Shown: one piece after another, positions 1 to 64,000 of the stretch | Position numbering within the stretch: the stretch's first letter is position 1 | How the letters are laid out: every line of letters begins with the position of its first letter | NCBI GenBank assembly: GCA_963675295.2 | Contig: CAXXKJ010000002.1 | Location: 3,136,001 to 3,200,000, forward strand | DNA: 64,000 bases | From: a bacterium | Lineage (GTDB): Bacteria; Electryoneota; Electryoneia; Electryoneales; Electryoneaceae | Direction: 5' to 3' | Notes under the pieces: model-generated | Seen by the model: the letters and a program-made list of their open reading frames with translations, nothing else | What the model was told of the DNA's origin: nothing | The model's database searches: none | Made by a program: the position numbers and the translations under genes

Positions 1-2079
1 CGCGCCACGTTGGTCACGTAGTTGCTCGAGTTCGAGTTTGGCCTTCGCGCGGTCGTGGATGCGTGACCCACCGTGGAACAGCGGCAGCGAGGCGTTGATC
101 CCAATCGACCAGTTGGTGTCATCTTGCGTCGGGATCTCCGCGTTCGCGAAGGATTGCGCCACATCCGGCGGCAGGCTGGAGAACAGCGACGACATGTCGG
201 AGGTGCCGGTGCGTTCGAGCAGCTGCTCGACCTCGGCCTGGACCGCAATGGTTGGCGCGATGAACTGCCAGTTTTTCGATGTCAGCAAACGTTCCTGCGC
301 GTCAATGGTCGCGTCGATCTGCTGGATCATCGGGTTGTTCTCAACACCGAACTCGGCAAAGAAATTGCGCATCACGCGGAAATTCCACGGGTTCGACATC
401 AACCACTGAATGGTCGGGTCGGCAAGGCCGAGATCGTCGTCAAGCAGGCTGACATCATCAAGCATGAATTGTTCTTCTATCGGCCGGTTGAGCATCCGGT
501 TGAGCTGCATTTCGGCGAGGTTACGCTGCATGTTGGCGTTGATCACCGCCTTCTTGTCGTTGGCAATCTGCGCCTGCCAGCGGTAGAGTTCGGACGGCCC
601 GGCGACACCGACCGTCTGCCGCACCTCCGCCAGCTCGAGGTTGGCGCGAGTGACGTCGAGGTTGGTGCGTTGCACGGATTCGTACGCATTCGCGCGCAGC
701 ACGTTGAGATACGCGACCGCGGCGTCATGGGCGATCTCATTGCTCAAGGACCGCAGCTCGTCCAGCCGTGACCGTTGCAAGCTTTTCTGAATGCTAAGGT
801 TCGCCCAGGCCTGTTCGGAGAAGATGACCTGCGTCAGGGACAGCACGCCGGAATAGGTTCCCTCCGCCTGCATCCCGAAGCTCGCCTCGGCACGGTCGGA
901 ATCGATGTACACCGCGCGCGCGGCGGCATCCAGTTGCGGCAGCAGGTTCGCCCATGCGTTCCCGACGTTCGTCTCCCCCGCCTCGACGGCTTTCCGTTTC
1001 GCTTCCAGCTCGAGGTTGACCTGCACCGCCTGACGGACAACGTCGGCGAGCGACCACTCGACGGCGACCTCTTCCCGTGACGCGTTGATCAGCTCGGCTT
1101 CGGTCAGCATCGCCCAGTCGGGGTAAACATCGATCGCGCGAGCGGTCGCCATGTTGATGATCAGCGTACGGTCGTTGGTAACCGCAACCGGCAGTTCGGA
1201 CGCCGGCGTGCCGGAGAGAATCCGCTGCATGTTGATCGCGGTACGACGTGCGCGGCGGAAGAAGAATTCATCCGGCATCAGGGTAGACAAAGCACCGTGT
1301 TCGACGTCGAACCGGCCCATCATCGAGTGCAGCGGGATCTTACGCTCGATCAGATCGTCGATCAGCGCCTGGTATTCACCGAGCGGCATGTCACCGGGCA
1401 ACGACACCAGCGCAGCGTCTGCACCGGCGGGCAGCTTCGCCATCGTTTCCGCCGCCGTGGCTGCCAGCGGGATCAACGTGACCTCGGCGTTGTATTGCTC
1501 GCGGATCTCATCCATCGCCAGCGACAGACGCGGCAAATCCTCGATGAAACTGGGGCCGATCAGGATCGCCAGGTGATGGAACGGCACAATCTCGTGGAAA
1601 ATCTCGATGTCGTGCCCCAGCCAGCCGAACGTCGAGAGGAAGTTAAAGTTCTCGATGCCGGATTTGCCGGTCGCTTCCGGGTCCAGCCCGATCAACGCCG
1701 GATCGATCACGAACGGTGCGATTACCGGATACGGCAAGGGTGACTTGCTGGCGACCAGCGATCCCGCCTTCACCCCCATCGCGATGAGAAAGTCAACGTC
1801 CTGAGCGGCGAGCAGGGTGTCCAGCGACTGCATGATGCCGGTGACGGTCCAGTCCGCTTCCCGGAGGTAACGTTCGGGGAATTGGACGACGTACTCATCG
1901 TCCAGCAAGGCGTGAATCTCATGCTCGAACAGGCTCTGTATCTCGTCGTTGCGAAACCACGGACCGTCCGCTAGGGTGGCGACGGTCAACGTGTCTTTCT
2001 GTGCTACAGCAGGGATCGCTGTGAACGAACAGAGCAGGAAAGCAGCGAGTACGATCAGGGTTGGAGCTTGGCGAATCAT
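1..2079 (-). CDS. TolC-family outer membrane efflux protein with N-terminal ABC substrate-binding-like domain (runs off left edge)
   Basis: Absent from the ORF track because it has no stop in the window. Translated in part by hand: signal peptide MIRQAPTLIVLAAFLLC; ABC_sub_bind-like RILSGTPASELPV..LIINMATARAI; TolC-type LADVVRQAVQVNLEL..LLPQL and AYLNVLRA..NLELAEVRQTVG. GGGGA RBS upstream. Confidence 0.8.
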   Translation of the reverse strand, partial: MIRQAPTLIVLAAFLLCSFTAIPAVAQKDTLTVATLADGPWFRNDEIQSLFEHEIHALLDDEYVVQFPERYLREADWTVTGIMQSLDTLLAAQDVDFLIAMGVKAGSLVASKSPLPYPVIAPFVIDPALIGLDPEATGKSGIENFNFLSTFGWLGHDIEIFHEIVPFHHLAILIGPSFIEDLPRLSLAMDEIREQYNAEVTLIPLAATAAETMAKLPAGADAALVSLPGDMPLGEYQALIDDLIERKIPLHSMMGRFDVEHGALSTLMPDEFFFRRARRTAINMQRILSGTPASELPVAVTNDRTLIINMATARAIDVYPDWAMLTEAELINASREEVAVEWSLADVVRQAVQVNLELEAKRKAVEAGETNVGNAWANLLPQLDAAARAVYIDSDRAEASFGMQAEGTYSGVLSLTQVIFSEQAWANLSIQKSLQRSRLDELRSLSNEIAHDAAVAYLNVLRANAYESVQRTNLDVTRANLELAEVRQTVGVAGPSELYRWQAQIANDKKAVINANMQRNLAEMQLNRMLNRPIEEQFMLDDVSLLDDDLGLADPTIQWLMSNPWNFRVMRNFFAEFGVENNPMIQQIDATIDAQERLLTSKNWQFIAPTIAVQAEVEQLLERTGTSDMSSLFSSLPPDVAQSFANAEIPTQDDTNWSIGINASLPLFHGGSRIHDRAKAKLELEQLRDQRGA

Positions 2080-2507
2080 GCGTTTATCCCCTAACAACGC
2101 GTCGTCTTGGTGCGATCGCGGATGCCGGAGTTGTCCATCGTCTGACAGGCACCGCGCGCTTGGCTGAGAGCTCAACTTCTTTCCAGCGAAGGATCACGTA
2201 CGTGACCTCACGGACAAATGATGAGCAGGGTCAACTGGTGGACAACGTTAGCCGTTGGGGTATCGCATCCCTCGCCTTGGGGGTGGGTGTCGTGTTTCCT
2301 CCCTTGGATTGCAAATGTTTTTCACAAGGTCCGGGTTTGCAAGTGGAAATCAGAAAAACCTGGCAATGTGAGTACCGGAATCGGCTCTCACGGAATCGCA
2401 GGGTGGGTGTGCTCCGGAATTCCGCAAACTGAAGCCTGAGGGCGTGGTTAGGGCTCAAAGGAATGGTCACCGGGACAGCACAAACCGGGCATCGGAACAA
2501 AAGATAA

Positions 2508-2537
2508 CGGGGACACTTACAGGCGTAAGTGTCCCCG
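2508..2537. repeat. REP-like palindrome CGGGGACACTTAC-AGGC-GTAAGTGTCCCCG; may also terminate the S8 gene transcript
   Basis: 13-bp perfect stem. Followed by TTATCTTTT on the minus strand. Same family at 10869-10902 and 10953-10980. Confidence 0.75.
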
Positions 2538-2546
2538 ATTGGTTTG

Positions 2547-2620
2547 TCTCACATCTCACATCTCGAGTCTCAAGCCTCAAGTCTTGAATCTCAGGACTCA
2601 AGACTCAGGACTCAGGACTG
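2547..2620. repeat. Degenerate 7-bp tandem array (TCTCACA>TCTCAAG>ACTCAGG), 10 units
   Basis: Units read directly. Starts a few bp after the stop codon of the S8 gene. Confidence 0.85.
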
Positions 2621-2624
2621 TCGG

Positions 2625-5600
2625 TTACTTCATCAACGTCACCTTTCGGATCTGGTTCAACTGACCCGGGACGGTCGCGCGGATGAAGTACAGGCCACTG
2701 GACAGGTTCGACGCGTCGAAGCTGTAGGTGTGGCTGCCGGCCGTGGCGACACCGCTTGCGAGGGTCGCGACCTGCTGGCCGGAGATGTTGTACACGGTGA
2801 CGGTCAGGTCCGCGTTCTGCGGCAGGTTGACGGTCAGCGAGGTGCTCGGGTTGAACGGGTTCGGGTAGGCTTCGCCCACGCTGAACTCGGTCGGGATTTC
2901 GGTCGCGGATGCAACCATCGATTCATCCGGCCACGGGGTGCTGCTCACGGTCCAGTCATCCAGGTCCATCGTGCCGGTGCTCGGCGTGCCGGACTTGGTG
3001 AAGGTGAACGAATCGCTGACGATATCGTTCGGCATGTAGCCAACGTAGCTGTGGTGGGTGTAGGTACCCGCCGGAGCGTAACCCGGGATCGACTGGCCGA
3101 ACATGGCGACGTTGATCACCTGGTTCGGGTTGAGGTTGAAGACGCGGGTGTACATCGGGCCATAGTCATTACCGTTCGGCAGCGTCGCCATGGTCCAGTA
3201 GGTCAAACCGGAATAGGTGCTGGCCGTGTTGTTGGTCAGGTTGGCACCATACGTTACCGTACCACCGTTCGGACCGACCGTGGTGTTGATCGGGGTGATG
3301 GTCAACGACATCGACGCCGCTTCCACCGCGTAGACTGTCACATCATCCACGCCCCAGTACCAACCCCAGCTGCCGTTATCGTTGTAGTACCAGCTGAAAC
3401 GGACGTTCGGCTGACCGGTCAGCGCTGGCAGGTTGTGGGTAACGGTTTCCGGGCCGATGTCCGGATCGGAATAGTTGACGATCGTCTGCCAGCCACCGTT
3501 GTTGATCGAGTACATCACGTAGCCGTCCTCGTTCTCGTACTCGTCGAACACGTGCGAGTACTCAAGCGCGACATCAGTACGATCGCTGAGGTCGAGGTAC
3601 GGCGTCACCAGACGTTCCTGCAGATGCGGACCGTCACCGACGACGTCGGAGTCGACGAGCATGTACGGAGTCGGGAACAGGTCACGTTCACCGCCGAAGT
3701 CGACATGCCACGTGCCGGACGCGACAGTCGTTTCAACCGACCAGTCGCCGGGCAGGCCACCGTCGAAGTCTTCGACGAGGACGTACGCGGATTCGTCAAT
3801 GTAGCTGACATACACCGACGGAGTCGGCGCGGACTGGCCATCGCTGTAGATCGCGACAACGTAGTACTCGTAGTTGCCGTAGGACGGCAGGTTATCAACG
3901 TAGGACTCGTTCGTCGGGCTGGCAATCAGGTTGCCGTTGCGGTACACCGCGTAGTTGAGGAACTCGTCGATTTCGTTGCCGCCGTTGTCGTTCTGGCTGG
4001 CGAGGAACTCGTCGAAGGTGCCGTTGGCGGTCATCTGCTGGCCGACACGGACCTGATGACGCCACTGCGCGGCGAGGTCATCCTTGTTGCCGGTCATGTC
4101 ATCAGCGCCGAGGAAATCGCTGCCACCGTTGCCAATGCTGTTCGCGGCTGCCGGAGCATCCCACGTCAGCGAGACCGCGCCGGTGTTGCCGTTCAGATCA
4201 GCCGCGAGGTTGGTCGGAGCCGGCCACGAAGCGCCACCGTACGCAGCGTTCAACGACGCGTAGGCGTTGATCCGGCCGGAACCGAGACGGCCCTGGTAGC
4301 TCGGGTTGACGCCGTCAATGTCGTCGGCGTAATCGAGGATCAGGGCTTCCAGCTCATCATCGGTCAGAGCCGGGTTGTAGTTGAGCAACAGGCCGGCGAC
4401 GGCGGCGGCGTTCGGGGACGCCATCGACGTACCGTCCCATGCGACGTAGTCGTACGGGTGCCAGCTGTTGTTCGACATGGTGGACCAGATATCCACGCCC
4501 GGGGCGGAGACGGCAACCCAGGTGCCGTACGTCGAGAACGACGCCTTGTGGTCGTTCTGATCGGTCGCGGCAACGGCGAGCACGGCATCGTACCCGGCCG
4601 GGTAGTTCATGTTCTGGTTGTTGTTGTTACCGGCGGATGCGAAGACGAGCACGTTGTTCGCGCGTGCGTAATTGACCGCAGCTTCGTACGCGGCGTTGGT
4701 GCTGCTGCCACCGAAGGAAATGCTGATCACACGGGCGCCGTTGTTGACGGCGTAGTTGACACCTTCCGCAAAGTCATCGGAATAGCCGGAACCGTACAGC
4801 GAGCCGAAGTATTCCCACGCGTACCCGGCACGAACCGGCATCGCCTTGACGTTCCAGGACGCAGCGGCAACACCCGTGCTGTTGTTGGTCACGCCGGCAG
4901 CCGAACCCATCACGTGCGTTCCGTGACCGTGGATGTCCGGATAGACCATGTTGTCACGCGGCGCGTAATCTTCCTGCGGAATCGAGCCGCTGGACGGGTT
5001 GTGCGAGACAAAGTCCCAGCCGACGAGGTCATCGATGAAGCCGTTGCCGTCATCGTCGACATTGTTGTTGTCGGACGGATCCCAGACACCGTTGTTGTTC
5101 AGGTCTTCACCCGGGTTGACGCGAATGTTTGCCGCGAGGTCCGGATGGTCAATGGTGCAGCCGGTATCGATCGTGGTGACGATCACTTCCGAATCACCAT
5201 GATGCAGATCCCACGCCTGCGGAACCTGCATCTTGGTCAGGCCCCACATGTTGTAGATGTTGTAGTCGTTCGAGGTGACGTGGGCGACGTCCGGATACAC
5301 CAACTCCGCCGCGATCACATCCTGCTCGAAGCTGAGGCCGTCGTACGCCGCGACGGCGTCGAAGTTGGCCGCATCGAGACGGAAGAACCTGTGCATGCCG
5401 AACGAATAGAAGCTGTCCAGCTTGTCCTGATCCTTTGGCAGGTGGAAGACCGGCGTCAGGGTCGGGTTGTCGAGATTCAGGTCCGCGACGGCTTCCGGAA
5501 TGGCGCGCATGTCACGAGCCATTTCGGCGGTCTCATCCTCGAGGGTGAGGATCAGGTGCGGAACCTCTGCGACCGCCAGCCCCACGCTGACGATGGCAAA

Positions 5601-5630
5601 AACAAACATCGCTAACAGGAAATGCTTCAT
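2625..5630 (-). CDS. Secreted S8 (subtilisin-like) serine peptidase with FN3-like, cleaved-adhesin-like, Ig-like and YPNPFN sorting domains
   Basis: Catalytic motifs IDTG, HGHGTHVMG, SAGN and DGTSMASP. Signal peptide. C-terminal AYPNPFNP..SSGLYF..KVTLMK. Confidence 0.92.
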   Translation of the reverse strand: MKHFLLAMFVFAIVSVGLAVAEVPHLILTLEDETAEMARDMRAIPEAVADLNLDNPTLTPVFHLPKDQDKLDSFYSFGMHRFFRLDAANFDAVAAYDGLSFEQDVIAAELVYPDVAHVTSNDYNIYNMWGLTKMQVPQAWDLHHGDSEVIVTTIDTGCTIDHPDLAANIRVNPGEDLNNNGVWDPSDNNNVDDDGNGFIDDLVGWDFVSHNPSSGSIPQEDYAPRDNMVYPDIHGHGTHVMGSAAGVTNNSTGVAAASWNVKAMPVRAGYAWEYFGSLYGSGYSDDFAEGVNYAVNNGARVISISFGGSSTNAAYEAAVNYARANNVLVFASAGNNNNQNMNYPAGYDAVLAVAATDQNDHKASFSTYGTWVAVSAPGVDIWSTMSNNSWHPYDYVAWDGTSMASPNAAAVAGLLLNYNPALTDDELEALILDYADDIDGVNPSYQGRLGSGRINAYASLNAAYGGASWPAPTNLAADLNGNTGAVSLTWDAPAAANSIGNGGSDFLGADDMTGNKDDLAAQWRHQVRVGQQMTANGTFDEFLASQNDNGGNEIDEFLNYAVYRNGNLIASPTNESYVDNLPSYGNYEYYVVAIYSDGQSAPTPSVYVSYIDESAYVLVEDFDGGLPGDWSVETTVASGTWHVDFGGERDLFPTPYMLVDSDVVGDGPHLQERLVTPYLDLSDRTDVALEYSHVFDEYENEDGYVMYSINNGGWQTIVNYSDPDIGPETVTHNLPALTGQPNVRFSWYYNDNGSWGWYWGVDDVTVYAVEAASMSLTITPINTTVGPNGGTVTYGANLTNNTASTYSGLTYWTMATLPNGNDYGPMYTRVFNLNPNQVINVAMFGQSIPGYAPAGTYTHHSYVGYMPNDIVSDSFTFTKSGTPSTGTMDLDDWTVSSTPWPDESMVASATEIPTEFSVGEAYPNPFNPSTSLTVNLPQNADLTVTVYNISGQQVATLASGVATAGSHTYSFDASNLSSGLYFIRATVPGQLNQIRKVTLMK

Positions 5631-6126
5631 GTTGACTACTCCCCATGTTCCGTTGCTGCGGCGGGTGGCCGCCTTATCTGGAAATGATCAAATCCAGCAG
5701 GAGATAAAAGATAGGTTATCCGAACATCGTTCAGGGGTACGATATCGCAAAAACCTCGGACCGTGAGATCCCCCCTTGAGTTTCGTGAATGACACAGACC
5801 GGTTGAAGTGCAACAGGTTACGGAATCTGTCCTGCACTCAGCGTGCTCGGCGTCACTCGCGTCATCTGGGGGGTGGACAGTGTAAGTATCATCAGCACGA
5901 GTAACAAATATAAGAAATATATCGATAAAACGAAAGGGATCGTGACTCCGTATTGCCAGAATGACTCTGTTTGACTCGTGTGGTCCGGCATGGTGCCGTT
6001 GCCAAGTTGAATGTCACGGGATGACGGGTGCCCGATGCCCGCGGGAGCTGTGCTACTGCGGCTACTCCTCCATCAGAACTTGCCCGTGTTGCAGAAGATG
6101 GCAACGCGGGTCGTGGGGCAGCGAAA

Positions 6127-7551
6127 TCACTCCCCGCCGCTCATCTTGTGAAAGTAGAAGCTCTGTTCGCGCGCGATATTGCCGTTGTACAGCAATCTGC
6201 CGGTGAACAAATACATCCCTGGCCCGGCATCGGCGGGGATGGTTTGTGTCATCTCTGGGATGTAGATGGATTGTCCGGGCGCAAGCGTGAACGTCCGCTG
6301 TAGCAACGGGCCGTGGACGACACTGTAAAACGGCGGTTCGGCGATAAATGTCTGGTAGGTTACGTTGGCAAACGTAAACGGGAGTTCGTTGAACAGCTGA
6401 GCGGCATAAGTGATCGTACCGCCGGACGCTGGAACAATGATGTTGCGCTCCGCGATTGAATAGGTGACGGCGTTCCAGGTCACGGTTTTTGTAACGCTGG
6501 GAATGGATTCGCCCTCGGGATCGTAGTACGCGGTGACGTGATAGTCGTATGTGCCATACTGAGGTAACTGGTCGGTGAACACGGTGTCCTCTGTCGTGCC
6601 GATCAGGGTTCCGTTCCGGTAGACACGGTATTCAACGAACTCGTCCAATGGATTACCCACACATATCCGTCGCTGGGCGTCATCTTGAGCAGAGTGAAGG
6701 CTCTCGCTTTCGCTGCGTCGATCATGTGTTTGCGGATCATCCCACGGCCAACCGGACATGCGAGGCGGCTGGTCGGTGGGGTTACCGGCAGGATCGAGCC
6801 ACTCCTCGACGACGTGGCCTCGACGCGGTTCCACCGACCGGTCCATCAACTGCGCATCACGGGTGCAGGAAATCTCGTTGAATCGTACGGTATTCCCGTC
6901 ACCATTTACAAGCCCCACATAACCCCAAGATAGAAAGTCTTCTTCAAATGAGTTTACATACGTGTCATTAATATATAAATCAAAAACATTTTCAAAAGAG
7001 ATTACTTTCAATACATTAATTTCCCCATCATTAGTATTTACTAAATCAGTTTCTGACCAATATACTGCGTATGACCAAGTTCCTTCATAATATTTAACAA
7101 CAGTATATTCAGGGCCGTCTCCCGGATGAAAACCATACCAAAAACCATAACCGGTATAATATTCATCTACTGGACCTAAAGAATGAAATATAATACCTCT
7201 AACATTAAAAAATTCAACATTTTCTATTTCTACCTCCAAGGTATAATTATGGTAATAGCTAGCTGAATAGTAAAATGAATTCATTAATATCCATCCTGAT
7301 ATATCCGCTTGGGACTCTAAATAACCATTTCCTACTATAAAATCGCTGTAATGAGGGGTATAGAACACAAAACTTTGGGCAGTGCTATCCTCAAAATTTT
7401 CTTCTAAACCCGTTGTTGATTCTTGTATCCAAATTATGCTCACAATTCCATTATACAGTTGTTGTATTTGAAGATTATGGGGGGGCGCAAGCTCAGCAAA
7501 TACAGAGATGGCGATAACTGTGCTAAAAGTAATGGTAAAAATGTATCTCAC
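6127..7551 (-). CDS. Secreted protein: lectin/DUF1080-like beta domain inserted in a split FN3-like module, plus Ig-like domain; no YPNPFN tail
   Basis: Signal peptide, GAGGA RBS, PPHNL..VSIIW and YRVYRNG..YDYHVTAYY motifs. C-terminal domain is shared with the S8 protease. Confidence 0.7.
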   Translation of the reverse strand: MRYIFTITFSTVIAISVFAELAPPHNLQIQQLYNGIVSIIWIQESTTGLEENFEDSTAQSFVFYTPHYSDFIVGNGYLESQADISGWILMNSFYYSASYYHNYTLEVEIENVEFFNVRGIIFHSLGPVDEYYTGYGFWYGFHPGDGPEYTVVKYYEGTWSYAVYWSETDLVNTNDGEINVLKVISFENVFDLYINDTYVNSFEEDFLSWGYVGLVNGDGNTVRFNEISCTRDAQLMDRSVEPRRGHVVEEWLDPAGNPTDQPPRMSGWPWDDPQTHDRRSESESLHSAQDDAQRRICVGNPLDEFVEYRVYRNGTLIGTTEDTVFTDQLPQYGTYDYHVTAYYDPEGESIPSVTKTVTWNAVTYSIAERNIIVPASGGTITYAAQLFNELPFTFANVTYQTFIAEPPFYSVVHGPLLQRTFTLAPGQSIYIPEMTQTIPADAGPGMYLFTGRLLYNGNIAREQSFYFHKMSGGE

Positions 7552-7635
7552 TGTATCCTCTACAAAGCAATAAACTAAAAGAGTAAAAAAATTTTCCAGA
7601 AACTTGCAAATGTCTGACAGTTGCAGACTTTACTA

Positions 7636-9506
7636 CTACCTCAACAAAGTTATTTTCCTGATGATTTGCTGTTGATCTCCTAGCGTACAGCAGATGAAGT
7701 ATAAACCACTGGAAAGCTGATCTGAAATGAAAACAAACTCATGAATCCCAGCAGCGAAGTGCCCGTCAGAAATTTGTTTGACTTTTTGTCCTGTGATATT
7801 GTATAATTCCACCCTTAATATTGCAGATTTCGGTAAATGTACAGAGAATTTGGCACTTGCATTGAAAGGATTTGGACTAACTTCTGAAATGATATATTCT
7901 CCTTCGGTTTCGACTGCGGGCAATTGAGAATCGCCCACGGCCAACCGGGTCGCCGTCACAACTTCAAACGTTTTCCTTTCAACGCCAATGGGCTCGAGGA
8001 TTTTATCGTTCGGATAACCGTCATCGTAAACCGCATAACCGAAATTCATAAAAAAGTAACAATCATCACCGACAGTGTAGACTGTATCGGGTATCGATAC
8101 TATACCCGAACCAGAATATGTTTCCGGTAGCGTTCCAAGAGTGTCAGGCGGCCATTGGCAAACTTGGTGCAATCCCGGAACGAAGACTGTATACCATGCG
8201 TAAATCTCAACATCAGATGTATCGTTCAGAGTAACTGAATAGCTATAAGATAAATCATCATTAATTTCTACAGCAGAAGACGTAACGAAGGAATCTACTG
8301 TTCCAAGCGGATCAGCATCATCATGTAGCTGTACATATATGTACATTGACCTTCTCCATAACAAGCCGCTACAATATCTTTTTTTGAAGATGCAGTAATA
8401 TCTTCAACGGCAATTCCTTTTCCTAAAGGGCAATTACCAATAGTAAAAGGGCCATTAACATACGGCCAATTTGGAATACTTACAAACATCTGAACCTGAT
8501 GCCCTCTAAGCGTCGTTGCGGCAAAATCCAATGCTGTAGTCCCATAGAAATCCGTTAACCAAGTATCTCTCGCATCATTTGAAGAAATAGGAAACTCATT
8601 CCATAGAATGTTTCCACCATCTTCGTAAGCTAGAAATGCTACGAATCCGAAAGTAGATCGTATCGCAGGACCAGATTCACCTGCGAATGAAATAAGTAAA
8701 TCATTAAAATTATCTTGGGGATTCAATTTTCCTATTCTCACAGACCTCGGACTTTTCAAAGTAGCTGGATCGATTTGTTCATATACAGTTTCAGGCGTAC
8801 TTTCAAATGGTGGATTTCCTGATGCTGTACCGTGATAAATATAAACACCCTCCGAATCCCATACTCCCAAGTGTGTCGTCGTGACGACAAGATCAATGTA
8901 AGCGTCCAGATCAAGATGTCCAAGTGCGACAGCATATGGGTACGGAAGATCGTCATCAATTACCAAAGTTTCCCAATCATTTTGAGATGCATCATCGTTC
9001 CGGTACATGACAACTTCACCCTCGCCGTAGATGGCGGCGAATACATCTCCATCATCATCACCGTCAACATCTTCAACAGCGAGGCCAAGTGGTTGGTTCA
9101 AATTCGATGCAATGGTATTCGTCGAAAGCATGTCACTGACATACGTGTACCACTTGATAGATCCCGTGGGTGTCAGGTTGCTGGCGACGAAATCAAGTTT
9201 GCCATTAATCCCGTCTATATCGCCAAAGGCCAAGCCCGCTGCATGATCCATTCCAGCATCAACCACCACTTCTGTCCAGCCGCCATTTGAATAATTATAG
9301 GCCAACACGACTTTACCGCATTCAGCATTGGCATGACCCCAAGCCGTGGTGACGACATCCGGACCAGTACCACCTCTGAAATCCGCAGCAACTACTTGAA
9401 TCGGGCCAGGAAGATCATCGTAAACCGTTGTTCGATCCCACCCTTGACTGAGTGCCAAGCTAATCCAACACAGGCTTATCAGCAATATGTACGCAGTAAT
9501 ACGCAT
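7636..9506 (-). pseudogene. FG-GAP/VCBS repeat secreted protein with YPNPFN-like tail, split by a 1-bp frameshift near 8346 (ORFs 8295-9506 and 7636-8364)
   Basis: N-part has a signal peptide and D-x-D-G-D repeats ending DIVAACYGEGQ. C-part continues MYIYVQ and ends SPNPFNA..SSGLYF..KITLLR. One extra A at CAATG would fuse the frames. AT-rich. Confidence 0.7.
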
Positions 9507-9881
9507 TATTCCCCCTATTGGTTCAGCACCGTTCGGTGTGAACCCTTCCCACACGACTACGGTACTTGCAAGATACGAATTATGCAGGTATGAAAATCAC
9601 TTAGCAGGTAGGAAATGATGTAAATATAGCAGTTAGGCAACTATAACGATTTTATCGTATATCACTAAAATTCATTGCGTTGTGAGATCATGACGTATAG
9701 TAATGAGAGCCGGGACACGTGACCCGGGCAGATCCCAGTACAAGCCGGAATCACGACAGATGGCTGGTCGTCACGCAACTCGGGCTGCATTTAGCTTCCG
9801 CTCCGGGGGCTACGGGGTGGGTTGTCCGGTGAGGGCGGCGCGTGTAGATTAGGCCGGTTTCTACACGGAGAAAGGGACACC

Positions 9882-10790
9882 ATGGCGAAGCGCGATTTCC
9901 TGCAGATTACGGACTTCAGCAGTGACGAACTGAAGAAAATGTTTGACCTTGCGATCGAGCTCAAGGCGATGACGAAGCGTGGCGAATGCCCCACCCCGCT
10001 CGCCGGTCAGAGCTGGGCGTGCATCTTCCACAAGGCCAGTTTACGGACCCGCATCAGCTTCGAGGTCGGTCTCGCGCAGTTGGGCGCCTCGAGTTTGTAC
10101 ATCACGAACCAAGAGATCGAGCTCGGCAAGCGGGAAAGTATCCCGGATGTCGCGCGTGTGCTCAGCCGCTATGTCGGCGGCATCGTGATCCGCACGTACA
10201 GCCACAAGGACGTGGAAGAACTGGCGGAATGGGCGAGTGTGCCGGTGATCAACGCGCTCACCGACTTCACGCACCCGTGCCAGGTGATTTCCGACCTGCT
10301 GACGATCCAGGAGCACCTCGGGACGTACGAGGGCAAGACGATCACCTACCTCGGCGACGGCAACAACATGGCGCGGTCGTGGATCAACGCCGCCCGCCGG
10401 TTGGATTTCAACTTGCGCATCGGCACCAGCAAGGACACGCACCCGGGCGAGTTGGTTGACATCGCGACCAGCGAAGGCGCGAAGGTCGAGGTGATGTACG
10501 ATCCGATCGAAGCGGTCAGCGGCGCGCATGTGGTGTATACCGACGTCTGGGCGAGCATGGGCGAAAAGGAGAAGCTCGGTGAGAAGACGACGGCGTTGCA
10601 GGCGTTCCAGATCAACGACAAGCTGATCGAGCACGCGGACGACAGCGCGATTGTGATGCACTGCCTGCCAGCCGAACGTGGCCGTGAGATCACCGACGAG
10701 GTGATGGACGGACCGCGCGCGGTGGTGTTCGACGAAGCGGAGAACCGGCTGCACGCGCAGAAGGCGATCCTGGTGACGTTGGCCGGGTAA
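9882..10790 (+). CDS. argF: Ornithine carbamoyltransferase
   Basis: Motifs S-x-RTR, VINAL, HPCQ, GDGNN, DVWASMG, HCLP and EAENR. Start placed at MAKRDFL after an RBS. Confidence 0.93.
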   Translation: MAKRDFLQITDFSSDELKKMFDLAIELKAMTKRGECPTPLAGQSWACIFHKASLRTRISFEVGLAQLGASSLYITNQEIELGKRESIPDVARVLSRYVGGIVIRTYSHKDVEELAEWASVPVINALTDFTHPCQVISDLLTIQEHLGTYEGKTITYLGDGNNMARSWINAARRLDFNLRIGTSKDTHPGELVDIATSEGAKVEVMYDPIEAVSGAHVVYTDVWASMGEKEKLGEKTTALQAFQINDKLIEHADDSAIVMHCLPAERGREITDEVMDGPRAVVFDEAENRLHAQKAILVTLAG

Positions 10791-10868
10791 CGTTCCAACG
10801 TTGTTCCTGGACCGCGAACGATAGCCGCGTACTATAGCCTCGAACGACGGACGAAGACGATAGCATGA

Positions 10869-10980
10869 ACCGGGGACACTTTGTCCTCAAAGTGTCCCCG
10901 GTGGTATATTGGCGGGGTTGTACGCTGAACCTGGAAGCTGTACGGATTGTGGGGGGACACTTAGCGGAGTAAGTGTCCCC
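10869..10980. repeat. Two GGGGACACTT..AAGTGTCCCC palindromes (10869-10902, 10953-10980)
   Basis: Perfect 15-bp and 11-bp stems sharing the core of 2508-2537. Confidence 0.8.
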
Positions 10981-11093
10981 GCTTTGTTCGGTAGCTATGT
11001 TCGGTAGCTAGTTACGGTAGCTTTAAACGCTCATTCATACGAATCAAATCTTGCATGCTGACTATGTTGATGATCCGCTAGACAGGGAATTGG

Positions 11094-12350
11094 ATGACCG
11101 CAGACAGCCCGATACCGCCGTTACGTCCTGTCGAAACCATCCCGGTGAAGCAGGATGGTCAGGACTATGTGGTTCTGCGTGACCCGCAGGGTTTCTCGGA
11201 CGGTATGATCGCGGTCGCGATGGGCGCGTTGCCGATCCTTGCACGTTTGGACGGGCAACTCAGCGCGATGGACATCACCGCGATCATGAGGGACGAGTAC
11301 GGGCTCGAGGTGAATCCGGATCAGATCGTCTCCATCGTCGACATGCTGGAAAAATCCCACCTGTTGCAGTCGGACGCCTTCCTTAAGCACCGGCTGGCGA
11401 TGGAAGACGAGTACCGCGGGGCGGATGTCCGTGAACCGATCCTGATGGGCGGCGGTTATCCCTCGGACCCGGATGAACTGGCCGCGTTGCTCGATACTCT
11501 GGAAGCGTCCGAACCCGACGAAGATTTCGGTCCGGAGAAACCGCTCAAGGGCAAACGGCTGCGTGGGCTGATGGTTCCACACATCGACTATCACCGTGGC
11601 GGCAAGAGTTACGGCCGGTTGTACAAGCAGGTGCGGGCGTTGCTGCCGGACCCGAGTGAAGGTCCGTTGCTAGTCGGCTTGATCGGCGTCGCGCATCACG
11701 GCGCATTCGAACCGATCGTCGCCACCGCGAAGGATTACATAACGCCGTTCGGCACGATGAAATATGATCGTGCCGCGATGGAATTGCTGCGGGACCGTCT
11801 CGGCGACAAGGTTGTGCGCGAGGAATATGTTCACAAGCACGAGCATTCGGTCGAGATCCAGGTGCCGTGGTTGCAGCATCTGCTCAAGGACCACGATGTG
11901 TCGTTCCTGCCGTTGCTCGCCGGGATTCTTGACGCGTTCGGCAACGGCGACGGTCCGATCGCCAGCGAGAAGGTCGAGGCGGCGTTGAATGCGCTGCGCG
12001 AGGTGGAGGAAAACCATCCGGGGCCAGTGTTGTGGCTCGCGAGTGTCGATTTTGCGCATGTCGGGCCACAGTTTGGCGATCCGGCGACGGTCAGCGACAA
12101 AGATCGTTCGATTGTCGAACGCCGGGACATGAAGGCATTGGAAACGGTGCAGAGGGCGGATGCGTCCGCGTGGTGGAACGAGCTGATGTCCGACGGCAAT
12201 CAGCGCCGGGTCTGCGGTGTCAACGCCACCTACCTGCTGCTCAACCTGGTATCGGGCACAAAGGGCCGGATCATCGACTACCAGCAGTCGGTCAGCGAGG
12301 ACCGCAACATTCTCGTCAGCTACGCCGCCGCGTTATTCCAAGACACCTGA
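11094..12350 (+). CDS. amrB: AmmeMemoRadiSam system protein B (MEMO1 family) with N-terminal winged-helix-like extension
   Basis: Motifs PHIDY..GG, GVAH, EHSVEIQVPWLQ, ASVDFAHVG and VCG. Confidence 0.8.
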   Translation: MTADSPIPPLRPVETIPVKQDGQDYVVLRDPQGFSDGMIAVAMGALPILARLDGQLSAMDITAIMRDEYGLEVNPDQIVSIVDMLEKSHLLQSDAFLKHRLAMEDEYRGADVREPILMGGGYPSDPDELAALLDTLEASEPDEDFGPEKPLKGKRLRGLMVPHIDYHRGGKSYGRLYKQVRALLPDPSEGPLLVGLIGVAHHGAFEPIVATAKDYITPFGTMKYDRAAMELLRDRLGDKVVREEYVHKHEHSVEIQVPWLQHLLKDHDVSFLPLLAGILDAFGNGDGPIASEKVEAALNALREVEENHPGPVLWLASVDFAHVGPQFGDPATVSDKDRSIVERRDMKALETVQRADASAWWNELMSDGNQRRVCGVNATYLLLNLVSGTKGRIIDYQQSVSEDRNILVSYAAALFQDT

Positions 12351-12526
12351 TCCACAACGGTGCTCTCTTTGTGTAAATCCCACCCCTCCCCCACCGTTCT
12401 CACTTGATTGGCAAGTTTGTACATACGAACTTAGTTGTTTCATCCACTACGGCGGGTTCGAACCGATTTGGGCGATAAGCATTTCTTTTTCCAGGATTTA
12501 CACGAGGGAGCGGCGACTCAGGCGAT

Positions 12527-14494
12527 ATGGATAACGTGAAGACGAATGGCGGTAGCCCCCTCTCTCTCACCTGGCACGAGTGGAATGACGCGGCATTCTC
12601 AACCGCTCTCGAACAGGACAAGCCCGTCTTTCTGTACCTGCGTGTACCGTGGAGTACCTCGGTGCATCAGTTTGAACGCGATGTGCTCGAAGACGACAAC
12701 GTGCGCCAGATTCTTGCGTCATCGTATGTGACCGTCGAGGTCAACGCGTTGCGTATGCCGGACGTGTTCGAGCGCCACAACCAGGGCGGCTGGCCGTCGA
12801 TCTGCCTGCTCAGTCCGGAAGGCGATCTGCTGCATGGCCGTTCCGCGGCGGCGCCGGAACAGTTACGGGACACGTTGCAGCAGGTGGCGACCTACTGGGC
12901 GGATCACAAGGAAGAAATACGGGAACGTGTAAAGCAGGTGGGCGCACCCTCACTTCCCCGGTTCAGCCTCCCCGGCCCGGAAGAGCTAACCGATCCCGCA
13001 GCGTTGGAAGGCATTCGTCACGACGCGATTGCTCATTACGACGTCAAGTTCCAAGGCTTCGGGCGTGCGCCGAAATTCCCGATGCCGGACCTGCTGCTGT
13101 TCCTGTTGGCCGATCCGGACGAAGAGTACAAGTCGCTGGCATACACGACGCTGGAAACGTTGCGCGCTTCATCGCTGCACGACATGCTCGGCGGCGGATT
13201 CTTCCGGTTTGCGTCGACAGAGTATTGGGGCCAGCCGCATTTCGAGAAGCTGGCGTATGTGAACGTTTCACTACTGGAAGCGTTCATCGAGGCGTACCGG
13301 GAATCGTCGGACGAGCGGTACGCCAACGTTGCCAACGGCATCCTGGTGTTCCTTGAGGCGCACTTGTCGGCGGAGAACGGCCTGCTGTTTGCGGCGTTGG
13401 ATTCGGACGGATTGCCGGGCGAGGCGGGCAGCACCTACGGCTGGTCGCGTGAGGATGTGATTGAGACACTGGACGAGGACGAGGCTCTCGTCACCGCTGC
13501 GCTGACATATTTCGGCATTTCTCCGTTCTCTCGTATCGCGGGCGAAGCGAACCGGTGTTATCTTGAGGAACGAGTACCGCCCGCTCAGATCGCGATGCGT
13601 CTCGTAAGGGATGAGGGCGCGGTGCAACAATTGCTGGTCACCGCACGTGACAAGATGAAGGCGGAGCGGGATTCGCGACCCGATCCGGCGGTGGATACAA
13701 TAGCCTACGCCAACGATCAGGCCCGTGCGATCGGCGCGTTGGCGATGGCATCGATTGTGCTCAACAAGCCGTGGGCATTGAATCGTGCGTTCCAGATAGC
13801 GGACACGGTCTGGAAGGACGGCCGGCGCAGTGGTGGTGGCAGTGAGCATGTCATTGGCGAGAGCGGAGATACAGTTTATCTTTCCGATCTTGCCGAGTTG
13901 ATTCTCGGGTATCTGGAACTCTATCGTGTGGCGGGACGCGGTGTGGACCTGGTTCGCGCTGTGACCCTGGCCCGCGAGACTGTAGATTTGTTGGGCGATG
14001 GAGAAGGCGTCGGTTGTTTTGACCACCTTGAACGGGACACTGAATACGGCGCTGTCCGATTTCAATACACTCCCTTCGAGGCGAACAGCCGTTTGTTGCA
14101 TGCGTTCGCCTTACTCTCCGCGTACACCCGTAACGAAGCGTGGCACACTCGTGCGCTGAACCTGTCGCAGGGGCTGGCGGCGGCGCGGCTGATGCACCGG
14201 CTCGCGGACGCGGCCTACGGGCGTGCGTTGCGCACATTGGTCAATCCGCCAGCGATGGTGGATCTGATTGGGAAGAACTCGGCTGCGCTACGGCGTCGGA
14301 TTCTGATGGAGGGTCCGTCGGGAACGTTGATCCGGGCGTTCGATCCCGATCAAAAGACGCCTTGGACCGATCCGGAGAAATATGACCGCAGCGGCGAGGA
14401 TGTCGCGGAAGCAGTGGTCATCACCGGTGGTACCGTGTCGGAACCGTTGACCGAGACGAGTGAAATCTTGCAGCAACTAAACGAACAACGATAG
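12527..14494 (+). CDS. YyaL/SSP411-like DUF255 thioredoxin-fold plus (alpha/alpha)6 protein
   Basis: Motifs W..W...AF..A...DKPVFL, GGWPS, GFGRAPKFP, GGGFFRF..W..PHFEK and R.SRPDP..D. Confidence 0.8.
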   Translation: MDNVKTNGGSPLSLTWHEWNDAAFSTALEQDKPVFLYLRVPWSTSVHQFERDVLEDDNVRQILASSYVTVEVNALRMPDVFERHNQGGWPSICLLSPEGDLLHGRSAAAPEQLRDTLQQVATYWADHKEEIRERVKQVGAPSLPRFSLPGPEELTDPAALEGIRHDAIAHYDVKFQGFGRAPKFPMPDLLLFLLADPDEEYKSLAYTTLETLRASSLHDMLGGGFFRFASTEYWGQPHFEKLAYVNVSLLEAFIEAYRESSDERYANVANGILVFLEAHLSAENGLLFAALDSDGLPGEAGSTYGWSREDVIETLDEDEALVTAALTYFGISPFSRIAGEANRCYLEERVPPAQIAMRLVRDEGAVQQLLVTARDKMKAERDSRPDPAVDTIAYANDQARAIGALAMASIVLNKPWALNRAFQIADTVWKDGRRSGGGSEHVIGESGDTVYLSDLAELILGYLELYRVAGRGVDLVRAVTLARETVDLLGDGEGVGCFDHLERDTEYGAVRFQYTPFEANSRLLHAFALLSAYTRNEAWHTRALNLSQGLAAARLMHRLADAAYGRALRTLVNPPAMVDLIGKNSAALRRRILMEGPSGTLIRAFDPDQKTPWTDPEKYDRSGEDVAEAVVITGGTVSEPLTETSEILQQLNEQR

Positions 14495-14556
14495 ATCAGG
14501 AGAATGCTGGTTTACGGACCAGTCTCCAAGTCTGGCTGAAACGAAGGAAGACGTTC

Positions 14557-17500
14557 ATGAACGACAAGGCACGGTTTCTGTGGATCGGGCTTGTACTGCT
14601 ATTGGTAGTGAGCTCTCTGCCCTCTTTCGCGCAGGAAAATCGGTGGTGGGATCCGCTTGATGGTATTCCGGTCCGCCAGGGTTTCCACATTGAGTGGTTT
14701 CGTAGTGTGACGACGAACGATCAGGGCCAGATGGCCATGATCTGGTCGGATACCCGTGAGGGTGGCCGCGACTTGTACATGCAGGTGGTCAACCCGGACG
14801 GTTCCCAGGTTTGGGACCAGTTCCCGGACGGTAAGCGTGTCGCCTGGGGTCCGAATCGTCAGGAAGACCCGCATGTGATGGCGACCAGTGATGGCAACTG
14901 GATCATCACCTGGATCGACTATCGTGACAGTGGTCCGAATGAAGACGTCGGAAACGTTTACATCAGCAAGATTGACGCGAACGGCGACCCGATGTGGGAT
15001 GATCACCCGGATTGGGATCTCGGCATTCCGCTGGCAGTCGTGCAGAACAAGCAGCTGGTCGTGCAGTCGTTCGATGATGGCAACGGTGGTGCAGTGACGA
15101 TCTGGGTCGATGGCCGCAACCAGTTCGCCGAATTGTACGGTCAGCACATCAACGCTGACGGCGACATACAGTGGTTCCCGACCTGGGATCCGGATGAACC
15201 GAACGGTATCGTACTCGCCGGTGGTGATGCGACGTTGAGTGAAGTCGGTTCCGCGTCCTACACGGCTGATACGGATGGCAATGGCGGGATGATTTTCGGT
15301 TGGCAGGACCACCGCATCGCGACGGATAAAAACCTTTACTGCAACCGCATCGACGCGGACGGTCAGCTGGTCTGGGCGGACTCGACCGGTCTGGAGCTGA
15401 GTACCGCAAACGGTGAGCAGGCCAGGATCCGCATGGCGCCGGACGGCGAAGGCGGGGCGTTCTTCACGTGGGAAGACCGTCAGCAATCGGACAATTACGA
15501 CCTGCTGGGTCAGCACATCGATGCTGACGGCAATGTCAGCTGGACCGCCGGCGGCACGGCAATTTGTGACGCCATCGGCAGCCAGGAAGCCCCGCGAATT
15601 GTCAACAGCGCGGTTGGCGAAGCGATTGTCATCTGGGAAGACCGTCGTATCGACAACTTCACGTTTGACCTCTATGTCCAGCGCATCAGCGACAACAACG
15701 GCTCACCGGAATTCCACTGGGGATCGGGCACGGACGGCTACCTGCTGACCGACGCCTCATCCAACCAGCGTGAGGCACGTCTCTTTGGCGATGGCCAGGG
15801 CGGCGCGGTCTTTACTTGGAAGGACGAACGGAATGGTGACGACCCGAACAGCGACCTGTTCGTGCAGCGCATCGACGTGAATGGTGACTGGCAGTGGGGT
15901 CCGGATTACAACGGCATGGAGCTTTGTGATGCGGACAACCTGCAGACGGGTAACATCGTTCGCCTGATGAATTCCACCACCATCGGCTTCGTCTGGTTCG
16001 ACTATCGCCTCGGTTCCCCGGGCCTGTTCTACCAGATTTACGACATGGCCGGCAACGAACAGTTGCAGCACAACGGTATCGAGCAGGTTTACGGTATTGA
16101 CGGCAACGGTTCCGGTCCGACGATCATTGACTCCGGCGTCGAGGGTGTCTACTACATCAGCTGGCGTGACGGCCGTCTCGGCCAGTTGGGTGAGTATCCG
16201 TTCGTGCAGCGTCTCAATGCGCCGGTGATGACCGATGAACATTCTTTCGGCTATGCGGTCAACGGCTTCTCGATGCTTCCCGGCTTCCCCGATGGTGCAC
16301 AGACCATTGAAATTCTCGAGCTTCAGCAGACTGCCGCTTCGGACGGTGGTTTGATCTCGGTCTGGAAGGACGACCGTGAAGAGTTCCTGCCGTTGGTTTA
16401 CGCGCAGAAGATGGACCTCGATGGCAACGTGCTTTGGGGTGACCAGGGCGTAGCGATTGCGTACAACCCGAGCATCGATCCGCATGATCCGCAGCAGCGG
16501 CCGCTCGTGCTGCCGGCGGATGATGGTGGTGCATTTACCTTCTTCCAGCAGGTTGATGAAAACTACTGGCTGCAGGTCAATGCCCAGCGTCTGAATGCGG
16601 ACGGTGAGCGCCAGTGGTTTGACGGTGAGAACTACAGCATCGCGCTGACGAGCATCACTGAGGACCATGCGATTCAGGCGGTTGAGTATTTCGAAAATGG
16701 TACCATCCTGATTGTGTTCCAGCACAACGATCCGAGCAACGACAAGGATCTGTATGCCATTTGCATGAACCAGGATGGGACGTTGGCCTGGAGTGAAATC
16801 CCGATCTGCGAAGCTGACGAATTGCAGAAGAGCGCGAAGACCGTCGTTGTTGACGGTGGTATTGTCGTGGTCTGGGAAGACCTGCGCCGTGGCGAATCCA
16901 TCAACGACCTGTACGGCCAGTTCATCACCCCGAATGGTGACCTGCTGTGGGCGACGGACGGCGTGATCATGGCTGAAGACGACGCGCAGCAGAATGAAGC
17001 CCGATTGCAGTCCAGCGGCTACGACGCCGACTGGTTCTGGCTCACCTGGAAGTCCTCGGCTGATGGCGTCACGGAAGATGTCTTCACGCAGCGTTTCGAC
17101 CTCGACGGTGACCCGTTGTTGATCCCCGCAGAAGGTGTGCAGCTTGGTGTTGACACCAACCCGCAGCAGGAGCCGGAAGCGGTGATGGACGGCAGCGGCG
17201 GGCTGTATGTGATGTGGGAAGAGAACATTGACGGGCAGATCTTCAGCGATCTCGTCTACACCCACATTGATATCAATGGTGATGTCAATCTCGAGCCAGA
17301 TGGTGAATTCCTTTGCGCGGGCTATCACCGCCAGGCTGAAGTGTCGGCGGTGCCGGATGGTCTGGACGGATTCATCGCTGTCTGGCGTGACAACCGTTCG
17401 ACGGGTAAGCAGGAGCTGGAAAACATCTACACGCAGCGCGTGAACATGTTTGTCGGTGTTGAAGAGAAGCCGGAAGCAGCCCAGCCGATGAAGATCGAGC

Positions 17501-17766
17501 TTGGCAACGCGTATCCGAACCCGTTCAACCCGTCCACCAACATCAGCTTCAGCATCGACCGTCCCGCATCGGTGAAGCTGGTAGTGTACGACGTGCTCGG
17601 CCGCGAAGTGGTCCGTCTCGTTGACCGTGCGTTGAACGCCGGCCAGTACGAAGTGAACTGGAACGGCATGAGCGAGTACGGTGTGCAGGTTTCGTCCGGC
17701 ATGTACTTCTACCGTCTCGAAGTCAATGACCGCTTGCTCACCCGCCGAATGGTGCTGATGAAGTAA
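14557..17766 (+). CDS. Large secreted beta-repeat protein with YPNPFN/FlgD-Ig-like C-terminal domain
   Basis: Signal peptide, many DG.GG....W.D.R....DLY.Q.I...G...W repeats, AYPNPFNP..WNG..SSGMYFYRL. Confidence 0.85.
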   Translation: MNDKARFLWIGLVLLLVVSSLPSFAQENRWWDPLDGIPVRQGFHIEWFRSVTTNDQGQMAMIWSDTREGGRDLYMQVVNPDGSQVWDQFPDGKRVAWGPNRQEDPHVMATSDGNWIITWIDYRDSGPNEDVGNVYISKIDANGDPMWDDHPDWDLGIPLAVVQNKQLVVQSFDDGNGGAVTIWVDGRNQFAELYGQHINADGDIQWFPTWDPDEPNGIVLAGGDATLSEVGSASYTADTDGNGGMIFGWQDHRIATDKNLYCNRIDADGQLVWADSTGLELSTANGEQARIRMAPDGEGGAFFTWEDRQQSDNYDLLGQHIDADGNVSWTAGGTAICDAIGSQEAPRIVNSAVGEAIVIWEDRRIDNFTFDLYVQRISDNNGSPEFHWGSGTDGYLLTDASSNQREARLFGDGQGGAVFTWKDERNGDDPNSDLFVQRIDVNGDWQWGPDYNGMELCDADNLQTGNIVRLMNSTTIGFVWFDYRLGSPGLFYQIYDMAGNEQLQHNGIEQVYGIDGNGSGPTIIDSGVEGVYYISWRDGRLGQLGEYPFVQRLNAPVMTDEHSFGYAVNGFSMLPGFPDGAQTIEILELQQTAASDGGLISVWKDDREEFLPLVYAQKMDLDGNVLWGDQGVAIAYNPSIDPHDPQQRPLVLPADDGGAFTFFQQVDENYWLQVNAQRLNADGERQWFDGENYSIALTSITEDHAIQAVEYFENGTILIVFQHNDPSNDKDLYAICMNQDGTLAWSEIPICEADELQKSAKTVVVDGGIVVVWEDLRRGESINDLYGQFITPNGDLLWATDGVIMAEDDAQQNEARLQSSGYDADWFWLTWKSSADGVTEDVFTQRFDLDGDPLLIPAEGVQLGVDTNPQQEPEAVMDGSGGLYVMWEENIDGQIFSDLVYTHIDINGDVNLEPDGEFLCAGYHRQAEVSAVPDGLDGFIAVWRDNRSTGKQELENIYTQRVNMFVGVEEKPEAAQPMKIELGNAYPNPFNPSTNISFSIDRPASVKLVVYDVLGREVVRLVDRALNAGQYEVNWNGMSEYGVQVSSGMYFYRLEVNDRLLTRRMVLMK

Positions 17767-17908
17767 GCGGGCAGCTTTTTTGAGTTTCCAGGGCATTCCG
17801 CAAGATTCGCGGGATGCCCTTTTTGGTTCCGCGAGCGTGATTCACGTTCGACTCAGCCCGCCCCCCATGCCCATCGCTATATTCCGGCACGGATTCGGGA
17901 GCCCCAGG

Positions 17909-18307
17909 ATGAATATTTCCAGCATTCTGCACGAACGGGAAAGCGAACAAACCCTTGAAGTTGCACGCGAAGGGCTTGAGCAGCAAACGGATGTTCCCGA
18001 AAGTGTGCTGATGAACCGCGTGCAGGTGATTCTTGCGGAAAAGCGGACCTCGCTCGCGGTGCTACGGACGGGGATTGGCCTGCTCACGTTACCGATGACC
18101 ATCGTCGCTTTCCTGGTGACCACCTCCTCATTCTGGGACCCACTGGAAAACCTTGTTTTCCTGATCCCGTTGTTTATTCTGAACACCGCACTTGCCACGA
18201 TGGGGATTGCATTGATTATCCGTGCGTGGAAACGTATCCGAAATTTTGACCGTGCGATCGAAGCCATCAAGAAACACGCGAATACCCTGGGTTATGTCAT
18301 TCCATGA
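17909..18307 (+). CDS. Small two-TM membrane protein, DUF202-like
   Basis: LAEKRTSLAVLRTGI motif followed by two hydrophobic helices. Confidence 0.65.
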   Translation: MNISSILHERESEQTLEVAREGLEQQTDVPESVLMNRVQVILAEKRTSLAVLRTGIGLLTLPMTIVAFLVTTSSFWDPLENLVFLIPLFILNTALATMGIALIIRAWKRIRNFDRAIEAIKKHANTLGYVIP

Positions 18308-18933
18308 CCGGCTTTCCAACACATACAAGAGACTCGCTTTTGCGAACCGGTCTGGCATTTGTGCTGCTGACGGCTCTGCTTCTCGTGCTGTTGTTCGTAC
18401 CAGCAGCGTCCGCACTGCCGCGTATCGGTGAGGTGGAAGCATTCTGGGAAGACAGCCTCGCGATTGTCCGGCCGGAAATCATCGATCCGTTGGATAAGTC
18501 GCTGCAACGGACCCTGCAATCGGGTGTGCCGGTACAGGTTGACATCGAGGTTCGCATCGCACGCACCGGCTATGTTAAAACCGAGCACATCGCTGTGATC
18601 ATCGAGTTCGATGTCTGGACCGGATGGTACCGGGTGACCACTCCCCTGTCCCCCTTCGCGATTGAGGAGTATTCAACGGTCGAGCGGCTGTTCGAACAGG
18701 ACCTGCTGCTGTTGTTCGACGAAGACAAGATCGATCCGGACGACGATTGGTTCATCAAGGTTCGCGCCGGTGCGAAACTGTACGATGGCGACGAAAGCCA
18801 ATCTTCTCACGGCGTCGCGAATGAGCTCAGCGGATTTACCCGTATGATCTTTGAGTTGTTCGGATCGGGAGAGAAGCGCTGCGAGTGGTCGGAGCTGGTC
18901 CGTCTGCCGGAGCGCGGGAGCACCGTCGAATGA
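18304..18933 (+). CDS. DUF4390-like periplasmic protein
   Basis: Signal/TM segment and LQSGVPV..FDVWT..YRV pattern. Overlaps the downstream NtrY-like kinase, a known gene pairing. Confidence 0.6.
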   Translation: MTGFPTHTRDSLLRTGLAFVLLTALLLVLLFVPAASALPRIGEVEAFWEDSLAIVRPEIIDPLDKSLQRTLQSGVPVQVDIEVRIARTGYVKTEHIAVIIEFDVWTGWYRVTTPLSPFAIEEYSTVERLFEQDLLLLFDEDKIDPDDDWFIKVRAGAKLYDGDESQSSHGVANELSGFTRMIFELFGSGEKRCEWSELVRLPERGSTVE

Positions 18934-20408
18934 CGTTCCGCTGGCGGCTGATCATCGCCCTGCTGCTCGCCGGGATCGTACCATTGATCCCGTTGTACCT
19001 CACCGTTCGCGGGGTGATCCAGACTGGTGTCGAGTCGCTGGCGCCGGAAGAGACGGGCGATGCGATCCAGTCGGCGATGGAACTGGTGCGTGACGAGCTG
19101 CAGTTGATCCGGGATGACCTGCCCGGCAACCTCTCCGCCCTGATGTATGCGATCGATCCTCCCGATCAACCTCCCACCCGTTTTCCCCACCTGCACCCGC
19201 GGCGGGAGCTGTACGTCAACGACGGCGGTGACTGGTATTCGTGGACCAACGATGGCTGGCAATTGTCCGACCCGCCCCCGCCGGTTCGTGAGACCGCGTT
19301 TGGCCAGTTTCCCGAACGTGTCCAGGAACGGCGCTACGACTCCGCCGACCGCGAATGGGTGCTGGTGCACGAGCTGCCGGTCAGCTTCCGCGAGTCCGCG
19401 CTCAGCCTGCAACAGGCAATGGCGGACTGGACGGTGTCAAGCGAGCAACGCAATCGGTTGTTTGCATCGCTGACGTGGACGTTTGTGCTGTACTACGTAG
19501 TAGTAATGCTGCTCTCGATCCTGCTCGGTGCGGCGGTTGTCTGGCCATTGACCCGGCGCATCACCGCGCTCACAGATGTCGCGGAGTCGATTCGCACCGG
19601 GAACGAGGATGTCCGTGCCGACGAGTCGGGTGGCGCCGAAACCGAACGTCTCGCGCGCACCTTCAACTTGATGCTTGAGCGCCTGGTCGCCAGCCGTGTG
19701 CACGCGGCGGAGATGGAAAAACGCGCAGCCTGGCGTGAGCTGGCACCGGTACTCGCCCATGAGATCAAGAACCCGCTGACGCCAATCCAACTGTCGGTGC
19801 AGCAGGTCGCGGAGAGCTACACCGGCGACGACGACCGGTTCGCGAAGACGCTCCGTACCACGCGGGAGATCGTGGACGAAGAGGTTGAACGTCTGCGCAA
19901 CCTGGTGCGGGATTTCGGCGACTTCGCCCGTGCTCCGGCACCGAACCCGGAATCGGTCAACGTGGCGGGATTCGTGGACGACCTCGCCGGGTTGTACGGC
20001 GATCGTGTCGAGGTGGTGTCGAACTGTGACGGTGTCCTCGAGTTTGACCGTGAGCAGGTACGCCGGGCGTTGGTGAATCTGCTCGACAACGCGTGCTCAG
20101 CCTCGGAGGAAGCGGCGTCCATGCGTGACGACGACACGGCAACGGATGATGCGACGGATGCGCGTGTGCGTTTCAGCTGCGAACAGGATGAGTCCGGTCT
20201 GCGCTTCATCATCGAGGACAACGGACCGGGCGTGCCGGAGGATCAACGCGAGTCGATTTTTGAGCCGTACGTTACCACCAAGAGCAACGGTATCGGGCTC
20301 GGCCTGCCGGTGGTCAAAAACACCGCCGAGCAGCACGGTGGGCGGGTGTGGGTGGAACTGTCAGCCGATCTAGGCGGCGCACGGTTTGTGTTCGAGATTC
20401 AGGCGTAG
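18930..20408 (+). CDS. HAMP sensor histidine kinase, NtrY-like
   Basis: AAWRELA..LAHEIKNPLTPIQLS, NLLDNA, DNGPG, FEPYVTTK..GIGLGL. Two TM helices. Confidence 0.9.
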   Translation: MTFRWRLIIALLLAGIVPLIPLYLTVRGVIQTGVESLAPEETGDAIQSAMELVRDELQLIRDDLPGNLSALMYAIDPPDQPPTRFPHLHPRRELYVNDGGDWYSWTNDGWQLSDPPPPVRETAFGQFPERVQERRYDSADREWVLVHELPVSFRESALSLQQAMADWTVSSEQRNRLFASLTWTFVLYYVVVMLLSILLGAAVVWPLTRRITALTDVAESIRTGNEDVRADESGGAETERLARTFNLMLERLVASRVHAAEMEKRAAWRELAPVLAHEIKNPLTPIQLSVQQVAESYTGDDDRFAKTLRTTREIVDEEVERLRNLVRDFGDFARAPAPNPESVNVAGFVDDLAGLYGDRVEVVSNCDGVLEFDREQVRRALVNLLDNACSASEEAASMRDDDTATDDATDARVRFSCEQDESGLRFIIEDNGPGVPEDQRESIFEPYVTTKSNGIGLGLPVVKNTAEQHGGRVWVELSADLGGARFVFEIQA

Positions 20409-20470
20409 TACTACGGTTCGTGAGTGCGATTGGTGCAGAATATATCTGCAATAATGGCGCGATGCTACGG

Positions 20471-20640
20471 TTGGTGTCATCCTGAATGCGCTTGGTGTCA
20501 TCCTGAATGCGCTTGGTGTCATCCTGAATCCGGCTGTATCGGATGAAGGATCTACCGGATGCAACGCTTGCGGTTCGACGTTGCACCCTCTCCGTATCGT
20601 CAAGCAGATTCTTCACCTCTGCGTTCCGATCAGAATGACA
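20471..20640. repeat. TGTCATCCTGAA...GAAGGATCT / AGATTCTTC...TCAGAATGACA inverted element with a 21-bp tandem triplication of its left end
   Basis: TTGGTGTCATCCTGAATGCGC occurs twice plus a third partial copy. The right end TCAGAATGACA is the near reverse complement of TGTCATCCTGA. Confidence 0.8.
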
Positions 20641-20659
20641 CCCTGACCGATTACACATC

Positions 20660-21169
20660 CTACTCTGAATCATCATCCTCGTCGTAGTAGTCGCGATCTC
20701 CGTCGTACGTGCCAACATCATCGTCCAGGTCATCGTCGTCGCTGTCGTCATCGTCCGCGCCGGAACCGTCGTAGTCCTTCTCATCGTCCCACGCCGCGAA
20801 CGCCGCGCCGGGAGCCTTGCGTTTCGGACGCGACGCGCTGCTGCCGCCCATCGCCGCCAGGAGACGTTCGCTATCCTGCCCCTCAAGCAGCGACTCGGTC
20901 AAATCAGTCCAATCCGGGTTGGTTTCTTCGATCAGCTTGACCATACGCTCGCGACGCATGCCTTTCAGCCACTTCTCCGTTTCGATGGCTTCGGACAAGG
21001 TGTCGTAATCTTCAAAATAGACCAGCTGATCCAGCTTGAATTTCTTCGCGTAGCCGCCGATCTGACCGTTTTTATGTTCGATCATCCGGCGTTTCAGGTT
21101 GTTGCTGAAGCCCACGTACAGCAGGCGCGTCTTGTTCGTCAGGATGTAGATCGAATAACGCTTGTTCAC
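20660..21169 (-). CDS. GIY-YIG nuclease (YhbQ/UPF0213-like) with Asp-rich C-terminal tail
   Basis: YSIYIL..LYVG.SNNL.RR..EH, LVYFE, EA...EK.LK, LIE..NPDW.DL. Tail ends DYYDEDDDSE. Confidence 0.85.
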   Translation of the reverse strand: MNKRYSIYILTNKTRLLYVGFSNNLKRRMIEHKNGQIGGYAKKFKLDQLVYFEDYDTLSEAIETEKWLKGMRRERMVKLIEETNPDWTDLTESLLEGQDSERLLAAMGGSSASRPKRKAPGAAFAAWDDEKDYDGSGADDDDSDDDDLDDDVGTYDGDRDYYDEDDDSE

Positions 21170-21218
21170 GGGTATCGCACTCCACAGTAACGAGTGTTGC
21201 TACATGATGTTTTTGATG

Positions 21219-21288
21219 TTCTCAGTTCTCAGTTCTCAGTTCTCAGTCCTCAGTCCTTAGTCCCCAGTCTTGAGACTTGAGACCGGAG
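21219..21288. repeat. Degenerate 7-bp tandem array (TTCTCAG x4 > TCCTCAG > TCTTGAG > ACTTGAG), 10 units
   Basis: Units read directly. Resembles the reverse complement of 2547-2620. Confidence 0.85.
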
Positions 21289-21338
21289 ACGAAAGTCAAC
21301 GCTCCACAGTTGATACTGCGTACCTTACAGGTTTTCCA

Positions 21339-21555
21339 TCGACTTTCGACTTTCGACTTTCGACTTTCGACTTTCGACTTTCGACTTTCGACTTTCGACT
21401 TTCGACTTTCGACTTTCGACTTTCGACTTTCGACTTTCGACTTTCGACTTTCGACTTTCGACTTTCGACTTTCGACTTTCGACTTTCGACTTTCGACTTT
21501 CGACTTTCGACTTTCGACTTTCGACTTTCGACTTTCGACTTTCGACTTTCGACTT
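21339..21555. repeat. Perfect tandem repeat (TCGACTT)31
   Basis: 217 bp = 31 identical heptamers, about 10 bp downstream of the GCS2-ligase stop codon. Confidence 0.97.
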
Positions 21556-21564
21556 TTTTTCTTC

Positions 21565-22875
21565 CTACTGAAAACTCACCCCATTCTCGAGGCAGTTGGC
21601 GAGCTTGCCGTAGACTTCGTTGATCCGTTCACGGCCCGGATTTGCACCGAGCGAATTGCTGATCCTTCGGGCGAGGGTACCGTGTTCGATGATGGTTTTC
21701 AGCGACGCACCCCAACCGGTTCTCGCCAGGTCTTCCGGTTGCATGCACTGGGTCAGGATGTGATGCCACAGCTCGTTCATCGTCATCGAATCCTTGCCGG
21801 AAACGCCGAACAGTTTGAGGTACTCGCGGTTCCAGATCCGTGTCTGCTCGGCATCACGGATGGCACCGAAGAACAGGCGTTCGAGCAGTTCGCCGGGAAC
21901 TTTGTGCAACTTTGCCACTGAGGTCCATTTCTCAGCCGTCAGCTTCTGCAGCAGGCAGGTGATCAACGCGGCAATCGCGACATCCGCGCCGGGATGCTCC
22001 TGAATGTCGAGCAGCCGGATTTCAATTGCATTGCGGTCAAACCGGGCAATCGCGCCACGGCTGTTCAACCATTCATGCTGCAGCACCCCGTCCGGATCGA
22101 GCGGAGCGATGTCACGGTACATCTTGCGCAAGATCTTGTCCTGGTACGCATCAAGCGAGCGCACCGCTTCCGGGATCACCCGACCGGTGACCGACGGCAC
22201 CCGCTGCTGCATCATGCTGTACGCCATCAACCGGTTGTCCATCAGGCCGGTGAGGCGGCCATCCTGCAACGGTGACGACGCCGCCAGCGCGGGCAGCAAC
22301 GGCAGCACGACACGGATCGCGGCGTGCAAGCGGACAAACTCGTCCTCATCCGCGAACGGCAGATTGATGTGCGTGCTCTGCACGTTCGCCCAGCCATGCC
22401 CCTTGACGCCGAAAATGCGGTCGTACGCTTCGTAGATCTCGTTTTGCGCATGCGGCCACAGCCTGGTCTCCGTCGCGGGGTCCATCCACGGGTGCATTGA
22501 TGTCGGCATCAACATCGCGTCCCACGTGGCGAGGATCTCGTTGGCGCGGCGGACATCGGTCTGGAAGCAGCCGTCCAATGCGATCAGCGATCCACGTGGC
22601 TGCACGGTTTTCATTTCCAGCACGTGCAACACCAGCTCGTTCGACCATGCGGTTTCCGCGAACTCAACCTCGCTCGCGCCTGCTCCACCGGCATAGCCGA
22701 GGATCTTGTCGGCGTCCGGACGGACGGCGAGCGTTTTCCGGTCGACAATCATGTATTCCAATTCGACGCCGAACACGTCGAAAAGGTGCCATGCCTTCTG
22801 AGCCAGGAAGCTCTCTTCGTCCCGGGCTTTCGGCGGCTGCCGTTTCTTGCCTTTCAACAGGGGTTGCACACTCAT
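21565..22875 (-). CDS. Glutamate-cysteine ligase family 2 (GCS2/YbdK-like) carboxylate-amine ligase
   Basis: FGVELEYMIVD, NELV.HVLE, MHPW, STHINL, ASSP, RGAIARF...AIEIR..D.Q. Start MSVQP overlaps the rimK-like stop (ATGA). Confidence 0.85.
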   Translation of the reverse strand: MSVQPLLKGKKRQPPKARDEESFLAQKAWHLFDVFGVELEYMIVDRKTLAVRPDADKILGYAGGAGASEVEFAETAWSNELVLHVLEMKTVQPRGSLIALDGCFQTDVRRANEILATWDAMLMPTSMHPWMDPATETRLWPHAQNEIYEAYDRIFGVKGHGWANVQSTHINLPFADEDEFVRLHAAIRVVLPLLPALAASSPLQDGRLTGLMDNRLMAYSMMQQRVPSVTGRVIPEAVRSLDAYQDKILRKMYRDIAPLDPDGVLQHEWLNSRGAIARFDRNAIEIRLLDIQEHPGADVAIAALITCLLQKLTAEKWTSVAKLHKVPGELLERLFFGAIRDAEQTRIWNREYLKLFGVSGKDSMTMNELWHHILTQCMQPEDLARTGWGASLKTIIEHGTLARRISNSLGANPGRERINEVYGKLANCLENGVSFQ

Positions 22876-24350
22876 TTTGCTGCCTTTCCGTCCTTGCGTG
22901 CTTCGATGCGTTTCAGGAACACATCCAACACCCGCTGGTAGAGTTCGTCGCCAAGGATGAGGTCCTCGACCCCGTCCTCGACGCTGGGATTGTCGTTCAC
23001 TTCGATGACATACCACTTGCCTCTGACCTGCTTCAGGTCGACTCCGTAGAAGCCGTTTCCGATCGGCGCGGCGGCTTTCAAGGCCAGCGAGACGCATTTT
23101 TTCGGCGCGTCCTCGATCGCGATAGTTTCCCACGCGCCATAGCGTTGCGCCTTCGCATCCTTGCCCCATTTGACGATCTGCCAGTGCTTTTTCGCCATGA
23201 AATAGCGCGATGCATACATCGCGACACCGTCCAGGATGCCGATCCTCCAGTCGTAATCGGTCGGCATGAATTCCTGCGCGATCAGCAGGTCGGAGGTTTC
23301 GAACAGCAGCTTCGACAGGGCGTGCGCCTCTTCGGCGGTATCCGCCTTGTGCACACCCAGCGAGGAGGAGCTGTCCGGCTGCTTGAGGATGATTGGCAGA
23401 CCGATATCCGCCAACACCTGTTGCAGGTTGTCTTTATGCAGGATGCCGGTGCGCGGTGTCGGGATATTGTGCCGGCTGAGCAGTTCCGCGAGGTACACCT
23501 TGTTCGTGCAGCGCAGGATGGACTGCGGATCGTCGATCACGACCAGCCCTTCCGCGGCAGCCCGGCGGCTGAAGCGATAGGTGTGATGGTTGACGGCGGT
23601 CGTCTCACGGATGAACAGCGCGTCGAACTCGGACAGACGCCCGTAATCGCCCCGGCCGATGCGTTCGCAGGCGATCCCGATGTTTTCCGCCGTCTTCTCA
23701 AACCGTCGGATGGCACGTTCAGTGCTCGGCGACGTCGGATCCTGCGGGTTGTAGAGGATCGCGAGATCGAAACGGGACGGCACTGCCTTGCGTTCCGAAT
23801 GCCGCCGTTTCGAGAAATAATCCCGTGCCGCGCCAATGGCGAAGTCGCGGTGATGATCCGGAATCGCGCTGGTCGGGATCGCGTTGACGTCACGTAGCAT
23901 CCACTCCCCGGCCCGGGTCGTCACGAACGACGCCCGCAGTAGTGGAGCCGGAAACAGCCGGAACAGCGAGGACGCCAGCCGGTCATGCCGTTTCGCGAGA
24001 TTCTTCCCGAAATAGATCGACAGCTCGAATTTGTCCGAGGCGATGGTCTTCAGGCTCGAATGGATCTGGCTGGCGAGTTCATCCCCGGCGGAGCGAACAA
24101 TGGCGGGTGTGCGCAGATCGCGCAGCGTCATCACCCGCGGCAGCACCTTGTGACCGCGTGCTTCGGCGAGCAATGACACGTAGTAGCCGTACGACTGGTA
24201 CTTGTACGAGCGGCAAAGGTTGAACACTTTGACCCGACGCGTGCCGGTCCATTCCGGGTCGCTGAGATATGCACGGGCGGTGACCACACGCACGTCCGGC
24301 ATGCTGTCCGGCCAGTCGTTGGCGCGGGTGACGACGACGATCGTCTGCAT
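22872..24350 (-). CDS. RimK-family ATP-grasp ligase with N-terminal RLAN domain
   Basis: RLAN: NLCRSYKYQS.GYYVSLLAEARGH..P. ATP-grasp: FIRETT, CTNK.Y, PIILK.PDSS.S.GV, QEF..T.YDWR, YGVDLK, IEVNDNP. Confidence 0.9.
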   Translation of the reverse strand: MQTIVVVTRANDWPDSMPDVRVVTARAYLSDPEWTGTRRVKVFNLCRSYKYQSYGYYVSLLAEARGHKVLPRVMTLRDLRTPAIVRSAGDELASQIHSSLKTIASDKFELSIYFGKNLAKRHDRLASSLFRLFPAPLLRASFVTTRAGEWMLRDVNAIPTSAIPDHHRDFAIGAARDYFSKRRHSERKAVPSRFDLAILYNPQDPTSPSTERAIRRFEKTAENIGIACERIGRGDYGRLSEFDALFIRETTAVNHHTYRFSRRAAAEGLVVIDDPQSILRCTNKVYLAELLSRHNIPTPRTGILHKDNLQQVLADIGLPIILKQPDSSSSLGVHKADTAEEAHALSKLLFETSDLLIAQEFMPTDYDWRIGILDGVAMYASRYFMAKKHWQIVKWGKDAKAQRYGAWETIAIEDAPKKCVSLALKAAAPIGNGFYGVDLKQVRGKWYVIEVNDNPSVEDGVEDLILGDELYQRVLDVFLKRIEARKDGKAAK

Positions 24351-25066
24351 CAGCGGCCAGCTCCGGGTGGTTCGAGCACGAGCAGGTCGGCGTCGTGCGT
24401 CAACACGCCGAGGAAGATCGCGCCGGCGAGGCGATGGGTCGGAACGTGAATCTCGCCCCCGCGTCCGCCACTGACACGTAGCAACGGATCCTGCACGCAG
24501 AACTCGTCGCGGGATTCGTCGTAGCCGTTGATGACGACGAAGTGTCCGGCGGAGGTGCCGCGGATGTCGTCATACTCTTCGTCCCACATCCTCTCACGCG
24601 CCGAGTGGTGCAACCACGTCGCGCTCAGACCGGTGATGATCGGCCAACCGTTGCGGAGTTGGGCTGCAAGCAACTCGTTGGTGATGTCCGCCAACCGAAT
24701 CACCCCTCCACGCCGCAGAAAACCGAGGTAGGCGCGAGTCGCGATCAGCAGATTGCTGTCGCTCTTCGCCTGCGCCTGTTCCTCCAGTTTCTGCGCGAGC
24801 GTGCTCCCCTTCCAACCAAACCAGGTCGGATCGAAGACACGCAGGTTGCAGGTGTAGAGGGTCGCCTGGTAGCCTCGCGACAGGGCGTGCTGGCCGAGCA
24901 GGGCGGCGAGGGTGCCGCCTGTTTCGAGGCTGCGGACCTGTGCGATCAGGTCCGGAAGGTCGATGCTGTCGCCGAAGAAACGGTAGACAGCTTGCAGGCA
25001 GGTTGGCCCGCAGGTAACATCATCCGGCTGAGACAGTAGCTCAAGCCGAAGCCGGGTCGTGCTCAC
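24350..25066 (-). CDS. Papain-like peptidase, C39-like family
   Basis: QPDDVTCGPTCL (Gln/Cys), GHFVVI.G (His), QDP (Asp). Translationally coupled to the rimK-like gene. Confidence 0.8.
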   Translation of the reverse strand: MSTTRLRLELLSQPDDVTCGPTCLQAVYRFFGDSIDLPDLIAQVRSLETGGTLAALLGQHALSRGYQATLYTCNLRVFDPTWFGWKGSTLAQKLEEQAQAKSDSNLLIATRAYLGFLRRGGVIRLADITNELLAAQLRNGWPIITGLSATWLHHSARERMWDEEYDDIRGTSAGHFVVINGYDESRDEFCVQDPLLRVSGGRGGEIHVPTHRLAGAIFLGVLTHDADLLVLEPPGAGR

Positions 25067-25109
25067 GAGTTGCTGGATCGCCTCCTATCAGAAATCCGAG
25101 GGTATAAAA

Positions 25110-25136
25110 TACGCCGGTTTCTACTGAAACCGGCGC
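25110..25136 (-). terminator. Probable intrinsic terminator after the DUF6029 gene
   Basis: CGCCGGTTTC-TACT-GAAACCGGCG hairpin followed by TATTTT on the minus strand. Confidence 0.5.
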
Positions 25137-25182
25137 AACAAAATGAGAGGCAAAAACTGGAGCCAGTTGCCAAACGTGTCCC

Positions 25183-26757
25183 CTAGAAAATGCTGGTGAA
25201 CGTCAGCTTGACACCGTCGAACGGCGCAACCACACGGCACTTGCCGCTGGTGCAGACCAGGCCGCCGCGTTCTTCACCGACGGTCAGCAACAGCTCGTGA
25301 CGGTTGGCGACAAACGCCGCGAACTCCGCCTTGACCCAGCTCGACTTGTCCGGCTGGTTCGGATCGTCTTCCGCCGTTTCCAGCACCACGGACAGCGAGT
25401 ACTGCTGCCGCCAGGTGGCACCGAGAATGGTCAACGTTTCAATTGAGGTTTCCTCGGCGGTCACATCCTCGACCGACCCGCCTTCCGCAGACACTTTCAC
25501 CGACCAGTCGTCCGCGAGCTGATACTCGCTACCGATACCGGCGACCGCGCGCCGTGTCCAGCTCGAACGGGCACGTACCGCGCCACCACCTTCGATGGTG
25601 TAGACGAGGTCTTCGTCCCAGCCGCCCCACGCCGTCAGGTACCAGTCCATCGTCGGATAGCCGGTAAACTCGGCGAAGACCTGCCGGTACGGGCTGTCCT
25701 CTTCGTCCAGGGACGGCATGTACAGCTCATTCTCGATGAACGAGGAGCTCTGGCTGTAGTTGACGGTCACCGTGTTCGCGCCGCTGATGTTGTAGCTACC
25801 CTCAATCTGGAAGCCGACCTCATCGTCGAAGCGGACGGTGTGCGGGTGTTTGCTCAACAGCGGGCTGGTGAATTCACGCTGCCCGATCGGCGGGCTGTGG
25901 AATGGGAGGATGTCAACGGATGCCGCGTACACGCTGCCACCGGTGCTCGCGCCGCCCGGGTACACGTAATACTGGTAGCGCTTGTAGTCGGCGAACAAGC
26001 TGAACCGGCCGGCGTACCAGCTACCGGACGCATAGAAGGCGTCGTGGGTGTCCTTCACACCCTCGATGTCCTCTTTCGCGTATTCCGTCCACAGTGAGAC
26101 CGACGGTCCATCCCACGCCGCATGTCCGGCCCAGGTGCGGGATTCGTCGTAGCTGAGGACATCATCCTCAACCGGCGTCACCAGCATTCCCTGGCCGCCG
26201 AGGGTGGTGTTGTACGGACCGAAGTACTCAATACGTCCCGCACTTACCCGTGCATCCTGCACCTGCCCGAGATAACCGGCTTTCGACCGTCCCGACAACC
26301 CTTCCACTTCGAAGTCGCCGATACCGACCTGCGCCTGCATACCGTCGAGACCGGAGTCGAAGCCTTGCAGGATGTCCTCGATCAACGCCAGCCCGAGCCC
26401 ACGTCCCCACACCGAGTAGAAGTTACCGATGCGGAGGTTGACGTTCGCGTCCGGATCGGAATACTCGATGAACCGCTTCTCGAGCGTGTTCACATCGGTC
26501 TGGTACTCCCCGAATTCACTCGGCTGCAGCATCGTGAAGCGGGTGCCGACACGGATGTTCCCGTAGTACATGTTGAGGTTGAGACGATCCTCGAAATACC
26601 GTTTGACGACATCATCGTCGCCGAGTACTTCCCGTCCATCCGCCCAGCGTGCTTCATTCGACCCCTGGATGTAGAAATCCTGGGCGAACGCTGGCAGGGC
26701 GTGGACCATGAAAACGGCCATCAGGCAGAGGATGACCGTGACCCGGAGCTTGCTCAC
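25183..26757 (-). CDS. DUF6029-like outer-membrane beta-barrel protein
   Basis: Signal peptide, GNFY...GRGL.L, and C-terminal GEERGGLVCTSGKCR...FDGVKL ending in Phe. Confidence 0.75.
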   Translation of the reverse strand: MSKLRVTVILCLMAVFMVHALPAFAQDFYIQGSNEARWADGREVLGDDDVVKRYFEDRLNLNMYYGNIRVGTRFTMLQPSEFGEYQTDVNTLEKRFIEYSDPDANVNLRIGNFYSVWGRGLGLALIEDILQGFDSGLDGMQAQVGIGDFEVEGLSGRSKAGYLGQVQDARVSAGRIEYFGPYNTTLGGQGMLVTPVEDDVLSYDESRTWAGHAAWDGPSVSLWTEYAKEDIEGVKDTHDAFYASGSWYAGRFSLFADYKRYQYYVYPGGASTGGSVYAASVDILPFHSPPIGQREFTSPLLSKHPHTVRFDDEVGFQIEGSYNISGANTVTVNYSQSSSFIENELYMPSLDEEDSPYRQVFAEFTGYPTMDWYLTAWGGWDEDLVYTIEGGGAVRARSSWTRRAVAGIGSEYQLADDWSVKVSAEGGSVEDVTAEETSIETLTILGATWRQQYSLSVVLETAEDDPNQPDKSSWVKAEFAAFVANRHELLLTVGEERGGLVCTSGKCRVVAPFDGVKLTFTSIF

Positions 26758-27272
26758 TCCCCTTCCCCCTCAGCTGGCAACAGCGAAGCGATTTCCGCTT
26801 CGATTTCGTCCTCTTCACCCGGATGGTAGCCGATCCAGACGTTCTTGACCATGCCGTCGGTGCCGATCAACACGGTGTGCGGCACGTTGGTGCCACGGAA
26901 CATTCTCAGGATCTCGGAATCGGTGTCCAACCCGACCGGGAAGTCAAACCCCTGACCGCGCACATACGGACGCACCTTGGAGACGCTGCGGGTGTTGTCG
27001 ATGCTGATTCCGAGCATCGTGAAGCCGCGATCCTTGTACGTGGTGTAGATCCGGTCCAAGTGCGGCAGGGCCTGCTTGCACGGTTGGCACCAGGTCGCCC
27101 AGAAGTCGAGCAATACGGGACCTTCCTCAAGCAGTTCGGACAGCTTGACGTTACCGCCGTCCACGGTCTTAATCGTGAAATCGGGAGCCTTCTGGCCGGT
27201 CAAATCGGCCGCGACGCCGGAAGCGGCCATCGCGACGATGAGGAGCATTGTCAGCAGAGTCGTTCGGATCAC
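26754..27272 (-). CDS. TlpA/ResA-family thiol-disulfide oxidoreductase
   Basis: APDF, DFWATWCQPC, cis-Pro VP. Signal peptide. Confidence 0.9.
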   Translation of the reverse strand: MIRTTLLTMLLIVAMAASGVAADLTGQKAPDFTIKTVDGGNVKLSELLEEGPVLLDFWATWCQPCKQALPHLDRIYTTYKDRGFTMLGISIDNTRSVSKVRPYVRGQGFDFPVGLDTDSEILRMFRGTNVPHTVLIGTDGMVKNVWIGYHPGEEDEIEAEIASLLPAEGEGE

Positions 27273-27420
27273 AGTCCAGCCTCCATGTCTCAGCTGCAGG
27301 ATGCAGCGTTCTACGCCTTCCCCTCACTGCAATGAAGCAAGGATACGGAGAAGCTCGGGACAGTCGCAACGGATACCCCCGATTCGCCTCACCTTACTTC
27401 ACTTCACGGAGAATGCGTCA

Positions 27421-30400
27421 CTATTTCATCAGCAACAGTTTTTTCGTCTGGCGCACGTCCCCAGCCTCGAGCACGGCGAAGTAGATGCCGGTCGCCCGGG
27501 TGCCAGTGGTCCATACGACCTGGTGGCGTCCAGCGGCACGGCGGTTGTTGTCAAGCACCGCGACCTCACGCCCGAGTACGTCGTACACCGCCAGCCGTAC
27601 CTCGCCCGGTGACGGCAGCGCGTACTGCAAGGTCACCGTCGAGTTGAACGGGTTCGGGTAGGCCTTCTCAAACGACGTCTGCGACGGAAGCGCTGCTGCG
27701 CCGGTTGCTTCATCGACCGCAAGGTAGTTGCGGTAGACGGTGACAGCGGATGTGTCCCGTATTCCACCTTCCTGCGAATGGAAGACGAGGTCGAAACGGT
27801 GCGAGATGTACGGTGTCAGATCGTCCATCGGCAGATCAACCTGCATCTCGGTCAACCCTGACGGGAACTCGCTGGGCCCGTACGAAGCGACGGGATCAAC
27901 GTTCAGCCCGCACCAGTACTCCCGGAAGATGCCATCCTCGGCGAGCAGCACGACACCTTGTTGAATCCCCTCACGATACGACTCATACGTCATCGCGACC
28001 GGTTCGTAGCCGATCTCCGGGAACAGCGGATACGGGATCTCCAGCTCGCCTGTGTCCACATTCATCTCGCTGAACATGGCGTTCCCGGCCGGATTTTCCG
28101 CGAGGATTTGCACCATATCCGGTTGTGGATCAGTGTAGCTCCGGTAGCTCAGCGTCCGAACCTTCAGCCCGCGCAGATCGTAGGTCGTAAGAACCGTTCC
28201 CGCAGCGTCGAGGCAGTACAGGATTCTGGTTTCATTGTCCGCGACGTACCAGGCGTTGTCATGGTACGCGAGGCCGGCGGGTTCACGAATGGCATCCGGC
28301 AACGCGAGGCTGTCCACGATCGAGTATGCCGGGTCGGCGTCTCCGTCCAGCAGGAAAATCTTGTCCTCGAACAGCGCACCGATGGTGACGTCCTGATAGA
28401 ATGCGCCGTCTGCCATGCCGACATAGCCGAAACGGATGGGCTGCATGTGATTGGTGAAACCGCCGACGTCGTACTCGTGCTTCAACAGCCTCGGCTGGGT
28501 GAAGAGAAAACCAGCTGTCAGGATTCCGTCAACATCCGCGATCACGCAACGTGCGCTGTCTACCGGCACTGCGGCGACGACATCGGCCGTCCAATCGGCA
28601 CCACCAGGCGGCACGGCGGAAACATCCACCATGATCGGGTTCGGATCCGCGTTCATGACATCGAATTTCAGGTACATCAGCTGCGGAATGTCCGCGGTCA
28701 GCGTAATGTTGTCCGGGGTAACGTTGAACGGATCCAGGTCCAGATTCACCGCCAGCTCACCGGTTTCGCCGCTCGCAACTTCGATGTCCGAGTAGTAGTG
28801 CCGCTCAGTCCCGGGCAGCTCAACGGTTACATCATATATCCCGGGCAGCACACGTTCGACCAGCAGCGAGTCCGTCCCGGCCGCCTTCCGCACGACTTCC
28901 CCGTTGCCAACCGTCACCGTGAACGAATCCGGAACCGCCGCATCGTCTATCACGACCTGCAAGCTGCCGTAGTCGTACATGTCGTCGAGGTAGGCGTGCG
29001 CAAGGTCGACACGCAGCCGTCCTGCACCGTACTTGTTGTCAAAGCCGGGGTCGCCGCCATCGTCAGCGGACATCATGATCGCCTCAGCGATGGCTTCCGG
29101 CGGTGCCTGTGGATGAATGTCACGCAGTAGGACCATCGCCCCGCCGGCTACAGGTGTTGACGCTGAGGAGCCTGTGAAAGTGGTGTAGCCGTTGACCGGG
29201 TAATCGTCCGTCGTCGGAATCTCGGTTGGTGCAATGATATCCGGTTTCTTCAGGCCGGGTAAGGCGCCTTCCGCCCACGGATAGTCCTGAAACACCAGCG
29301 GATATTCGGGTTCTTCCCACGCCGCCGGGCCGTCACCGCTGTAGTACTTCGCGGTGCCGTTCGAATCGTGCGCGCCGATGCCCATCACGCCGGTGATGCC
29401 GCCACCCTCGACATACTGTTCCGGGTGCAGGAACGGCGGCGGGCAATTGCCGGGGCAGGCGATGTTCCACGGAACGTATGGTCCGCCGCTGCCGTCGTTG
29501 CCCACCGAATTTGAGCTGATGACACCAACCGCAAGCAGCGCCCAATACGTATAGCGATGCGTCACGTAATCCGGGATGTAGTTCGGCGCGTTGTATTTGT
29601 AGCTCATGGACGACGAGATGACAGACGCGCCGTTGATGACGGCGTACTGCACCGCCGCCACGCGTGTCCCTTCGCTGATCCAGTTGTCAGCATAGTTGCG
29701 GATCATGATCCAGCGGGCGTCCGGGGCAATACCGGTTTGTGTGCCAAGGGTACCATCACCGCAGACAATCCCGGTGCACTTGGTGCCGTGTCCTTGCGCG
29801 TCACTGATGTCCGGCGTGTTGTGGTAGAAATTCCAGCCGTGGATGTCGTCGATGTACCCGTTGCGGTCGTCGTCGATGCCGTTCCCGTCGATCTCGTCCT
29901 CGTTGATCCACTGGTGGTCGATCAGGTCGTCGTGCGGGTCGACACCACTGTCGATCAACGCGACAATCACACTTTCGCCAGTGTAGCCAAGGCTCCACAG
30001 ATCGTCCGCGCCGATGTAGGGAATCGCCCACGAGATTTCGTCCAACTCATCCGGGTTGGGTTCAGGCAGATCCGGGTCCGGCATCTCATCGTTGACCGAT
30101 TCAAACGGCAGCGGCGGCTGGTAACGGATCCGTTCGACTTCGTCCAACTCGGCGAGTTGATCCATCCGGTCGGCCTGGAGTTGCACCGCGAAGCCGTGCG
30201 CGATCCACAGCGGGTACAGGTTACGCGCCCGCCCCGCCTGCTCTTCCGCGCGCAGCCAGCTTTCGGTTGCGGACGCGGACTGGTTGAAGTGGGTCTGCAA
30301 TGTGGTGATGGCGTACTCTCGCCGTTCCGGCAACGTCATCCCCTGCACCATAGCGAGCAAATCGTCCAAAGGGTACGGGTTCTCGATCCCGATGAACACG

Positions 30401-30546
30401 GGGACCAGTTCGTCGACAGCGGCGGTCGACAGGTGATCGCTGAGGTTGTTCTCGTAGACGGGAAGCCGTGGCGCGGAGAATGCGGCCGAAAGGATGGCAA
30501 AACTGAGCGTAAGTGCAAGTACACCAAATCGTTGCAAGCGGTTCAT
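27421..30546 (-). CDS. Secreted S8 serine peptidase with prodomain and YPNPFN sorting domain
   Basis: IDSG, GHGTKCTG, SVGN, KPDI.AP, FTGSSASTP, AYPNPFNS..TGIYF. Confidence 0.88.
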   Translation of the reverse strand: MNRLQRFGVLALTLSFAILSAAFSAPRLPVYENNLSDHLSTAAVDELVPVFIGIENPYPLDDLLAMVQGMTLPERREYAITTLQTHFNQSASATESWLRAEEQAGRARNLYPLWIAHGFAVQLQADRMDQLAELDEVERIRYQPPLPFESVNDEMPDPDLPEPNPDELDEISWAIPYIGADDLWSLGYTGESVIVALIDSGVDPHDDLIDHQWINEDEIDGNGIDDDRNGYIDDIHGWNFYHNTPDISDAQGHGTKCTGIVCGDGTLGTQTGIAPDARWIMIRNYADNWISEGTRVAAVQYAVINGASVISSSMSYKYNAPNYIPDYVTHRYTYWALLAVGVISSNSVGNDGSGGPYVPWNIACPGNCPPPFLHPEQYVEGGGITGVMGIGAHDSNGTAKYYSGDGPAAWEEPEYPLVFQDYPWAEGALPGLKKPDIIAPTEIPTTDDYPVNGYTTFTGSSASTPVAGGAMVLLRDIHPQAPPEAIAEAIMMSADDGGDPGFDNKYGAGRLRVDLAHAYLDDMYDYGSLQVVIDDAAVPDSFTVTVGNGEVVRKAAGTDSLLVERVLPGIYDVTVELPGTERHYYSDIEVASGETGELAVNLDLDPFNVTPDNITLTADIPQLMYLKFDVMNADPNPIMVDVSAVPPGGADWTADVVAAVPVDSARCVIADVDGILTAGFLFTQPRLLKHEYDVGGFTNHMQPIRFGYVGMADGAFYQDVTIGALFEDKIFLLDGDADPAYSIVDSLALPDAIREPAGLAYHDNAWYVADNETRILYCLDAAGTVLTTYDLRGLKVRTLSYRSYTDPQPDMVQILAENPAGNAMFSEMNVDTGELEIPYPLFPEIGYEPVAMTYESYREGIQQGVVLLAEDGIFREYWCGLNVDPVASYGPSEFPSGLTEMQVDLPMDDLTPYISHRFDLVFHSQEGGIRDTSAVTVYRNYLAVDEATGAAALPSQTSFEKAYPNPFNSTVTLQYALPSPGEVRLAVYDVLGREVAVLDNNRRAAGRHQVVWTTGTRATGIYFAVLEAGDVRQTKKLLLMK

Positions 30547-30959
30547 GTGCAAATCCTGATCAACGCTGTGGTTTATGGTGATACGCCTGGACTGGGCAAA
30601 AGTGCCCGTTGGACTGGGATCTGCGGAATCTTGCGTCGCATCTCGTTCTCGCAGTGACCTGCTGCATCTCGCGGCGGCCCGTCACATCCTTCTGTTAAGC
30701 TAACCCCTCACGCAGACCGGTGCAACGCGTGCAGGTTTTCGGGCGAAACTCACCCATCGCCGTGTAAAAACGCCAAGACGTCTTTTTACGGATCGAGGCC
30801 GAGTCCAAAGCTGGCTGTGACCTCGGAGCTGACCAGCGAACGGGAGCACCCTGATGGCAATTTCATGAGATCGCTGAGCCGTGGAAATCCTTTGCCTGCG
30901 TGAGGAATCGGGCGTATCTTTGTGGGAGAACTCGGGGTGGAGACGCCTGGTTTCTCAAC

Positions 30960-30988
30960 TTGCATGAGTGGGTGAGATCGTCTAACTT
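30960..30988 (+). promoter_or_regulatory. Sigma70-type promoter of tRNA-Arg
   Basis: TTGCAT-N17-TAACTT, 15 bp upstream of the tRNA. Confidence 0.55.
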
Positions 30989-31003
30989 TGGGTCTCGCGT
31001 TAC

Positions 31004-31080
31004 GCGCCTGTAGCTCAACTGGATAGAGCACCTGACTACGGATCAGGAGGTTTGGGGTTCGAATCCCTACAGGCGTACCA
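31004..31080 (+). tRNA. tRNA-Arg(ACG)
   Basis: Cloverleaf: acceptor GCGCCTG/CAGGCGT, anticodon arm CCTGA-CTACGGA-TCAGG, GGTTCGAATCC T-arm, encoded CCA. Confidence 0.97.
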
Positions 31081-31087
31081 GTAATAT

Positions 31088-31126
31088 CAAGGGGTTACGG
31101 GCAACCGTAGCCCCTTGTTTTGTTTT
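31088..31126 (+). terminator. Intrinsic terminator after tRNA-Arg (near-copy at ~59772-59809)
   Basis: CAAGGGGTTACGG-GCAA-CCGTAGCCCCTTG plus T-rich tail. Confidence 0.75.
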
Positions 31127-31127
31127 C

Positions 31128-31248
31128 ATGGGGCACTGGTGGGGCAGTGTCCGCCAAAATCCTCAGCTTGTAGCAGCCATTCACCCCCCCGCCTTTTTGC
31201 CCCAGATTCCTGCATATTTACACGCTGAGTGCCCCGTGAGTGCCCCAC
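31128..31248. promoter_or_regulatory. Putative integrase arm-type sites: RTGGGGCA pairs with 11-bp period (31128/31139 forward; 31230/31241 inverted)
   Basis: The same paired motif recurs at the att-like ends (38445/38456, 59583/59594, 59812). Confidence 0.65.
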
Positions 31249-31324
31249 CAAACGCAAGAGCTACTAGAAATCTCATGTTTTATAAGGCTTTCAGAGGATT
31301 TTTCTTCTGAATGATAATCAGGTG

Positions 31325-31353
31325 TTGACTTCGCTCGGGGCTTTTTGTAGCTT
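31325..31353 (+). promoter_or_regulatory. Sigma70-type promoter of the integrase
   Basis: TTGACT-N17-TAGCTT. Confidence 0.5.
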
Positions 31354-31426
31354 GTTGGAGGTTGCTGGTGGGGGTCGTGTTGGACACGGCAGGGTTTCAC
31401 CGGCAGCGAAGCCCGGGAGAGGCACC

Positions 31427-32473
31427 ATGGCGAATATCGAACGCAGAAAAGCGAAAGACGGTTCAACATCCTACCGTGTGAAGATTCGTCTTCAGGGGCA
31501 CCCTACCGAAACCAAGACATTCGGCAAGCTGACAGAAGCCCGGGATTGGGCACAGGAAACCGAAGCCAACATTCGGGCGGGACGATATCTCCCCTCCATG
31601 GAAGCACGGAAGCACACGTTAAGCGATCTGGTGGATCGGTACCTTAAGAACGTGATCCCGGAAAAGAAATCCGGCAAGGATCAGGTGTACCAGCTTGAAT
31701 GGTGGCGTGATCGAATAGGGACGTATCCACTCGCCAGTGTAACGGCAGCACTGATTTCCGAATGCCGGGACGAACTGAAACAGAGCGGCAAGAGCAATGC
31801 AACGGTGAACCGGTTCCTTGCCGTGCTAAGCCATGCGTTCACCCTTGCCGAGCGTGAATGGGAGTGGATTGATTCCAACCCGTTCCGCAAGGTGTCCAAG
31901 CTGAAAGAACCGCGAGGGCGCGTGCGTTTCCTCTCCGATGAAGAACGTGAACGGCTGTTGACCGCGTGCCAGCAAAGCCATAATCCCGACTTGTACACCG
32001 TTGTTCTGCTCTCCCTGTCCACGGGTGCCCGAAAGATGGAGATTTGGGGACTTACGTGGGATCAGATCGACTTTGCCCGGGAAGTGATCGTATTGCACGA
32101 GACGAAGAACCAGGAACGCCGGGTTCTGCCGTTGAAAGGCAAGGCTCTGGACTTGATCCGTGAACGTTCCATGGTACGCCGGTTGGATACCAGATTGATT
32201 TTCCCGAGCACGTCGAACGCAAACAAGCCGATGGATTTTCGCAGTGCATGGGAAACGGCTCTCAAGCACGCGGAGATTGAAGATTTCCGCTGGCACGACC
32301 TCCGGCACTCGGCAGCGTCCTATCTTGCAATGTCGGGCGCTACTTCGGCAGAAATTGCAGCTGTGCTGGGGCACAAGACACTGTCCATGGTGAAACGGTA
32401 TTCCCATCTCAGCGAGGCTCACACGGCTTTGGTTGTCGAACGGATGAATAAGCTCTTTGTGGAGGGAGCATGA
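31427..32473 (+). CDS. Tyrosine recombinase / phage-type integrase
   Basis: N-terminal arm-binding-like MANIERRK..YRVKIR, TGARK.E, KN, HDLRH, LGH and RYSH catalytic motifs. Confidence 0.95.
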   Translation: MANIERRKAKDGSTSYRVKIRLQGHPTETKTFGKLTEARDWAQETEANIRAGRYLPSMEARKHTLSDLVDRYLKNVIPEKKSGKDQVYQLEWWRDRIGTYPLASVTAALISECRDELKQSGKSNATVNRFLAVLSHAFTLAEREWEWIDSNPFRKVSKLKEPRGRVRFLSDEERERLLTACQQSHNPDLYTVVLLSLSTGARKMEIWGLTWDQIDFAREVIVLHETKNQERRVLPLKGKALDLIRERSMVRRLDTRLIFPSTSNANKPMDFRSAWETALKHAEIEDFRWHDLRHSAASYLAMSGATSAEIAAVLGHKTLSMVKRYSHLSEAHTALVVERMNKLFVEGA

Positions 32474-33297
32474 AGAATGCACGCAGTGCATCCGTCATGA
32501 TGAAAATGCCGGACGGGCACGTGTCAAAGGGATATAATGGTGGCGAAATATTTGGTACTGTACGTTGGGTTGAGCCCAATGCACACGAAAAAGGGTATGA
32601 AGAGGAACGAGGCAAACTTGCCGCAGGGCGAATTTTTGGAACTGTAGGATGGTCACCTGAACAAGAACGTAAATGGATACCTTTAAAACAGCCTGTATCA
32701 CTTGCGCATCAAGATCCAAAGGGAATAAATCCAGAGGCTTGGTATACTCACGATGAAAGCATTGTTCCTGATAATTTTAGACCATATGAACAGGGATACG
32801 ATAATTCTGATGCATTTACAGAGTTTTTAAATCGTGCTAAATCCAACGACAGCGAATCAGCGGCAAGAATGCTAACAACATTTTTCTTGTATTTGAATGA
32901 TCCCCATATAATGCCTCCGATAATGCGTCAATTCCTTAGAGAGCTTCTATTTTTGCTGAGTCAGGGTGTTGATGTGCGCAAATTGATAGGCATTAAAAAA
33001 GGAAGTGGCAGAAAACGGAGAAATACTGACGAAGAAATACAAATTGCTGTTCGAGTAGAGGATTTGATACTTAAAGGTAATTCGCAAATAGGCGCTTGTA
33101 GGAAACTGATAGAGGAAGATCCCAATCTGACGGCTAAATATGAAACACAAAAAGGCCGCAAGGATGAGCCAGCAGCAGGAATTCGTAGGATACACAACCG
33201 CTACAGGAATGAGATTCGTGCCAAACGTGCACTTCCGGTTTCACCCGGTCACGGAATCATGTTGGGCAACATCATGGTGAAGATGGGTCCACCCTAA
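32470..33297 (+). CDS. Hypothetical protein (AT-rich, possible C-terminal HTH)
   Basis: ATGA overlap with int, GGAG RBS, terminator follows. No family recognised. Confidence 0.55.
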   Translation: MKNARSASVMMKMPDGHVSKGYNGGEIFGTVRWVEPNAHEKGYEEERGKLAAGRIFGTVGWSPEQERKWIPLKQPVSLAHQDPKGINPEAWYTHDESIVPDNFRPYEQGYDNSDAFTEFLNRAKSNDSESAARMLTTFFLYLNDPHIMPPIMRQFLRELLFLLSQGVDVRKLIGIKKGSGRKRRNTDEEIQIAVRVEDLILKGNSQIGACRKLIEEDPNLTAKYETQKGRKDEPAAGIRRIHNRYRNEIRAKRALPVSPGHGIMLGNIMVKMGPP

Positions 33298-33326
33298 GAG
33301 GATTTACTTCAGCTAGCTATCCGATC

Positions 33327-33359
33327 AACGGCCTCGAACTTTTTGAGGCCGTTTTTTTA
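33327..33359 (+). terminator. Intrinsic terminator
   Basis: AACGGCCTC..GAGGCCGTT stem plus T7. Confidence 0.7.
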
Positions 33360-33437
33360 TTCACAGAACTCACAGCTACTTCCGGGAAAACACAGGCAAA
33401 AAGCTTGCTGTTCAATCACCTACAACCGGAGGAAGTG

Positions 33438-33650
33438 GTGCATTCCCAAAGCGAAACTCGACGTTTGTACACCATCCGTGAAGCCGTTGAAGCTGGCTGG
33501 TGGCCCTCAGAATCCGGCTTACGCTGGCTCGTTTTCCGCAGTGCCCAAAACGGTCTCGGTCCTGTCATTCGCCGGATCAACGGCAGAGTGCTGTTAGACG
33601 AGAGCGAATGGTGGCGATGGGTGGATCAACACGCCGAAGCACGTTCCTGA
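33438..33650 (+). CDS. Excisionase/AlpA-like small DNA-binding protein
   Basis: LYTIREAV..PSESGLRWLVF..IRRINGRVLLD...W.RW winged-helix pattern. GGAGGA RBS. Confidence 0.65.
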   Translation: MHSQSETRRLYTIREAVEAGWWPSESGLRWLVFRSAQNGLGPVIRRINGRVLLDESEWWRWVDQHAEARS

Positions 33651-33784
33651 CTGACTACCTGCCGGAGAATCGCGTTCTACGTAAAAACCATGCCTGTACA
33701 GGCGGGTTTTCCGAACGATCTCCCGGAATTGGCAGGCAGGGACGTTTGTCCCCTTGTGATGAAAAAACGTGCTGAGGAAGCCCG

Positions 33785-34075
33785 ATGAATTCAACGAACA
33801 CAAAACGCCGGTCTGCCCGGTTAAAAGCACAACACGGAATCCTCTCGCCCCTGAAAGCGATCCGGGCGAATTGTCTGGATTGCATGGGCGGGAGTCCAAA
33901 GGCTGTCGCCGAATGCAACATTCCCGGCTGTCACTGTTGGCCCTATCGGTTCGGACGTAACCCGCAAGCGAACGATCTCCGCGCCCCTGTGTTCAACCGT
34001 AAGGGTGAGCTGGTAGGCTGGCAGGAGTGGCAAGGGTACGGTGAGCCCATGCGTTGCGAGCAGACGGAAGACTGA
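33785..34075 (+). CDS. Small Cys-rich (probable Zn-binding) phage/satellite protein
   Basis: PLKAIRANCLDC.GGS..V.EC....C..WPYRFG.NP motif. GAGG RBS. Confidence 0.6.
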   Translation: MNSTNTKRRSARLKAQHGILSPLKAIRANCLDCMGGSPKAVAECNIPGCHCWPYRFGRNPQANDLRAPVFNRKGELVGWQEWQGYGEPMRCEQTED

Positions 34076-35529
34076 GGCCGGTGCCTGCCGCAACCGACAA
34101 GGTGAGGCTGTCCCCTGTATCCAGCAACGGAACACAGTCAAACCCGAACCAGCCGGGGAAATGGGATCGTGTCCCCTCTCCCCTGCCGGAGTATCGCCAG
34201 TGGGTTGTATGGCAGGCAGAAGCCCGGGGAGACCGTACTGCCAAAGTGCCGATTGATCCGGTGACCGGCAAAAGGCTAGCGGACTGGCAGCACCCGAACC
34301 AGCACCTCAGTTTTTCGGAAGCTGTCCAGTATCACGCCGAGGGAATCGGGGACGGTATCGGATTCGTTTGCACCGGCACCGATGGACTTGTCTGGCTGGA
34401 CATTGACAAAGCCATTAACGAAGATGGGGAGCTTGCTGACGCTGTCTATGCCATGCTCCGGCAATTGGATGCACCCGGTGAACTATCGCTATCAGGTCAA
34501 GGCTATCACGTCCCCGTGTACGCCCCGAACGTTGCGCAAGCGATCCAAGCACAAGGTACAGGGAAACTCTTACTGGACGGCAAGCAACACGGGTTCGGCG
34601 GTCTCGAAGTATTCGTCACCAATTGCTTTATCGCGAATACCGGCGATTTCAGGAACCCGCAGCTCACCAAGGTTCCGAATCGGGATCAGGTATTAGACAG
34701 ACTGTTGCGCGAGATGTGGCCCGATAAGTGGCCTCCAGCGACAAGACAGGAAAGCTCCCCAGCCACATACACAAGCGGGACCGTTACAAAGAGCTCCCGT
34801 CCTGCGGCCCCGCTGTCGGAAGCCGATTCCATCATGCTGCAACGAATGCTATCCCAGAGGGACCGAGGGAAGTTTCGTAAGCTGTTTGGCAAGATAGACG
34901 CCCCTCCGCTCCCTATAAGCAACACACTCGGTTATGATACCCGATCTCACACAGATATGGCGCTGGCTTGCAAGGTTGCGTTTCGCTGTTTCGGCAAGAA
35001 CGGACGTGGGATTGACCAGGCTCGCCGGATCATGTGGGCCTCCCAGCTTAGACGGGACAAATGGAACGAGCGCCGGGGGACCACAACCTATCTTGATCTT
35101 ACGATTGCAGGGGCGCTCGAATTTGTTATGGCAAACGGTGGAGTCTGGAACGGCAACCCGAACAAGCGAGCGTACAAGTACAAACAACCGCCCGCAGCTC
35201 TGGTGCCACCAGTTCCCCGAGATCGGCTCGAAAAGGACACACTTTCTGAATCAAAGCTAATTGATCTCGATTTGAATGCAGCAGAACGTGCCACATACTA
35301 CGCTCTACGAGACCAGAATCGCGGAGATTCGTTTTGCCACCCTTCACAATCGTTCCTTGCCAAGAAACTCGGGATCACCGTCCGATCCGTTCGTAGCCAC
35401 ATCCGCTCGCTCGAAAAGGGGGGGATACTGATTTCCGAGCCGTGGCAGCGCCGCGACGGCAAGCGAAGCAAAGTGAACATGTATTGGTTCCTGAAGATAC
35501 CGGAAAATCTTTCCGGTGAACGCGAGTAA
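34054..35529 (+). CDS. Primase-polymerase (NrS-1-like AEP plus helical bundle) fused to a C-terminal HTH; start uncertain
   Basis: QWVVW..KVP, GIGFV, LDID, ELSLSGQGYH, EVF, TGD; S.TDMALA..RRDKW..TY; PSQSFLAKKLGITVRSVRSHIRSLEK.G HTH. Confidence 0.8.
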   Translation: MRADGRLRPVPAATDKVRLSPVSSNGTQSNPNQPGKWDRVPSPLPEYRQWVVWQAEARGDRTAKVPIDPVTGKRLADWQHPNQHLSFSEAVQYHAEGIGDGIGFVCTGTDGLVWLDIDKAINEDGELADAVYAMLRQLDAPGELSLSGQGYHVPVYAPNVAQAIQAQGTGKLLLDGKQHGFGGLEVFVTNCFIANTGDFRNPQLTKVPNRDQVLDRLLREMWPDKWPPATRQESSPATYTSGTVTKSSRPAAPLSEADSIMLQRMLSQRDRGKFRKLFGKIDAPPLPISNTLGYDTRSHTDMALACKVAFRCFGKNGRGIDQARRIMWASQLRRDKWNERRGTTTYLDLTIAGALEFVMANGGVWNGNPNKRAYKYKQPPAALVPPVPRDRLEKDTLSESKLIDLDLNAAERATYYALRDQNRGDSFCHPSQSFLAKKLGITVRSVRSHIRSLEKGGILISEPWQRRDGKRSKVNMYWFLKIPENLSGERE

Positions 35530-35775
35530 ACAGAACGCGCTTTTGTTAACAATGGCGCGGGTTTCAGCGTTTGAGGGTAGAATCTGGTAGGGTCACTCTA
35601 CGATACACAGGAAAAGAGGAGAAGGTGTACCCTACCACATTAAACAGCTGTCAGTGTAACACCTGTGATGTCTTCGAGTTAGACGGCGAATTTAGACGGT
35701 TTCACCGGAAAAGTGAGGGACATTATTCCGCTGGTGAAACAGTAGCAAACCGTAACATTCAGGAGGGATAATCGT

Positions 35776-36120
35776 ATGTCGTGGCCAAGACGAAGACGGC
35801 GAAGAAAAATGAGAGCGTTTTCCCTGTGTCGCCGGATGGACTTTCAGACACCGGCAGCGGCCATGCACTCGCCGTTGCTGAGGTGCATGTGGGAGATTCG
35901 ACGTGAACTTGAGGAGAACGGATTGCTCTACCGTGCGGAACTGGTGGCCTACCTGAGCCAGCCGTCCAGAAATGACAGCAGCGACGGCGAAACATACCAC
36001 CCTGCACGGATCTACCAGGCACTAAAAGTGCTGGAAGCTGGTGGCGAGGTAACACTCTGGCGATCATCCGATCCATACCGAACGCTTATCATGCACGTAC
36101 GCCCACCTTGGACCCGCTGA
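35776..36120 (+). CDS. Hypothetical small protein, possibly winged helix
   Basis: AGGAGG RBS. RIYQALKVLEAGGEV resembles a wHTH recognition helix and wing. Confidence 0.45.
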   Translation: MSWPRRRRRRKMRAFSLCRRMDFQTPAAAMHSPLLRCMWEIRRELEENGLLYRAELVAYLSQPSRNDSSDGETYHPARIYQALKVLEAGGEVTLWRSSDPYRTLIMHVRPPWTR

Positions 36121-36355
36121 ATTAGGTCACCTTGTATTTTCGCCATTTTATACCGTAACCTGTTGGTATTCAGAGGGTATCAATTTCCCATATACTGCGC
36201 ATTTGCAGGAAACCGCACGTTGACTACCCACCTCTGAGAGCAAAAGCAAACCCCAGCGATAAACAGCGTTGGGGTTTTCGTGAATCTGCGTACAATAACC
36301 CTTACTTTGTGAACCAACTAGCATTGTTCAGATACCCGATCTGGAGGACGGGACG

Positions 36356-38440
36356 ATGAAGATACAGTTATCAGTGTTAGCCCTAATGTTGCTCCCATTT
36401 GTGACCTTAGGCCAGATAAGCTGGGATATCCACTACATTTCGCCAGATCATGACGGAGCATCATTCGTTTCAGCGACTGATCTGGATCAAGATGGTGATA
36501 TGGATTTATTAGGTACCGCATCAACTGATAATGATCTTATCTGGTGGGAAAATGTATACGGTGATGGTAATACTTGGAATGAACGTACAATAGACTATGA
36601 TATACTATCACCTTTTTGTGCTTTAGCCACTGATCTTGATCTTGATGGTGATTTAGATATTTTAGCGGCCTCAAGTGGTGACAATAGAGTTATATTTTAT
36701 AAAAATCTAACGGGAAACGCTTTAGATTGGGAACTAAACTATATTTCAGATTCTTGGTCAGGCGCTCTCATTATAGACTTTGGAGATTTTGACCAAGATG
36801 GTGACACGGATGTGGTTGCAGCAGCAGAAGTAAATGGTTCCGGAATAAATTGGTGGGAAAACCAGAATCAAGGAACAACTTGGTTAGATAATGACCTTAC
36901 TGATAGTGCTGCAAGATCTGTACACGTTGCCGATGTTTCTGGAGATGGTGTTCCTGATATAATCGGCGGCATTAATGGAGACTTGAAAGTTTTTAAAAAC
37001 CTTAATGGAGGACAAAGTTGGTGGATTGTTGGAATTTCCGACTTTGCTCATCCTATTGACATTACCAGCGGTGACTTTGACAATGATAGTGACTTGGATT
37101 TTTGCGTTGCTGGAGGGGACGAAGTTCTGCTGTATGAAAACAGTGGTGACGGCGTAAGCTGGATAGAACATGCCATTTCCTCGAATTTTTCAGGTGCACA
37201 TAGTGTCTACGCTGTTGATGTTGACTGCGATGGTGATCTCGACTTGGTGGGTGCTGCCTCAACAGCGGGAAAAATCGTCTGGTGGGAAAACACTCAGGGA
37301 TTGAGTCTCTGGCTTGAACATACGATCTCGGATTCATTCCCTGGGGCATACAACGTTTGTGCATCAGACATTAACGGTGACGGGTTGCCCGATGTTTCAT
37401 GTGCCGGGAATGGACAATTTGTCTGGTGGGAGCAGCTTGCGCCACCTTACACAGAACTTCAGCTTGCTTCCCCGAACGGGGGTGAAGCATGGCGTCAGAA
37501 CACCGTACACGACATTCAGTGGGAATCTAGCTCGGACCAAGATGTGGTAATCGAGCTTCTGCTTGGCCCAACAGTCGAACGCGTCATCTCCGGCGGTACG
37601 GACAACGACGGTGTGTTTGAGTGGACGATCCCGGATGACGCGACGCCGGGCGATAACTACCGTATCCGAGTCATCCTGGCAGACGGTTCGGAGCAGGACG
37701 TCAGCGACGCAGCGTTTGCAATTACAGCACTGCCAACCTTGTCTATAGAGCCCATCCTCCCCCCGATCATCATTCCCGCGTCAGGTTACGGCTTCTGGTA
37801 TTGGCTTGAGATCGGCAACCCTTCACCGTTTGAGGGCACCGGTCAGTATTGGTCTGAGGTTGTTCTACCTAGTGGCAACACATTCGGTCCGTTGTCTGTC
37901 AACCTACTCACCATCGAAGCCTTTGGCTCCTACGTCCCCGATGAACCACTAGCGCAATGGATACCGGGATACGCCCCTGCTGGTACGTACCAGTACGTGA
38001 TGCACGTGGGCATTTACCCGAACATGATAGTCGCCACAGACAGCTTCGAGTTCGAAAAGCTCGCCGGTTCGAGTGTGGCCTCCCTGCCGGAGTCTGCATG
38101 GAAGGTTGAAGACTGGCAGAATTCCGCATGGGAACAGGCAAGCGCGGCGGTCACAGGCACGGAGTCCCTCCCAACTGCTTTCAGCGTCTCCCCTGCGTAC
38201 CCGAATCCCTTCAACGCAAGTACCTCGCTCACGGTGTCGCTACCCGAACCGGCAGAACTGACGGTTACCGTCTATGACGTGCTCGGGCGGGAAGTGGCTA
38301 CTCTGGCACATTGTCAACACTCCGCCGGGGAACACCGTCTGACGTTCGGCGCCTCGAATCTTGCCAGCGGTTTATACTTCATCCGTGCTACCGTACCCGG
38401 ACATCTCGACCAGGTGCAGAAGGTGATGCTGGTTAGGTGA
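36356..38440 (+). CDS. Secreted FG-GAP repeat protein with SPNGGE Ig-like domain, second Ig-like domain and YPNPFN tail (island cargo)
   Basis: Signal peptide, seven D-x-D-x-D-G-D-x-D-like repeats with WWEN, SPNGGE.W, AYPNPFNA. Confidence 0.88.
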   Translation: MKIQLSVLALMLLPFVTLGQISWDIHYISPDHDGASFVSATDLDQDGDMDLLGTASTDNDLIWWENVYGDGNTWNERTIDYDILSPFCALATDLDLDGDLDILAASSGDNRVIFYKNLTGNALDWELNYISDSWSGALIIDFGDFDQDGDTDVVAAAEVNGSGINWWENQNQGTTWLDNDLTDSAARSVHVADVSGDGVPDIIGGINGDLKVFKNLNGGQSWWIVGISDFAHPIDITSGDFDNDSDLDFCVAGGDEVLLYENSGDGVSWIEHAISSNFSGAHSVYAVDVDCDGDLDLVGAASTAGKIVWWENTQGLSLWLEHTISDSFPGAYNVCASDINGDGLPDVSCAGNGQFVWWEQLAPPYTELQLASPNGGEAWRQNTVHDIQWESSSDQDVVIELLLGPTVERVISGGTDNDGVFEWTIPDDATPGDNYRIRVILADGSEQDVSDAAFAITALPTLSIEPILPPIIIPASGYGFWYWLEIGNPSPFEGTGQYWSEVVLPSGNTFGPLSVNLLTIEAFGSYVPDEPLAQWIPGYAPAGTYQYVMHVGIYPNMIVATDSFEFEKLAGSSVASLPESAWKVEDWQNSAWEQASAAVTGTESLPTAFSVSPAYPNPFNASTSLTVSLPEPAELTVTVYDVLGREVATLAHCQHSAGEHRLTFGASNLASGLYFIRATVPGHLDQVQKVMLVR

Positions 38441-38444
38441 TCTT

Positions 38445-38624
38445 GTGGGGCACTCGTGGGGCAGTGTCCCCAAGAATTCCCCGTAAATCTCAATAACAAC
38501 AGGCAGGAAAGAACCGGCTATCTATCAATTATTCCTACTGTTACCGCTTGTGATTTGTTGTGTATTTTGCACTGGATTGGACTGGGGGTCAGGGGGTCGC
38601 TGGTTCAAATCCAGTCGCTCCGAC
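38445..38624 (+). other. Internal att-like site: 137-bp arm plus 3' half of tRNA-Pro(GGG) (38580-38624)
   Basis: GA-CTGGGGG-TCAGG-GGGTC-GCTGG-TTCAAAT-CCAGT-CGCTCCG-AC. The arm aligns without gaps to 59583-59719. Confidence 0.85.
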
Positions 38625-38633
38625 ACTGGAACT

Positions 38634-38664
38634 AAAGGGGTTAGGTTCTGCCTGATCCTTTTTT
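38634..38664 (+). terminator. Probable tRNA-type terminator after the tRNA-Pro fragment
   Basis: AAAGGGGTTAGG-TTCTG-CCTGATCCTTTTTT hairpin. Confidence 0.55.
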
Positions 38665-38774
38665 CTATATCCCATCGAACACTTGTGATAAACATCACTG
38701 AGCCCCTTGAGGAGAGTAACCCAACGTGATGTGTTTCCGCCGTACCTTATTTTCGTGCCCGTTCCGGGGGAGGT

Positions 38775-41039
38775 ATGAGCGGTACAACATACCGTGCGCA
38801 GGCCCGTCGTCATACGTGGCGAATTGTCCCCCACCTTGCCTGTGCGCTGATCCTGCCAGCCTGCGTCGTCTTTGCCACGAACGTGAGTACGGCGGACTCT
38901 ATCCGTATCGGCGTGCTCGCGCCATACGGCAAAACGGTTTGCGTCAACCAGTGGCAGGCGACCGCGGAATGTCTGGACGCATCCATCCCTGGTACATCCT
39001 TCGAGATTGTTCCCCTCAACTACGATGAAGCTGTGGATCCGGCAATTTTGCCCGACCTTTCCTTCATGATCGTCAATCCCGCGATGTATGTGCTGCTGGA
39101 AAGGAAACACGGCGCGTCACGTATCGCCACACGCAAGACCAATGTCGCCGGGGCAGCGGTAACCACGTTCGGCGGGGTGCTACTCTGCCGGTCTGGTGAA
39201 CACGCGGTCACACTTCCCCGCGACCTCGCCGGCAAACGCATCGCGGCAGTGCATCAGGACGCCCTCGGTGGTTGGCTTGCGGTTTGGCGCGACCTGCTCG
39301 CGATGGGATTCGACCCGTTGAAGGACGCCCGCGAGGTACAGTGGCTGCAGACCAACGACGCCGTGCTCGCGGCGGTCGCCGATGGATCGGCGGACTTTGG
39401 CATTGTGCGCACCGGTGCGTTGGAACAGATGCAGGCGGCGGGGTCGTTCGATCCGGCGACGGTCACCGTGCTGCTGCTCGATCCGGCGGTCGGGGATCCA
39501 TCCGGCTTCCCGCTGTACCATTCGACGCGGTTGTACCCGGAGTGGCCGATGGTGCGGCTGGCGCACACCGATCTGCGCCTCGCGGAACAGGTCAGCGCGG
39601 CGTTGCTGCAGCTGCGTCCCGGCAGTCCAGCTTCACAGGCGGCTGGAATCGCCGGCTGGACCATCCCGTTAAACTACGAGGACGTGAATCAGGCGCTGCG
39701 TGAAACGCATACCGCACCGTATAACCACGAAAGCCGGATCACCGTCGCGGAGGTCATTCAGGAATACGGAACGATCCTGCTGCTGATTGTTGCGCTCCTG
39801 CTGGGCAGTGTCGTTGCGATCAGCGTGATCGTGGTCCTGAATGGCCGGTTGCAAAAGACCATCCTCCGCCTGAAATCCGAGAAGAAGGTTCGGGAACGTA
39901 CCGAAACTGCCCTCTCGTCCAGCGAAACCCGATTCCAGAGCATTGTCGAAAATGCCCATGAGGGCATCGCGGTGCTTGCCGGCGAACGTATCCTGCTGCA
40001 CAACGATGCGTTCCGTAACCTGTTCGGTGGGGAAGATGGTCCGGCCACTTTCCCCGACAACCTCATCGACCTGATCCATGAAGACGACCGCGAGGCGGTT
40101 CAAGCTGTGTTGGACCGGGCCTTTGATGGCCAGCTTCCCGAAACACCGTTGTATTTCCGCACGGATTCCGGCACTGAGATCGAGATGAGCTTGACCGGGA
40201 TGGAATATGATACCGGCTGGGCAGTACTCGGGATAGCCCGTGACATTACAGAAGCACGCGAGGTGGAACGTCGGCGTCAGGAAGCGATCCAGTTGACGCA
40301 GGACAGCGCCCGGCTGGCGTCAGTGGGAGTACTGTCGGCGGGGATCACGCACGAGATCAACCAGCCGTTGAGCGCGATCCAACTCAGCAGCGACAGCGTC
40401 GCGTTGTGGCGGGATCAGAATCCGGACACGTTGCCACCGTTCGTGTCGGAACTGGTTGACGAAATCTCGCAGGGCGCGGCGCGGATTGGTTCGATCATCG
40501 AACACATGCGCTCGTACTGGGTCCATTCCGCCCCGGCGGTAACGGATATCGTCGACCTAAACGAGGCCGTCAAACGTGCGCTGACCCTGCTCACGATGCA
40601 GATTCGCAATCACGAGATCCAGCTTGAATTGAATCTGTCCGGGACGTCATTGCCAGTTTCAGGCGAACAGGTGCAACTGGAGCAGATCTTCAGCAACCTC
40701 GTCGCCAACGCCATCCACGCACTGGATGAAGCCAACACCGATGACAAACGAATCCGTGTCTTCTCCGGACGTGACAGGGGGCGCTGCTTCGTCGAGATCA
40801 CCGATACCGGTCCCGGCTTGCCGACCACCGATATGGACCAGTTGTTTGATCCGTTCTATTCCACCCGTCAGCCGGGCAAGGGAATGGGATTAGGACTGGC
40901 AATTGTGAAGATGTTCGTTGAGCGTCACCGAGGTACGATTCAGGCGGTGCAGAACAAGGGTGGCGGGTCAACGTTCCGTGTCACCATTCCGCAGGCAACC
41001 GACAGCGAGAAAAGCGATGCGCATACTGTACGTGGATGA
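38775..41039 (+). CDS. Sensor histidine kinase with PhnD/phosphonate-binding-like periplasmic domain and PAS (TtrS/ThsS-like)
   Basis: IGVLA, NPA.YV, FGGV, LGGWL, AD.GIVRTG.LE, STRLYPEWP, GWTIPLNY; HEINQPL; GMGLGL. Confidence 0.88.
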   Translation: MSGTTYRAQARRHTWRIVPHLACALILPACVVFATNVSTADSIRIGVLAPYGKTVCVNQWQATAECLDASIPGTSFEIVPLNYDEAVDPAILPDLSFMIVNPAMYVLLERKHGASRIATRKTNVAGAAVTTFGGVLLCRSGEHAVTLPRDLAGKRIAAVHQDALGGWLAVWRDLLAMGFDPLKDAREVQWLQTNDAVLAAVADGSADFGIVRTGALEQMQAAGSFDPATVTVLLLDPAVGDPSGFPLYHSTRLYPEWPMVRLAHTDLRLAEQVSAALLQLRPGSPASQAAGIAGWTIPLNYEDVNQALRETHTAPYNHESRITVAEVIQEYGTILLLIVALLLGSVVAISVIVVLNGRLQKTILRLKSEKKVRERTETALSSSETRFQSIVENAHEGIAVLAGERILLHNDAFRNLFGGEDGPATFPDNLIDLIHEDDREAVQAVLDRAFDGQLPETPLYFRTDSGTEIEMSLTGMEYDTGWAVLGIARDITEAREVERRRQEAIQLTQDSARLASVGVLSAGITHEINQPLSAIQLSSDSVALWRDQNPDTLPPFVSELVDEISQGAARIGSIIEHMRSYWVHSAPAVTDIVDLNEAVKRALTLLTMQIRNHEIQLELNLSGTSLPVSGEQVQLEQIFSNLVANAIHALDEANTDDKRIRVFSGRDRGRCFVEITDTGPGLPTTDMDQLFDPFYSTRQPGKGMGLGLAIVKMFVERHRGTIQAVQNKGGGSTFRVTIPQATDSEKSDAHTVRG

Positions 41040-42435
41040 TGACGAACAGGCACGGCGGGTAGTGCGCAAGTCAATCGCCGGATTACTTGGCTATGATGTG
41101 GTCGAATGTGCCACCGTCGACAGGGCGCTCGACTTGCACCGCTCGGATCCATTCAAGCTGATCCTCAGCGACATCCGCATGCCCGGCAAAAGCGGCCTCG
41201 ATCTGCTCGCCGAACTACGCCACAATGCGGACATTCCGCCCGCCGACGTCATCTTCTACACGGGTTTCGCCGACCTCGATACCGCTGTCGCTGCACTGCG
41301 GCTAGGCGCATTCGACCTGATCAGCAAGACCGCCCGCGCACGTGACCTGCTGGACGTGATCCACCGTTGGGAGCAGGAATCCACGACACGCGAGCAGTCA
41401 GCTGACACCTCGCCGTCGTCACAGGTTGAAGAAACTGAGCCTGTCACCTCCGAGGTCTATTTCCCGGACGACACGTGGCTCGGGCACTACTCGGAAGAGA
41501 TGCACGAGATCGTCACCCTCGCGTTACGTCTGCACGAGGACGACCAGGCGCCGGTCCTGATCGAGGGCGAAACCGGCACCGGCAAGGAACAGGTGGCGAA
41601 GCTGGTGCATCATGGCCGCAACGGTAGCGGTAAACCGTTCGTCATTCTTAACTGTTCCGCGTTGACCCCGACGCTCTATGAGAGCGAACTGTTCGGCCAT
41701 GAGGCCGGCGCATTCACCGGCGCACGCAAGCATGGCGCGCCCGGCAAGCTCGCCGCGGCAGACGGTGGCACGTTGTTTCTCGACGAAATCGGCGAGATGC
41801 CGCTGGACTTGCAGCCTAAGCTGCTTCAATTCCTTCAATCACGGCAGTATTACCCCGTCGGCGGAGTGGAACCGAAACAGGTCCGTGTTCGCATCATCGC
41901 GGCAACCAACCGCAGCCTCGCGGAGATGGTCGAAGCAGGCAGTTTCCGTCGTGACCTGTTCTACCGGCTGAACATGATGCGGATGCAACTCCCGCCTTTG
42001 CGTGACATGTCCGAATCGATCGGCCCGTTGGCTCAGCGGATGCTGGTCGAAGCCGCGCGTGAGAAGCACCGCCGATTTAAAAGCATTCACCCGGATGCCA
42101 TCACCCGGCTGCAGACCTACCCCTGGCCCGGGAATATCCGTGAGCTGCGTAACGTAATCGAGCGCGCCATCCTGCTCAATGACGCGCCCGAGTTGCTCCC
42201 GCAACACCTGCCAATCCTGGCGGCGGATCTCGATGAACGACGTGACGTCGTATCCCTCGGCGACTTGTCGTTCACGCTGCCTCTGGATTCCCTGCCGCTT
42301 GAGACGCTCGAACGGGAGGTGATCGTCGCCGCACTCAACCGGTTTGATGGCAACCAGAGCCGCGCGGCGGACTACCTCGGCCTCTCCCGCTACGCATTGA
42401 AACGCCGGTTGGAGAAGTACGGGCTCAACGGCTGA
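41017..42435 (+). CDS. Sigma54-dependent response regulator (NtrC/AtoC family)
   Basis: REC (VDDD, DIRMPG), [28 protein letters not shown], Fis-type HTH. Confidence 0.93.
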
Positions 42436-42596
42436 TCACTCTCACCCCGATGTAGTTCCAGCCTGGGCGAAATCACCCATCTCCCTGTTTCGCCCCTCGC
42501 AGATCCGCCCGGCGCGGGCGTTTTCGCGCGCCAACGCCGCCTCAGACGAAGCCTCTAAGCTAATGATTACCAGTATGTTGCCCGTCATCCGCACGA

Positions 42597-42612
42597 CTGG
42601 CATGCGCTTTGA
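42597..42612 (+). promoter_or_regulatory. Candidate sigma54 -24/-12 promoter of the cysC operon
   Basis: CTGGCATGCGCTTTGA (GG-N10-GA variant), directly downstream of a sigma54 activator gene. Confidence 0.55.
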
Positions 42613-42677
42613 CTATGTGTGTGGAAACGAACTGTCACACGTACCGCCTCGCCGGTACTCGCAGCAGGGAGAATCAT

Positions 42678-43316
42678 ATGATCGAACGCAAGGCGACCAA
42701 TATCACGCGGCACGAAGGGCATGTCAGCCGCGCCATCCGTGAGACATTGCTCGGCCAGAAGGGCTGCACGATCTGGCTGACCGGGCTACCATCCTCGGGT
42801 AAAAGCACGACAGCCTTCACGCTGGAACATGAGCTGGTGCAGCAGGGGCATCTCGCGTACGTGCTGGACGGCGACAACATCCGCTTCGGCCTCAATCGAA
42901 ACCTAGGTTTTTCGCCCAATGACCGCGCGGAAAACATCAGACGGATCGGTGAGGTCGCGCTGCTGTTTGCGGATACCGGCGTCATCGCAATCACCAGCTT
43001 CATCTCCCCGTACCGTGAAGATCGTGACCTCGTGCGGGAACGCCACAATGATCTCGGCATTCCGTTCATCGAGGTCTTCGTCGACACCCCGCTGCGTGTC
43101 TGCGAGGAACGGGATCCCAAAGGTCTGTTCAAGAAGGCTCGCGAGGGTGTGATCAAGGATTTCACCGGAATCGACGCGCCGTACGAAAAGCCGGTTGTGC
43201 CCGACTTGGTGCTGAAAACCGACCACATGACGCCCGAGGAGACAGCGTTCCAGATCGTCGATTTCCTGCAGTCCCAGGCGCTGCTTCCGGGAGCTGTTGA
43301 TCGGGCGCTGGCCTGA
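42678..43316 (+). CDS. cysC: Adenylyl-sulfate (APS) kinase
   Basis: IWLTGLPSSGKST, LDGDNIR.GL, DR.ENIRRIGE, FISPY, RDPKGL, FTGIDAPYE.P. Confidence 0.95.
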   Translation: MIERKATNITRHEGHVSRAIRETLLGQKGCTIWLTGLPSSGKSTTAFTLEHELVQQGHLAYVLDGDNIRFGLNRNLGFSPNDRAENIRRIGEVALLFADTGVIAITSFISPYREDRDLVRERHNDLGIPFIEVFVDTPLRVCEERDPKGLFKKAREGVIKDFTGIDAPYEKPVVPDLVLKTDHMTPEETAFQIVDFLQSQALLPGAVDRALA

Positions 43317-43322
43317 GGCGGA

Positions 43323-45023
43323 TTGAACGTGAACACGCACTCCCAACCCACGGGCCGCATGCTGCGTCGGCGAATTATCGCGGCAATTCTGGCGGTCTCC
43401 CTTCTACCGGTCCTGCTGCTGGGTGTCGGCTCGTGGGTTGTTTTTGGACGATTGCTCGATCAGAAGGCGATGGATCTGCAACGCGCCGTGGTGAGTCATC
43501 ACGCGGAATCCGTTGACTCCTTCATGCAACAACAGGTCGACATGCTGACACTGATACCCGGCCTGAGCAGCATGAGCGAGATTCTCGCGGATGGGTCACC
43601 ACGCGCCGTGTTGCAGCAGCTCAATGAAACCAGTAGCGGCGCGTTCGTCGATCTTGGCGTGATCGATCACCTTGGACGGCATTGTGGTTACACCGGTCCC
43701 TACGAACTGCTCGACAAGAAGTACGCGAATGAAACGTGGTTCCGTGAGGTGATGAAGCAGGGGGTGTATGTAAGCGACGTGTTCCTCGGCTTTCGCGGCG
43801 TGCCACATGTGATCATTGCGGTTCGGGTCAACACGGACAGCGATCCGTGGATTTTGCGTGCGACGATCAGCAGCGACCGGCTGAAAGCGAACCTGCTGGC
43901 GGCGTCGCTGGGGGAACATGGCGATGTCTGGCTGCTGAACCAGGACGGCGAGTTGCAGAGTGATTCGCGAACGCTGGCGATCCTTGAACACGCCCCGTTG
44001 CCGATGATCGAGCCGTTCGCCGGCGTCCGTGAGGACAAACTGGCCATTGACGGGGAAGCGTACCTCGTGGTCAGCCGCTGGATCAACCATGGCCGCTGGC
44101 TGCTGGCGGCGGTGCAGCCTGAAGCGGAAGTGCGCGCGCCGATCCGCCGGGCGATGCTGCTTGGCATAGCGGTGGTCGTCATCGCCATCGTGATCGTCTT
44201 CTTCACCACGCTGTTCGCCACATGGCGCCTGACCCGTCTGATCGACAAAACCACCGATGAGCGGGACCGTCTGCAGCAGGCGTTCAACCGGTCGGCAAAG
44301 CTGTCATCAGTCGGCGAACTGGCGACCGGCCTCGCGCATGAGATCAACAACCCGCTCGCGATTATCGGCGCCGAACAGACCAACCTGCGCGACCTGCTGG
44401 CTGAATCAAACGGCCACGCTTCCCACAAATCCGAGCTGCTGGAATCGGTCGATCGTGTTGACCGGCAGGTCAAGCGCTGTGCGTCGATCACCACACGCAT
44501 GCTGCAGTTTGGCCGCAAGCAGGCGGGCGAATCGCGTCCGCTGGTGCTGCTCGACCGTCTCAGCGAAATCGTGGACGGTCTCGAGCGGCAACTGACGCTG
44601 CACAACATCACCGTTGACCTTAAGGTCCCCGCCGATCTGCCGCAGGTCCTGACCGAACCGATAGAATTCGAACAGGTAATGCACAACCTGTTCGGGAACG
44701 CGATGCACGCGATGCCAGATGGCGGGACGATCACTCTGCGTGCCTACCCGAATCTGACCAGCAACGGCTGGCGTGTGATCCTCGAAGTGAGTGATACCGG
44801 CAGCGGCATGCCCGCGGAAATCGCGGAACGTGCGTTCGAACCGTTTTTCACGACAAAACCGGTCGGCCAGGGCACAGGACTCGGGCTGTCTGTCTGCTAT
44901 GGCATGGTCGCAGGTTGGGGCGGCGAAATCCAGCTGCACAGTCAGCCGGGCAAGGGAACCACTGTCCGGCTGCTGTTACCGGCCGCGGAGATTTCAGCTT
45001 CCATGCAAGAGGGGGTGATTTGA
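43323..45023 (+). CDS. Cache-domain sensor histidine kinase (start could be 43329 or 43359)
   Basis: Two TM helices, FVDLGVI..Y.GPY.L...Y....WF, SDVFLGFR.VPH; HEINNPL; GTGLGL. Confidence 0.9.
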   Translation: MNVNTHSQPTGRMLRRRIIAAILAVSLLPVLLLGVGSWVVFGRLLDQKAMDLQRAVVSHHAESVDSFMQQQVDMLTLIPGLSSMSEILADGSPRAVLQQLNETSSGAFVDLGVIDHLGRHCGYTGPYELLDKKYANETWFREVMKQGVYVSDVFLGFRGVPHVIIAVRVNTDSDPWILRATISSDRLKANLLAASLGEHGDVWLLNQDGELQSDSRTLAILEHAPLPMIEPFAGVREDKLAIDGEAYLVVSRWINHGRWLLAAVQPEAEVRAPIRRAMLLGIAVVVIAIVIVFFTTLFATWRLTRLIDKTTDERDRLQQAFNRSAKLSSVGELATGLAHEINNPLAIIGAEQTNLRDLLAESNGHASHKSELLESVDRVDRQVKRCASITTRMLQFGRKQAGESRPLVLLDRLSEIVDGLERQLTLHNITVDLKVPADLPQVLTEPIEFEQVMHNLFGNAMHAMPDGGTITLRAYPNLTSNGWRVILEVSDTGSGMPAEIAERAFEPFFTTKPVGQGTGLGLSVCYGMVAGWGGEIQLHSQPGKGTTVRLLLPAAEISASMQEGVI

Positions 45024-45895
45024 TGGAAACGATCTCGCCCATCCGTCTGCTGATCGTCGATGACGAACAGGAATTCACCGCGTCCCTCGCGAAGGTGCTG
45101 ACACGGCGTGGTATCGCAGTTCATGTCTGCGAAAACGGTTCCGCCGCACTCGACTACCTCGCCCGGCATCATGCCGACGTGGTGCTACTGGACATCAAAA
45201 TGCCCGGCATGGACGGCGAGGAGGTGTTCATCCACCTGCAGCGCCGTTGGCCGGATTTGCCGGTGATCGTGCTGACCGGCCATGGCGACATCCCGCAGGC
45301 GTTTCGCATGTCAAAACACGGCGTCGTCGATTACCTGCCGAAGCCGTGCCACGTGGACGAATTGTACGATCATGTGCAGCAGGCCGCGCGTGAACGAAAA
45401 ACGGCGGCGCGTTCCGTTCTCCAACCGGAACCGCCTGACCCGCCTGCCGCCAACGATGGCGAGGACAAGCCGAATGTGCTGCTCGTCGATGACGAACCCG
45501 AGCTGCTGGCCGGTCTAGTGAATGTTCTGGAACGTCGCGGGCTGGCGGTGCGGACGGCGGTATCGGGCGAGGATGCGTTGGCGGTGCTCGCGGATACGTG
45601 GATCGATGTCGTCGTCATCGACATCAAGATGCCGGGCATGAGCGGACTGGAGTTGCTGAAACGAATCCGTAGCGAACGACCAGATGTCGAGGTCCTGATG
45701 TTGACCGGTCACCCACGTGTGGATGATGCGTCCGAGGCGATAAAGCTCGGTGCGGCGTATTTCCTGACCAAACCGTTCGACACGGCGGAGTTGGTGATGC
45801 GGATCGAAAGCGCGTTTCACCGCCGCCGGCAGACCTTCCGGCGCCGCCAGGAAGAGGCGATCCGCAGCGTATTCGACCGGGGCATGGTCGACTGA
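45023..45895 (+). CDS. Tandem double receiver-domain protein
   Basis: Two VDD..DIKMPG..LTGH..KP repeats and no output domain. Confidence 0.9.
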   Translation: METISPIRLLIVDDEQEFTASLAKVLTRRGIAVHVCENGSAALDYLARHHADVVLLDIKMPGMDGEEVFIHLQRRWPDLPVIVLTGHGDIPQAFRMSKHGVVDYLPKPCHVDELYDHVQQAARERKTAARSVLQPEPPDPPAANDGEDKPNVLLVDDEPELLAGLVNVLERRGLAVRTAVSGEDALAVLADTWIDVVVIDIKMPGMSGLELLKRIRSERPDVEVLMLTGHPRVDDASEAIKLGAAYFLTKPFDTAELVMRIESAFHRRRQTFRRRQEEAIRSVFDRGMVD

Positions 45896-45947
45896 ACGGC
45901 GGCCGGAAGCTGCCGCAAAACGCATCAACCCACAACATGGGAAGGGG

Positions 45948-46835
45948 GTGAGCATGGAAGCGACTACCGTGAAAGCCGATACCGTCCACGTACTGTTCGT
46001 GGACGATGACACCGATTTCACTCAATCCCTGAGTCCGGTGCTGGAACGACGTGAGTTTACCGTCACCGCGCTGGAAAGTGAGACGCAGGCGCTGGACTAT
46101 CTCGATCATGTTGTCCCGGATGTGATCCTGCTCGACCTCAAGCTGAACGGCGGCAGCGGCACCGATCTGCTGCAAAAGATCCGTGAGAAGGACAATCAGA
46201 CGCCGGTGATCATCCTCACCGGGCACGGGTCGATGGACAGCGTGGTGAGTTCGATCCGGTTCGGCGTATCCGACTACCTGCAGAAGCCGGTGGACATTGA
46301 TCTGCTGGTCGAACACCTGCTCGATTGCACGAGCAATGTCGCCCGGCAACCGATGCGTGAACGGTCGCTGGTCGAGTTGATGCGGCCGGTGTCACTTTAC
46401 CCGAAGCTGCTCTGCAACCAGCCAATTGAGGACGCGCTGTATGTCGTCCGCAAATGGTGTTTCCCTGACGAAAACGATCCGGATCATGTCCGTTCGGCAC
46501 TGGTGTACGAACCCAACGGCGACTTCATCGGGATGCTCCGCTTTCACGATCTGCTGTCACTGGTACTGCCGGAATACTTGCGGGAATCCAGTCATCCGAA
46601 CTTTTTCCCGGGCATGGTCCTCGCCCAGTGCAAGCTGATTGACCACATGCGGGTGCTGGCGTTGATGAGCAAGCAGGTTTACATCCGCCAAAACGCGCCG
46701 CTGATGGAGGCGGTGCAGCTGATGGTCAAGCATCACGTGGTCAACCTGCCGGTGATGGACGGCAAGCGGCTGGCGGGGGTGTTGCGCGAACGGGATGTTG
46801 TCCGGATGCTGCTCGATTGCATGTACACGAAGTAA
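45948..46835 (+). CDS. Receiver domain plus CBS-pair protein
   Basis: VDDD, DLKL, LTGHG, KP followed by CBS-like LM.P..G.L...DLL and LPV...LAGVL...D. Confidence 0.85.
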   Translation: MSMEATTVKADTVHVLFVDDDTDFTQSLSPVLERREFTVTALESETQALDYLDHVVPDVILLDLKLNGGSGTDLLQKIREKDNQTPVIILTGHGSMDSVVSSIRFGVSDYLQKPVDIDLLVEHLLDCTSNVARQPMRERSLVELMRPVSLYPKLLCNQPIEDALYVVRKWCFPDENDPDHVRSALVYEPNGDFIGMLRFHDLLSLVLPEYLRESSHPNFFPGMVLAQCKLIDHMRVLALMSKQVYIRQNAPLMEAVQLMVKHHVVNLPVMDGKRLAGVLRERDVVRMLLDCMYTK

Positions 46836-46873
46836 CGCTGAAAACGAAATCACGGGAAGAAGGGTTCAGGGAG

Positions 46874-48145
46874 ATGCGGAAACTAGGTACGGTCCTCGCG
46901 CTGCTGTTCTACACACTGGGAGTGGCGCGGGCGGATATTGAGATTGTCACGACGGACGATGGATTCAACCTGTCGCTGGACGCGAATGTCCGTGCGAGAT
47001 ATGAGCTGGACGCCCGCGATTTCAACGCCGACACCGGCATGTCGGACTATGGCAACCTGCGCACGATGATCGGCGTCAAGGTGCAGCCGAATGACCACGT
47101 GCTGTTGCGTGCGAAGTTCAAGGAATCACGCTATCTCGGGACGCAACAGTCGAACAACCTTCCCACCGCGCAGCTGCAGATGCAGGAAGCGTACATGCGC
47201 GTGAATCGCCTCTGGGACAAGGACATCGCACTGCAGGTGGGAAGGTTTGAAATGTCCCATGGGCGTTATCGGATTCTCGGCACCGGAACATGGAACATCA
47301 ACGGCCCTCGTGCTTACGACGGTGTGCTCGTCAACGTCGAAACCGGTTACGGGTCCTGGGATCTTGCCGCGGCGAAGATCATCGACTACGAACAGGCTGG
47401 ATTGTTGAACGCGACGTACGGCACCGCGTATCAGGCGGAGAACGCTGACCGCAACCTGTTCGTTCTCGCCGGTTCGCTGCTGGACGGTTCGATCCAACCC
47501 TTGCTCACCGCCGACCTCGACAACAGCCTGCAGGGAGCGGACGATCCAACGCACATCTACACCGCCGGGGTGTATCTCAACCGCACCATCGGGGCGTTCC
47601 GGCTGGATGCCGACGCCGCAGTCCAAACCGGCACGAAAAACGATCGCGACTTGTCCTCGTGGCTGCTGGCGGTGGATGCACGCTACTCCTTCGACGGCGC
47701 TCGCAAACCCTACCTCGGTGTTGGCGTCGATATCGCTTCCGGCAACAAATACGACGAGGATTCCGCAACCGATAACGACCAGGTGTTCTACACGCCGTTC
47801 ATGTCGCGCCACCGCTTCAAGGGCCTGATGGATTATTTCCGCGATGTCCGGCGAGGACTGGTTGATGGCGTCGTCCACGCGGGCCTGAAGCTGTGGACCG
47901 GGGCCCGGCTTGATCTCGACATCCACAACTTCGCCTGGTTCGCGGAAGACAGGTACCTCGACACGAACGGCAAGCCCGTCACGTTCACCCAACTGGGCCA
48001 AGAAGCCGATCTGCGCCTGCGATTCCCCGTTTACGACGCGGTATCGGTTGATGCGGCCTGGTGCGTATTCCTGCCGAACGATGACTGGAAACCGGACGGC
48101 GACCCGTCCCACTTCGCCTACCTGGCGATCACGACCACGTTCTGA
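46874..48145 (+). CDS. Alginate-export-family outer-membrane porin
   Basis: Signal peptide, R.RYE, QEAY, VGR.E...G..RILG...W....RAYDG, SG, H.F.G.MDYF, LGQE.D. Terminal Phe. Confidence 0.8.
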   Translation: MRKLGTVLALLFYTLGVARADIEIVTTDDGFNLSLDANVRARYELDARDFNADTGMSDYGNLRTMIGVKVQPNDHVLLRAKFKESRYLGTQQSNNLPTAQLQMQEAYMRVNRLWDKDIALQVGRFEMSHGRYRILGTGTWNINGPRAYDGVLVNVETGYGSWDLAAAKIIDYEQAGLLNATYGTAYQAENADRNLFVLAGSLLDGSIQPLLTADLDNSLQGADDPTHIYTAGVYLNRTIGAFRLDADAAVQTGTKNDRDLSSWLLAVDARYSFDGARKPYLGVGVDIASGNKYDEDSATDNDQVFYTPFMSRHRFKGLMDYFRDVRRGLVDGVVHAGLKLWTGARLDLDIHNFAWFAEDRYLDTNGKPVTFTQLGQEADLRLRFPVYDAVSVDAAWCVFLPNDDWKPDGDPSHFAYLAITTTF

Positions 48146-48219
48146 TTCCATCGAATAGGGAAACGACGACCCGCAGACCTGAAGCTTGGGCACAGGCCTG
48201 CGGTTGTGGGAGATAAACG

Positions 48220-49290
48220 ATGAAAACGAAGTGTGCACTAGTAACGATTGTCACAGCGGCTCTATTCCTGTTCACAGCCGGTTGCGGGAAGAAACAACTG
48301 GATACCGGCACGCCGGTTACGCTGCTCAACGTGTCCTACGATCCAACACGCGAGTTGTACCGCGAATACAACGCCCGGTTTTCGCAGAGCTGGCTGGCGC
48401 AGACAGGCCAGACTGTCACCATCGAAATGTCGCACGGCGGGTCAGGCAAACAGGCGCGGTCTGTAATCGACGGGCTGGAGGCGGATGTGGTTACGCTGGC
48501 GACGGCGTCCGACATCAACGCCATCGCCGCGAACTCCGGCCTGTTGCCGGTAACCTGGCAGTCGCAACGTCCGCACAACAGCGCGCCGTATTACTCGACG
48601 ATGGTGTTCATCGTGCGGGAAGGGAATCCGAAGCATATCCGCGACTGGGGTGATCTGGTGCGGGAAGACGTTTCCGTCATCACGCCGAATCCGAAGACTT
48701 CCGGCGCGGCGCGTTGGAGCTACCTCGCAGCGTGGGCATGGGCGATGCACAACACGCCAGATTCTTCGCTTGCCACGGACTTAAGTCCATCGCAATACAG
48801 CCACGTCCGCGCCTGGATGGCTGACCTCTACGCCAATGTCCCGGTGCTCGACAGCGGCGCACGCGGCGCGTCCAACACCTTCACCCAGAACCAGCTCGGG
48901 GACGTGCTGATCAACTGGGAGAACGAAGCGTTCCTGATGAACGAGGAGATGGCGGATCAGGGCTTCGAGATCGTCGTGCCTTCGATCAGCATCCTCGCCG
49001 AACCGCCGGTCGCGCTGCTACCGGTGAACGCGAAGAAACACGGAACGGAAACAGTCGCCAACGCCTACCTCGATTCGCTGTACACCTGGACCACGCAGAA
49101 GATGGTCGGGCAATTCCATTACCGACCACGCAATCAGGAAGCGTTCGCCCTGTACACGGACAAATTCCCCGAGCTGAACCTGGTCACCGTGGATGACTTC
49201 GGCGGCTGGGGCAAGGCGCAGGCCGAGCATTTCAATGACGGCGGCGTGTTTGACGACATCATGCGTACCGTGCGGGAAAGCAGACGATGA
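48220..49290 (+). CDS. sbp: Sulfate ABC transporter substrate-binding lipoprotein
   Basis: LLNVSYDPTRELY, SHGGSGKQAR.VIDGL.ADVVTLA, TPNPKTSG.ARW, WENEA, HF.DGG.FD. Lipobox TAGC. Confidence 0.93.
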   Translation: MKTKCALVTIVTAALFLFTAGCGKKQLDTGTPVTLLNVSYDPTRELYREYNARFSQSWLAQTGQTVTIEMSHGGSGKQARSVIDGLEADVVTLATASDINAIAANSGLLPVTWQSQRPHNSAPYYSTMVFIVREGNPKHIRDWGDLVREDVSVITPNPKTSGAARWSYLAAWAWAMHNTPDSSLATDLSPSQYSHVRAWMADLYANVPVLDSGARGASNTFTQNQLGDVLINWENEAFLMNEEMADQGFEIVVPSISILAEPPVALLPVNAKKHGTETVANAYLDSLYTWTTQKMVGQFHYRPRNQEAFALYTDKFPELNLVTVDDFGGWGKAQAEHFNDGGVFDDIMRTVRESRR

Positions 49291-50117
49291 AGCACTCTTC
49301 CGCACGAGTGCTGCCGGGATTCGGCCTGTCACTGGGCATAACCGTCACCGGACTGTCGCTGTTCGTGCTGATCCCGATCGCGGTGCTGTTCCTGCGTGCG
49401 ATGGGCATCACGGTCGACAAGTTCGTCACCGAGGTGTTCTCCGAGCGTGCGATGGCGACGTACCGCGTCACCATCGGGATGGCATTTCTCGCGGCGGTGG
49501 TCAACGTGATCATCGGAGTGCTGATCGCTTGGACATTGACCCGGTACAGCTTTCCCGGCAAGCGGCTGCTTGACGGGATGGTAGACCTGCCGTTCGCCCT
49601 GCCGACTGCTGTCGCCGGGATCACGCTAGCTGTGTTGTACGGACCCAATGGCTGGATCGGTTCGTTGTTTGGGCACCTCGGGGTACAGATCGCGTTCACA
49701 CCGGTCGGGATTTGGCTCGCGATGATCTTCATCGGGATGCCGTTCGTGATCCGGTCGGTCCAACCGGTGCTGGAAGAATTTGACCCGTCCCACGAAGAGG
49801 CGGCGTCCAGTTTAGGTGCGAAGCCGTCTGCTGTGTTCCGCCGGGTGATCCTGCCGACGCTGCTGCCATCCATCCTGACCGGCTTTTCGCTGGCGCTGGC
49901 GCGCGGTTTGGGTGAATACGGGTCGGTGATCTTCATCGCCGGGAATCTGCCGTACGATACTGAGGTCACCTCGCTGTACATCGTCGCCCAACTCGAGGAA
50001 TACGATTACCAGGGCGCAACCTCCATCGCGGTGATGATGCTCGTCATCTCGTTCCTGATGTTGATGGCGTTGAACCTGATCCACCGTCTGCTCCCCTCGC
50101 AGGAGGGTGACCGGTGA
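49287..50117 (+). CDS. cysT: Sulfate ABC transporter permease CysT (CysU)
   Basis: VLPGFGLSLG, DLPFALPTAVAG, EEAASSLGA, ARGLGEYGSVIFIAGN. Confidence 0.93.
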   Translation: MKHSSARVLPGFGLSLGITVTGLSLFVLIPIAVLFLRAMGITVDKFVTEVFSERAMATYRVTIGMAFLAAVVNVIIGVLIAWTLTRYSFPGKRLLDGMVDLPFALPTAVAGITLAVLYGPNGWIGSLFGHLGVQIAFTPVGIWLAMIFIGMPFVIRSVQPVLEEFDPSHEEAASSLGAKPSAVFRRVILPTLLPSILTGFSLALARGLGEYGSVIFIAGNLPYDTEVTSLYIVAQLEEYDYQGATSIAVMMLVISFLMLMALNLIHRLLPSQEGDR

Positions 50118-51175
50118 ACAACTCACGGTTCCATCCAACCAACGAACGTGGCCGCGTCTGCTTGCGGACGCGGACCGACCGGATCGCGACGACAATCGAA
50201 CGTGACCGTGTCTCCCCAATCCAGCCACGGTCTGCCTCCGGGTTGAGCGACGCTGACGGAGTGGTCAGCACGCAGGCACAGTCTGGCGACGTGACGGCGG
50301 GCGTGTTGCGCCCTCCTCGTCCTCAACCCGTATTCCCGTCCACCCGCACCTTCCTGTCCGCGCGGGTGGTTCTGACCACCTGCACCATCGTGCTGATGAG
50401 TCTGCTGCTGATTCTGCCGCTGGTGCAGGTGTTTCTCGCCGCGTTTCGCAACGGGGCCGGGTTCTGGCTCAGCACGCTGACCGATCCGTTCACCCTGTCA
50501 GCGTTGAAATTAACTGCCATCGCCGTGCTGATCGCGGTGCCGTTGAACACGGTGTTCGGCATCGCGGCGGCGTGGTTGCTGACCCGTCACCGAGTCCCGG
50601 GACGCAGTGCGATCCTGACCCTGATCGATCTACCTTTCAGCGTGTCGCCAGTAGTCTCGGGACTGATGTTCATCCTCATCTTCGGCGCGCATTCGGCGCT
50701 TGGCGTGTGGCTGATCGAGCACGGTGTCCAGGTTGTGTTTGCCGTGCCCGGGATCGTGTTGGCGACGGTGTTTGTCACCTTCCCGTTCGTCGCGCGCGAA
50801 CTGATCCCGGTGATGGAAGCGATCGGGCCTGAAGAGGAGATGGCGGCGGTCAGCCTCGGCGCGCGTGGCTGGCAGATGTTCCGCCGTATCACCCTGCCAA
50901 ACATTCGCTGGGGGTTGCTGTACGGCATCATCCTGTGTACCGCCCGCGCGGTCGGTGAGTTCGGCGCGGTGTCGGTTGTGTCGGGGCATATCCGTGGCCG
51001 GACCAACACCCTGCCGCTGCACATCGAAGTCCTGTTCAACGAATACCAGACCGCCGCGGCGTTCGCCGTCGCCAGTGTGCTCACCCTGTTCGCCGTGTTC
51101 ACGCTGGTCATCAAGGAAGTGGTCTCACGACGGCTGGCGATCACCGAACCCGCAGGTCATGAGGGCAACGCATGA
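50114..51175 (+). CDS. cysW: Sulfate ABC transporter permease CysW (long N-terminal extension)
   Basis: [57 protein letters not shown]. Confidence 0.92.
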
Positions 51176-52242
51176 GCATCCGTGTCGAATCGATCACCAA
51201 ATCCTGGGGCAATTTCACCGCGCTGCGGGACATTTCGCTGGACGTTCACGACCACGAGCTGCTGGCGTTACTCGGGCCGTCCGGATCAGGCAAAACCACT
51301 CTGCTGCGCATCGTCGCCGGCCTCGAAACCGCCGACCATGGCGAAATTTACCTGCACGACGAGAAGGCGACACATCATCACGTGCGCAACCGGCGGATCG
51401 GTTTCGTCTTCCAGCATTACGCCATTTTCCGGCACATGACGGTCTTCGAGAACATCGCGTTCGGACTGCGTGTCCGGCCACGGAAAGAGCGTCCCAGCGA
51501 ATCTGAGATCCACAAGCGAGTACATGAGCTGCTGAATCTCGTCCACATCGAACAGTTCGCATACCGGAAACCGTCGCAGCTGTCCGGCGGGCAACGGCAA
51601 CGTGTCGCGCTCGCCCGTGCGCTGGCGGTGCAGCCGAAAGTGCTGCTGCTCGATGAACCGTTCGGCGCGTTGGACGCCCGCGTGCGTCAGGAACTGCGCG
51701 GCTGGTTGCGCAACCTGCAGAAGGAGCTCGGCATAACCACGGTGATGGTCACGCACGATCAGGAAGAGGCGATGGAAGTCGCCGACCGGATCGTGATCAT
51801 GAACGAGGGCCGGATCGAACAGGCCGGCAGCCCGAACCAGCTGTGGGAACACCCGGCCAACGCCTTCGTCTTCGATTTCCTCGGCAACTCGAACCTCTAC
51901 CACGGCCTGGTGCACTCCGGCTTCATCGAGCTGCCCGGCTGGAAGATGCGGTCCAACGGCTGGCCGGAAGGCGGCGAAGTGGATGTCGGCGTGCGAACTT
52001 TTGATGTGCGTATCGCACCGTCGCGGAATGGCTCCGGTCGAGTGAAGCGGCTGATCTCTTCCGGGGAATTCGTGCGGCTCGAAATTGAATTACCGCAGGA
52101 GAAGCGTCTCAACGCTCAGATTCACAAGTGCGACCCGTCCCTGGTCGGCGTCCAGGAGGGGACTCCGGTCCGTTTTGAACCACTGAAAGCCTTTGTATTC
52201 CACGATCAGGTAACCACGGGGGTGCCTTTGACCGTTCACTGA
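51172..52242 (+). CDS. cysA: Sulfate ABC transporter ATP-binding protein
   Basis: [45 protein letters not shown]. Confidence 0.93.
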
Positions 52243-52325
52243 CCAACATCATTGCAATCTTGCGACGGTGACTTCTCGTGGGTTATCTTGTGCACAGGAT
52301 CACAAGTAACCCACAGGAGTCGTTT

Positions 52326-53723
52326 GTGAAATCCGCCCAGTTCCGCATACCCTCCTCCGATCCCCTCGCCACTATCCTCGAAAGCCTCACAGAGGGGGTG
52401 ATGACGGTCGATCTCGACGATAACATCACCTCCTTCAACCGGGCAGCGGAAAAGATGACTGGCGTACCGCGCCACAACGTGTTCGGCCAACGGTGCAGCG
52501 ATGTGCTGCGCTCCAGCATCTGCGAGGCGAACTGTCCATTACGGGAAACCCTCGAGACCGGCGAACCGGTGATCGCACGCCGGGCGTACATCTTCAACGC
52601 CGCCGGGAAACGCATTCCGGTCAGCATCAGCGCGTCGCCACTGCGTAACCCCGATGGAAAACTGATCGGCGGAGTGGAAACCTTCCGTGACCTGAGCGTC
52701 GTCGAAGAATTGCGCAAGACGATCACCGTCGGCTACAGCTTCGAGGATATCATCAGCAAAAGTCCGTCGATGCGGAAGCTGTTCGACATCCTTCCGGCGA
52801 TCGCACGCAGCAACGCAGTCGTGATGATTGAGGGCGAGAGTGGTGTCGGCAAGGAACTGCTGGCGCGGGCGATCCACAACCTCGGGCCGAACAAGGACAA
52901 GCCGCTGGTCAACGTCAACTGCGGCGCACTGCCGGATTCTCTGCTCGAATCGGAACTGTTCGGCTACAAGGCCGGCGCGTTCACCGACGCCCGTAAGGAC
53001 AAACCGGGGCGTTTCGCCGTCGCGGCGGGCGGCACCATTTTCCTTGACGAAATTGGCGATATTTCGATGGCGATGCAGGTTCGGCTGCTTCGCGTGTTGC
53101 AGGAAAAGGTCTACACCCCACTCGGCGCGGTCCATGAGGAGCCGATGACCGCGCGGGTGATCGTCGCGACGCACCGTGACTTGGAAGCGCTGGTCGAACA
53201 GGAAAAATTCCGTCTCGACCTCTATTTCCGGATCAATGTGATGCGGCTGACCGTGCCACCGCTGCGTGACCGTCGCGAGGACATCCCGCTGCTGCTCGAC
53301 CACCTGATCCAGAAGTACAACCGGTTGTACGGGAAACGCATCGCAACCGTCTCAGCAGATGTCCTCACTCTGCTGATGCACCACGATTTCCCCGGCAATG
53401 TGCGCGAGTTGGAAAACCTGATCGAACACGCGTTCATCCTCTGCACCGGCCTCGTCATCAACACCGAACACCTGCCTTTACGCTTCATCGAACAGGTCGC
53501 GCCTGACCAGGCGGCGATCCCGCAACCGCCGGAATCGTTCGAGGATGTGGAACGGAAGCACCTGATCAGCACGCTTGAGAAGTACAAGTGGCATCGTGAC
53601 CGTACCGCCCGGGCACTGGGGATTCACAAGGCGACGCTATTCCGCAAAATCAAAAAGCTGGAGATCGAACTGCCGGAGCAGGATGGCCGCTCCAACCCTG
53701 CTGCTACCGTCGCAAAACCGTAA
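52326..53723 (+). CDS. PAS-sigma54 activator with C-X8-C-X3-C motif (OrpR-like)
   Basis: PAS with CSDVLRSSICEANC, GESGVGKE, GAFTDA, Fis-type HTH. AGGAG RBS before GTG. Confidence 0.85.
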   Translation: MKSAQFRIPSSDPLATILESLTEGVMTVDLDDNITSFNRAAEKMTGVPRHNVFGQRCSDVLRSSICEANCPLRETLETGEPVIARRAYIFNAAGKRIPVSISASPLRNPDGKLIGGVETFRDLSVVEELRKTITVGYSFEDIISKSPSMRKLFDILPAIARSNAVVMIEGESGVGKELLARAIHNLGPNKDKPLVNVNCGALPDSLLESELFGYKAGAFTDARKDKPGRFAVAAGGTIFLDEIGDISMAMQVRLLRVLQEKVYTPLGAVHEEPMTARVIVATHRDLEALVEQEKFRLDLYFRINVMRLTVPPLRDRREDIPLLLDHLIQKYNRLYGKRIATVSADVLTLLMHHDFPGNVRELENLIEHAFILCTGLVINTEHLPLRFIEQVAPDQAAIPQPPESFEDVERKHLISTLEKYKWHRDRTARALGIHKATLFRKIKKLEIELPEQDGRSNPAATVAKP

Positions 53724-53927
53724 GCATTACCCGCATCGAGCGTCGCGATTCCGCGACGCTAGGCACCGTTTTCTCCCATGACCGAGCCATCATAAGCCCA
53801 CGCGAGAGACCTCCGCCCGGCTCCGGTTCAGTTTACCGGAACTCCTTCCTGCCAGCAAGGATCCCCTTGTCTTCTCCCGACGATGGATCGGCGCTCAACC
53901 CATCTCCTCCCCGTCTCCCGGCTACTT

Positions 53928-53943
53928 CGGCCTCTGAATTGCC
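53928..53943 (+). promoter_or_regulatory. Candidate sigma54 promoter of the NifB/X-like gene
   Basis: CGGCCTCTGAATTGCC (GG-N10-GC with TTGC), ~30 bp upstream of the ATG. Confidence 0.5.
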
Positions 53944-53971
53944 TGATGCGTGACAGCACGCAGGAGGCACG

Positions 53972-54340
53972 ATGCGGATTGCAATTTCAGAATGGAATGA
54001 GATGATCAGCCCGGTGTTTGACGAGACCGGCACGGTGCGTCTTGTCAACCTCGACACCGGTGAGATCCAGCGGTTGCCGTTGTCCGGCCTGGCCGTCGGT
54101 GCCCGCGCGGAAGTGTTGCGCGATGCTGGAGTCAGCGATCTGCTCTGCGGCGCGATTTCGCCGTTCGCGTTGAAGGTGCTGACGATGAGTGGCGTGCGGG
54201 TTCATGCATGGCTGCATGGTCCGATCGATCGTGCGTTGCAGGCGTTCACGGATGGTGATCTGGACGATCCACGGTTCACGATGCCCGGCTGCCAGGCGTT
54301 ACGCGACAATCCGGACCAGGGTTTGGCGGACGAGACATGA
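53972..54340 (+). CDS. NifB/NifX-family (FeMo-co-binding-like / Orange-protein cluster) protein
   Basis: MRIAI..ISPVFD, L...GV..LLCGAIS, G....AL.AF..G.L, F.MPGC. Confidence 0.8.
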   Translation: MRIAISEWNEMISPVFDETGTVRLVNLDTGEIQRLPLSGLAVGARAEVLRDAGVSDLLCGAISPFALKVLTMSGVRVHAWLHGPIDRALQAFTDGDLDDPRFTMPGCQALRDNPDQGLADET

Positions 54341-54401
54341 TACCGGGATCGGTATCCCAAGGCCGCGTTCGGGATTGCTTCGGGCGCGACGGAGATCGGC
54401 G

Positions 54402-56219
54402 ATGAGTACGTTTTCTGACCACCGTGAAAAAGTGCAGGGCGGGTCGCGGTCCCGGGCCAATGGCGCGGCAGGAAACGGGCTGCAACGCACTGAGACTTAC
54501 TACCGCCACCTGCTGAAGACGACGTTATTGCGTCTGCTGCTGATGTATTTCGTACCGCTGTTATTGTTGGCGGGCTTCTTTCACCTGCAGCAGTTGAAGC
54601 TGATGCGGGAGTCGCGTCGCGCCCACCTGCAATCCATCGCCGAGCACCAGGCGTACATGCTCGACCTGTTCCTCCGCGAACGGATCGTCAACCTCGAGAA
54701 CGTGATCGACGACCCCCGTCTGCCGGTACCACCCTCGAATGAGGTGATGGAGCGTCGGCTGGCCGAGTTGCGCAAGACCAGCGACACGTTCGTCGACCTC
54801 GGCTGGTTCAGCACCAGCGGCGATCTGCTCGCGTACGCCGGCCCGCACCCGGATCTCGAGTCCCGCAACTACGGTAAGGAAGCGTGGTTTCTCGAGTTAC
54901 GCGGGTCGGCGGAACAGGTTGTGATCACCGATACCTACATGGGGTTCCGCGAACAGCCGCATTTTACCATCGCGGTGAATCGCATCATTGACGGTCGCTA
55001 CGTCGTGCTGCGGGCAGTGCTGTCGCCGGAACGGATGCGTGAATACCTGACCACGTTGCAGCACAACGAACAGATTGTCACCTCGCTATTGAGCAAGGAT
55101 GGTTCGGTGCAGGTCGTCGCCGGACGCGAGGATCCTGGCCCGGCGCATTCGACCATCGTGCCGCCTCGGGATCCGTGGATCGGCACTGGCGAGCTGCGAG
55201 AGAACGGCTCCAGAACCGCGTACGCGTATGCCTGGTTGCGCGCGACGCCGTGGGCGCTGCTGGTCGAGGGTGAGGATGTCGTTGTGCCGACTGCGTTACT
55301 CGGCGGTGCGTACTCGGCGTTGATGGCACTGATTGGCGCGATCCTGGTGATTGAGTTTCTGGTGATTGTCTACCGGGCACGGGTGGTTGTGCGCAAGCAA
55401 CGGCGCACCGACGAACAGTCGGCGGAGCTGTCCGGCCAGCTGGTTCACGCGGCGAAACTGGCGACGGTCGGGGAGCTTGCAGCGGGCATCGCGCACGAGA
55501 TCAACAACCCGTTGGCGATCATCGCTGAGGAAACCGGGCTGGTTCGTGACCTGATGGACCCGCAGTTTGGCCGCAGCCTGAGCCCGGAACAGCTTAACGA
55601 GCACCTCGACATCATCCACCAGGCGACGTTCCGTTGCCGCGACATCACCCGCAAGTTACTCGGATTCGTGCGGCAGGAGAGCGTCAACCTCGGCGACTAT
55701 GACGTCCGGCAGATCCTCGACAACGTGGTAGACGGTTTGCTCGGACGGGAGTTCGAACTGTCCGGAATCCGTGTTGTCAAGGATTACAGCCCCCATGTCC
55801 CGGAGATCACCACCGATCGTCACCTGCTCGAGCAGGTCTTCCTCAACCTCGTGAAGAATGCCCACGACGCGATGGACGGTTCCGGCACGCTGACCCTGCA
55901 TGTAAGCGCAACGCCGGTGTGTTTGTCCATTTCGGTCAGCGACACCGGGTCCGGCATTCCGCCTGAGCTGCTCGAAAAGATCTTCATGCCGTTTTATACG
56001 ACGAAGGAAGTCGGTAAGGGGACAGGACTTGGCCTGTCGGTCAGCTTCGGCATCATCAAGAGTTTGCAGGGAAATATCTACGTCGACAGCAAACCGGGAG
56101 TCGGCAGCATGTTCACCGTCGAACTGCCGGTAGCCTGGAAATCGTCCCCCCGCGCGTCAGATGCGGGAGTGTGGCAGATGCGGGGCAAAGCCGTTGTTAC
56201 CGAAGGAGGGCAGTCGTGA
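54402..56219 (+). CDS. Cache-domain sensor histidine kinase
   Basis: FVDLG.F, YAGP..L..RNY..E.WF, D.YMGFR..PHF; HEINNPL; GTGLGL. Paralog of 43323-45023. Confidence 0.9.
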   Translation: MSTFSDHREKVQGGSRSRANGAAGNGLQRTETYYRHLLKTTLLRLLLMYFVPLLLLAGFFHLQQLKLMRESRRAHLQSIAEHQAYMLDLFLRERIVNLENVIDDPRLPVPPSNEVMERRLAELRKTSDTFVDLGWFSTSGDLLAYAGPHPDLESRNYGKEAWFLELRGSAEQVVITDTYMGFREQPHFTIAVNRIIDGRYVVLRAVLSPERMREYLTTLQHNEQIVTSLLSKDGSVQVVAGREDPGPAHSTIVPPRDPWIGTGELRENGSRTAYAYAWLRATPWALLVEGEDVVVPTALLGGAYSALMALIGAILVIEFLVIVYRARVVVRKQRRTDEQSAELSGQLVHAAKLATVGELAAGIAHEINNPLAIIAEETGLVRDLMDPQFGRSLSPEQLNEHLDIIHQATFRCRDITRKLLGFVRQESVNLGDYDVRQILDNVVDGLLGREFELSGIRVVKDYSPHVPEITTDRHLLEQVFLNLVKNAHDAMDGSGTLTLHVSATPVCLSISVSDTGSGIPPELLEKIFMPFYTTKEVGKGTGLGLSVSFGIIKSLQGNIYVDSKPGVGSMFTVELPVAWKSSPRASDAGVWQMRGKAVVTEGGQS

Positions 56220-56779
56220 CCCAGGCACTGAAGCGGGTACGGGATCTGATGATCTCGTTGGAACAATACGCCATCGTCGAGGAACAGGCGACGCTACTGG
56301 ACGCCCTGTATGCGCTGGACCGGGCGCAGTCCCATGTGCGTAACAACGGCCATCAGCATCGTGCGGTGCTGGTGCGCAGCCATGGTGGACGCATCGTCGG
56401 CAAGATCGGCCACCTCGCGTTCCTGCGGGCGTTGCGGACGGTGCATGACGACCCGCGCGGCGAAGACCGGTTGCGGCGGGCTGGAGTCGATCAGGAGATG
56501 ATCCGCCGCTCGGAAGGGTTCTACCGGCTGCTCAGCGAGGATGTCACCGACCTGTGTGGCAAGGCGCGCACGATCAAGGCGCGTGAGGCGATGCGTCCGG
56601 TCAGCGAGCGGATTGGTGTCGACGAAAGCCTGATGGATGCATTGGACGCCTTCGAGCGTTGGCAGACCCTGTCGCTGCTTGTCACCGACAACGGCAGCGC
56701 GGTTGGAATTTTACGCGCGGTTGACCTGTTTGACGAAATCGCCACGACGATGAAACGCTGTGCTCAGGGGGAGAAGTGA
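56216..56779 (+). CDS. CBS-domain protein
   Basis: VRDLMI.L..Y..V...ATL.DA, HRAVLV, VGKI, VGILR..DLF. Confidence 0.8.
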   Translation: MTQALKRVRDLMISLEQYAIVEEQATLLDALYALDRAQSHVRNNGHQHRAVLVRSHGGRIVGKIGHLAFLRALRTVHDDPRGEDRLRRAGVDQEMIRRSEGFYRLLSEDVTDLCGKARTIKAREAMRPVSERIGVDESLMDALDAFERWQTLSLLVTDNGSAVGILRAVDLFDEIATTMKRCAQGEK

Positions 56780-56783
56780 GCTG

Positions 56784-58844
56784 ATGTCGCGAATCCTGCT
56801 GGTAGACGATGAGGAACGGTTCCGGCAATCGCTGTCGGAACGGTTGGAATTGCGCGGGTATGAGACGGTCGGTGCGTCCAACGGCGAGGATGCAATCAAG
56901 CACATCCGCGCCAACCGTGACATCGAAGTGGTCGTGCTCGACAGGAAGATGCCCGGCATGAGCGGCGAACAGACGCTCAAGGAAATGAAGGAATTCCGTC
57001 CGGAGTTGCAGGTCGTCATCCTTACCGGGCATGGCGACCTGGAGTCGGCCAAAGAGGCTGGGAAGCTGGACGCGTTCAACTACCTCAGCAAGCCGGTTGA
57101 TCTGGATCAGCTGATCACGATCATCGAAGCCGCGCGCGAGGAGAAAACATACGCAGCTGCGCGCTATGAGGTCCCCGCCATAGAACGTGGATCGGCGTGG
57201 AAGTGGCTGCTCGGGTCACACAATTCCCGGCCGCTGTTCATCATCGCCGGGCTGCTGATCTTTACCGTGCTGGCAATGATGCCGGTGCCGCAACGATTGG
57301 TCACCTTGGTCAGCACGCCGAAAGCTCCGGCGGGTTCGGACATCACGGTGGACGCCGACATCCAGGGCTACGCCGACTACCGCAAAATGAAACCGGGCGC
57401 GACGGTTGCCGATTTCTACAGCGAAAAAAATGACATGATGCGGGAGGTCGTTGCGGACGACGGGTCGCACGGCAAAGCCCCGATGCTGCCCGAGCAGACC
57501 GCCCGCCGTGCGTTGATCATGCTTGCGCTGATCGTGCTGGCGGCGCTGTTCTGGGCGTCCGGGGCGGCACCGGTGGGTGTGACCGCGTTGCTGGTCGGTG
57601 TGGTGATGTACATCGGCGACATCCTCCCACCTGACCGTATCGCGCAGGCCTTCGCGAAGGACGCCGTCATCTTCATTTTCGGCGTGCTGGCGTTGTCGAA
57701 AGCTATCACCAAGACCGGGCTTGATCGTCGCATCGGTCTGTTCCTGCTCGCCCCTGCCAAAAACCTGACGCTGCTTCTGCTGCTGTTCCTGCCGATGCTG
57801 TCGGTGACCTGCTCGTTCGTCAGCGAACACGCGCTGGTCGCGTTCACGATGCCGTTGTTCGTGATGGTTTACGGCAACACGATGCGTACGCTGAACATCA
57901 AACGCGACCGGTCGTTGATGGTGATGTTCGCGCTCGCCCTCTGTTACGCCGCCAACTCCGGCGGGCCGGGATCTCCGGCGGCGGGCGGACGTAACGCGAT
58001 CATGGTCGGTATCCTCGCCGACTACGGCATCGCACCCAGTTTCAGCGAGTGGGTGACCTACGGCCTGCCGCTGGTGCCGGTGATGTCGTTCTGCGTCGGA
58101 CTGTATTTCTGGCTCACGTTGCGCCGGAAAACGCAGGTGAAAACGTTGAACGTGAACAGCATCGTCCGGCGCGCGTCGGAAAAAATCGGCCCGATGACGC
58201 GCGAGGAATATGTCACCTTGTTCGTGCTGCTCGGCGTGATCGTGTTGTGGGTGACCATGTCCGACAAGCTGGGTATGGGCGGGCCGGTCATCTTCGGATT
58301 GGTCGTGCTCAACCTGTTGCGGGTGCTGAGCTGGCGTGATATCGCGGGGATCCACTGGGAAGTGGTGTTCCTGTACGCATCCGCCAGCGCCATCGGGAAG
58401 GGACTGGCGGTCACCGGTGGTGCGCTGTTCATGGCGGACGGTTTCGTCAGCATCCTGCCGGACATGATGCGTTCCGGGGTCGGGCTGGCGGTCGCGACCA
58501 GCATTTTTACGGGCACGGTCACCAATTTCATGAGTGACGGCGCAACGGTCGCCGCGATCGGGCCGATCACGGTTCCGATGGCGACCATCGCCGGGATCCA
58601 CCCGTGGATGGTCGGTTTTGCGACGGCGTACGCGTCTTCGTTTGCGCACATGCTGATCATCGGGACACCGTCCAACGCGCTGGCGTTCGCGTTGGCGAAA
58701 GACCCGGTCACCGGCGAACAGCTGGTTACGCTCGGCGATTTCCTCAAGCACGGCGCAGCGATCCTTGGCATCTCGTTTGTGGTGCTATGGCTGTGGGCGT
58801 TCTTCGGCTACTGGCAATGGATCGGCTTTCCGGCGGTTGGGTAG
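56784..58844 (+). CDS. Receiver domain fused to SLC13/DASS anion transporter
   Basis: REC (VDDE, DRKMPG, LTGHG, KP) then many TM helices with SFVSEH, ANSGG.GSPAAGGRN, TNFMSD, GTPSNA. Confidence 0.88.
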   Translation: MSRILLVDDEERFRQSLSERLELRGYETVGASNGEDAIKHIRANRDIEVVVLDRKMPGMSGEQTLKEMKEFRPELQVVILTGHGDLESAKEAGKLDAFNYLSKPVDLDQLITIIEAAREEKTYAAARYEVPAIERGSAWKWLLGSHNSRPLFIIAGLLIFTVLAMMPVPQRLVTLVSTPKAPAGSDITVDADIQGYADYRKMKPGATVADFYSEKNDMMREVVADDGSHGKAPMLPEQTARRALIMLALIVLAALFWASGAAPVGVTALLVGVVMYIGDILPPDRIAQAFAKDAVIFIFGVLALSKAITKTGLDRRIGLFLLAPAKNLTLLLLLFLPMLSVTCSFVSEHALVAFTMPLFVMVYGNTMRTLNIKRDRSLMVMFALALCYAANSGGPGSPAAGGRNAIMVGILADYGIAPSFSEWVTYGLPLVPVMSFCVGLYFWLTLRRKTQVKTLNVNSIVRRASEKIGPMTREEYVTLFVLLGVIVLWVTMSDKLGMGGPVIFGLVVLNLLRVLSWRDIAGIHWEVVFLYASASAIGKGLAVTGGALFMADGFVSILPDMMRSGVGLAVATSIFTGTVTNFMSDGATVAAIGPITVPMATIAGIHPWMVGFATAYASSFAHMLIIGTPSNALAFALAKDPVTGEQLVTLGDFLKHGAAILGISFVVLWLWAFFGYWQWIGFPAVG

Positions 58845-58965
58845 CAGCGGGCAATCCGGGAGGCGGCCCCGGGGAGTCGCGCGCAGGATGGCCCGGGTCG
58901 TCTTGCGACCCGGATATCAAGCAACAAACGGACCTGAGTCTGGACATCAGGAAGGATCATCGATC

Positions 58966-59505
58966 ATGACTACGCAGAACGACACACACAGCGGCGCGGC
59001 GCCGGACGAAACATGGTCGGGCACTCCGATCCGGCTGTTGATCATCGACGACGAGACCAGTTTCCTCAATGCCATCGCCCAGCGGTTGCAGATGCGCGGG
59101 TTTGACGTCACCACCGCCAGCAACGGCACCACCGCCATCGAGATCGCGCGCAAGCACAAGTTCGATCTTGCACTGCTCGATTTGAAGATGCCCGGCATGA
59201 GCGGCAAGCAGGTGCTGGAAGTGCTGAAGCAGGAGCACAAGTTCATTGAAGTGGTGATTCTGACCGGGCATGGCTCGCTGGACAGCGCGGTCGAATGCAC
59301 CAAGCTCGGCGCGTTCGGCTACCTGCCGAAACCGTACGAACTGGACAGTCTGCTCGACACGTTGAAGGATGCGTTCACCGCACGGATGAGGAAGAAATTC
59401 GAATCCGACCAGGATCGCATGGACGAGATCGTAAATCTCGCGACCGGCGAGAGCGCGCTCGGCATCCTACGCCGGCTGAAGGAGATGGACACGACCGAGA
59501 AATGA
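58966..59505 (+). CDS. Stand-alone response regulator receiver protein
   Basis: IIDDE, LDLKMPG, LTGHGS, KPY. Confidence 0.88.
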   Translation: MTTQNDTHSGAAPDETWSGTPIRLLIIDDETSFLNAIAQRLQMRGFDVTTASNGTTAIEIARKHKFDLALLDLKMPGMSGKQVLEVLKQEHKFIEVVILTGHGSLDSAVECTKLGAFGYLPKPYELDSLLDTLKDAFTARMRKKFESDQDRMDEIVNLATGESALGILRRLKEMDTTEK

Positions 59506-59582
59506 ATCAGGTGATGATGGCATCATTCGTAGTACCTGCCATCAGAAACAAGTACCGGTAGTGTTTTAACTAGTGTTTTTCC

Positions 59583-59822
59583 ATGGGGCACTCATGGGGC
59601 AGCGTCCCCAAGAAATCCCCGTAAATCACAATAACAAGAGGCAGGAGAGAACTGGCTATCTCGCAATTATTCCTATCGTTAGCGATTGTAGTATGTTGTG
59701 ATTATTGCAGTTCACAGAACTACGGATCGGGAGGTTTGGGGTTCGAATCCCTACAGGCGTACCAGAAATAGCAAGGGGTTACGGGAAACCGTAGCCCCTT
59801 GTTTTGTTTCCATGGGGCACTG
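59583..59822 (+). other. Right att site: 137-bp arm, tRNA-Arg 3' half (59719-59764), and copy of the post-tRNA terminator/arm sequence
   Basis: Direct repeat of 31035-31138. The upstream arm is homologous to 38445-38581. Confidence 0.9.
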
Positions 59823-60146
59823 AGGGGTCGTGTTCCAAACTACGAACGACAGTGCTGAATTGCCCCCAGGTGAATTCCCCGGTTATCTCGATTATTCCCG
59901 TTGTTATGGCTCATGTCGTACAGAAGGGATTGTGTCAATTTTGATCTCAGATTGAAAGGTTTTGGATTCTAAGTCCTTAGGCCTGCACCTGGTATGCACG
60001 GGATTTTGGGTAGTCATTTCCTCTTGCTTGCACCATCCTGTGAGATGAGTGGCAACAAATCTCTCATTTGCCTTTGACACACCCGTAACAGACAACCCGT
60101 ACTCTTCCCGATCATCATCACATGAACACCGCCCGTGGAGTACATC

Positions 60147-60842
60147 ATGGCTGTATCATCCGTTCGTCCAAGCCTGCTTCTCATTCTCATCATTGCCTTG
60201 AGCGCCTGTAGTTCCAACGCTGATAAAACAACTCAGACATCCAGAAATTCCGCAACCGTCCTTCCGATGATGCATACTTCACCGTACCGGGAGTTCGTGG
60301 ATGCATGGACGGGCTCGTTTGTCAGCGAGGTATCTCAATCGTCGCAACCGGGCCGTTGGTTGGAAACGCGCCGTATCATGGCCGACAGCACCAATGGATA
60401 CTACCTCTATTACGAAGAGGGGATCACCAGAGACGATCGGCAGGGACGGGTCACCACTCGTCAGCGGGTGTACCGTTTTGTTCAGCCAGATGACACTACC
60501 CTGTGGGCAGGAGTATTCGTTTTCCGGCAACCGGAGCGTTTCACGGGATCATGGAACAATCCCGCACGGCTGGCAACGATTGAGCTGGACACGTTGTTCT
60601 ATTTGCGCGGCTGCCATCTCAGCTTCAAGCAGACTGGCACTGACCGTTTTGAAGGCCATTCGATCGGGGATACCTGCCCCTGCGACAGCAACAGCCAGGC
60701 CGATTACCTCTCGAGCCGGTTTGTACTGACGCCGACATCTCTGCTCCGAATGGACAGCGAAAAGATGCGGGTGGGCGGAGCAGCACTGAGCACACAGAGC
60801 TACAACTACGTTCGCAAGGGTACCGATTTCGCGTCTCGCTGA
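60147..60842 (+). CDS. CpcT/CpeT (DUF1001)-like lipoprotein
   Basis: Lipobox LSAC; YLYYEE..RQRVYRF, P.RF.G.W, GC...F, F.G....CP, Y..S...L pattern of T-type lyase fold proteins. Confidence 0.65.
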   Translation: MAVSSVRPSLLLILIIALSACSSNADKTTQTSRNSATVLPMMHTSPYREFVDAWTGSFVSEVSQSSQPGRWLETRRIMADSTNGYYLYYEEGITRDDRQGRVTTRQRVYRFVQPDDTTLWAGVFVFRQPERFTGSWNNPARLATIELDTLFYLRGCHLSFKQTGTDRFEGHSIGDTCPCDSNSQADYLSSRFVLTPTSLLRMDSEKMRVGGAALSTQSYNYVRKGTDFASR

Positions 60843-61280
60843 GGAAAGCAGGGAGCCCACGCGACGGAGCCCGAAAACTGTTAGTTCTTGATGGTGATAC
60901 GGTTAGCCGTTGAAATCAACGAGGTCGATTGCTTCGAGAACAGTTATCCACACGGCTGCAAAGTCGCGTCACAAGTAACGTTCAGCCTTTCAGGTTAGTT
61001 AGGTTATTCTAACTATTATTGAAAAGTTAAATTCTCCTCAAAGACACAAGTAATGATACGATCATCAGGTTAAACAAAGGCTGAACAGTTTGAGTAAACC
61101 ACACTAACATTCCAAAATTCCGGAGAGCATTCCGGGATTTATGAAACTCTAACAGGATTCATTTCCACAGCTCATACTCGCATGATAACCTCTCCCCGCG
61201 CCTTGAATACACCGTAGTACCGTACAAAACAGTTTTAAAACACTCATCGAGTGCCAACAGGCAACTCTCTGGAGGGAGAT

Positions 61281-63074
61281 ATGCGCAGGATTTCTCTGTT
61301 TATCCTTGCGGTGTTGATTCTGGCGACGGCTGCTTCCGCCCAGATCGTACTGCAGGGAACGATCACGCAGGACATGACCTTGACCAGCAACAACACCTAC
61401 CTGCTTCGCGGTGGTGTGTTCGTGGGCGATGATGTTAACGAAACCATCCTTGAGATTGAACCGGGTACCGTGATATACGGCGAAGCTGCCACCTATGGTA
61501 TGCTTGTCATTCGTCGTGGTTCGAAGATCATCGCGGACGGTACCGCGAATGCTCCGATCGTCTTCACATCTGACCAGGTGAACCCGAGCCGCAGCGACTG
61601 GGGCGGTCTCATCATCAATGGACGCGCTCACCTTAACGTGCCAGGCGGCGAAGCGTTCGGTGAAGGCTCCACCGGTCTCTACGGTGGTGGTGCGAACCCG
61701 GACGACAGCGACGACAGCGGTATCCTCCGTTACGTGCGCGTGGAATACGCCGGCCGTGAAATCAGCCCGGACAACGAGCTGAACGGTATCGCGTTCCAGG
61801 GCGTCGGTAACGGCACTGTCGTTGAATACTGCCAGGTCCACATGAACAAGGACGACGCGTTCGAGTGGTTCGGCGGTTCGGTCAACGCGAAGTATCTCTA
61901 TGCTACGGGTAACGCGGACGACACGTTTGACTGGACGGAAGGCTGGAACGGTAAGGGCCAGTTCTTCATCTGCCAGCAGTACGAAGACGACTGCGACCAG
62001 GGCATTGAAGCGGACAACAACGCGGAAAACAACGATGCGACCCCGCGTGCGCATCCGACCCTTTACAACCTGACCCTGATCGGTGCGTGGAACCAGGACA
62101 ATGGCGAATCCGACATCGGCATGCTGCTGCGTGAAGGTACTGCCGGCAATATCTACAACGCCATCGTTTACAACTTCGGCGAAGCGGCCCTCGATATCGA
62201 CCACCTCGCGACGTTCGAAAACGCCTGGGACTTCGGCAACAGCGAGCTCAATGGTGAGCTGACCGTTGACTACAGTCTCTTCTACGGCAACCATGCTGAA
62301 ACCACCTTGGACAGTGATGGTGGTCCGTTCAACGAAGAAGATTTCATGCACACGTTGAACGCGAACAACCTGTTCGTCGATCCGCTGCTTGGCAACCCGA
62401 CCACACAGCTGAATCCGAACTACACGCCGCAGGCTGGTTCCCCGGTCATCGGCGCTGGTGTCGCGGCCCCGAACGACGGGTTCTTCAGCCAGGTTGACTA
62501 CATCGGCGCGATGGGTCCGGATGAAAACTGGCTGTTCGGCTGGACCACCCCGGGTACCGGTGGCTTCCCGCCGGATGCGATCACCCAGACGACCGCGCTC
62601 GTCGGCAACCGCTTCGAGCTGGTTTCGTTGTACGTCAGCCCGCTGGATCTCGCCGCGACGTCGATCTTCGACATCGACGGTCTGCAGATCGTGCTCGCCG
62701 ACGACGGCGGCATCTTCTGGCCGGCTTTCAACATCAACACCATCGGTGATGTCAACCCGACCGAAGGTTACAAGGTCTTTGTTGACGCCGACATCGATTG
62801 GGAAAACACCGGCGCGCTGCTGGGCGAAGATGCGACCTACGACCTCGTCGCCGGTCCGTGGAACTTCGTCGGCTTCCCGTTCGCGGGTCCGGTGGATCTC
62901 GAAACCGCGCTTGCTGACATCCTGTCGCACGTGGTCGCGGTCCAGGATGATGATGGTAACCTTTACTGGCCGGGCGTCGGTATCTACGACCTGACCACGC
63001 TGCAGCCGGGCGCTGGCTACCAGATCATCGTTGACCAGAACGTTTCGTTCAACTTCAACGACGGCGTCCAGTGA
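61281..63074 (+). CDS. Secreted beta-helix (pectin-lyase-like) surface protein with C-terminal repeat domain
   Basis: Signal peptide; IEPGT, GT...PIVFTS, WGGLII.G.A, SG.LRYVRVEYAG, NELNG, DDAFEWFGG, DD.FDW..G. Confidence 0.8.
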   Translation: MRRISLFILAVLILATAASAQIVLQGTITQDMTLTSNNTYLLRGGVFVGDDVNETILEIEPGTVIYGEAATYGMLVIRRGSKIIADGTANAPIVFTSDQVNPSRSDWGGLIINGRAHLNVPGGEAFGEGSTGLYGGGANPDDSDDSGILRYVRVEYAGREISPDNELNGIAFQGVGNGTVVEYCQVHMNKDDAFEWFGGSVNAKYLYATGNADDTFDWTEGWNGKGQFFICQQYEDDCDQGIEADNNAENNDATPRAHPTLYNLTLIGAWNQDNGESDIGMLLREGTAGNIYNAIVYNFGEAALDIDHLATFENAWDFGNSELNGELTVDYSLFYGNHAETTLDSDGGPFNEEDFMHTLNANNLFVDPLLGNPTTQLNPNYTPQAGSPVIGAGVAAPNDGFFSQVDYIGAMGPDENWLFGWTTPGTGGFPPDAITQTTALVGNRFELVSLYVSPLDLAATSIFDIDGLQIVLADDGGIFWPAFNINTIGDVNPTEGYKVFVDADIDWENTGALLGEDATYDLVAGPWNFVGFPFAGPVDLETALADILSHVVAVQDDDGNLYWPGVGIYDLTTLQPGAGYQIIVDQNVSFNFNDGVQ

Positions 63075-63242
63075 TTTACGTACGGACGTTGACGTGACGT
63101 GTTATCCGTTCGGCCATGTCCGGTACTCGAAGCAGGAGACCGGGCATGTGCCGGACGTTTTTCCGTTCAACAAGCAGGATTGTGGCGACATCCCAGGGCG
63201 AGGGACGGTTGCCGCGAAGACTTTGAGGGAGAGGAGCCGGGC

Positions 63243-64000
63243 ATGACGTTGCGGGGTTGGTATGGCCTGTTGGTCCTTGGGCTGTTGCTGGCGGTGTTTG
63301 CCGGCTGTGAGGAAGCGACGGATTTGACCACACCGTGGTCGGACGAAGACATCAACGGTGGCGGTGATTCGGAGGTCATTGACGGTTGGCGAATGATCGC
63401 GATATCCGTGGATGGGGTTGCTGAAACCGCCAGCTCGGTGGGCAGCCGCACGATGGTGCTCGACCCCGGCGGCAGCGGCACCTTTTCCGCACACGCGACC
63501 ACCCGCGATCTGACGTGGTCAACCACGAATGGCTACCTCACCCTCGCCGTGCGCGACACCCTGATCGACATCTACGGCGACCTCAAGCCCAGCGGCGTCT
63601 TTTCCTACGGCACCTATCTCATCCGCAATGACTTGCTCACCTATGTCTATTCGTATGGCGGCAAGACGGTCACCGAAACCTGGACCCGTGGCATTGAATA
63701 CGGTCAGGCCAGCCTGCCGGAAACCAGCCACGATTTCGGCCTCGTCCCGATCAACGTGGATTCCACCTGGATGCTGCCGGTCGAGAACATTGGCAGCGGC
63801 CCGTTGACCGTCTTCAGCCTCACCTCGACGGATGACGGCATTTTCCAGGTCCCGGGCAACGTGGATGAGGTGATCGAACCCGGTCAGACCGGCTACTTCC
63901 CGATCACGTTCGCCCCGGAAAATACGACGTTCGAATACGGTCCGGACACGGTCTACGTCAACACCGACGACACCGAGAATCCGGAATTCATGGTGATCGT
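63243..64000 (+). CDS. Lipoprotein with lipocalin-like and ASH/HYDIN-like Ig domain (runs off right edge)
   Basis: Translated by hand: MTLRGWYGLLVLGLLLAVFAGC lipobox; HDFG.V..VENIGSGPLTV..I.PG....ITFAP..V.TDD..NP. GAGGAG RBS. Confidence 0.7.
   Translation, partial: MTLRGWYGLLVLGLLLAVFAGCEEATDLTTPWSDEDINGGGDSEVIDGWRMIAISVDGVAETASSVGSRTMVLDPGGSGTFSAHATTRDLTWSTTNGYLTLAVRDTLIDIYGDLKPSGVFSYGTYLIRNDLLTYVYSYGGKTVTETWTRGIEYGQASLPETSHDFGLVPINVDSTWMLPVENIGSGPLTVFSLTSTDDGIFQVPGNVDEVIEPGQTGYFPITFAPENTTFEYGPDTVYVNTDDTENPEFMVI

Follow-up and report, generated by a model that had tools for sequence, protein, structure and literature searches.

The closest described relatives of the locus reported here are the tRNA islands of Islander class 'A' (a Williams-type classification with anticodon-centred attP; PMC4383910) and accretion elements of the ICESt1/ICESt3 type with their CIMEs (PMC5704250). 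In the sections of the Islander account drawn on here, such islands have a tyrosine integrase beside an intact tRNA gene and, at their far end, the displaced 3′ fragment in direct orientation, with an identity block starting at the anticodon loop and tandem arrays at one tRNA gene; all of these features recur at our locus. The tandem-array rule in those sections is one integrase per member, whereas two of the three members here have none, and here an inner fragment comes from another tRNA, Pro inside an Arg array. Accretion, in the part of PMC5704250 drawn on here, sets an integrase-bearing element in tandem with integrase-less att-bounded relatives, with an inner att site and possible composite excision, again as here; there all sites share one target gene, while here the inner site belongs to the other tRNA and one arm is lost. 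The same sources already describe tandem accretion with integrase-less members (PMC5704250) and frequent target switching in integrase evolution (PMC4383910). Since both processes are known, the locus is best valued as an unusually clean natural snapshot.

The window is the whole stretch of DNA analysed, 64,000 nt of contig CAXXKJ010000002.1 (assembly GCA_963675295.2; G000 below), and coordinates refer to it unless prefixed by a contig. The explanation we favour, and as a whole hold with somewhat better than even confidence, is that 31004-59822 is the first and sole integrase-bearing unit of a ~42-kb tandem island array in tRNA-Arg(ACG), with modular att sites and a relic Pro site left by recombination or accretion between siblings. 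The features, in order, are:

31004-31080, + strand: intact tRNA-Arg(ACG), attL (ARAGORN); the 3′ half from 31036 (anticodon loop) is element-supplied
31081-31126, + strand: terminator hairpin of the Arg cassette (from sequence; a sister species matches at 92.5% through 31124)
31127-31321, + strand: P′ arm, with a direct arm-site pair at 31128/31139 and an inverted site at 31241 with an adjacent near-copy
31322-32473, + strand: tyrosine integrase (Pfam Phage_integrase 5e-31, Int_N 1e-9; phrog_1 3e-73); probable start ATG at 31427, giving 348 aa
32470-33297, 33500-33775 and 33785-34075 (span 32470-34075), + strand: three ORFs without family, no match in Pfam, PHROGs or NCBIfam
34054-35529, + strand: primase-polymerase type replication protein with C-terminal HTH (Pfam NrS1-1_pol-like_HBD 8e-11, HTH_36 6e-9; phrog_1829 DNA primase 7e-38)
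36356-38440, + strand: FG-GAP repeat protein with type IX secretion (T9SS) C-terminal sorting domain (Pfam), the cargo gene of the element, stopping 4 nt ahead of the next arm
38445-38581, + strand: P1, inner P-type arm, last 11 nt Pro-type
38582-38665, + strand: Pro cassette, the 3′ 44 nt of tRNA-Pro(GGG) from the anticodon loop plus terminator, an orphan half-site
38699-59505, + strand: Y, integrase-less module of 20.8 kb (Pfam)
59583-59719, + strand: P2, outer P-type arm (attR arm), last 11 nt Arg-type
59720-59807, + strand: displaced 3′ 45 nt of tRNA-Arg(ACG) plus terminator, attR core of the 28.7-kb unit
59808-59945 (end approximate), + strand: Q, a further degenerate P-type arm, opening the next, integrase-less array member
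60135-64000, + strand: start of block X, with a CpeT/CpcT-family gene at 60135-60842 (Pfam)

The tRNA-Arg(ACG) is the single tRNA that ARAGORN finds in the window. Between attL and 59720-59822, a direct repeat that begins at the anticodon loop, includes the terminator and reaches the first arm site, 98 of 103 positions are identical, including the whole 7-nt loop. Judged by sequence, the 28.7-kb unit is bounded at 31036 and 59720 by a matched Arg-type attL/attR, which would be the only att pair that could excise it. The sister species G001 has an empty site, with V, tRNA-Arg and Z contiguous, and C2:3167081-~3209071 of G000 is therefore a ~42-kb insertion. A preliminary description had closed the structure at 59822, which was wrong: this position falls inside the arm-like sequence of Q, which aligns locally to P1 positions 2-104 (z 6.6, 0/200 shuffles as good) and resembles P′ in its first 32 nt only. 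X leaves the window and reaches C2:3208838, closing with a degenerate arm and a mutated Arg fragment; the inserted array thus runs on for ~13 kb, beyond the window, up to a third Arg-like fragment at C2:3208988.

Pfam searches of the 24 largest ORFs in 31004-59822 (7 in the 7.5-kb element E1, 17 in Y) found the integrase at 31322-32473 and no other, nor any conjugation or relaxase gene. A tblastn search with this integrase gave no match within 38637-59582, which upholds the earlier claim of a single integrase in the interval.

P1 and P2 align without gaps at 111/137 identical positions (81%); random pairs of 137-nt windows (n=199,110) average 35.1 (sd 5.6), with one sampled pair as high as 112. 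Both arms open with a pair of RTGGGGCA sites at 11-nt spacing (38445/38456 and 59583/59594). The window contains 11 such sites against 4.63 expected, a count attained in 1 of 100 shuffles, and eight of them lie within att arms (31128, 31139, 31241 on the minus strand, 38445, 38456, 59583, 59594 and 59812). Position 138, counted from the arm start, is base 1 of the 7-nt anticodon loop in both: CTGGGGG (Pro-GGG) at 38582, CTACGGA (Arg-ACG) at 59720. Identity to the tRNA 3′ ends is 100% for the 45 nt starting at 38580 (host tRNA-Pro(GGG)) and 97.8% for the 46 nt starting at 59719 (tRNA-Arg(ACG)). After the loop the Pro fragment has the same 3′ stem, TCAGG, as the intact tRNA-Arg; at 59720 the Arg fragment reads TCGGG. 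The preliminary description had reported gapless arms of ~80% identity, paired sites at both arm starts, an anticodon loop 137 bp downstream and a shared TCAGG stem with different loops, and was right in each respect.

That description had also named an assembly error between two islands, at the homologous arms, as a possible undoing. Such a join, there or at the 45-nt tRNA-Pro repeat, is highly improbable. The genome does hold three copies of the 45-nt Pro segment, and at this one the public contigs are interrupted, the first reaching 38608 and its successor beginning at 38602; no single public contig bridges it with 31 nt on either side. Against an error, arms of 81% identity are too unlike for collapse, the terminator behind the inner Pro copy is unique, and the genome is in 2 contigs. 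Exact public contigs cover the region from both sides: one of 6,769 nt runs from 31840 through P1 and 27 nt of the Pro cassette, and one of 2,985 nt runs from within the cassette into Y; both come from three runs of one sample. A second sample gives an exact 580-nt contig (38596-39175) across the cassette-to-Y junction. These data may be the assembly's own source, and hence are not independent.

The host tRNA-Pro(GGG), 530 kb from the studied locus, carries the CCTGA/TCAGG stem that had been predicted for it and is occupied, again as anticipated, by a sibling island, E3, with the same arm sites. A Pro fragment belonging to E3 follows 9.8 kb downstream. From the P′ arm to integrase codon ~204 the left ends of E3 and E1 are 90-95% identical, with a different tRNA and terminator part; the E3 integrase remnant (residues 5-204) is 92% identical to the integrase described here. 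The CCTGA/TCAGG stem is found in 5 of 50 tRNA genes, and the longer pattern GCACCTGA-N7-TCAGGRGG is common to Arg(ACG) and Pro(GGG) only among these 50. Outer arm P2 agrees with the Pro-type E3 arm, P3, at 116/126 positions and then at only 5/11, while inner arm P1 agrees with it at 107/126 and then at 9/11; by these counts the last 11 nt of an arm track the tRNA and the remaining arm tracks lineage. Apart from a 1-nt indel in the copy Pw, five sibling arms keep the same register as far as the anticodon loop, which is that of Pro-GGG in two of them, of Arg-ACG and Arg-CCT in one each, and of a mutated Arg in the fifth. Between siblings the arms are 84-95% identical, and ~100 nt, made up of 11 nt left of the loop, the tRNA 3′ half and the terminator, varies with the tRNA. 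G002 has the same arm pair joined to Arg-CCT, and G008 has it joined to Lys-CTT. A second island in G000, located at tRNA-Asn(GTT), is built alike: inside it a sibling arm is followed by a tRNA-Arg(ACG) fragment.

Homologs of the integrase lie next to 12 different tRNA species in 24 of 35 loci, and well-supported sister integrases use different tRNAs, in a tree whose backbone is unresolved (13 of 25 inner branches open). An integrase 67% identical, from another genus, sits at tRNA-Pro(GGG); the possibility raised earlier that homologs never use tRNA-Pro is contradicted by this case. The earlier proposal that the family retargets by swapping its overlap keeps its main point, conserved arms and integrase with a differing core, but the swapped unit is a cassette of ~100 nt that takes in 11 nt left of the loop, not the 7-nt overlap alone.

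Could the inner site still work, so that the circle of a dual-target element or true switching intermediate uses the outer attP to enter tRNA-Arg or the inner core to enter tRNA-Pro? We think this quite unlikely, although much about the site would suit it. The core flanks (GCACCTGA / TCAGG) are the same in both tRNAs, whose loops differ at 3 of 7 positions; the arm sites agree in sequence and spacing, the sole intact integrase of the genome adjoining RTGGGGCA arms stands beside them, and the inner Pro core matches the 3′ end of the host tRNA-Pro without a mismatch. In old members lacking an integrase, by contrast, the displaced fragments are mutated mainly in loop and stem (7/17 there vs 1/28 elsewhere, p=0.003; 5/17 vs 1/26, p=0.03). 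Heterobivalent integrases such as those of lambda and HP1 normally need both arms for integration, and no P′ arm is detected behind the Pro cassette, arm similarity in 38626-38700 staying at z≤1.7. The host tRNA-Pro site is moreover already taken by E3, and public contigs gave no evidence of a circle or alternative junction; joints of 85% likeness among them are probably paralogous sequence. The second usable att core of the preliminary description thus lacks support, and the inner arm and tRNA-Pro fragment (38445-38665) are more probably the inactive relic half-site of a Pro-specific sibling. The terminator behind this fragment is akin to that of E3 yet different, and is unique to this copy.

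Y encodes histidine kinases, response regulators, two sigma-54 activators, an APS kinase, an alginate-export-like porin, a sulfate ABC transporter and a response-regulator/Na-sulfate symporter fusion. Its GC is ~0.60, like that of the flanks. In tblastn of the genome (E≤1e-10) its sulfate-binding protein matches itself only, and its two sulfate permeases match themselves and each other only. G001 has a homolog of Y, 88% identical in nucleotides, that follows a P-type arm (z 11-12) and is bounded on both sides by 3′ fragments of tRNA-Arg(CCT). Y was not found with a kinase query in the other two genomes of the genus, where the best matches were ~30% paralogs; its gene order recurs partly in another genus, at 43-76% protein identity. 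The homolog of X in G001, 84.7% identical, stands directly downstream of tRNA-Pro(GGG) with no att remnants there. Y and X thus occupy different tRNA contexts in the two species.

An unlikely origin for this arrangement is capture resembling specialised transduction, in which an element in tRNA-Pro(GGG) excised aberrantly with its attR and the 21 kb of Y, later entering tRNA-Arg. The order P arm, Pro 3′ half, terminator and chromosome-like DNA is that of an attR with its right flank; Y has genome-like GC, housekeeping-type genes and a sulfate ABC transporter lacking a second copy by tblastn; and the inner Pro terminator is unlike that of E3, as expected from the tRNA-Pro locus of another lineage. 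X, the DNA downstream of tRNA-Pro(GGG) in the sister species, shows that tRNA-Pro-adjacent material did reach the array. In that species, however, tRNA-Pro(GGG) is followed by X and not Y, and Y between its tRNA-Arg(CCT) fragments is island-borne in both species; the failure to find Y in the two other genomes with the kinase query also speaks against capture. An aberrant excision product would, furthermore, be without a proper attP, and the outer ends here are a well-matched arm pair.

Alternatively, Y and X may be native DNA rather than mobile modules, moved to tRNA-Arg by homologous recombination between the sibling islands at tRNA-Arg and tRNA-Pro or between the T9SS tail genes preceding arms; we find this rearrangement, with either substrate, very doubtful. 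In the sister species X does look native at its place after tRNA-Pro, and T9SS tails that could serve as substrates number well over a hundred in the genome. A T9SS-tail gene ends within ~10 nt of the arm at four of the six P arms with upstream sequence read (P1, C2:3208851, C1 and G002 L188; not P2 or G008 L190), and by eye the last codons of the X tail gene in G000 are those of the E1 cargo gene, not of the G001 ortholog. Yet the loci are 530 kb apart in direct orientation, so a single exchange would delete the interval and a series of steps is required; tRNA fragments also flank Y in the sister species; and a complete attL/attR pair still stands at the tRNA-Pro locus of G000.

The best reading remains that Pro-type and Arg-type siblings formed a cointegrate or accreted, leaving the Pro site as a relic and not as a second functional core. 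It is nearest to one of the three options first offered, a chimera of Pro and Arg siblings with 21 kb captured, except that the 21 kb seems not to be simply captured cargo: Y has the look of a pre-formed module without an integrase, and in the sister species it is likewise associated with an island. The integrase would be a heterobivalent, HP1/lambda-like recombinase whose N-terminal domain may bind the repeated RTGGGGCA sites of the P and P′ arms, while its core-binding domain would read the anticodon stem and strand exchange would fall in the 7-nt anticodon loop; the ~100-nt cassette would name the target tRNA, arms and integrase staying constant. Recombination or accretion between siblings, with crossovers in the homologous arms or integrase region, could then have linked Y to the 7.5-kb driver element with its integrase, primase and T9SS cargo gene. 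As the nearest relatives of the outer arms and integrase are all Pro-type, the Arg frame is probably derived and the inner Pro site may record an earlier target; this direction rests on one truncated relative (E3) and one 67% homolog, since the search for a closer sibling with full-length integrase gave at best 68% (16 family genomes) and 62% (metagenome contigs).

Several observations fit the preferred reading less well. Homologous recombination works poorly on an arm of 137 nt with 81-92% identity, and no mosaic breakpoint fixing the crossover was found inside P1 or P′. A cointegrate is expected to have a second P′-integrase after the Pro cassette; none is detectable, and a clean deletion must therefore be assumed. 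The simple model does not predict P-type arms at P′ positions, as seen before X (the Q arm) and before Y in G001, and Y resembles ordinary chromosome in its GC and in a sulfate transporter for which tblastn gave no second copy. What the locus offers is an Arg island with a leftover Pro docking end, from an element family apparently re-aimed at new tRNA genes by a short cassette swap.

Comparison with other systems sharpens this picture. Relative to ICESt1/ICESt3, the element has a primase-type replication gene, and it resides in a bacterium that has type IX secretion rather than in a streptococcus. Among solved structures the integrase comes closest to the HP1 integrase catalytic domain (1aih, 1e-15); the R, HxxR, H and Y motifs align and are conserved, and the N-terminal Int_N domain and repeated arm sites on both sides of the core are likewise of HP1/lambda type. 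From the lambda 'saf' site-affinity changes and the overlap-identity rule, a changed overlap is expected to retarget such enzymes; the natural swap here appears larger, ~100 nt against the 7-nt overlap alone. Lambda gal/bio-type transducing genomes also show an attR-like half-site followed by chromosome-like DNA within a mobile element, but our locus keeps a full matched att pair, and its 'captured' DNA is bounded by tRNA fragments in the sister species.

The window (C2:3136001-3200000) holds one tRNA gene, tRNA-Arg(ACG) (found with ARAGORN), and the integrase-bearing element E1 lies next to it. Beyond E1 come a half-site of another tRNA, the integrase-less module Y and a second, Arg-type end.

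Features of the island (window positions)
31004-31080: tRNA-Arg(ACG), intact
31081-38581: E1, 7.5 kb, GC 0.43-0.57 (surroundings about 0.60)
38445-38581: P1, the inner, Pro-type arm
38582: CTGGGGG, followed by the last 44 nt of tRNA-Pro(GGG)
38699-59505: Y, with histidine kinases, response regulators, two sigma-54 activators, APS kinase, a porin, a sulfate ABC transporter and a response-regulator/sulfate-symporter fusion
59583-59719: P2, the outer, Arg-type arm
59720: CTACGGA, followed by the last 45 nt of tRNA-Arg(ACG)

Aligned without gaps, P1 and P2 agree at 111 of 137 positions, against a mean of 35.1 (sd 5.6, n=199,110) for randomly paired 137-nt windows. Each arm opens with two RTGGGGCA sites spaced 11 nt apart and stops exactly at the 7-nt anticodon loop. 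RTGGGGCA occurs 11 times in the window against 4.63 expected, a count reached by 1 of 100 shuffles, and 8 of the 11 copies fall within att arms. The displaced fragment at 59719-59764 is the 3′ part of tRNA-Arg(ACG), in the same orientation as the intact gene at the other end (97.8% over 46 nt), and attL (31036) and attR (59720) have 98 of 103 positions in common, so that 31081-59719 is bounded by a coherent Arg-type pair. Identity begins 1-2 nt ahead of CTACGGA at the Arg site and of CTGGGGG at the Pro site, and crossover was presumably at the anticodon loop. The anatomy reported in the preliminary description (the arms, their paired sites, and the loops at 38582 and 59720) is confirmed, and the feature is real.

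Contents of E1
P′ (integrase-side) arm: a direct arm-site pair plus one inverted site
Tyrosine integrase: Pfam PF00589 (5e-31), Int_N PF24624 (1e-9), phrog_1 (3e-73)
Three ORFs: no family match
Replication protein: primase-polymerase type, with HTH
FG-GAP protein: type IX secretion (T9SS) sorting domain, ending 4 nt ahead of the inner arm

The best solved relative of the integrase is HP1 integrase (1e-15), to which its R...HxxR...H...Y set aligns (TGARKME, HDLRHS, LGHKT and KRYSH in the translation). RTGGGGCA pairs in both P and P′, together with the Int_N domain, predict arm-plus-core (heterobivalent) binding. Compared with phage satellites and PICI-like elements, E1 holds an integrase and a primase-type replication protein, its three other small ORFs being without family match; no packaging-related gene was recognized. 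The C-terminal ~200 residues of the FG-GAP/T9SS protein gave well over a hundred tblastn matches across the whole genome; such tails form a very large family of paralogs, and their conserved 3′ ends are often found right beside island arms. Elsewhere in the window, a low-GC stretch (0.37-0.41) at 6100-9550 carries three minus-strand ORFs, two with FG-GAP or T9SS sorting-domain matches and one without match; single RTGGGGCA sites lie at 6113(+) and 9987(-).

A host tRNA-Pro(GGG) with a CCTGA/TCAGG stem and a sibling island had been predicted. We found it 530 kb downstream on the same strand (C2:3700103-3700177, one of 50 tRNA genes in the genome), with anticodon arm GCACCTGA-CTGGGGG-TCAGGGGG and the sibling, E3, in place. 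The order after the tRNA is P′ arm, integrase remnant, 8.7 kb of unrelated cargo, P arm (P3), and Pro fragment at 3709946. The remnant covers residues 5-204 at 92% identity to the E1 integrase and continues into what is left of a T9SS tail. E3 is not composite in the same manner: beyond this integrase/T9SS-tail scar no arm or cassette was detected (z<=1.5). The E3 cargo, which includes a secretin gene, had no match in three genus relatives and did not inform the mechanism.

E1 and E3 share a left end that is 90-95% identical between the first arm site and integrase codon ~204; ahead of that site their tRNA 3′ halves and terminators differ. Over the arm it is the Arg-type P2 that matches P3 better (116/126, against 107/126 for the Pro-type P1), whereas in the last 11 nt ahead of the loop P1 matches at 9/11 and P2 at 5/11. 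This split shows the att site to be modular: conserved arms flank a cassette of ~100 nt comprising the 11 nt, the loop, the tRNA 3′ half and the terminator. The CCTGA/TCAGG stem is found in 5 of the 50 tRNAs, and the extended GCACCTGA...TCAGGRGG in Arg(ACG) and Pro(GGG) only, so that one core-binding specificity could serve both. Tyrosine recombinases require identity of the overlap, and by analogy the 7-nt overlap, with 3 differences, would decide between the two genes.

The tRNA-Arg(ACG) site is empty in the sister species G001, of the same genus. There the upstream DNA, the gene and its terminator run straight into DNA that in the genome under study starts after C2:3209071, and thus ~42 kb has been inserted. 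The inserted order is E1, Pro half-site, Y, P2 with the Arg fragment, Q, X, and a degenerate arm with an Arg-like fragment; Q (59808-59945) is a degenerate P-type arm (z 6.6) and X a 12.6-kb block. These make a tandem array of two units, 31081-59719 and 59765-C2:3208987, with the Arg fragment between them and no integrase in Y or X. The array does not keep to one target gene, the inner site at 38582 being tRNA-Pro(GGG) within a tRNA-Arg(ACG) array.

The G001 counterpart of X (84.7% identical over 12.6 kb) follows tRNA-Pro(GGG) directly, and no arms or tRNA fragments were found with it. The Y copy of G001 (88% identity) has internal deletions removing transporter genes; it sits behind a P-type arm (z 11-12) and between two 3′ fragments of tRNA-Arg(CCT) (91% over 45 nt and 93% over 29 nt). 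X and Y are therefore each in different tRNA contexts in the two species. On its contig (C72, loci L013 and L014) the G001 copy lacks segments matching window 39183-48393, 48746-50693 and 50935-51565, among them the sulfate transporter genes. P-type arms also lie directly after a tRNA fragment and terminator, where P′ would be expected, at window 59808-59945 and at ~14478-14600 of L013; these arms precede the integrase-less blocks X in the genome under study and Y in G001. A CpeT/CpcT-family gene (phycobiliprotein lyase type; Pfam 5e-16) at window 60135-60842, in a genome rich in T9SS proteins, is conserved beside tRNA-Pro(GGG) in the sister species.

The simplest account, which we hold to be somewhat probable, is that Pro-type and Arg-type siblings recombined in their homologous arms or integrase region; along an alternative path, the composite would have been built at tRNA-Pro and then re-framed by an Arg-type sibling. 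Either way the Pro cassette would have been left inside as a relic. The account draws on the outer arms and integrase being nearest to a Pro-type element, on an inner Pro half-site with no detectable P′ arm, and on the integrase-less state of Y. On this account a second P′-integrase copy, which would be expected, must have been lost, and the P-type arms before X and before Y in G001 are not predicted.

Y could alternatively be flank of tRNA-Pro captured by aberrant excision. This is unlikely: in G001 Y is not beside tRNA-Pro but island-borne, although the history of X keeps the idea alive. Nor, judged by G001, the sole informative relative, is the DNA after the inner half-site the native neighbor of tRNA-Pro(GGG), as specialised transduction would have it; there the X homolog follows tRNA-Pro(GGG). 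No tRNA-Pro(GGG) locus was retrieved from G002, and in G003 the 7 kb downstream of the gene match neither Y nor X. Y itself is genome-like in GC, and no integrase was found in it. In a tblastn search of the genome (E<=1e-10) the Y sulfate-binding protein had no match beyond itself, and each of the two Y permeases matched just itself and the other. A rearrangement of native chromosome by way of the abundant T9SS-tail repeats is an improbable source of this structure.

The inner Pro site could alternatively be an active second core. Its tRNA copy is perfect, while the cores of old fragments are mutated: in the last Arg-like fragment (C2:3208988-3209032) changes fall at 7 of 17 loop/stem positions against 1 of 28 others (p=0.003). 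But the P′ arm is missing and the tRNA-Pro site is occupied, and we consider an active core decidedly unlikely. Past the Pro cassette, 38626-38700 was searched for the remains of a P′ arm, with nothing significant (z<=1.7); there ~10 of 20 positions resemble the arm pair by eye, to which we give no weight. The earlier interpretation is partly right: of its three options, the chimera of Pro- and Arg-site siblings gains support, whereas none was found for the second usable core, next to which no P′ arm is detectable. Another old displaced fragment, at C1:~154200-154240, has 5/17 loop/stem mutations against 1/26, and in the fragments of old integrase-less members the T arm and acceptor have hardly changed; their recombination cores may have been inactivated, or else crossover takes place farther 3′, beyond the loop.

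Joining two islands by misassembly at the homologous arms is very improbable. When the assembled contigs of four public runs (one study, two samples) were mapped against 30400-50399, three runs of one sample gave exact contigs for 31840-38608 and 38602-41586, and the second sample gave one for 38596-39175. The contigs break inside a 45-nt triple repeat and may stem from the assembly's own data. No circle or restored-empty-site joint was seen in the contigs of the four runs, contigs being a form of data that drops rare forms. Many apparent joints appeared at 85% likeness, e.g., 38433 back to 31034, with short sides (20-65 nt); these were rejected as circles and taken instead for contigs of paralogous T9SS-tail, arm and kinase-gene sequences.

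Five sibling P arms in the genome align in register, save for a 1-nt indel in one copy (Pw). The loops that follow them are Pro-GGG (two arms), Arg-ACG, Arg-CCT (on the second replicon) and a mutated Arg. In the related genomes G002 and G008 this arm pair lies ahead of an Arg-CCT and a Lys-CTT fragment, respectively. The exact pair occurs in 53 stretches of public genomes, with an integrase homolog within the 8-kb locus in 14; by rough estimate ~17 of the 53 could be chance matches, and evidence is limited to those with integrase and tRNA adjoining. The integrases at such loci, in Acidithiobacillus, Legionella, Coxiellaceae and others, are 42-64% identical to that of E1, and the specificity of arm binding seems, from these sequences, to be conserved across phyla. 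The exact 20-nt arm-site pair was noted beside such integrases and tRNA genes in Proteobacteria including Competibacteraceae (loci L038-L086).

At 24 of 35 integrase-homolog loci a tRNA gene (12 kinds) lies <=1.2 kb upstream on the same strand. Use of tRNA-Pro by homologs, on which the earlier interpretation leaned, was found, with Pro-GGG at two loci (one with a 67% homolog from another genus); Arg-ACG is also used at two. A tree of 28 integrases (homologs aligned over >=300 aa, the 7 shorter left out) has supported sisters using Arg-ACG and Thr-CGT, and one tight clade holds Arg-TCT, Arg-CCT and Gly-CCC users. Its backbone has 13 of 25 inner branches open, and it gave no placement of the E1 integrase next to Pro-GGG or Arg-ACG users. 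Such differing tRNAs of sister integrases agree with the frequent target switching stated in the Islander work (PMC4383910).

Searches for a closer intact Pro-type sibling found homologs in 10 of 16 family genomes (best outside the genome under study 68%) and, in a metagenome scan, 75 loci (best 62%); the arm motif with <=2 mismatches was found at three places in two of five related genomes. None of these searches helped to order the events. The genome also carries, at tRNA-Asn(GTT) (C2:2770712-2796006; L021, L022), a composite island put together in the same way. Its integrase is 61% identical, and its arm sites form a pair of different sequence (GGTGCA...GAGGTGCA). A sibling arm is followed by an inner tRNA-Arg(ACG) 3′ fragment at 2783851, and the Asn fragment lies at 2795962. 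Behind that inner fragment, 5.6 of ~12 kb was searched and showed no synteny in genus relatives, only a 550-nt repeat, which did not inform the mechanism. ARAGORN also reported three oddities, C2:4439111-4439194 (4-base anticodon tttc), C2:720395-720476 (tRNA-Ile(AAT)) and C2:3307719-3307792 (a second, odd tRNA-Ala(GGC)), which may be pseudo-tRNAs or island-borne tRNAs.

The tRNA targets of integrases change often in evolution, yet the stages in between are seldom observed, since two elements under comparison have as a rule diverged in arms, integrase and core alike. Here a single genome has siblings with 84-95% identical arms, a 92% identical integrase remnant and different tRNA cassettes with sharp borders, and both types of cassette are present in one island. 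The result is a concrete, testable picture of retargeting, in which arm sites and anticodon-stem core stay the same while overlap and tRNA 3′ half are exchanged. The siblings also offer natural sequence pairs for att x att assays, and the case bears on finding or re-aiming integrases for genome engineering. More speculatively, and we regard this as doubtful, one integrase with one set of arm sites could be programmable to any fitting anticodon stem (Arg-ACG/Pro-GGG, GCACCTGA/TCAGG), the target being set only by the ~100-nt cassette. The one intact integrase, at 31322, would then also drive the integrase-less Y, X, E3 and C1 element between tRNA genes, and the inner Pro site would still serve, or would lately have served, as an alternative address. 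In sister species, large and metabolically useful blocks travel from one tRNA locus to another as modules that lack an integrase; one such block carries a sulfate ABC transporter with no second genomic copy found by tblastn.

A literature search for a heterotypic inner tRNA fragment or for site switching in islands turned up no description of such an arrangement, a result that is not proof, subscription journals lying largely outside the search. Tandem accretion of integrative elements with integrase-less relatives has been described (PMC5704250), and our array is like it in comprising such relatives; unlike the accretion described there, its inner site names another tRNA. The island combines known kinds, namely tRNA island arrays, accretion and integrase target switching, and what sets it apart is a cleanly preserved cassette swap.
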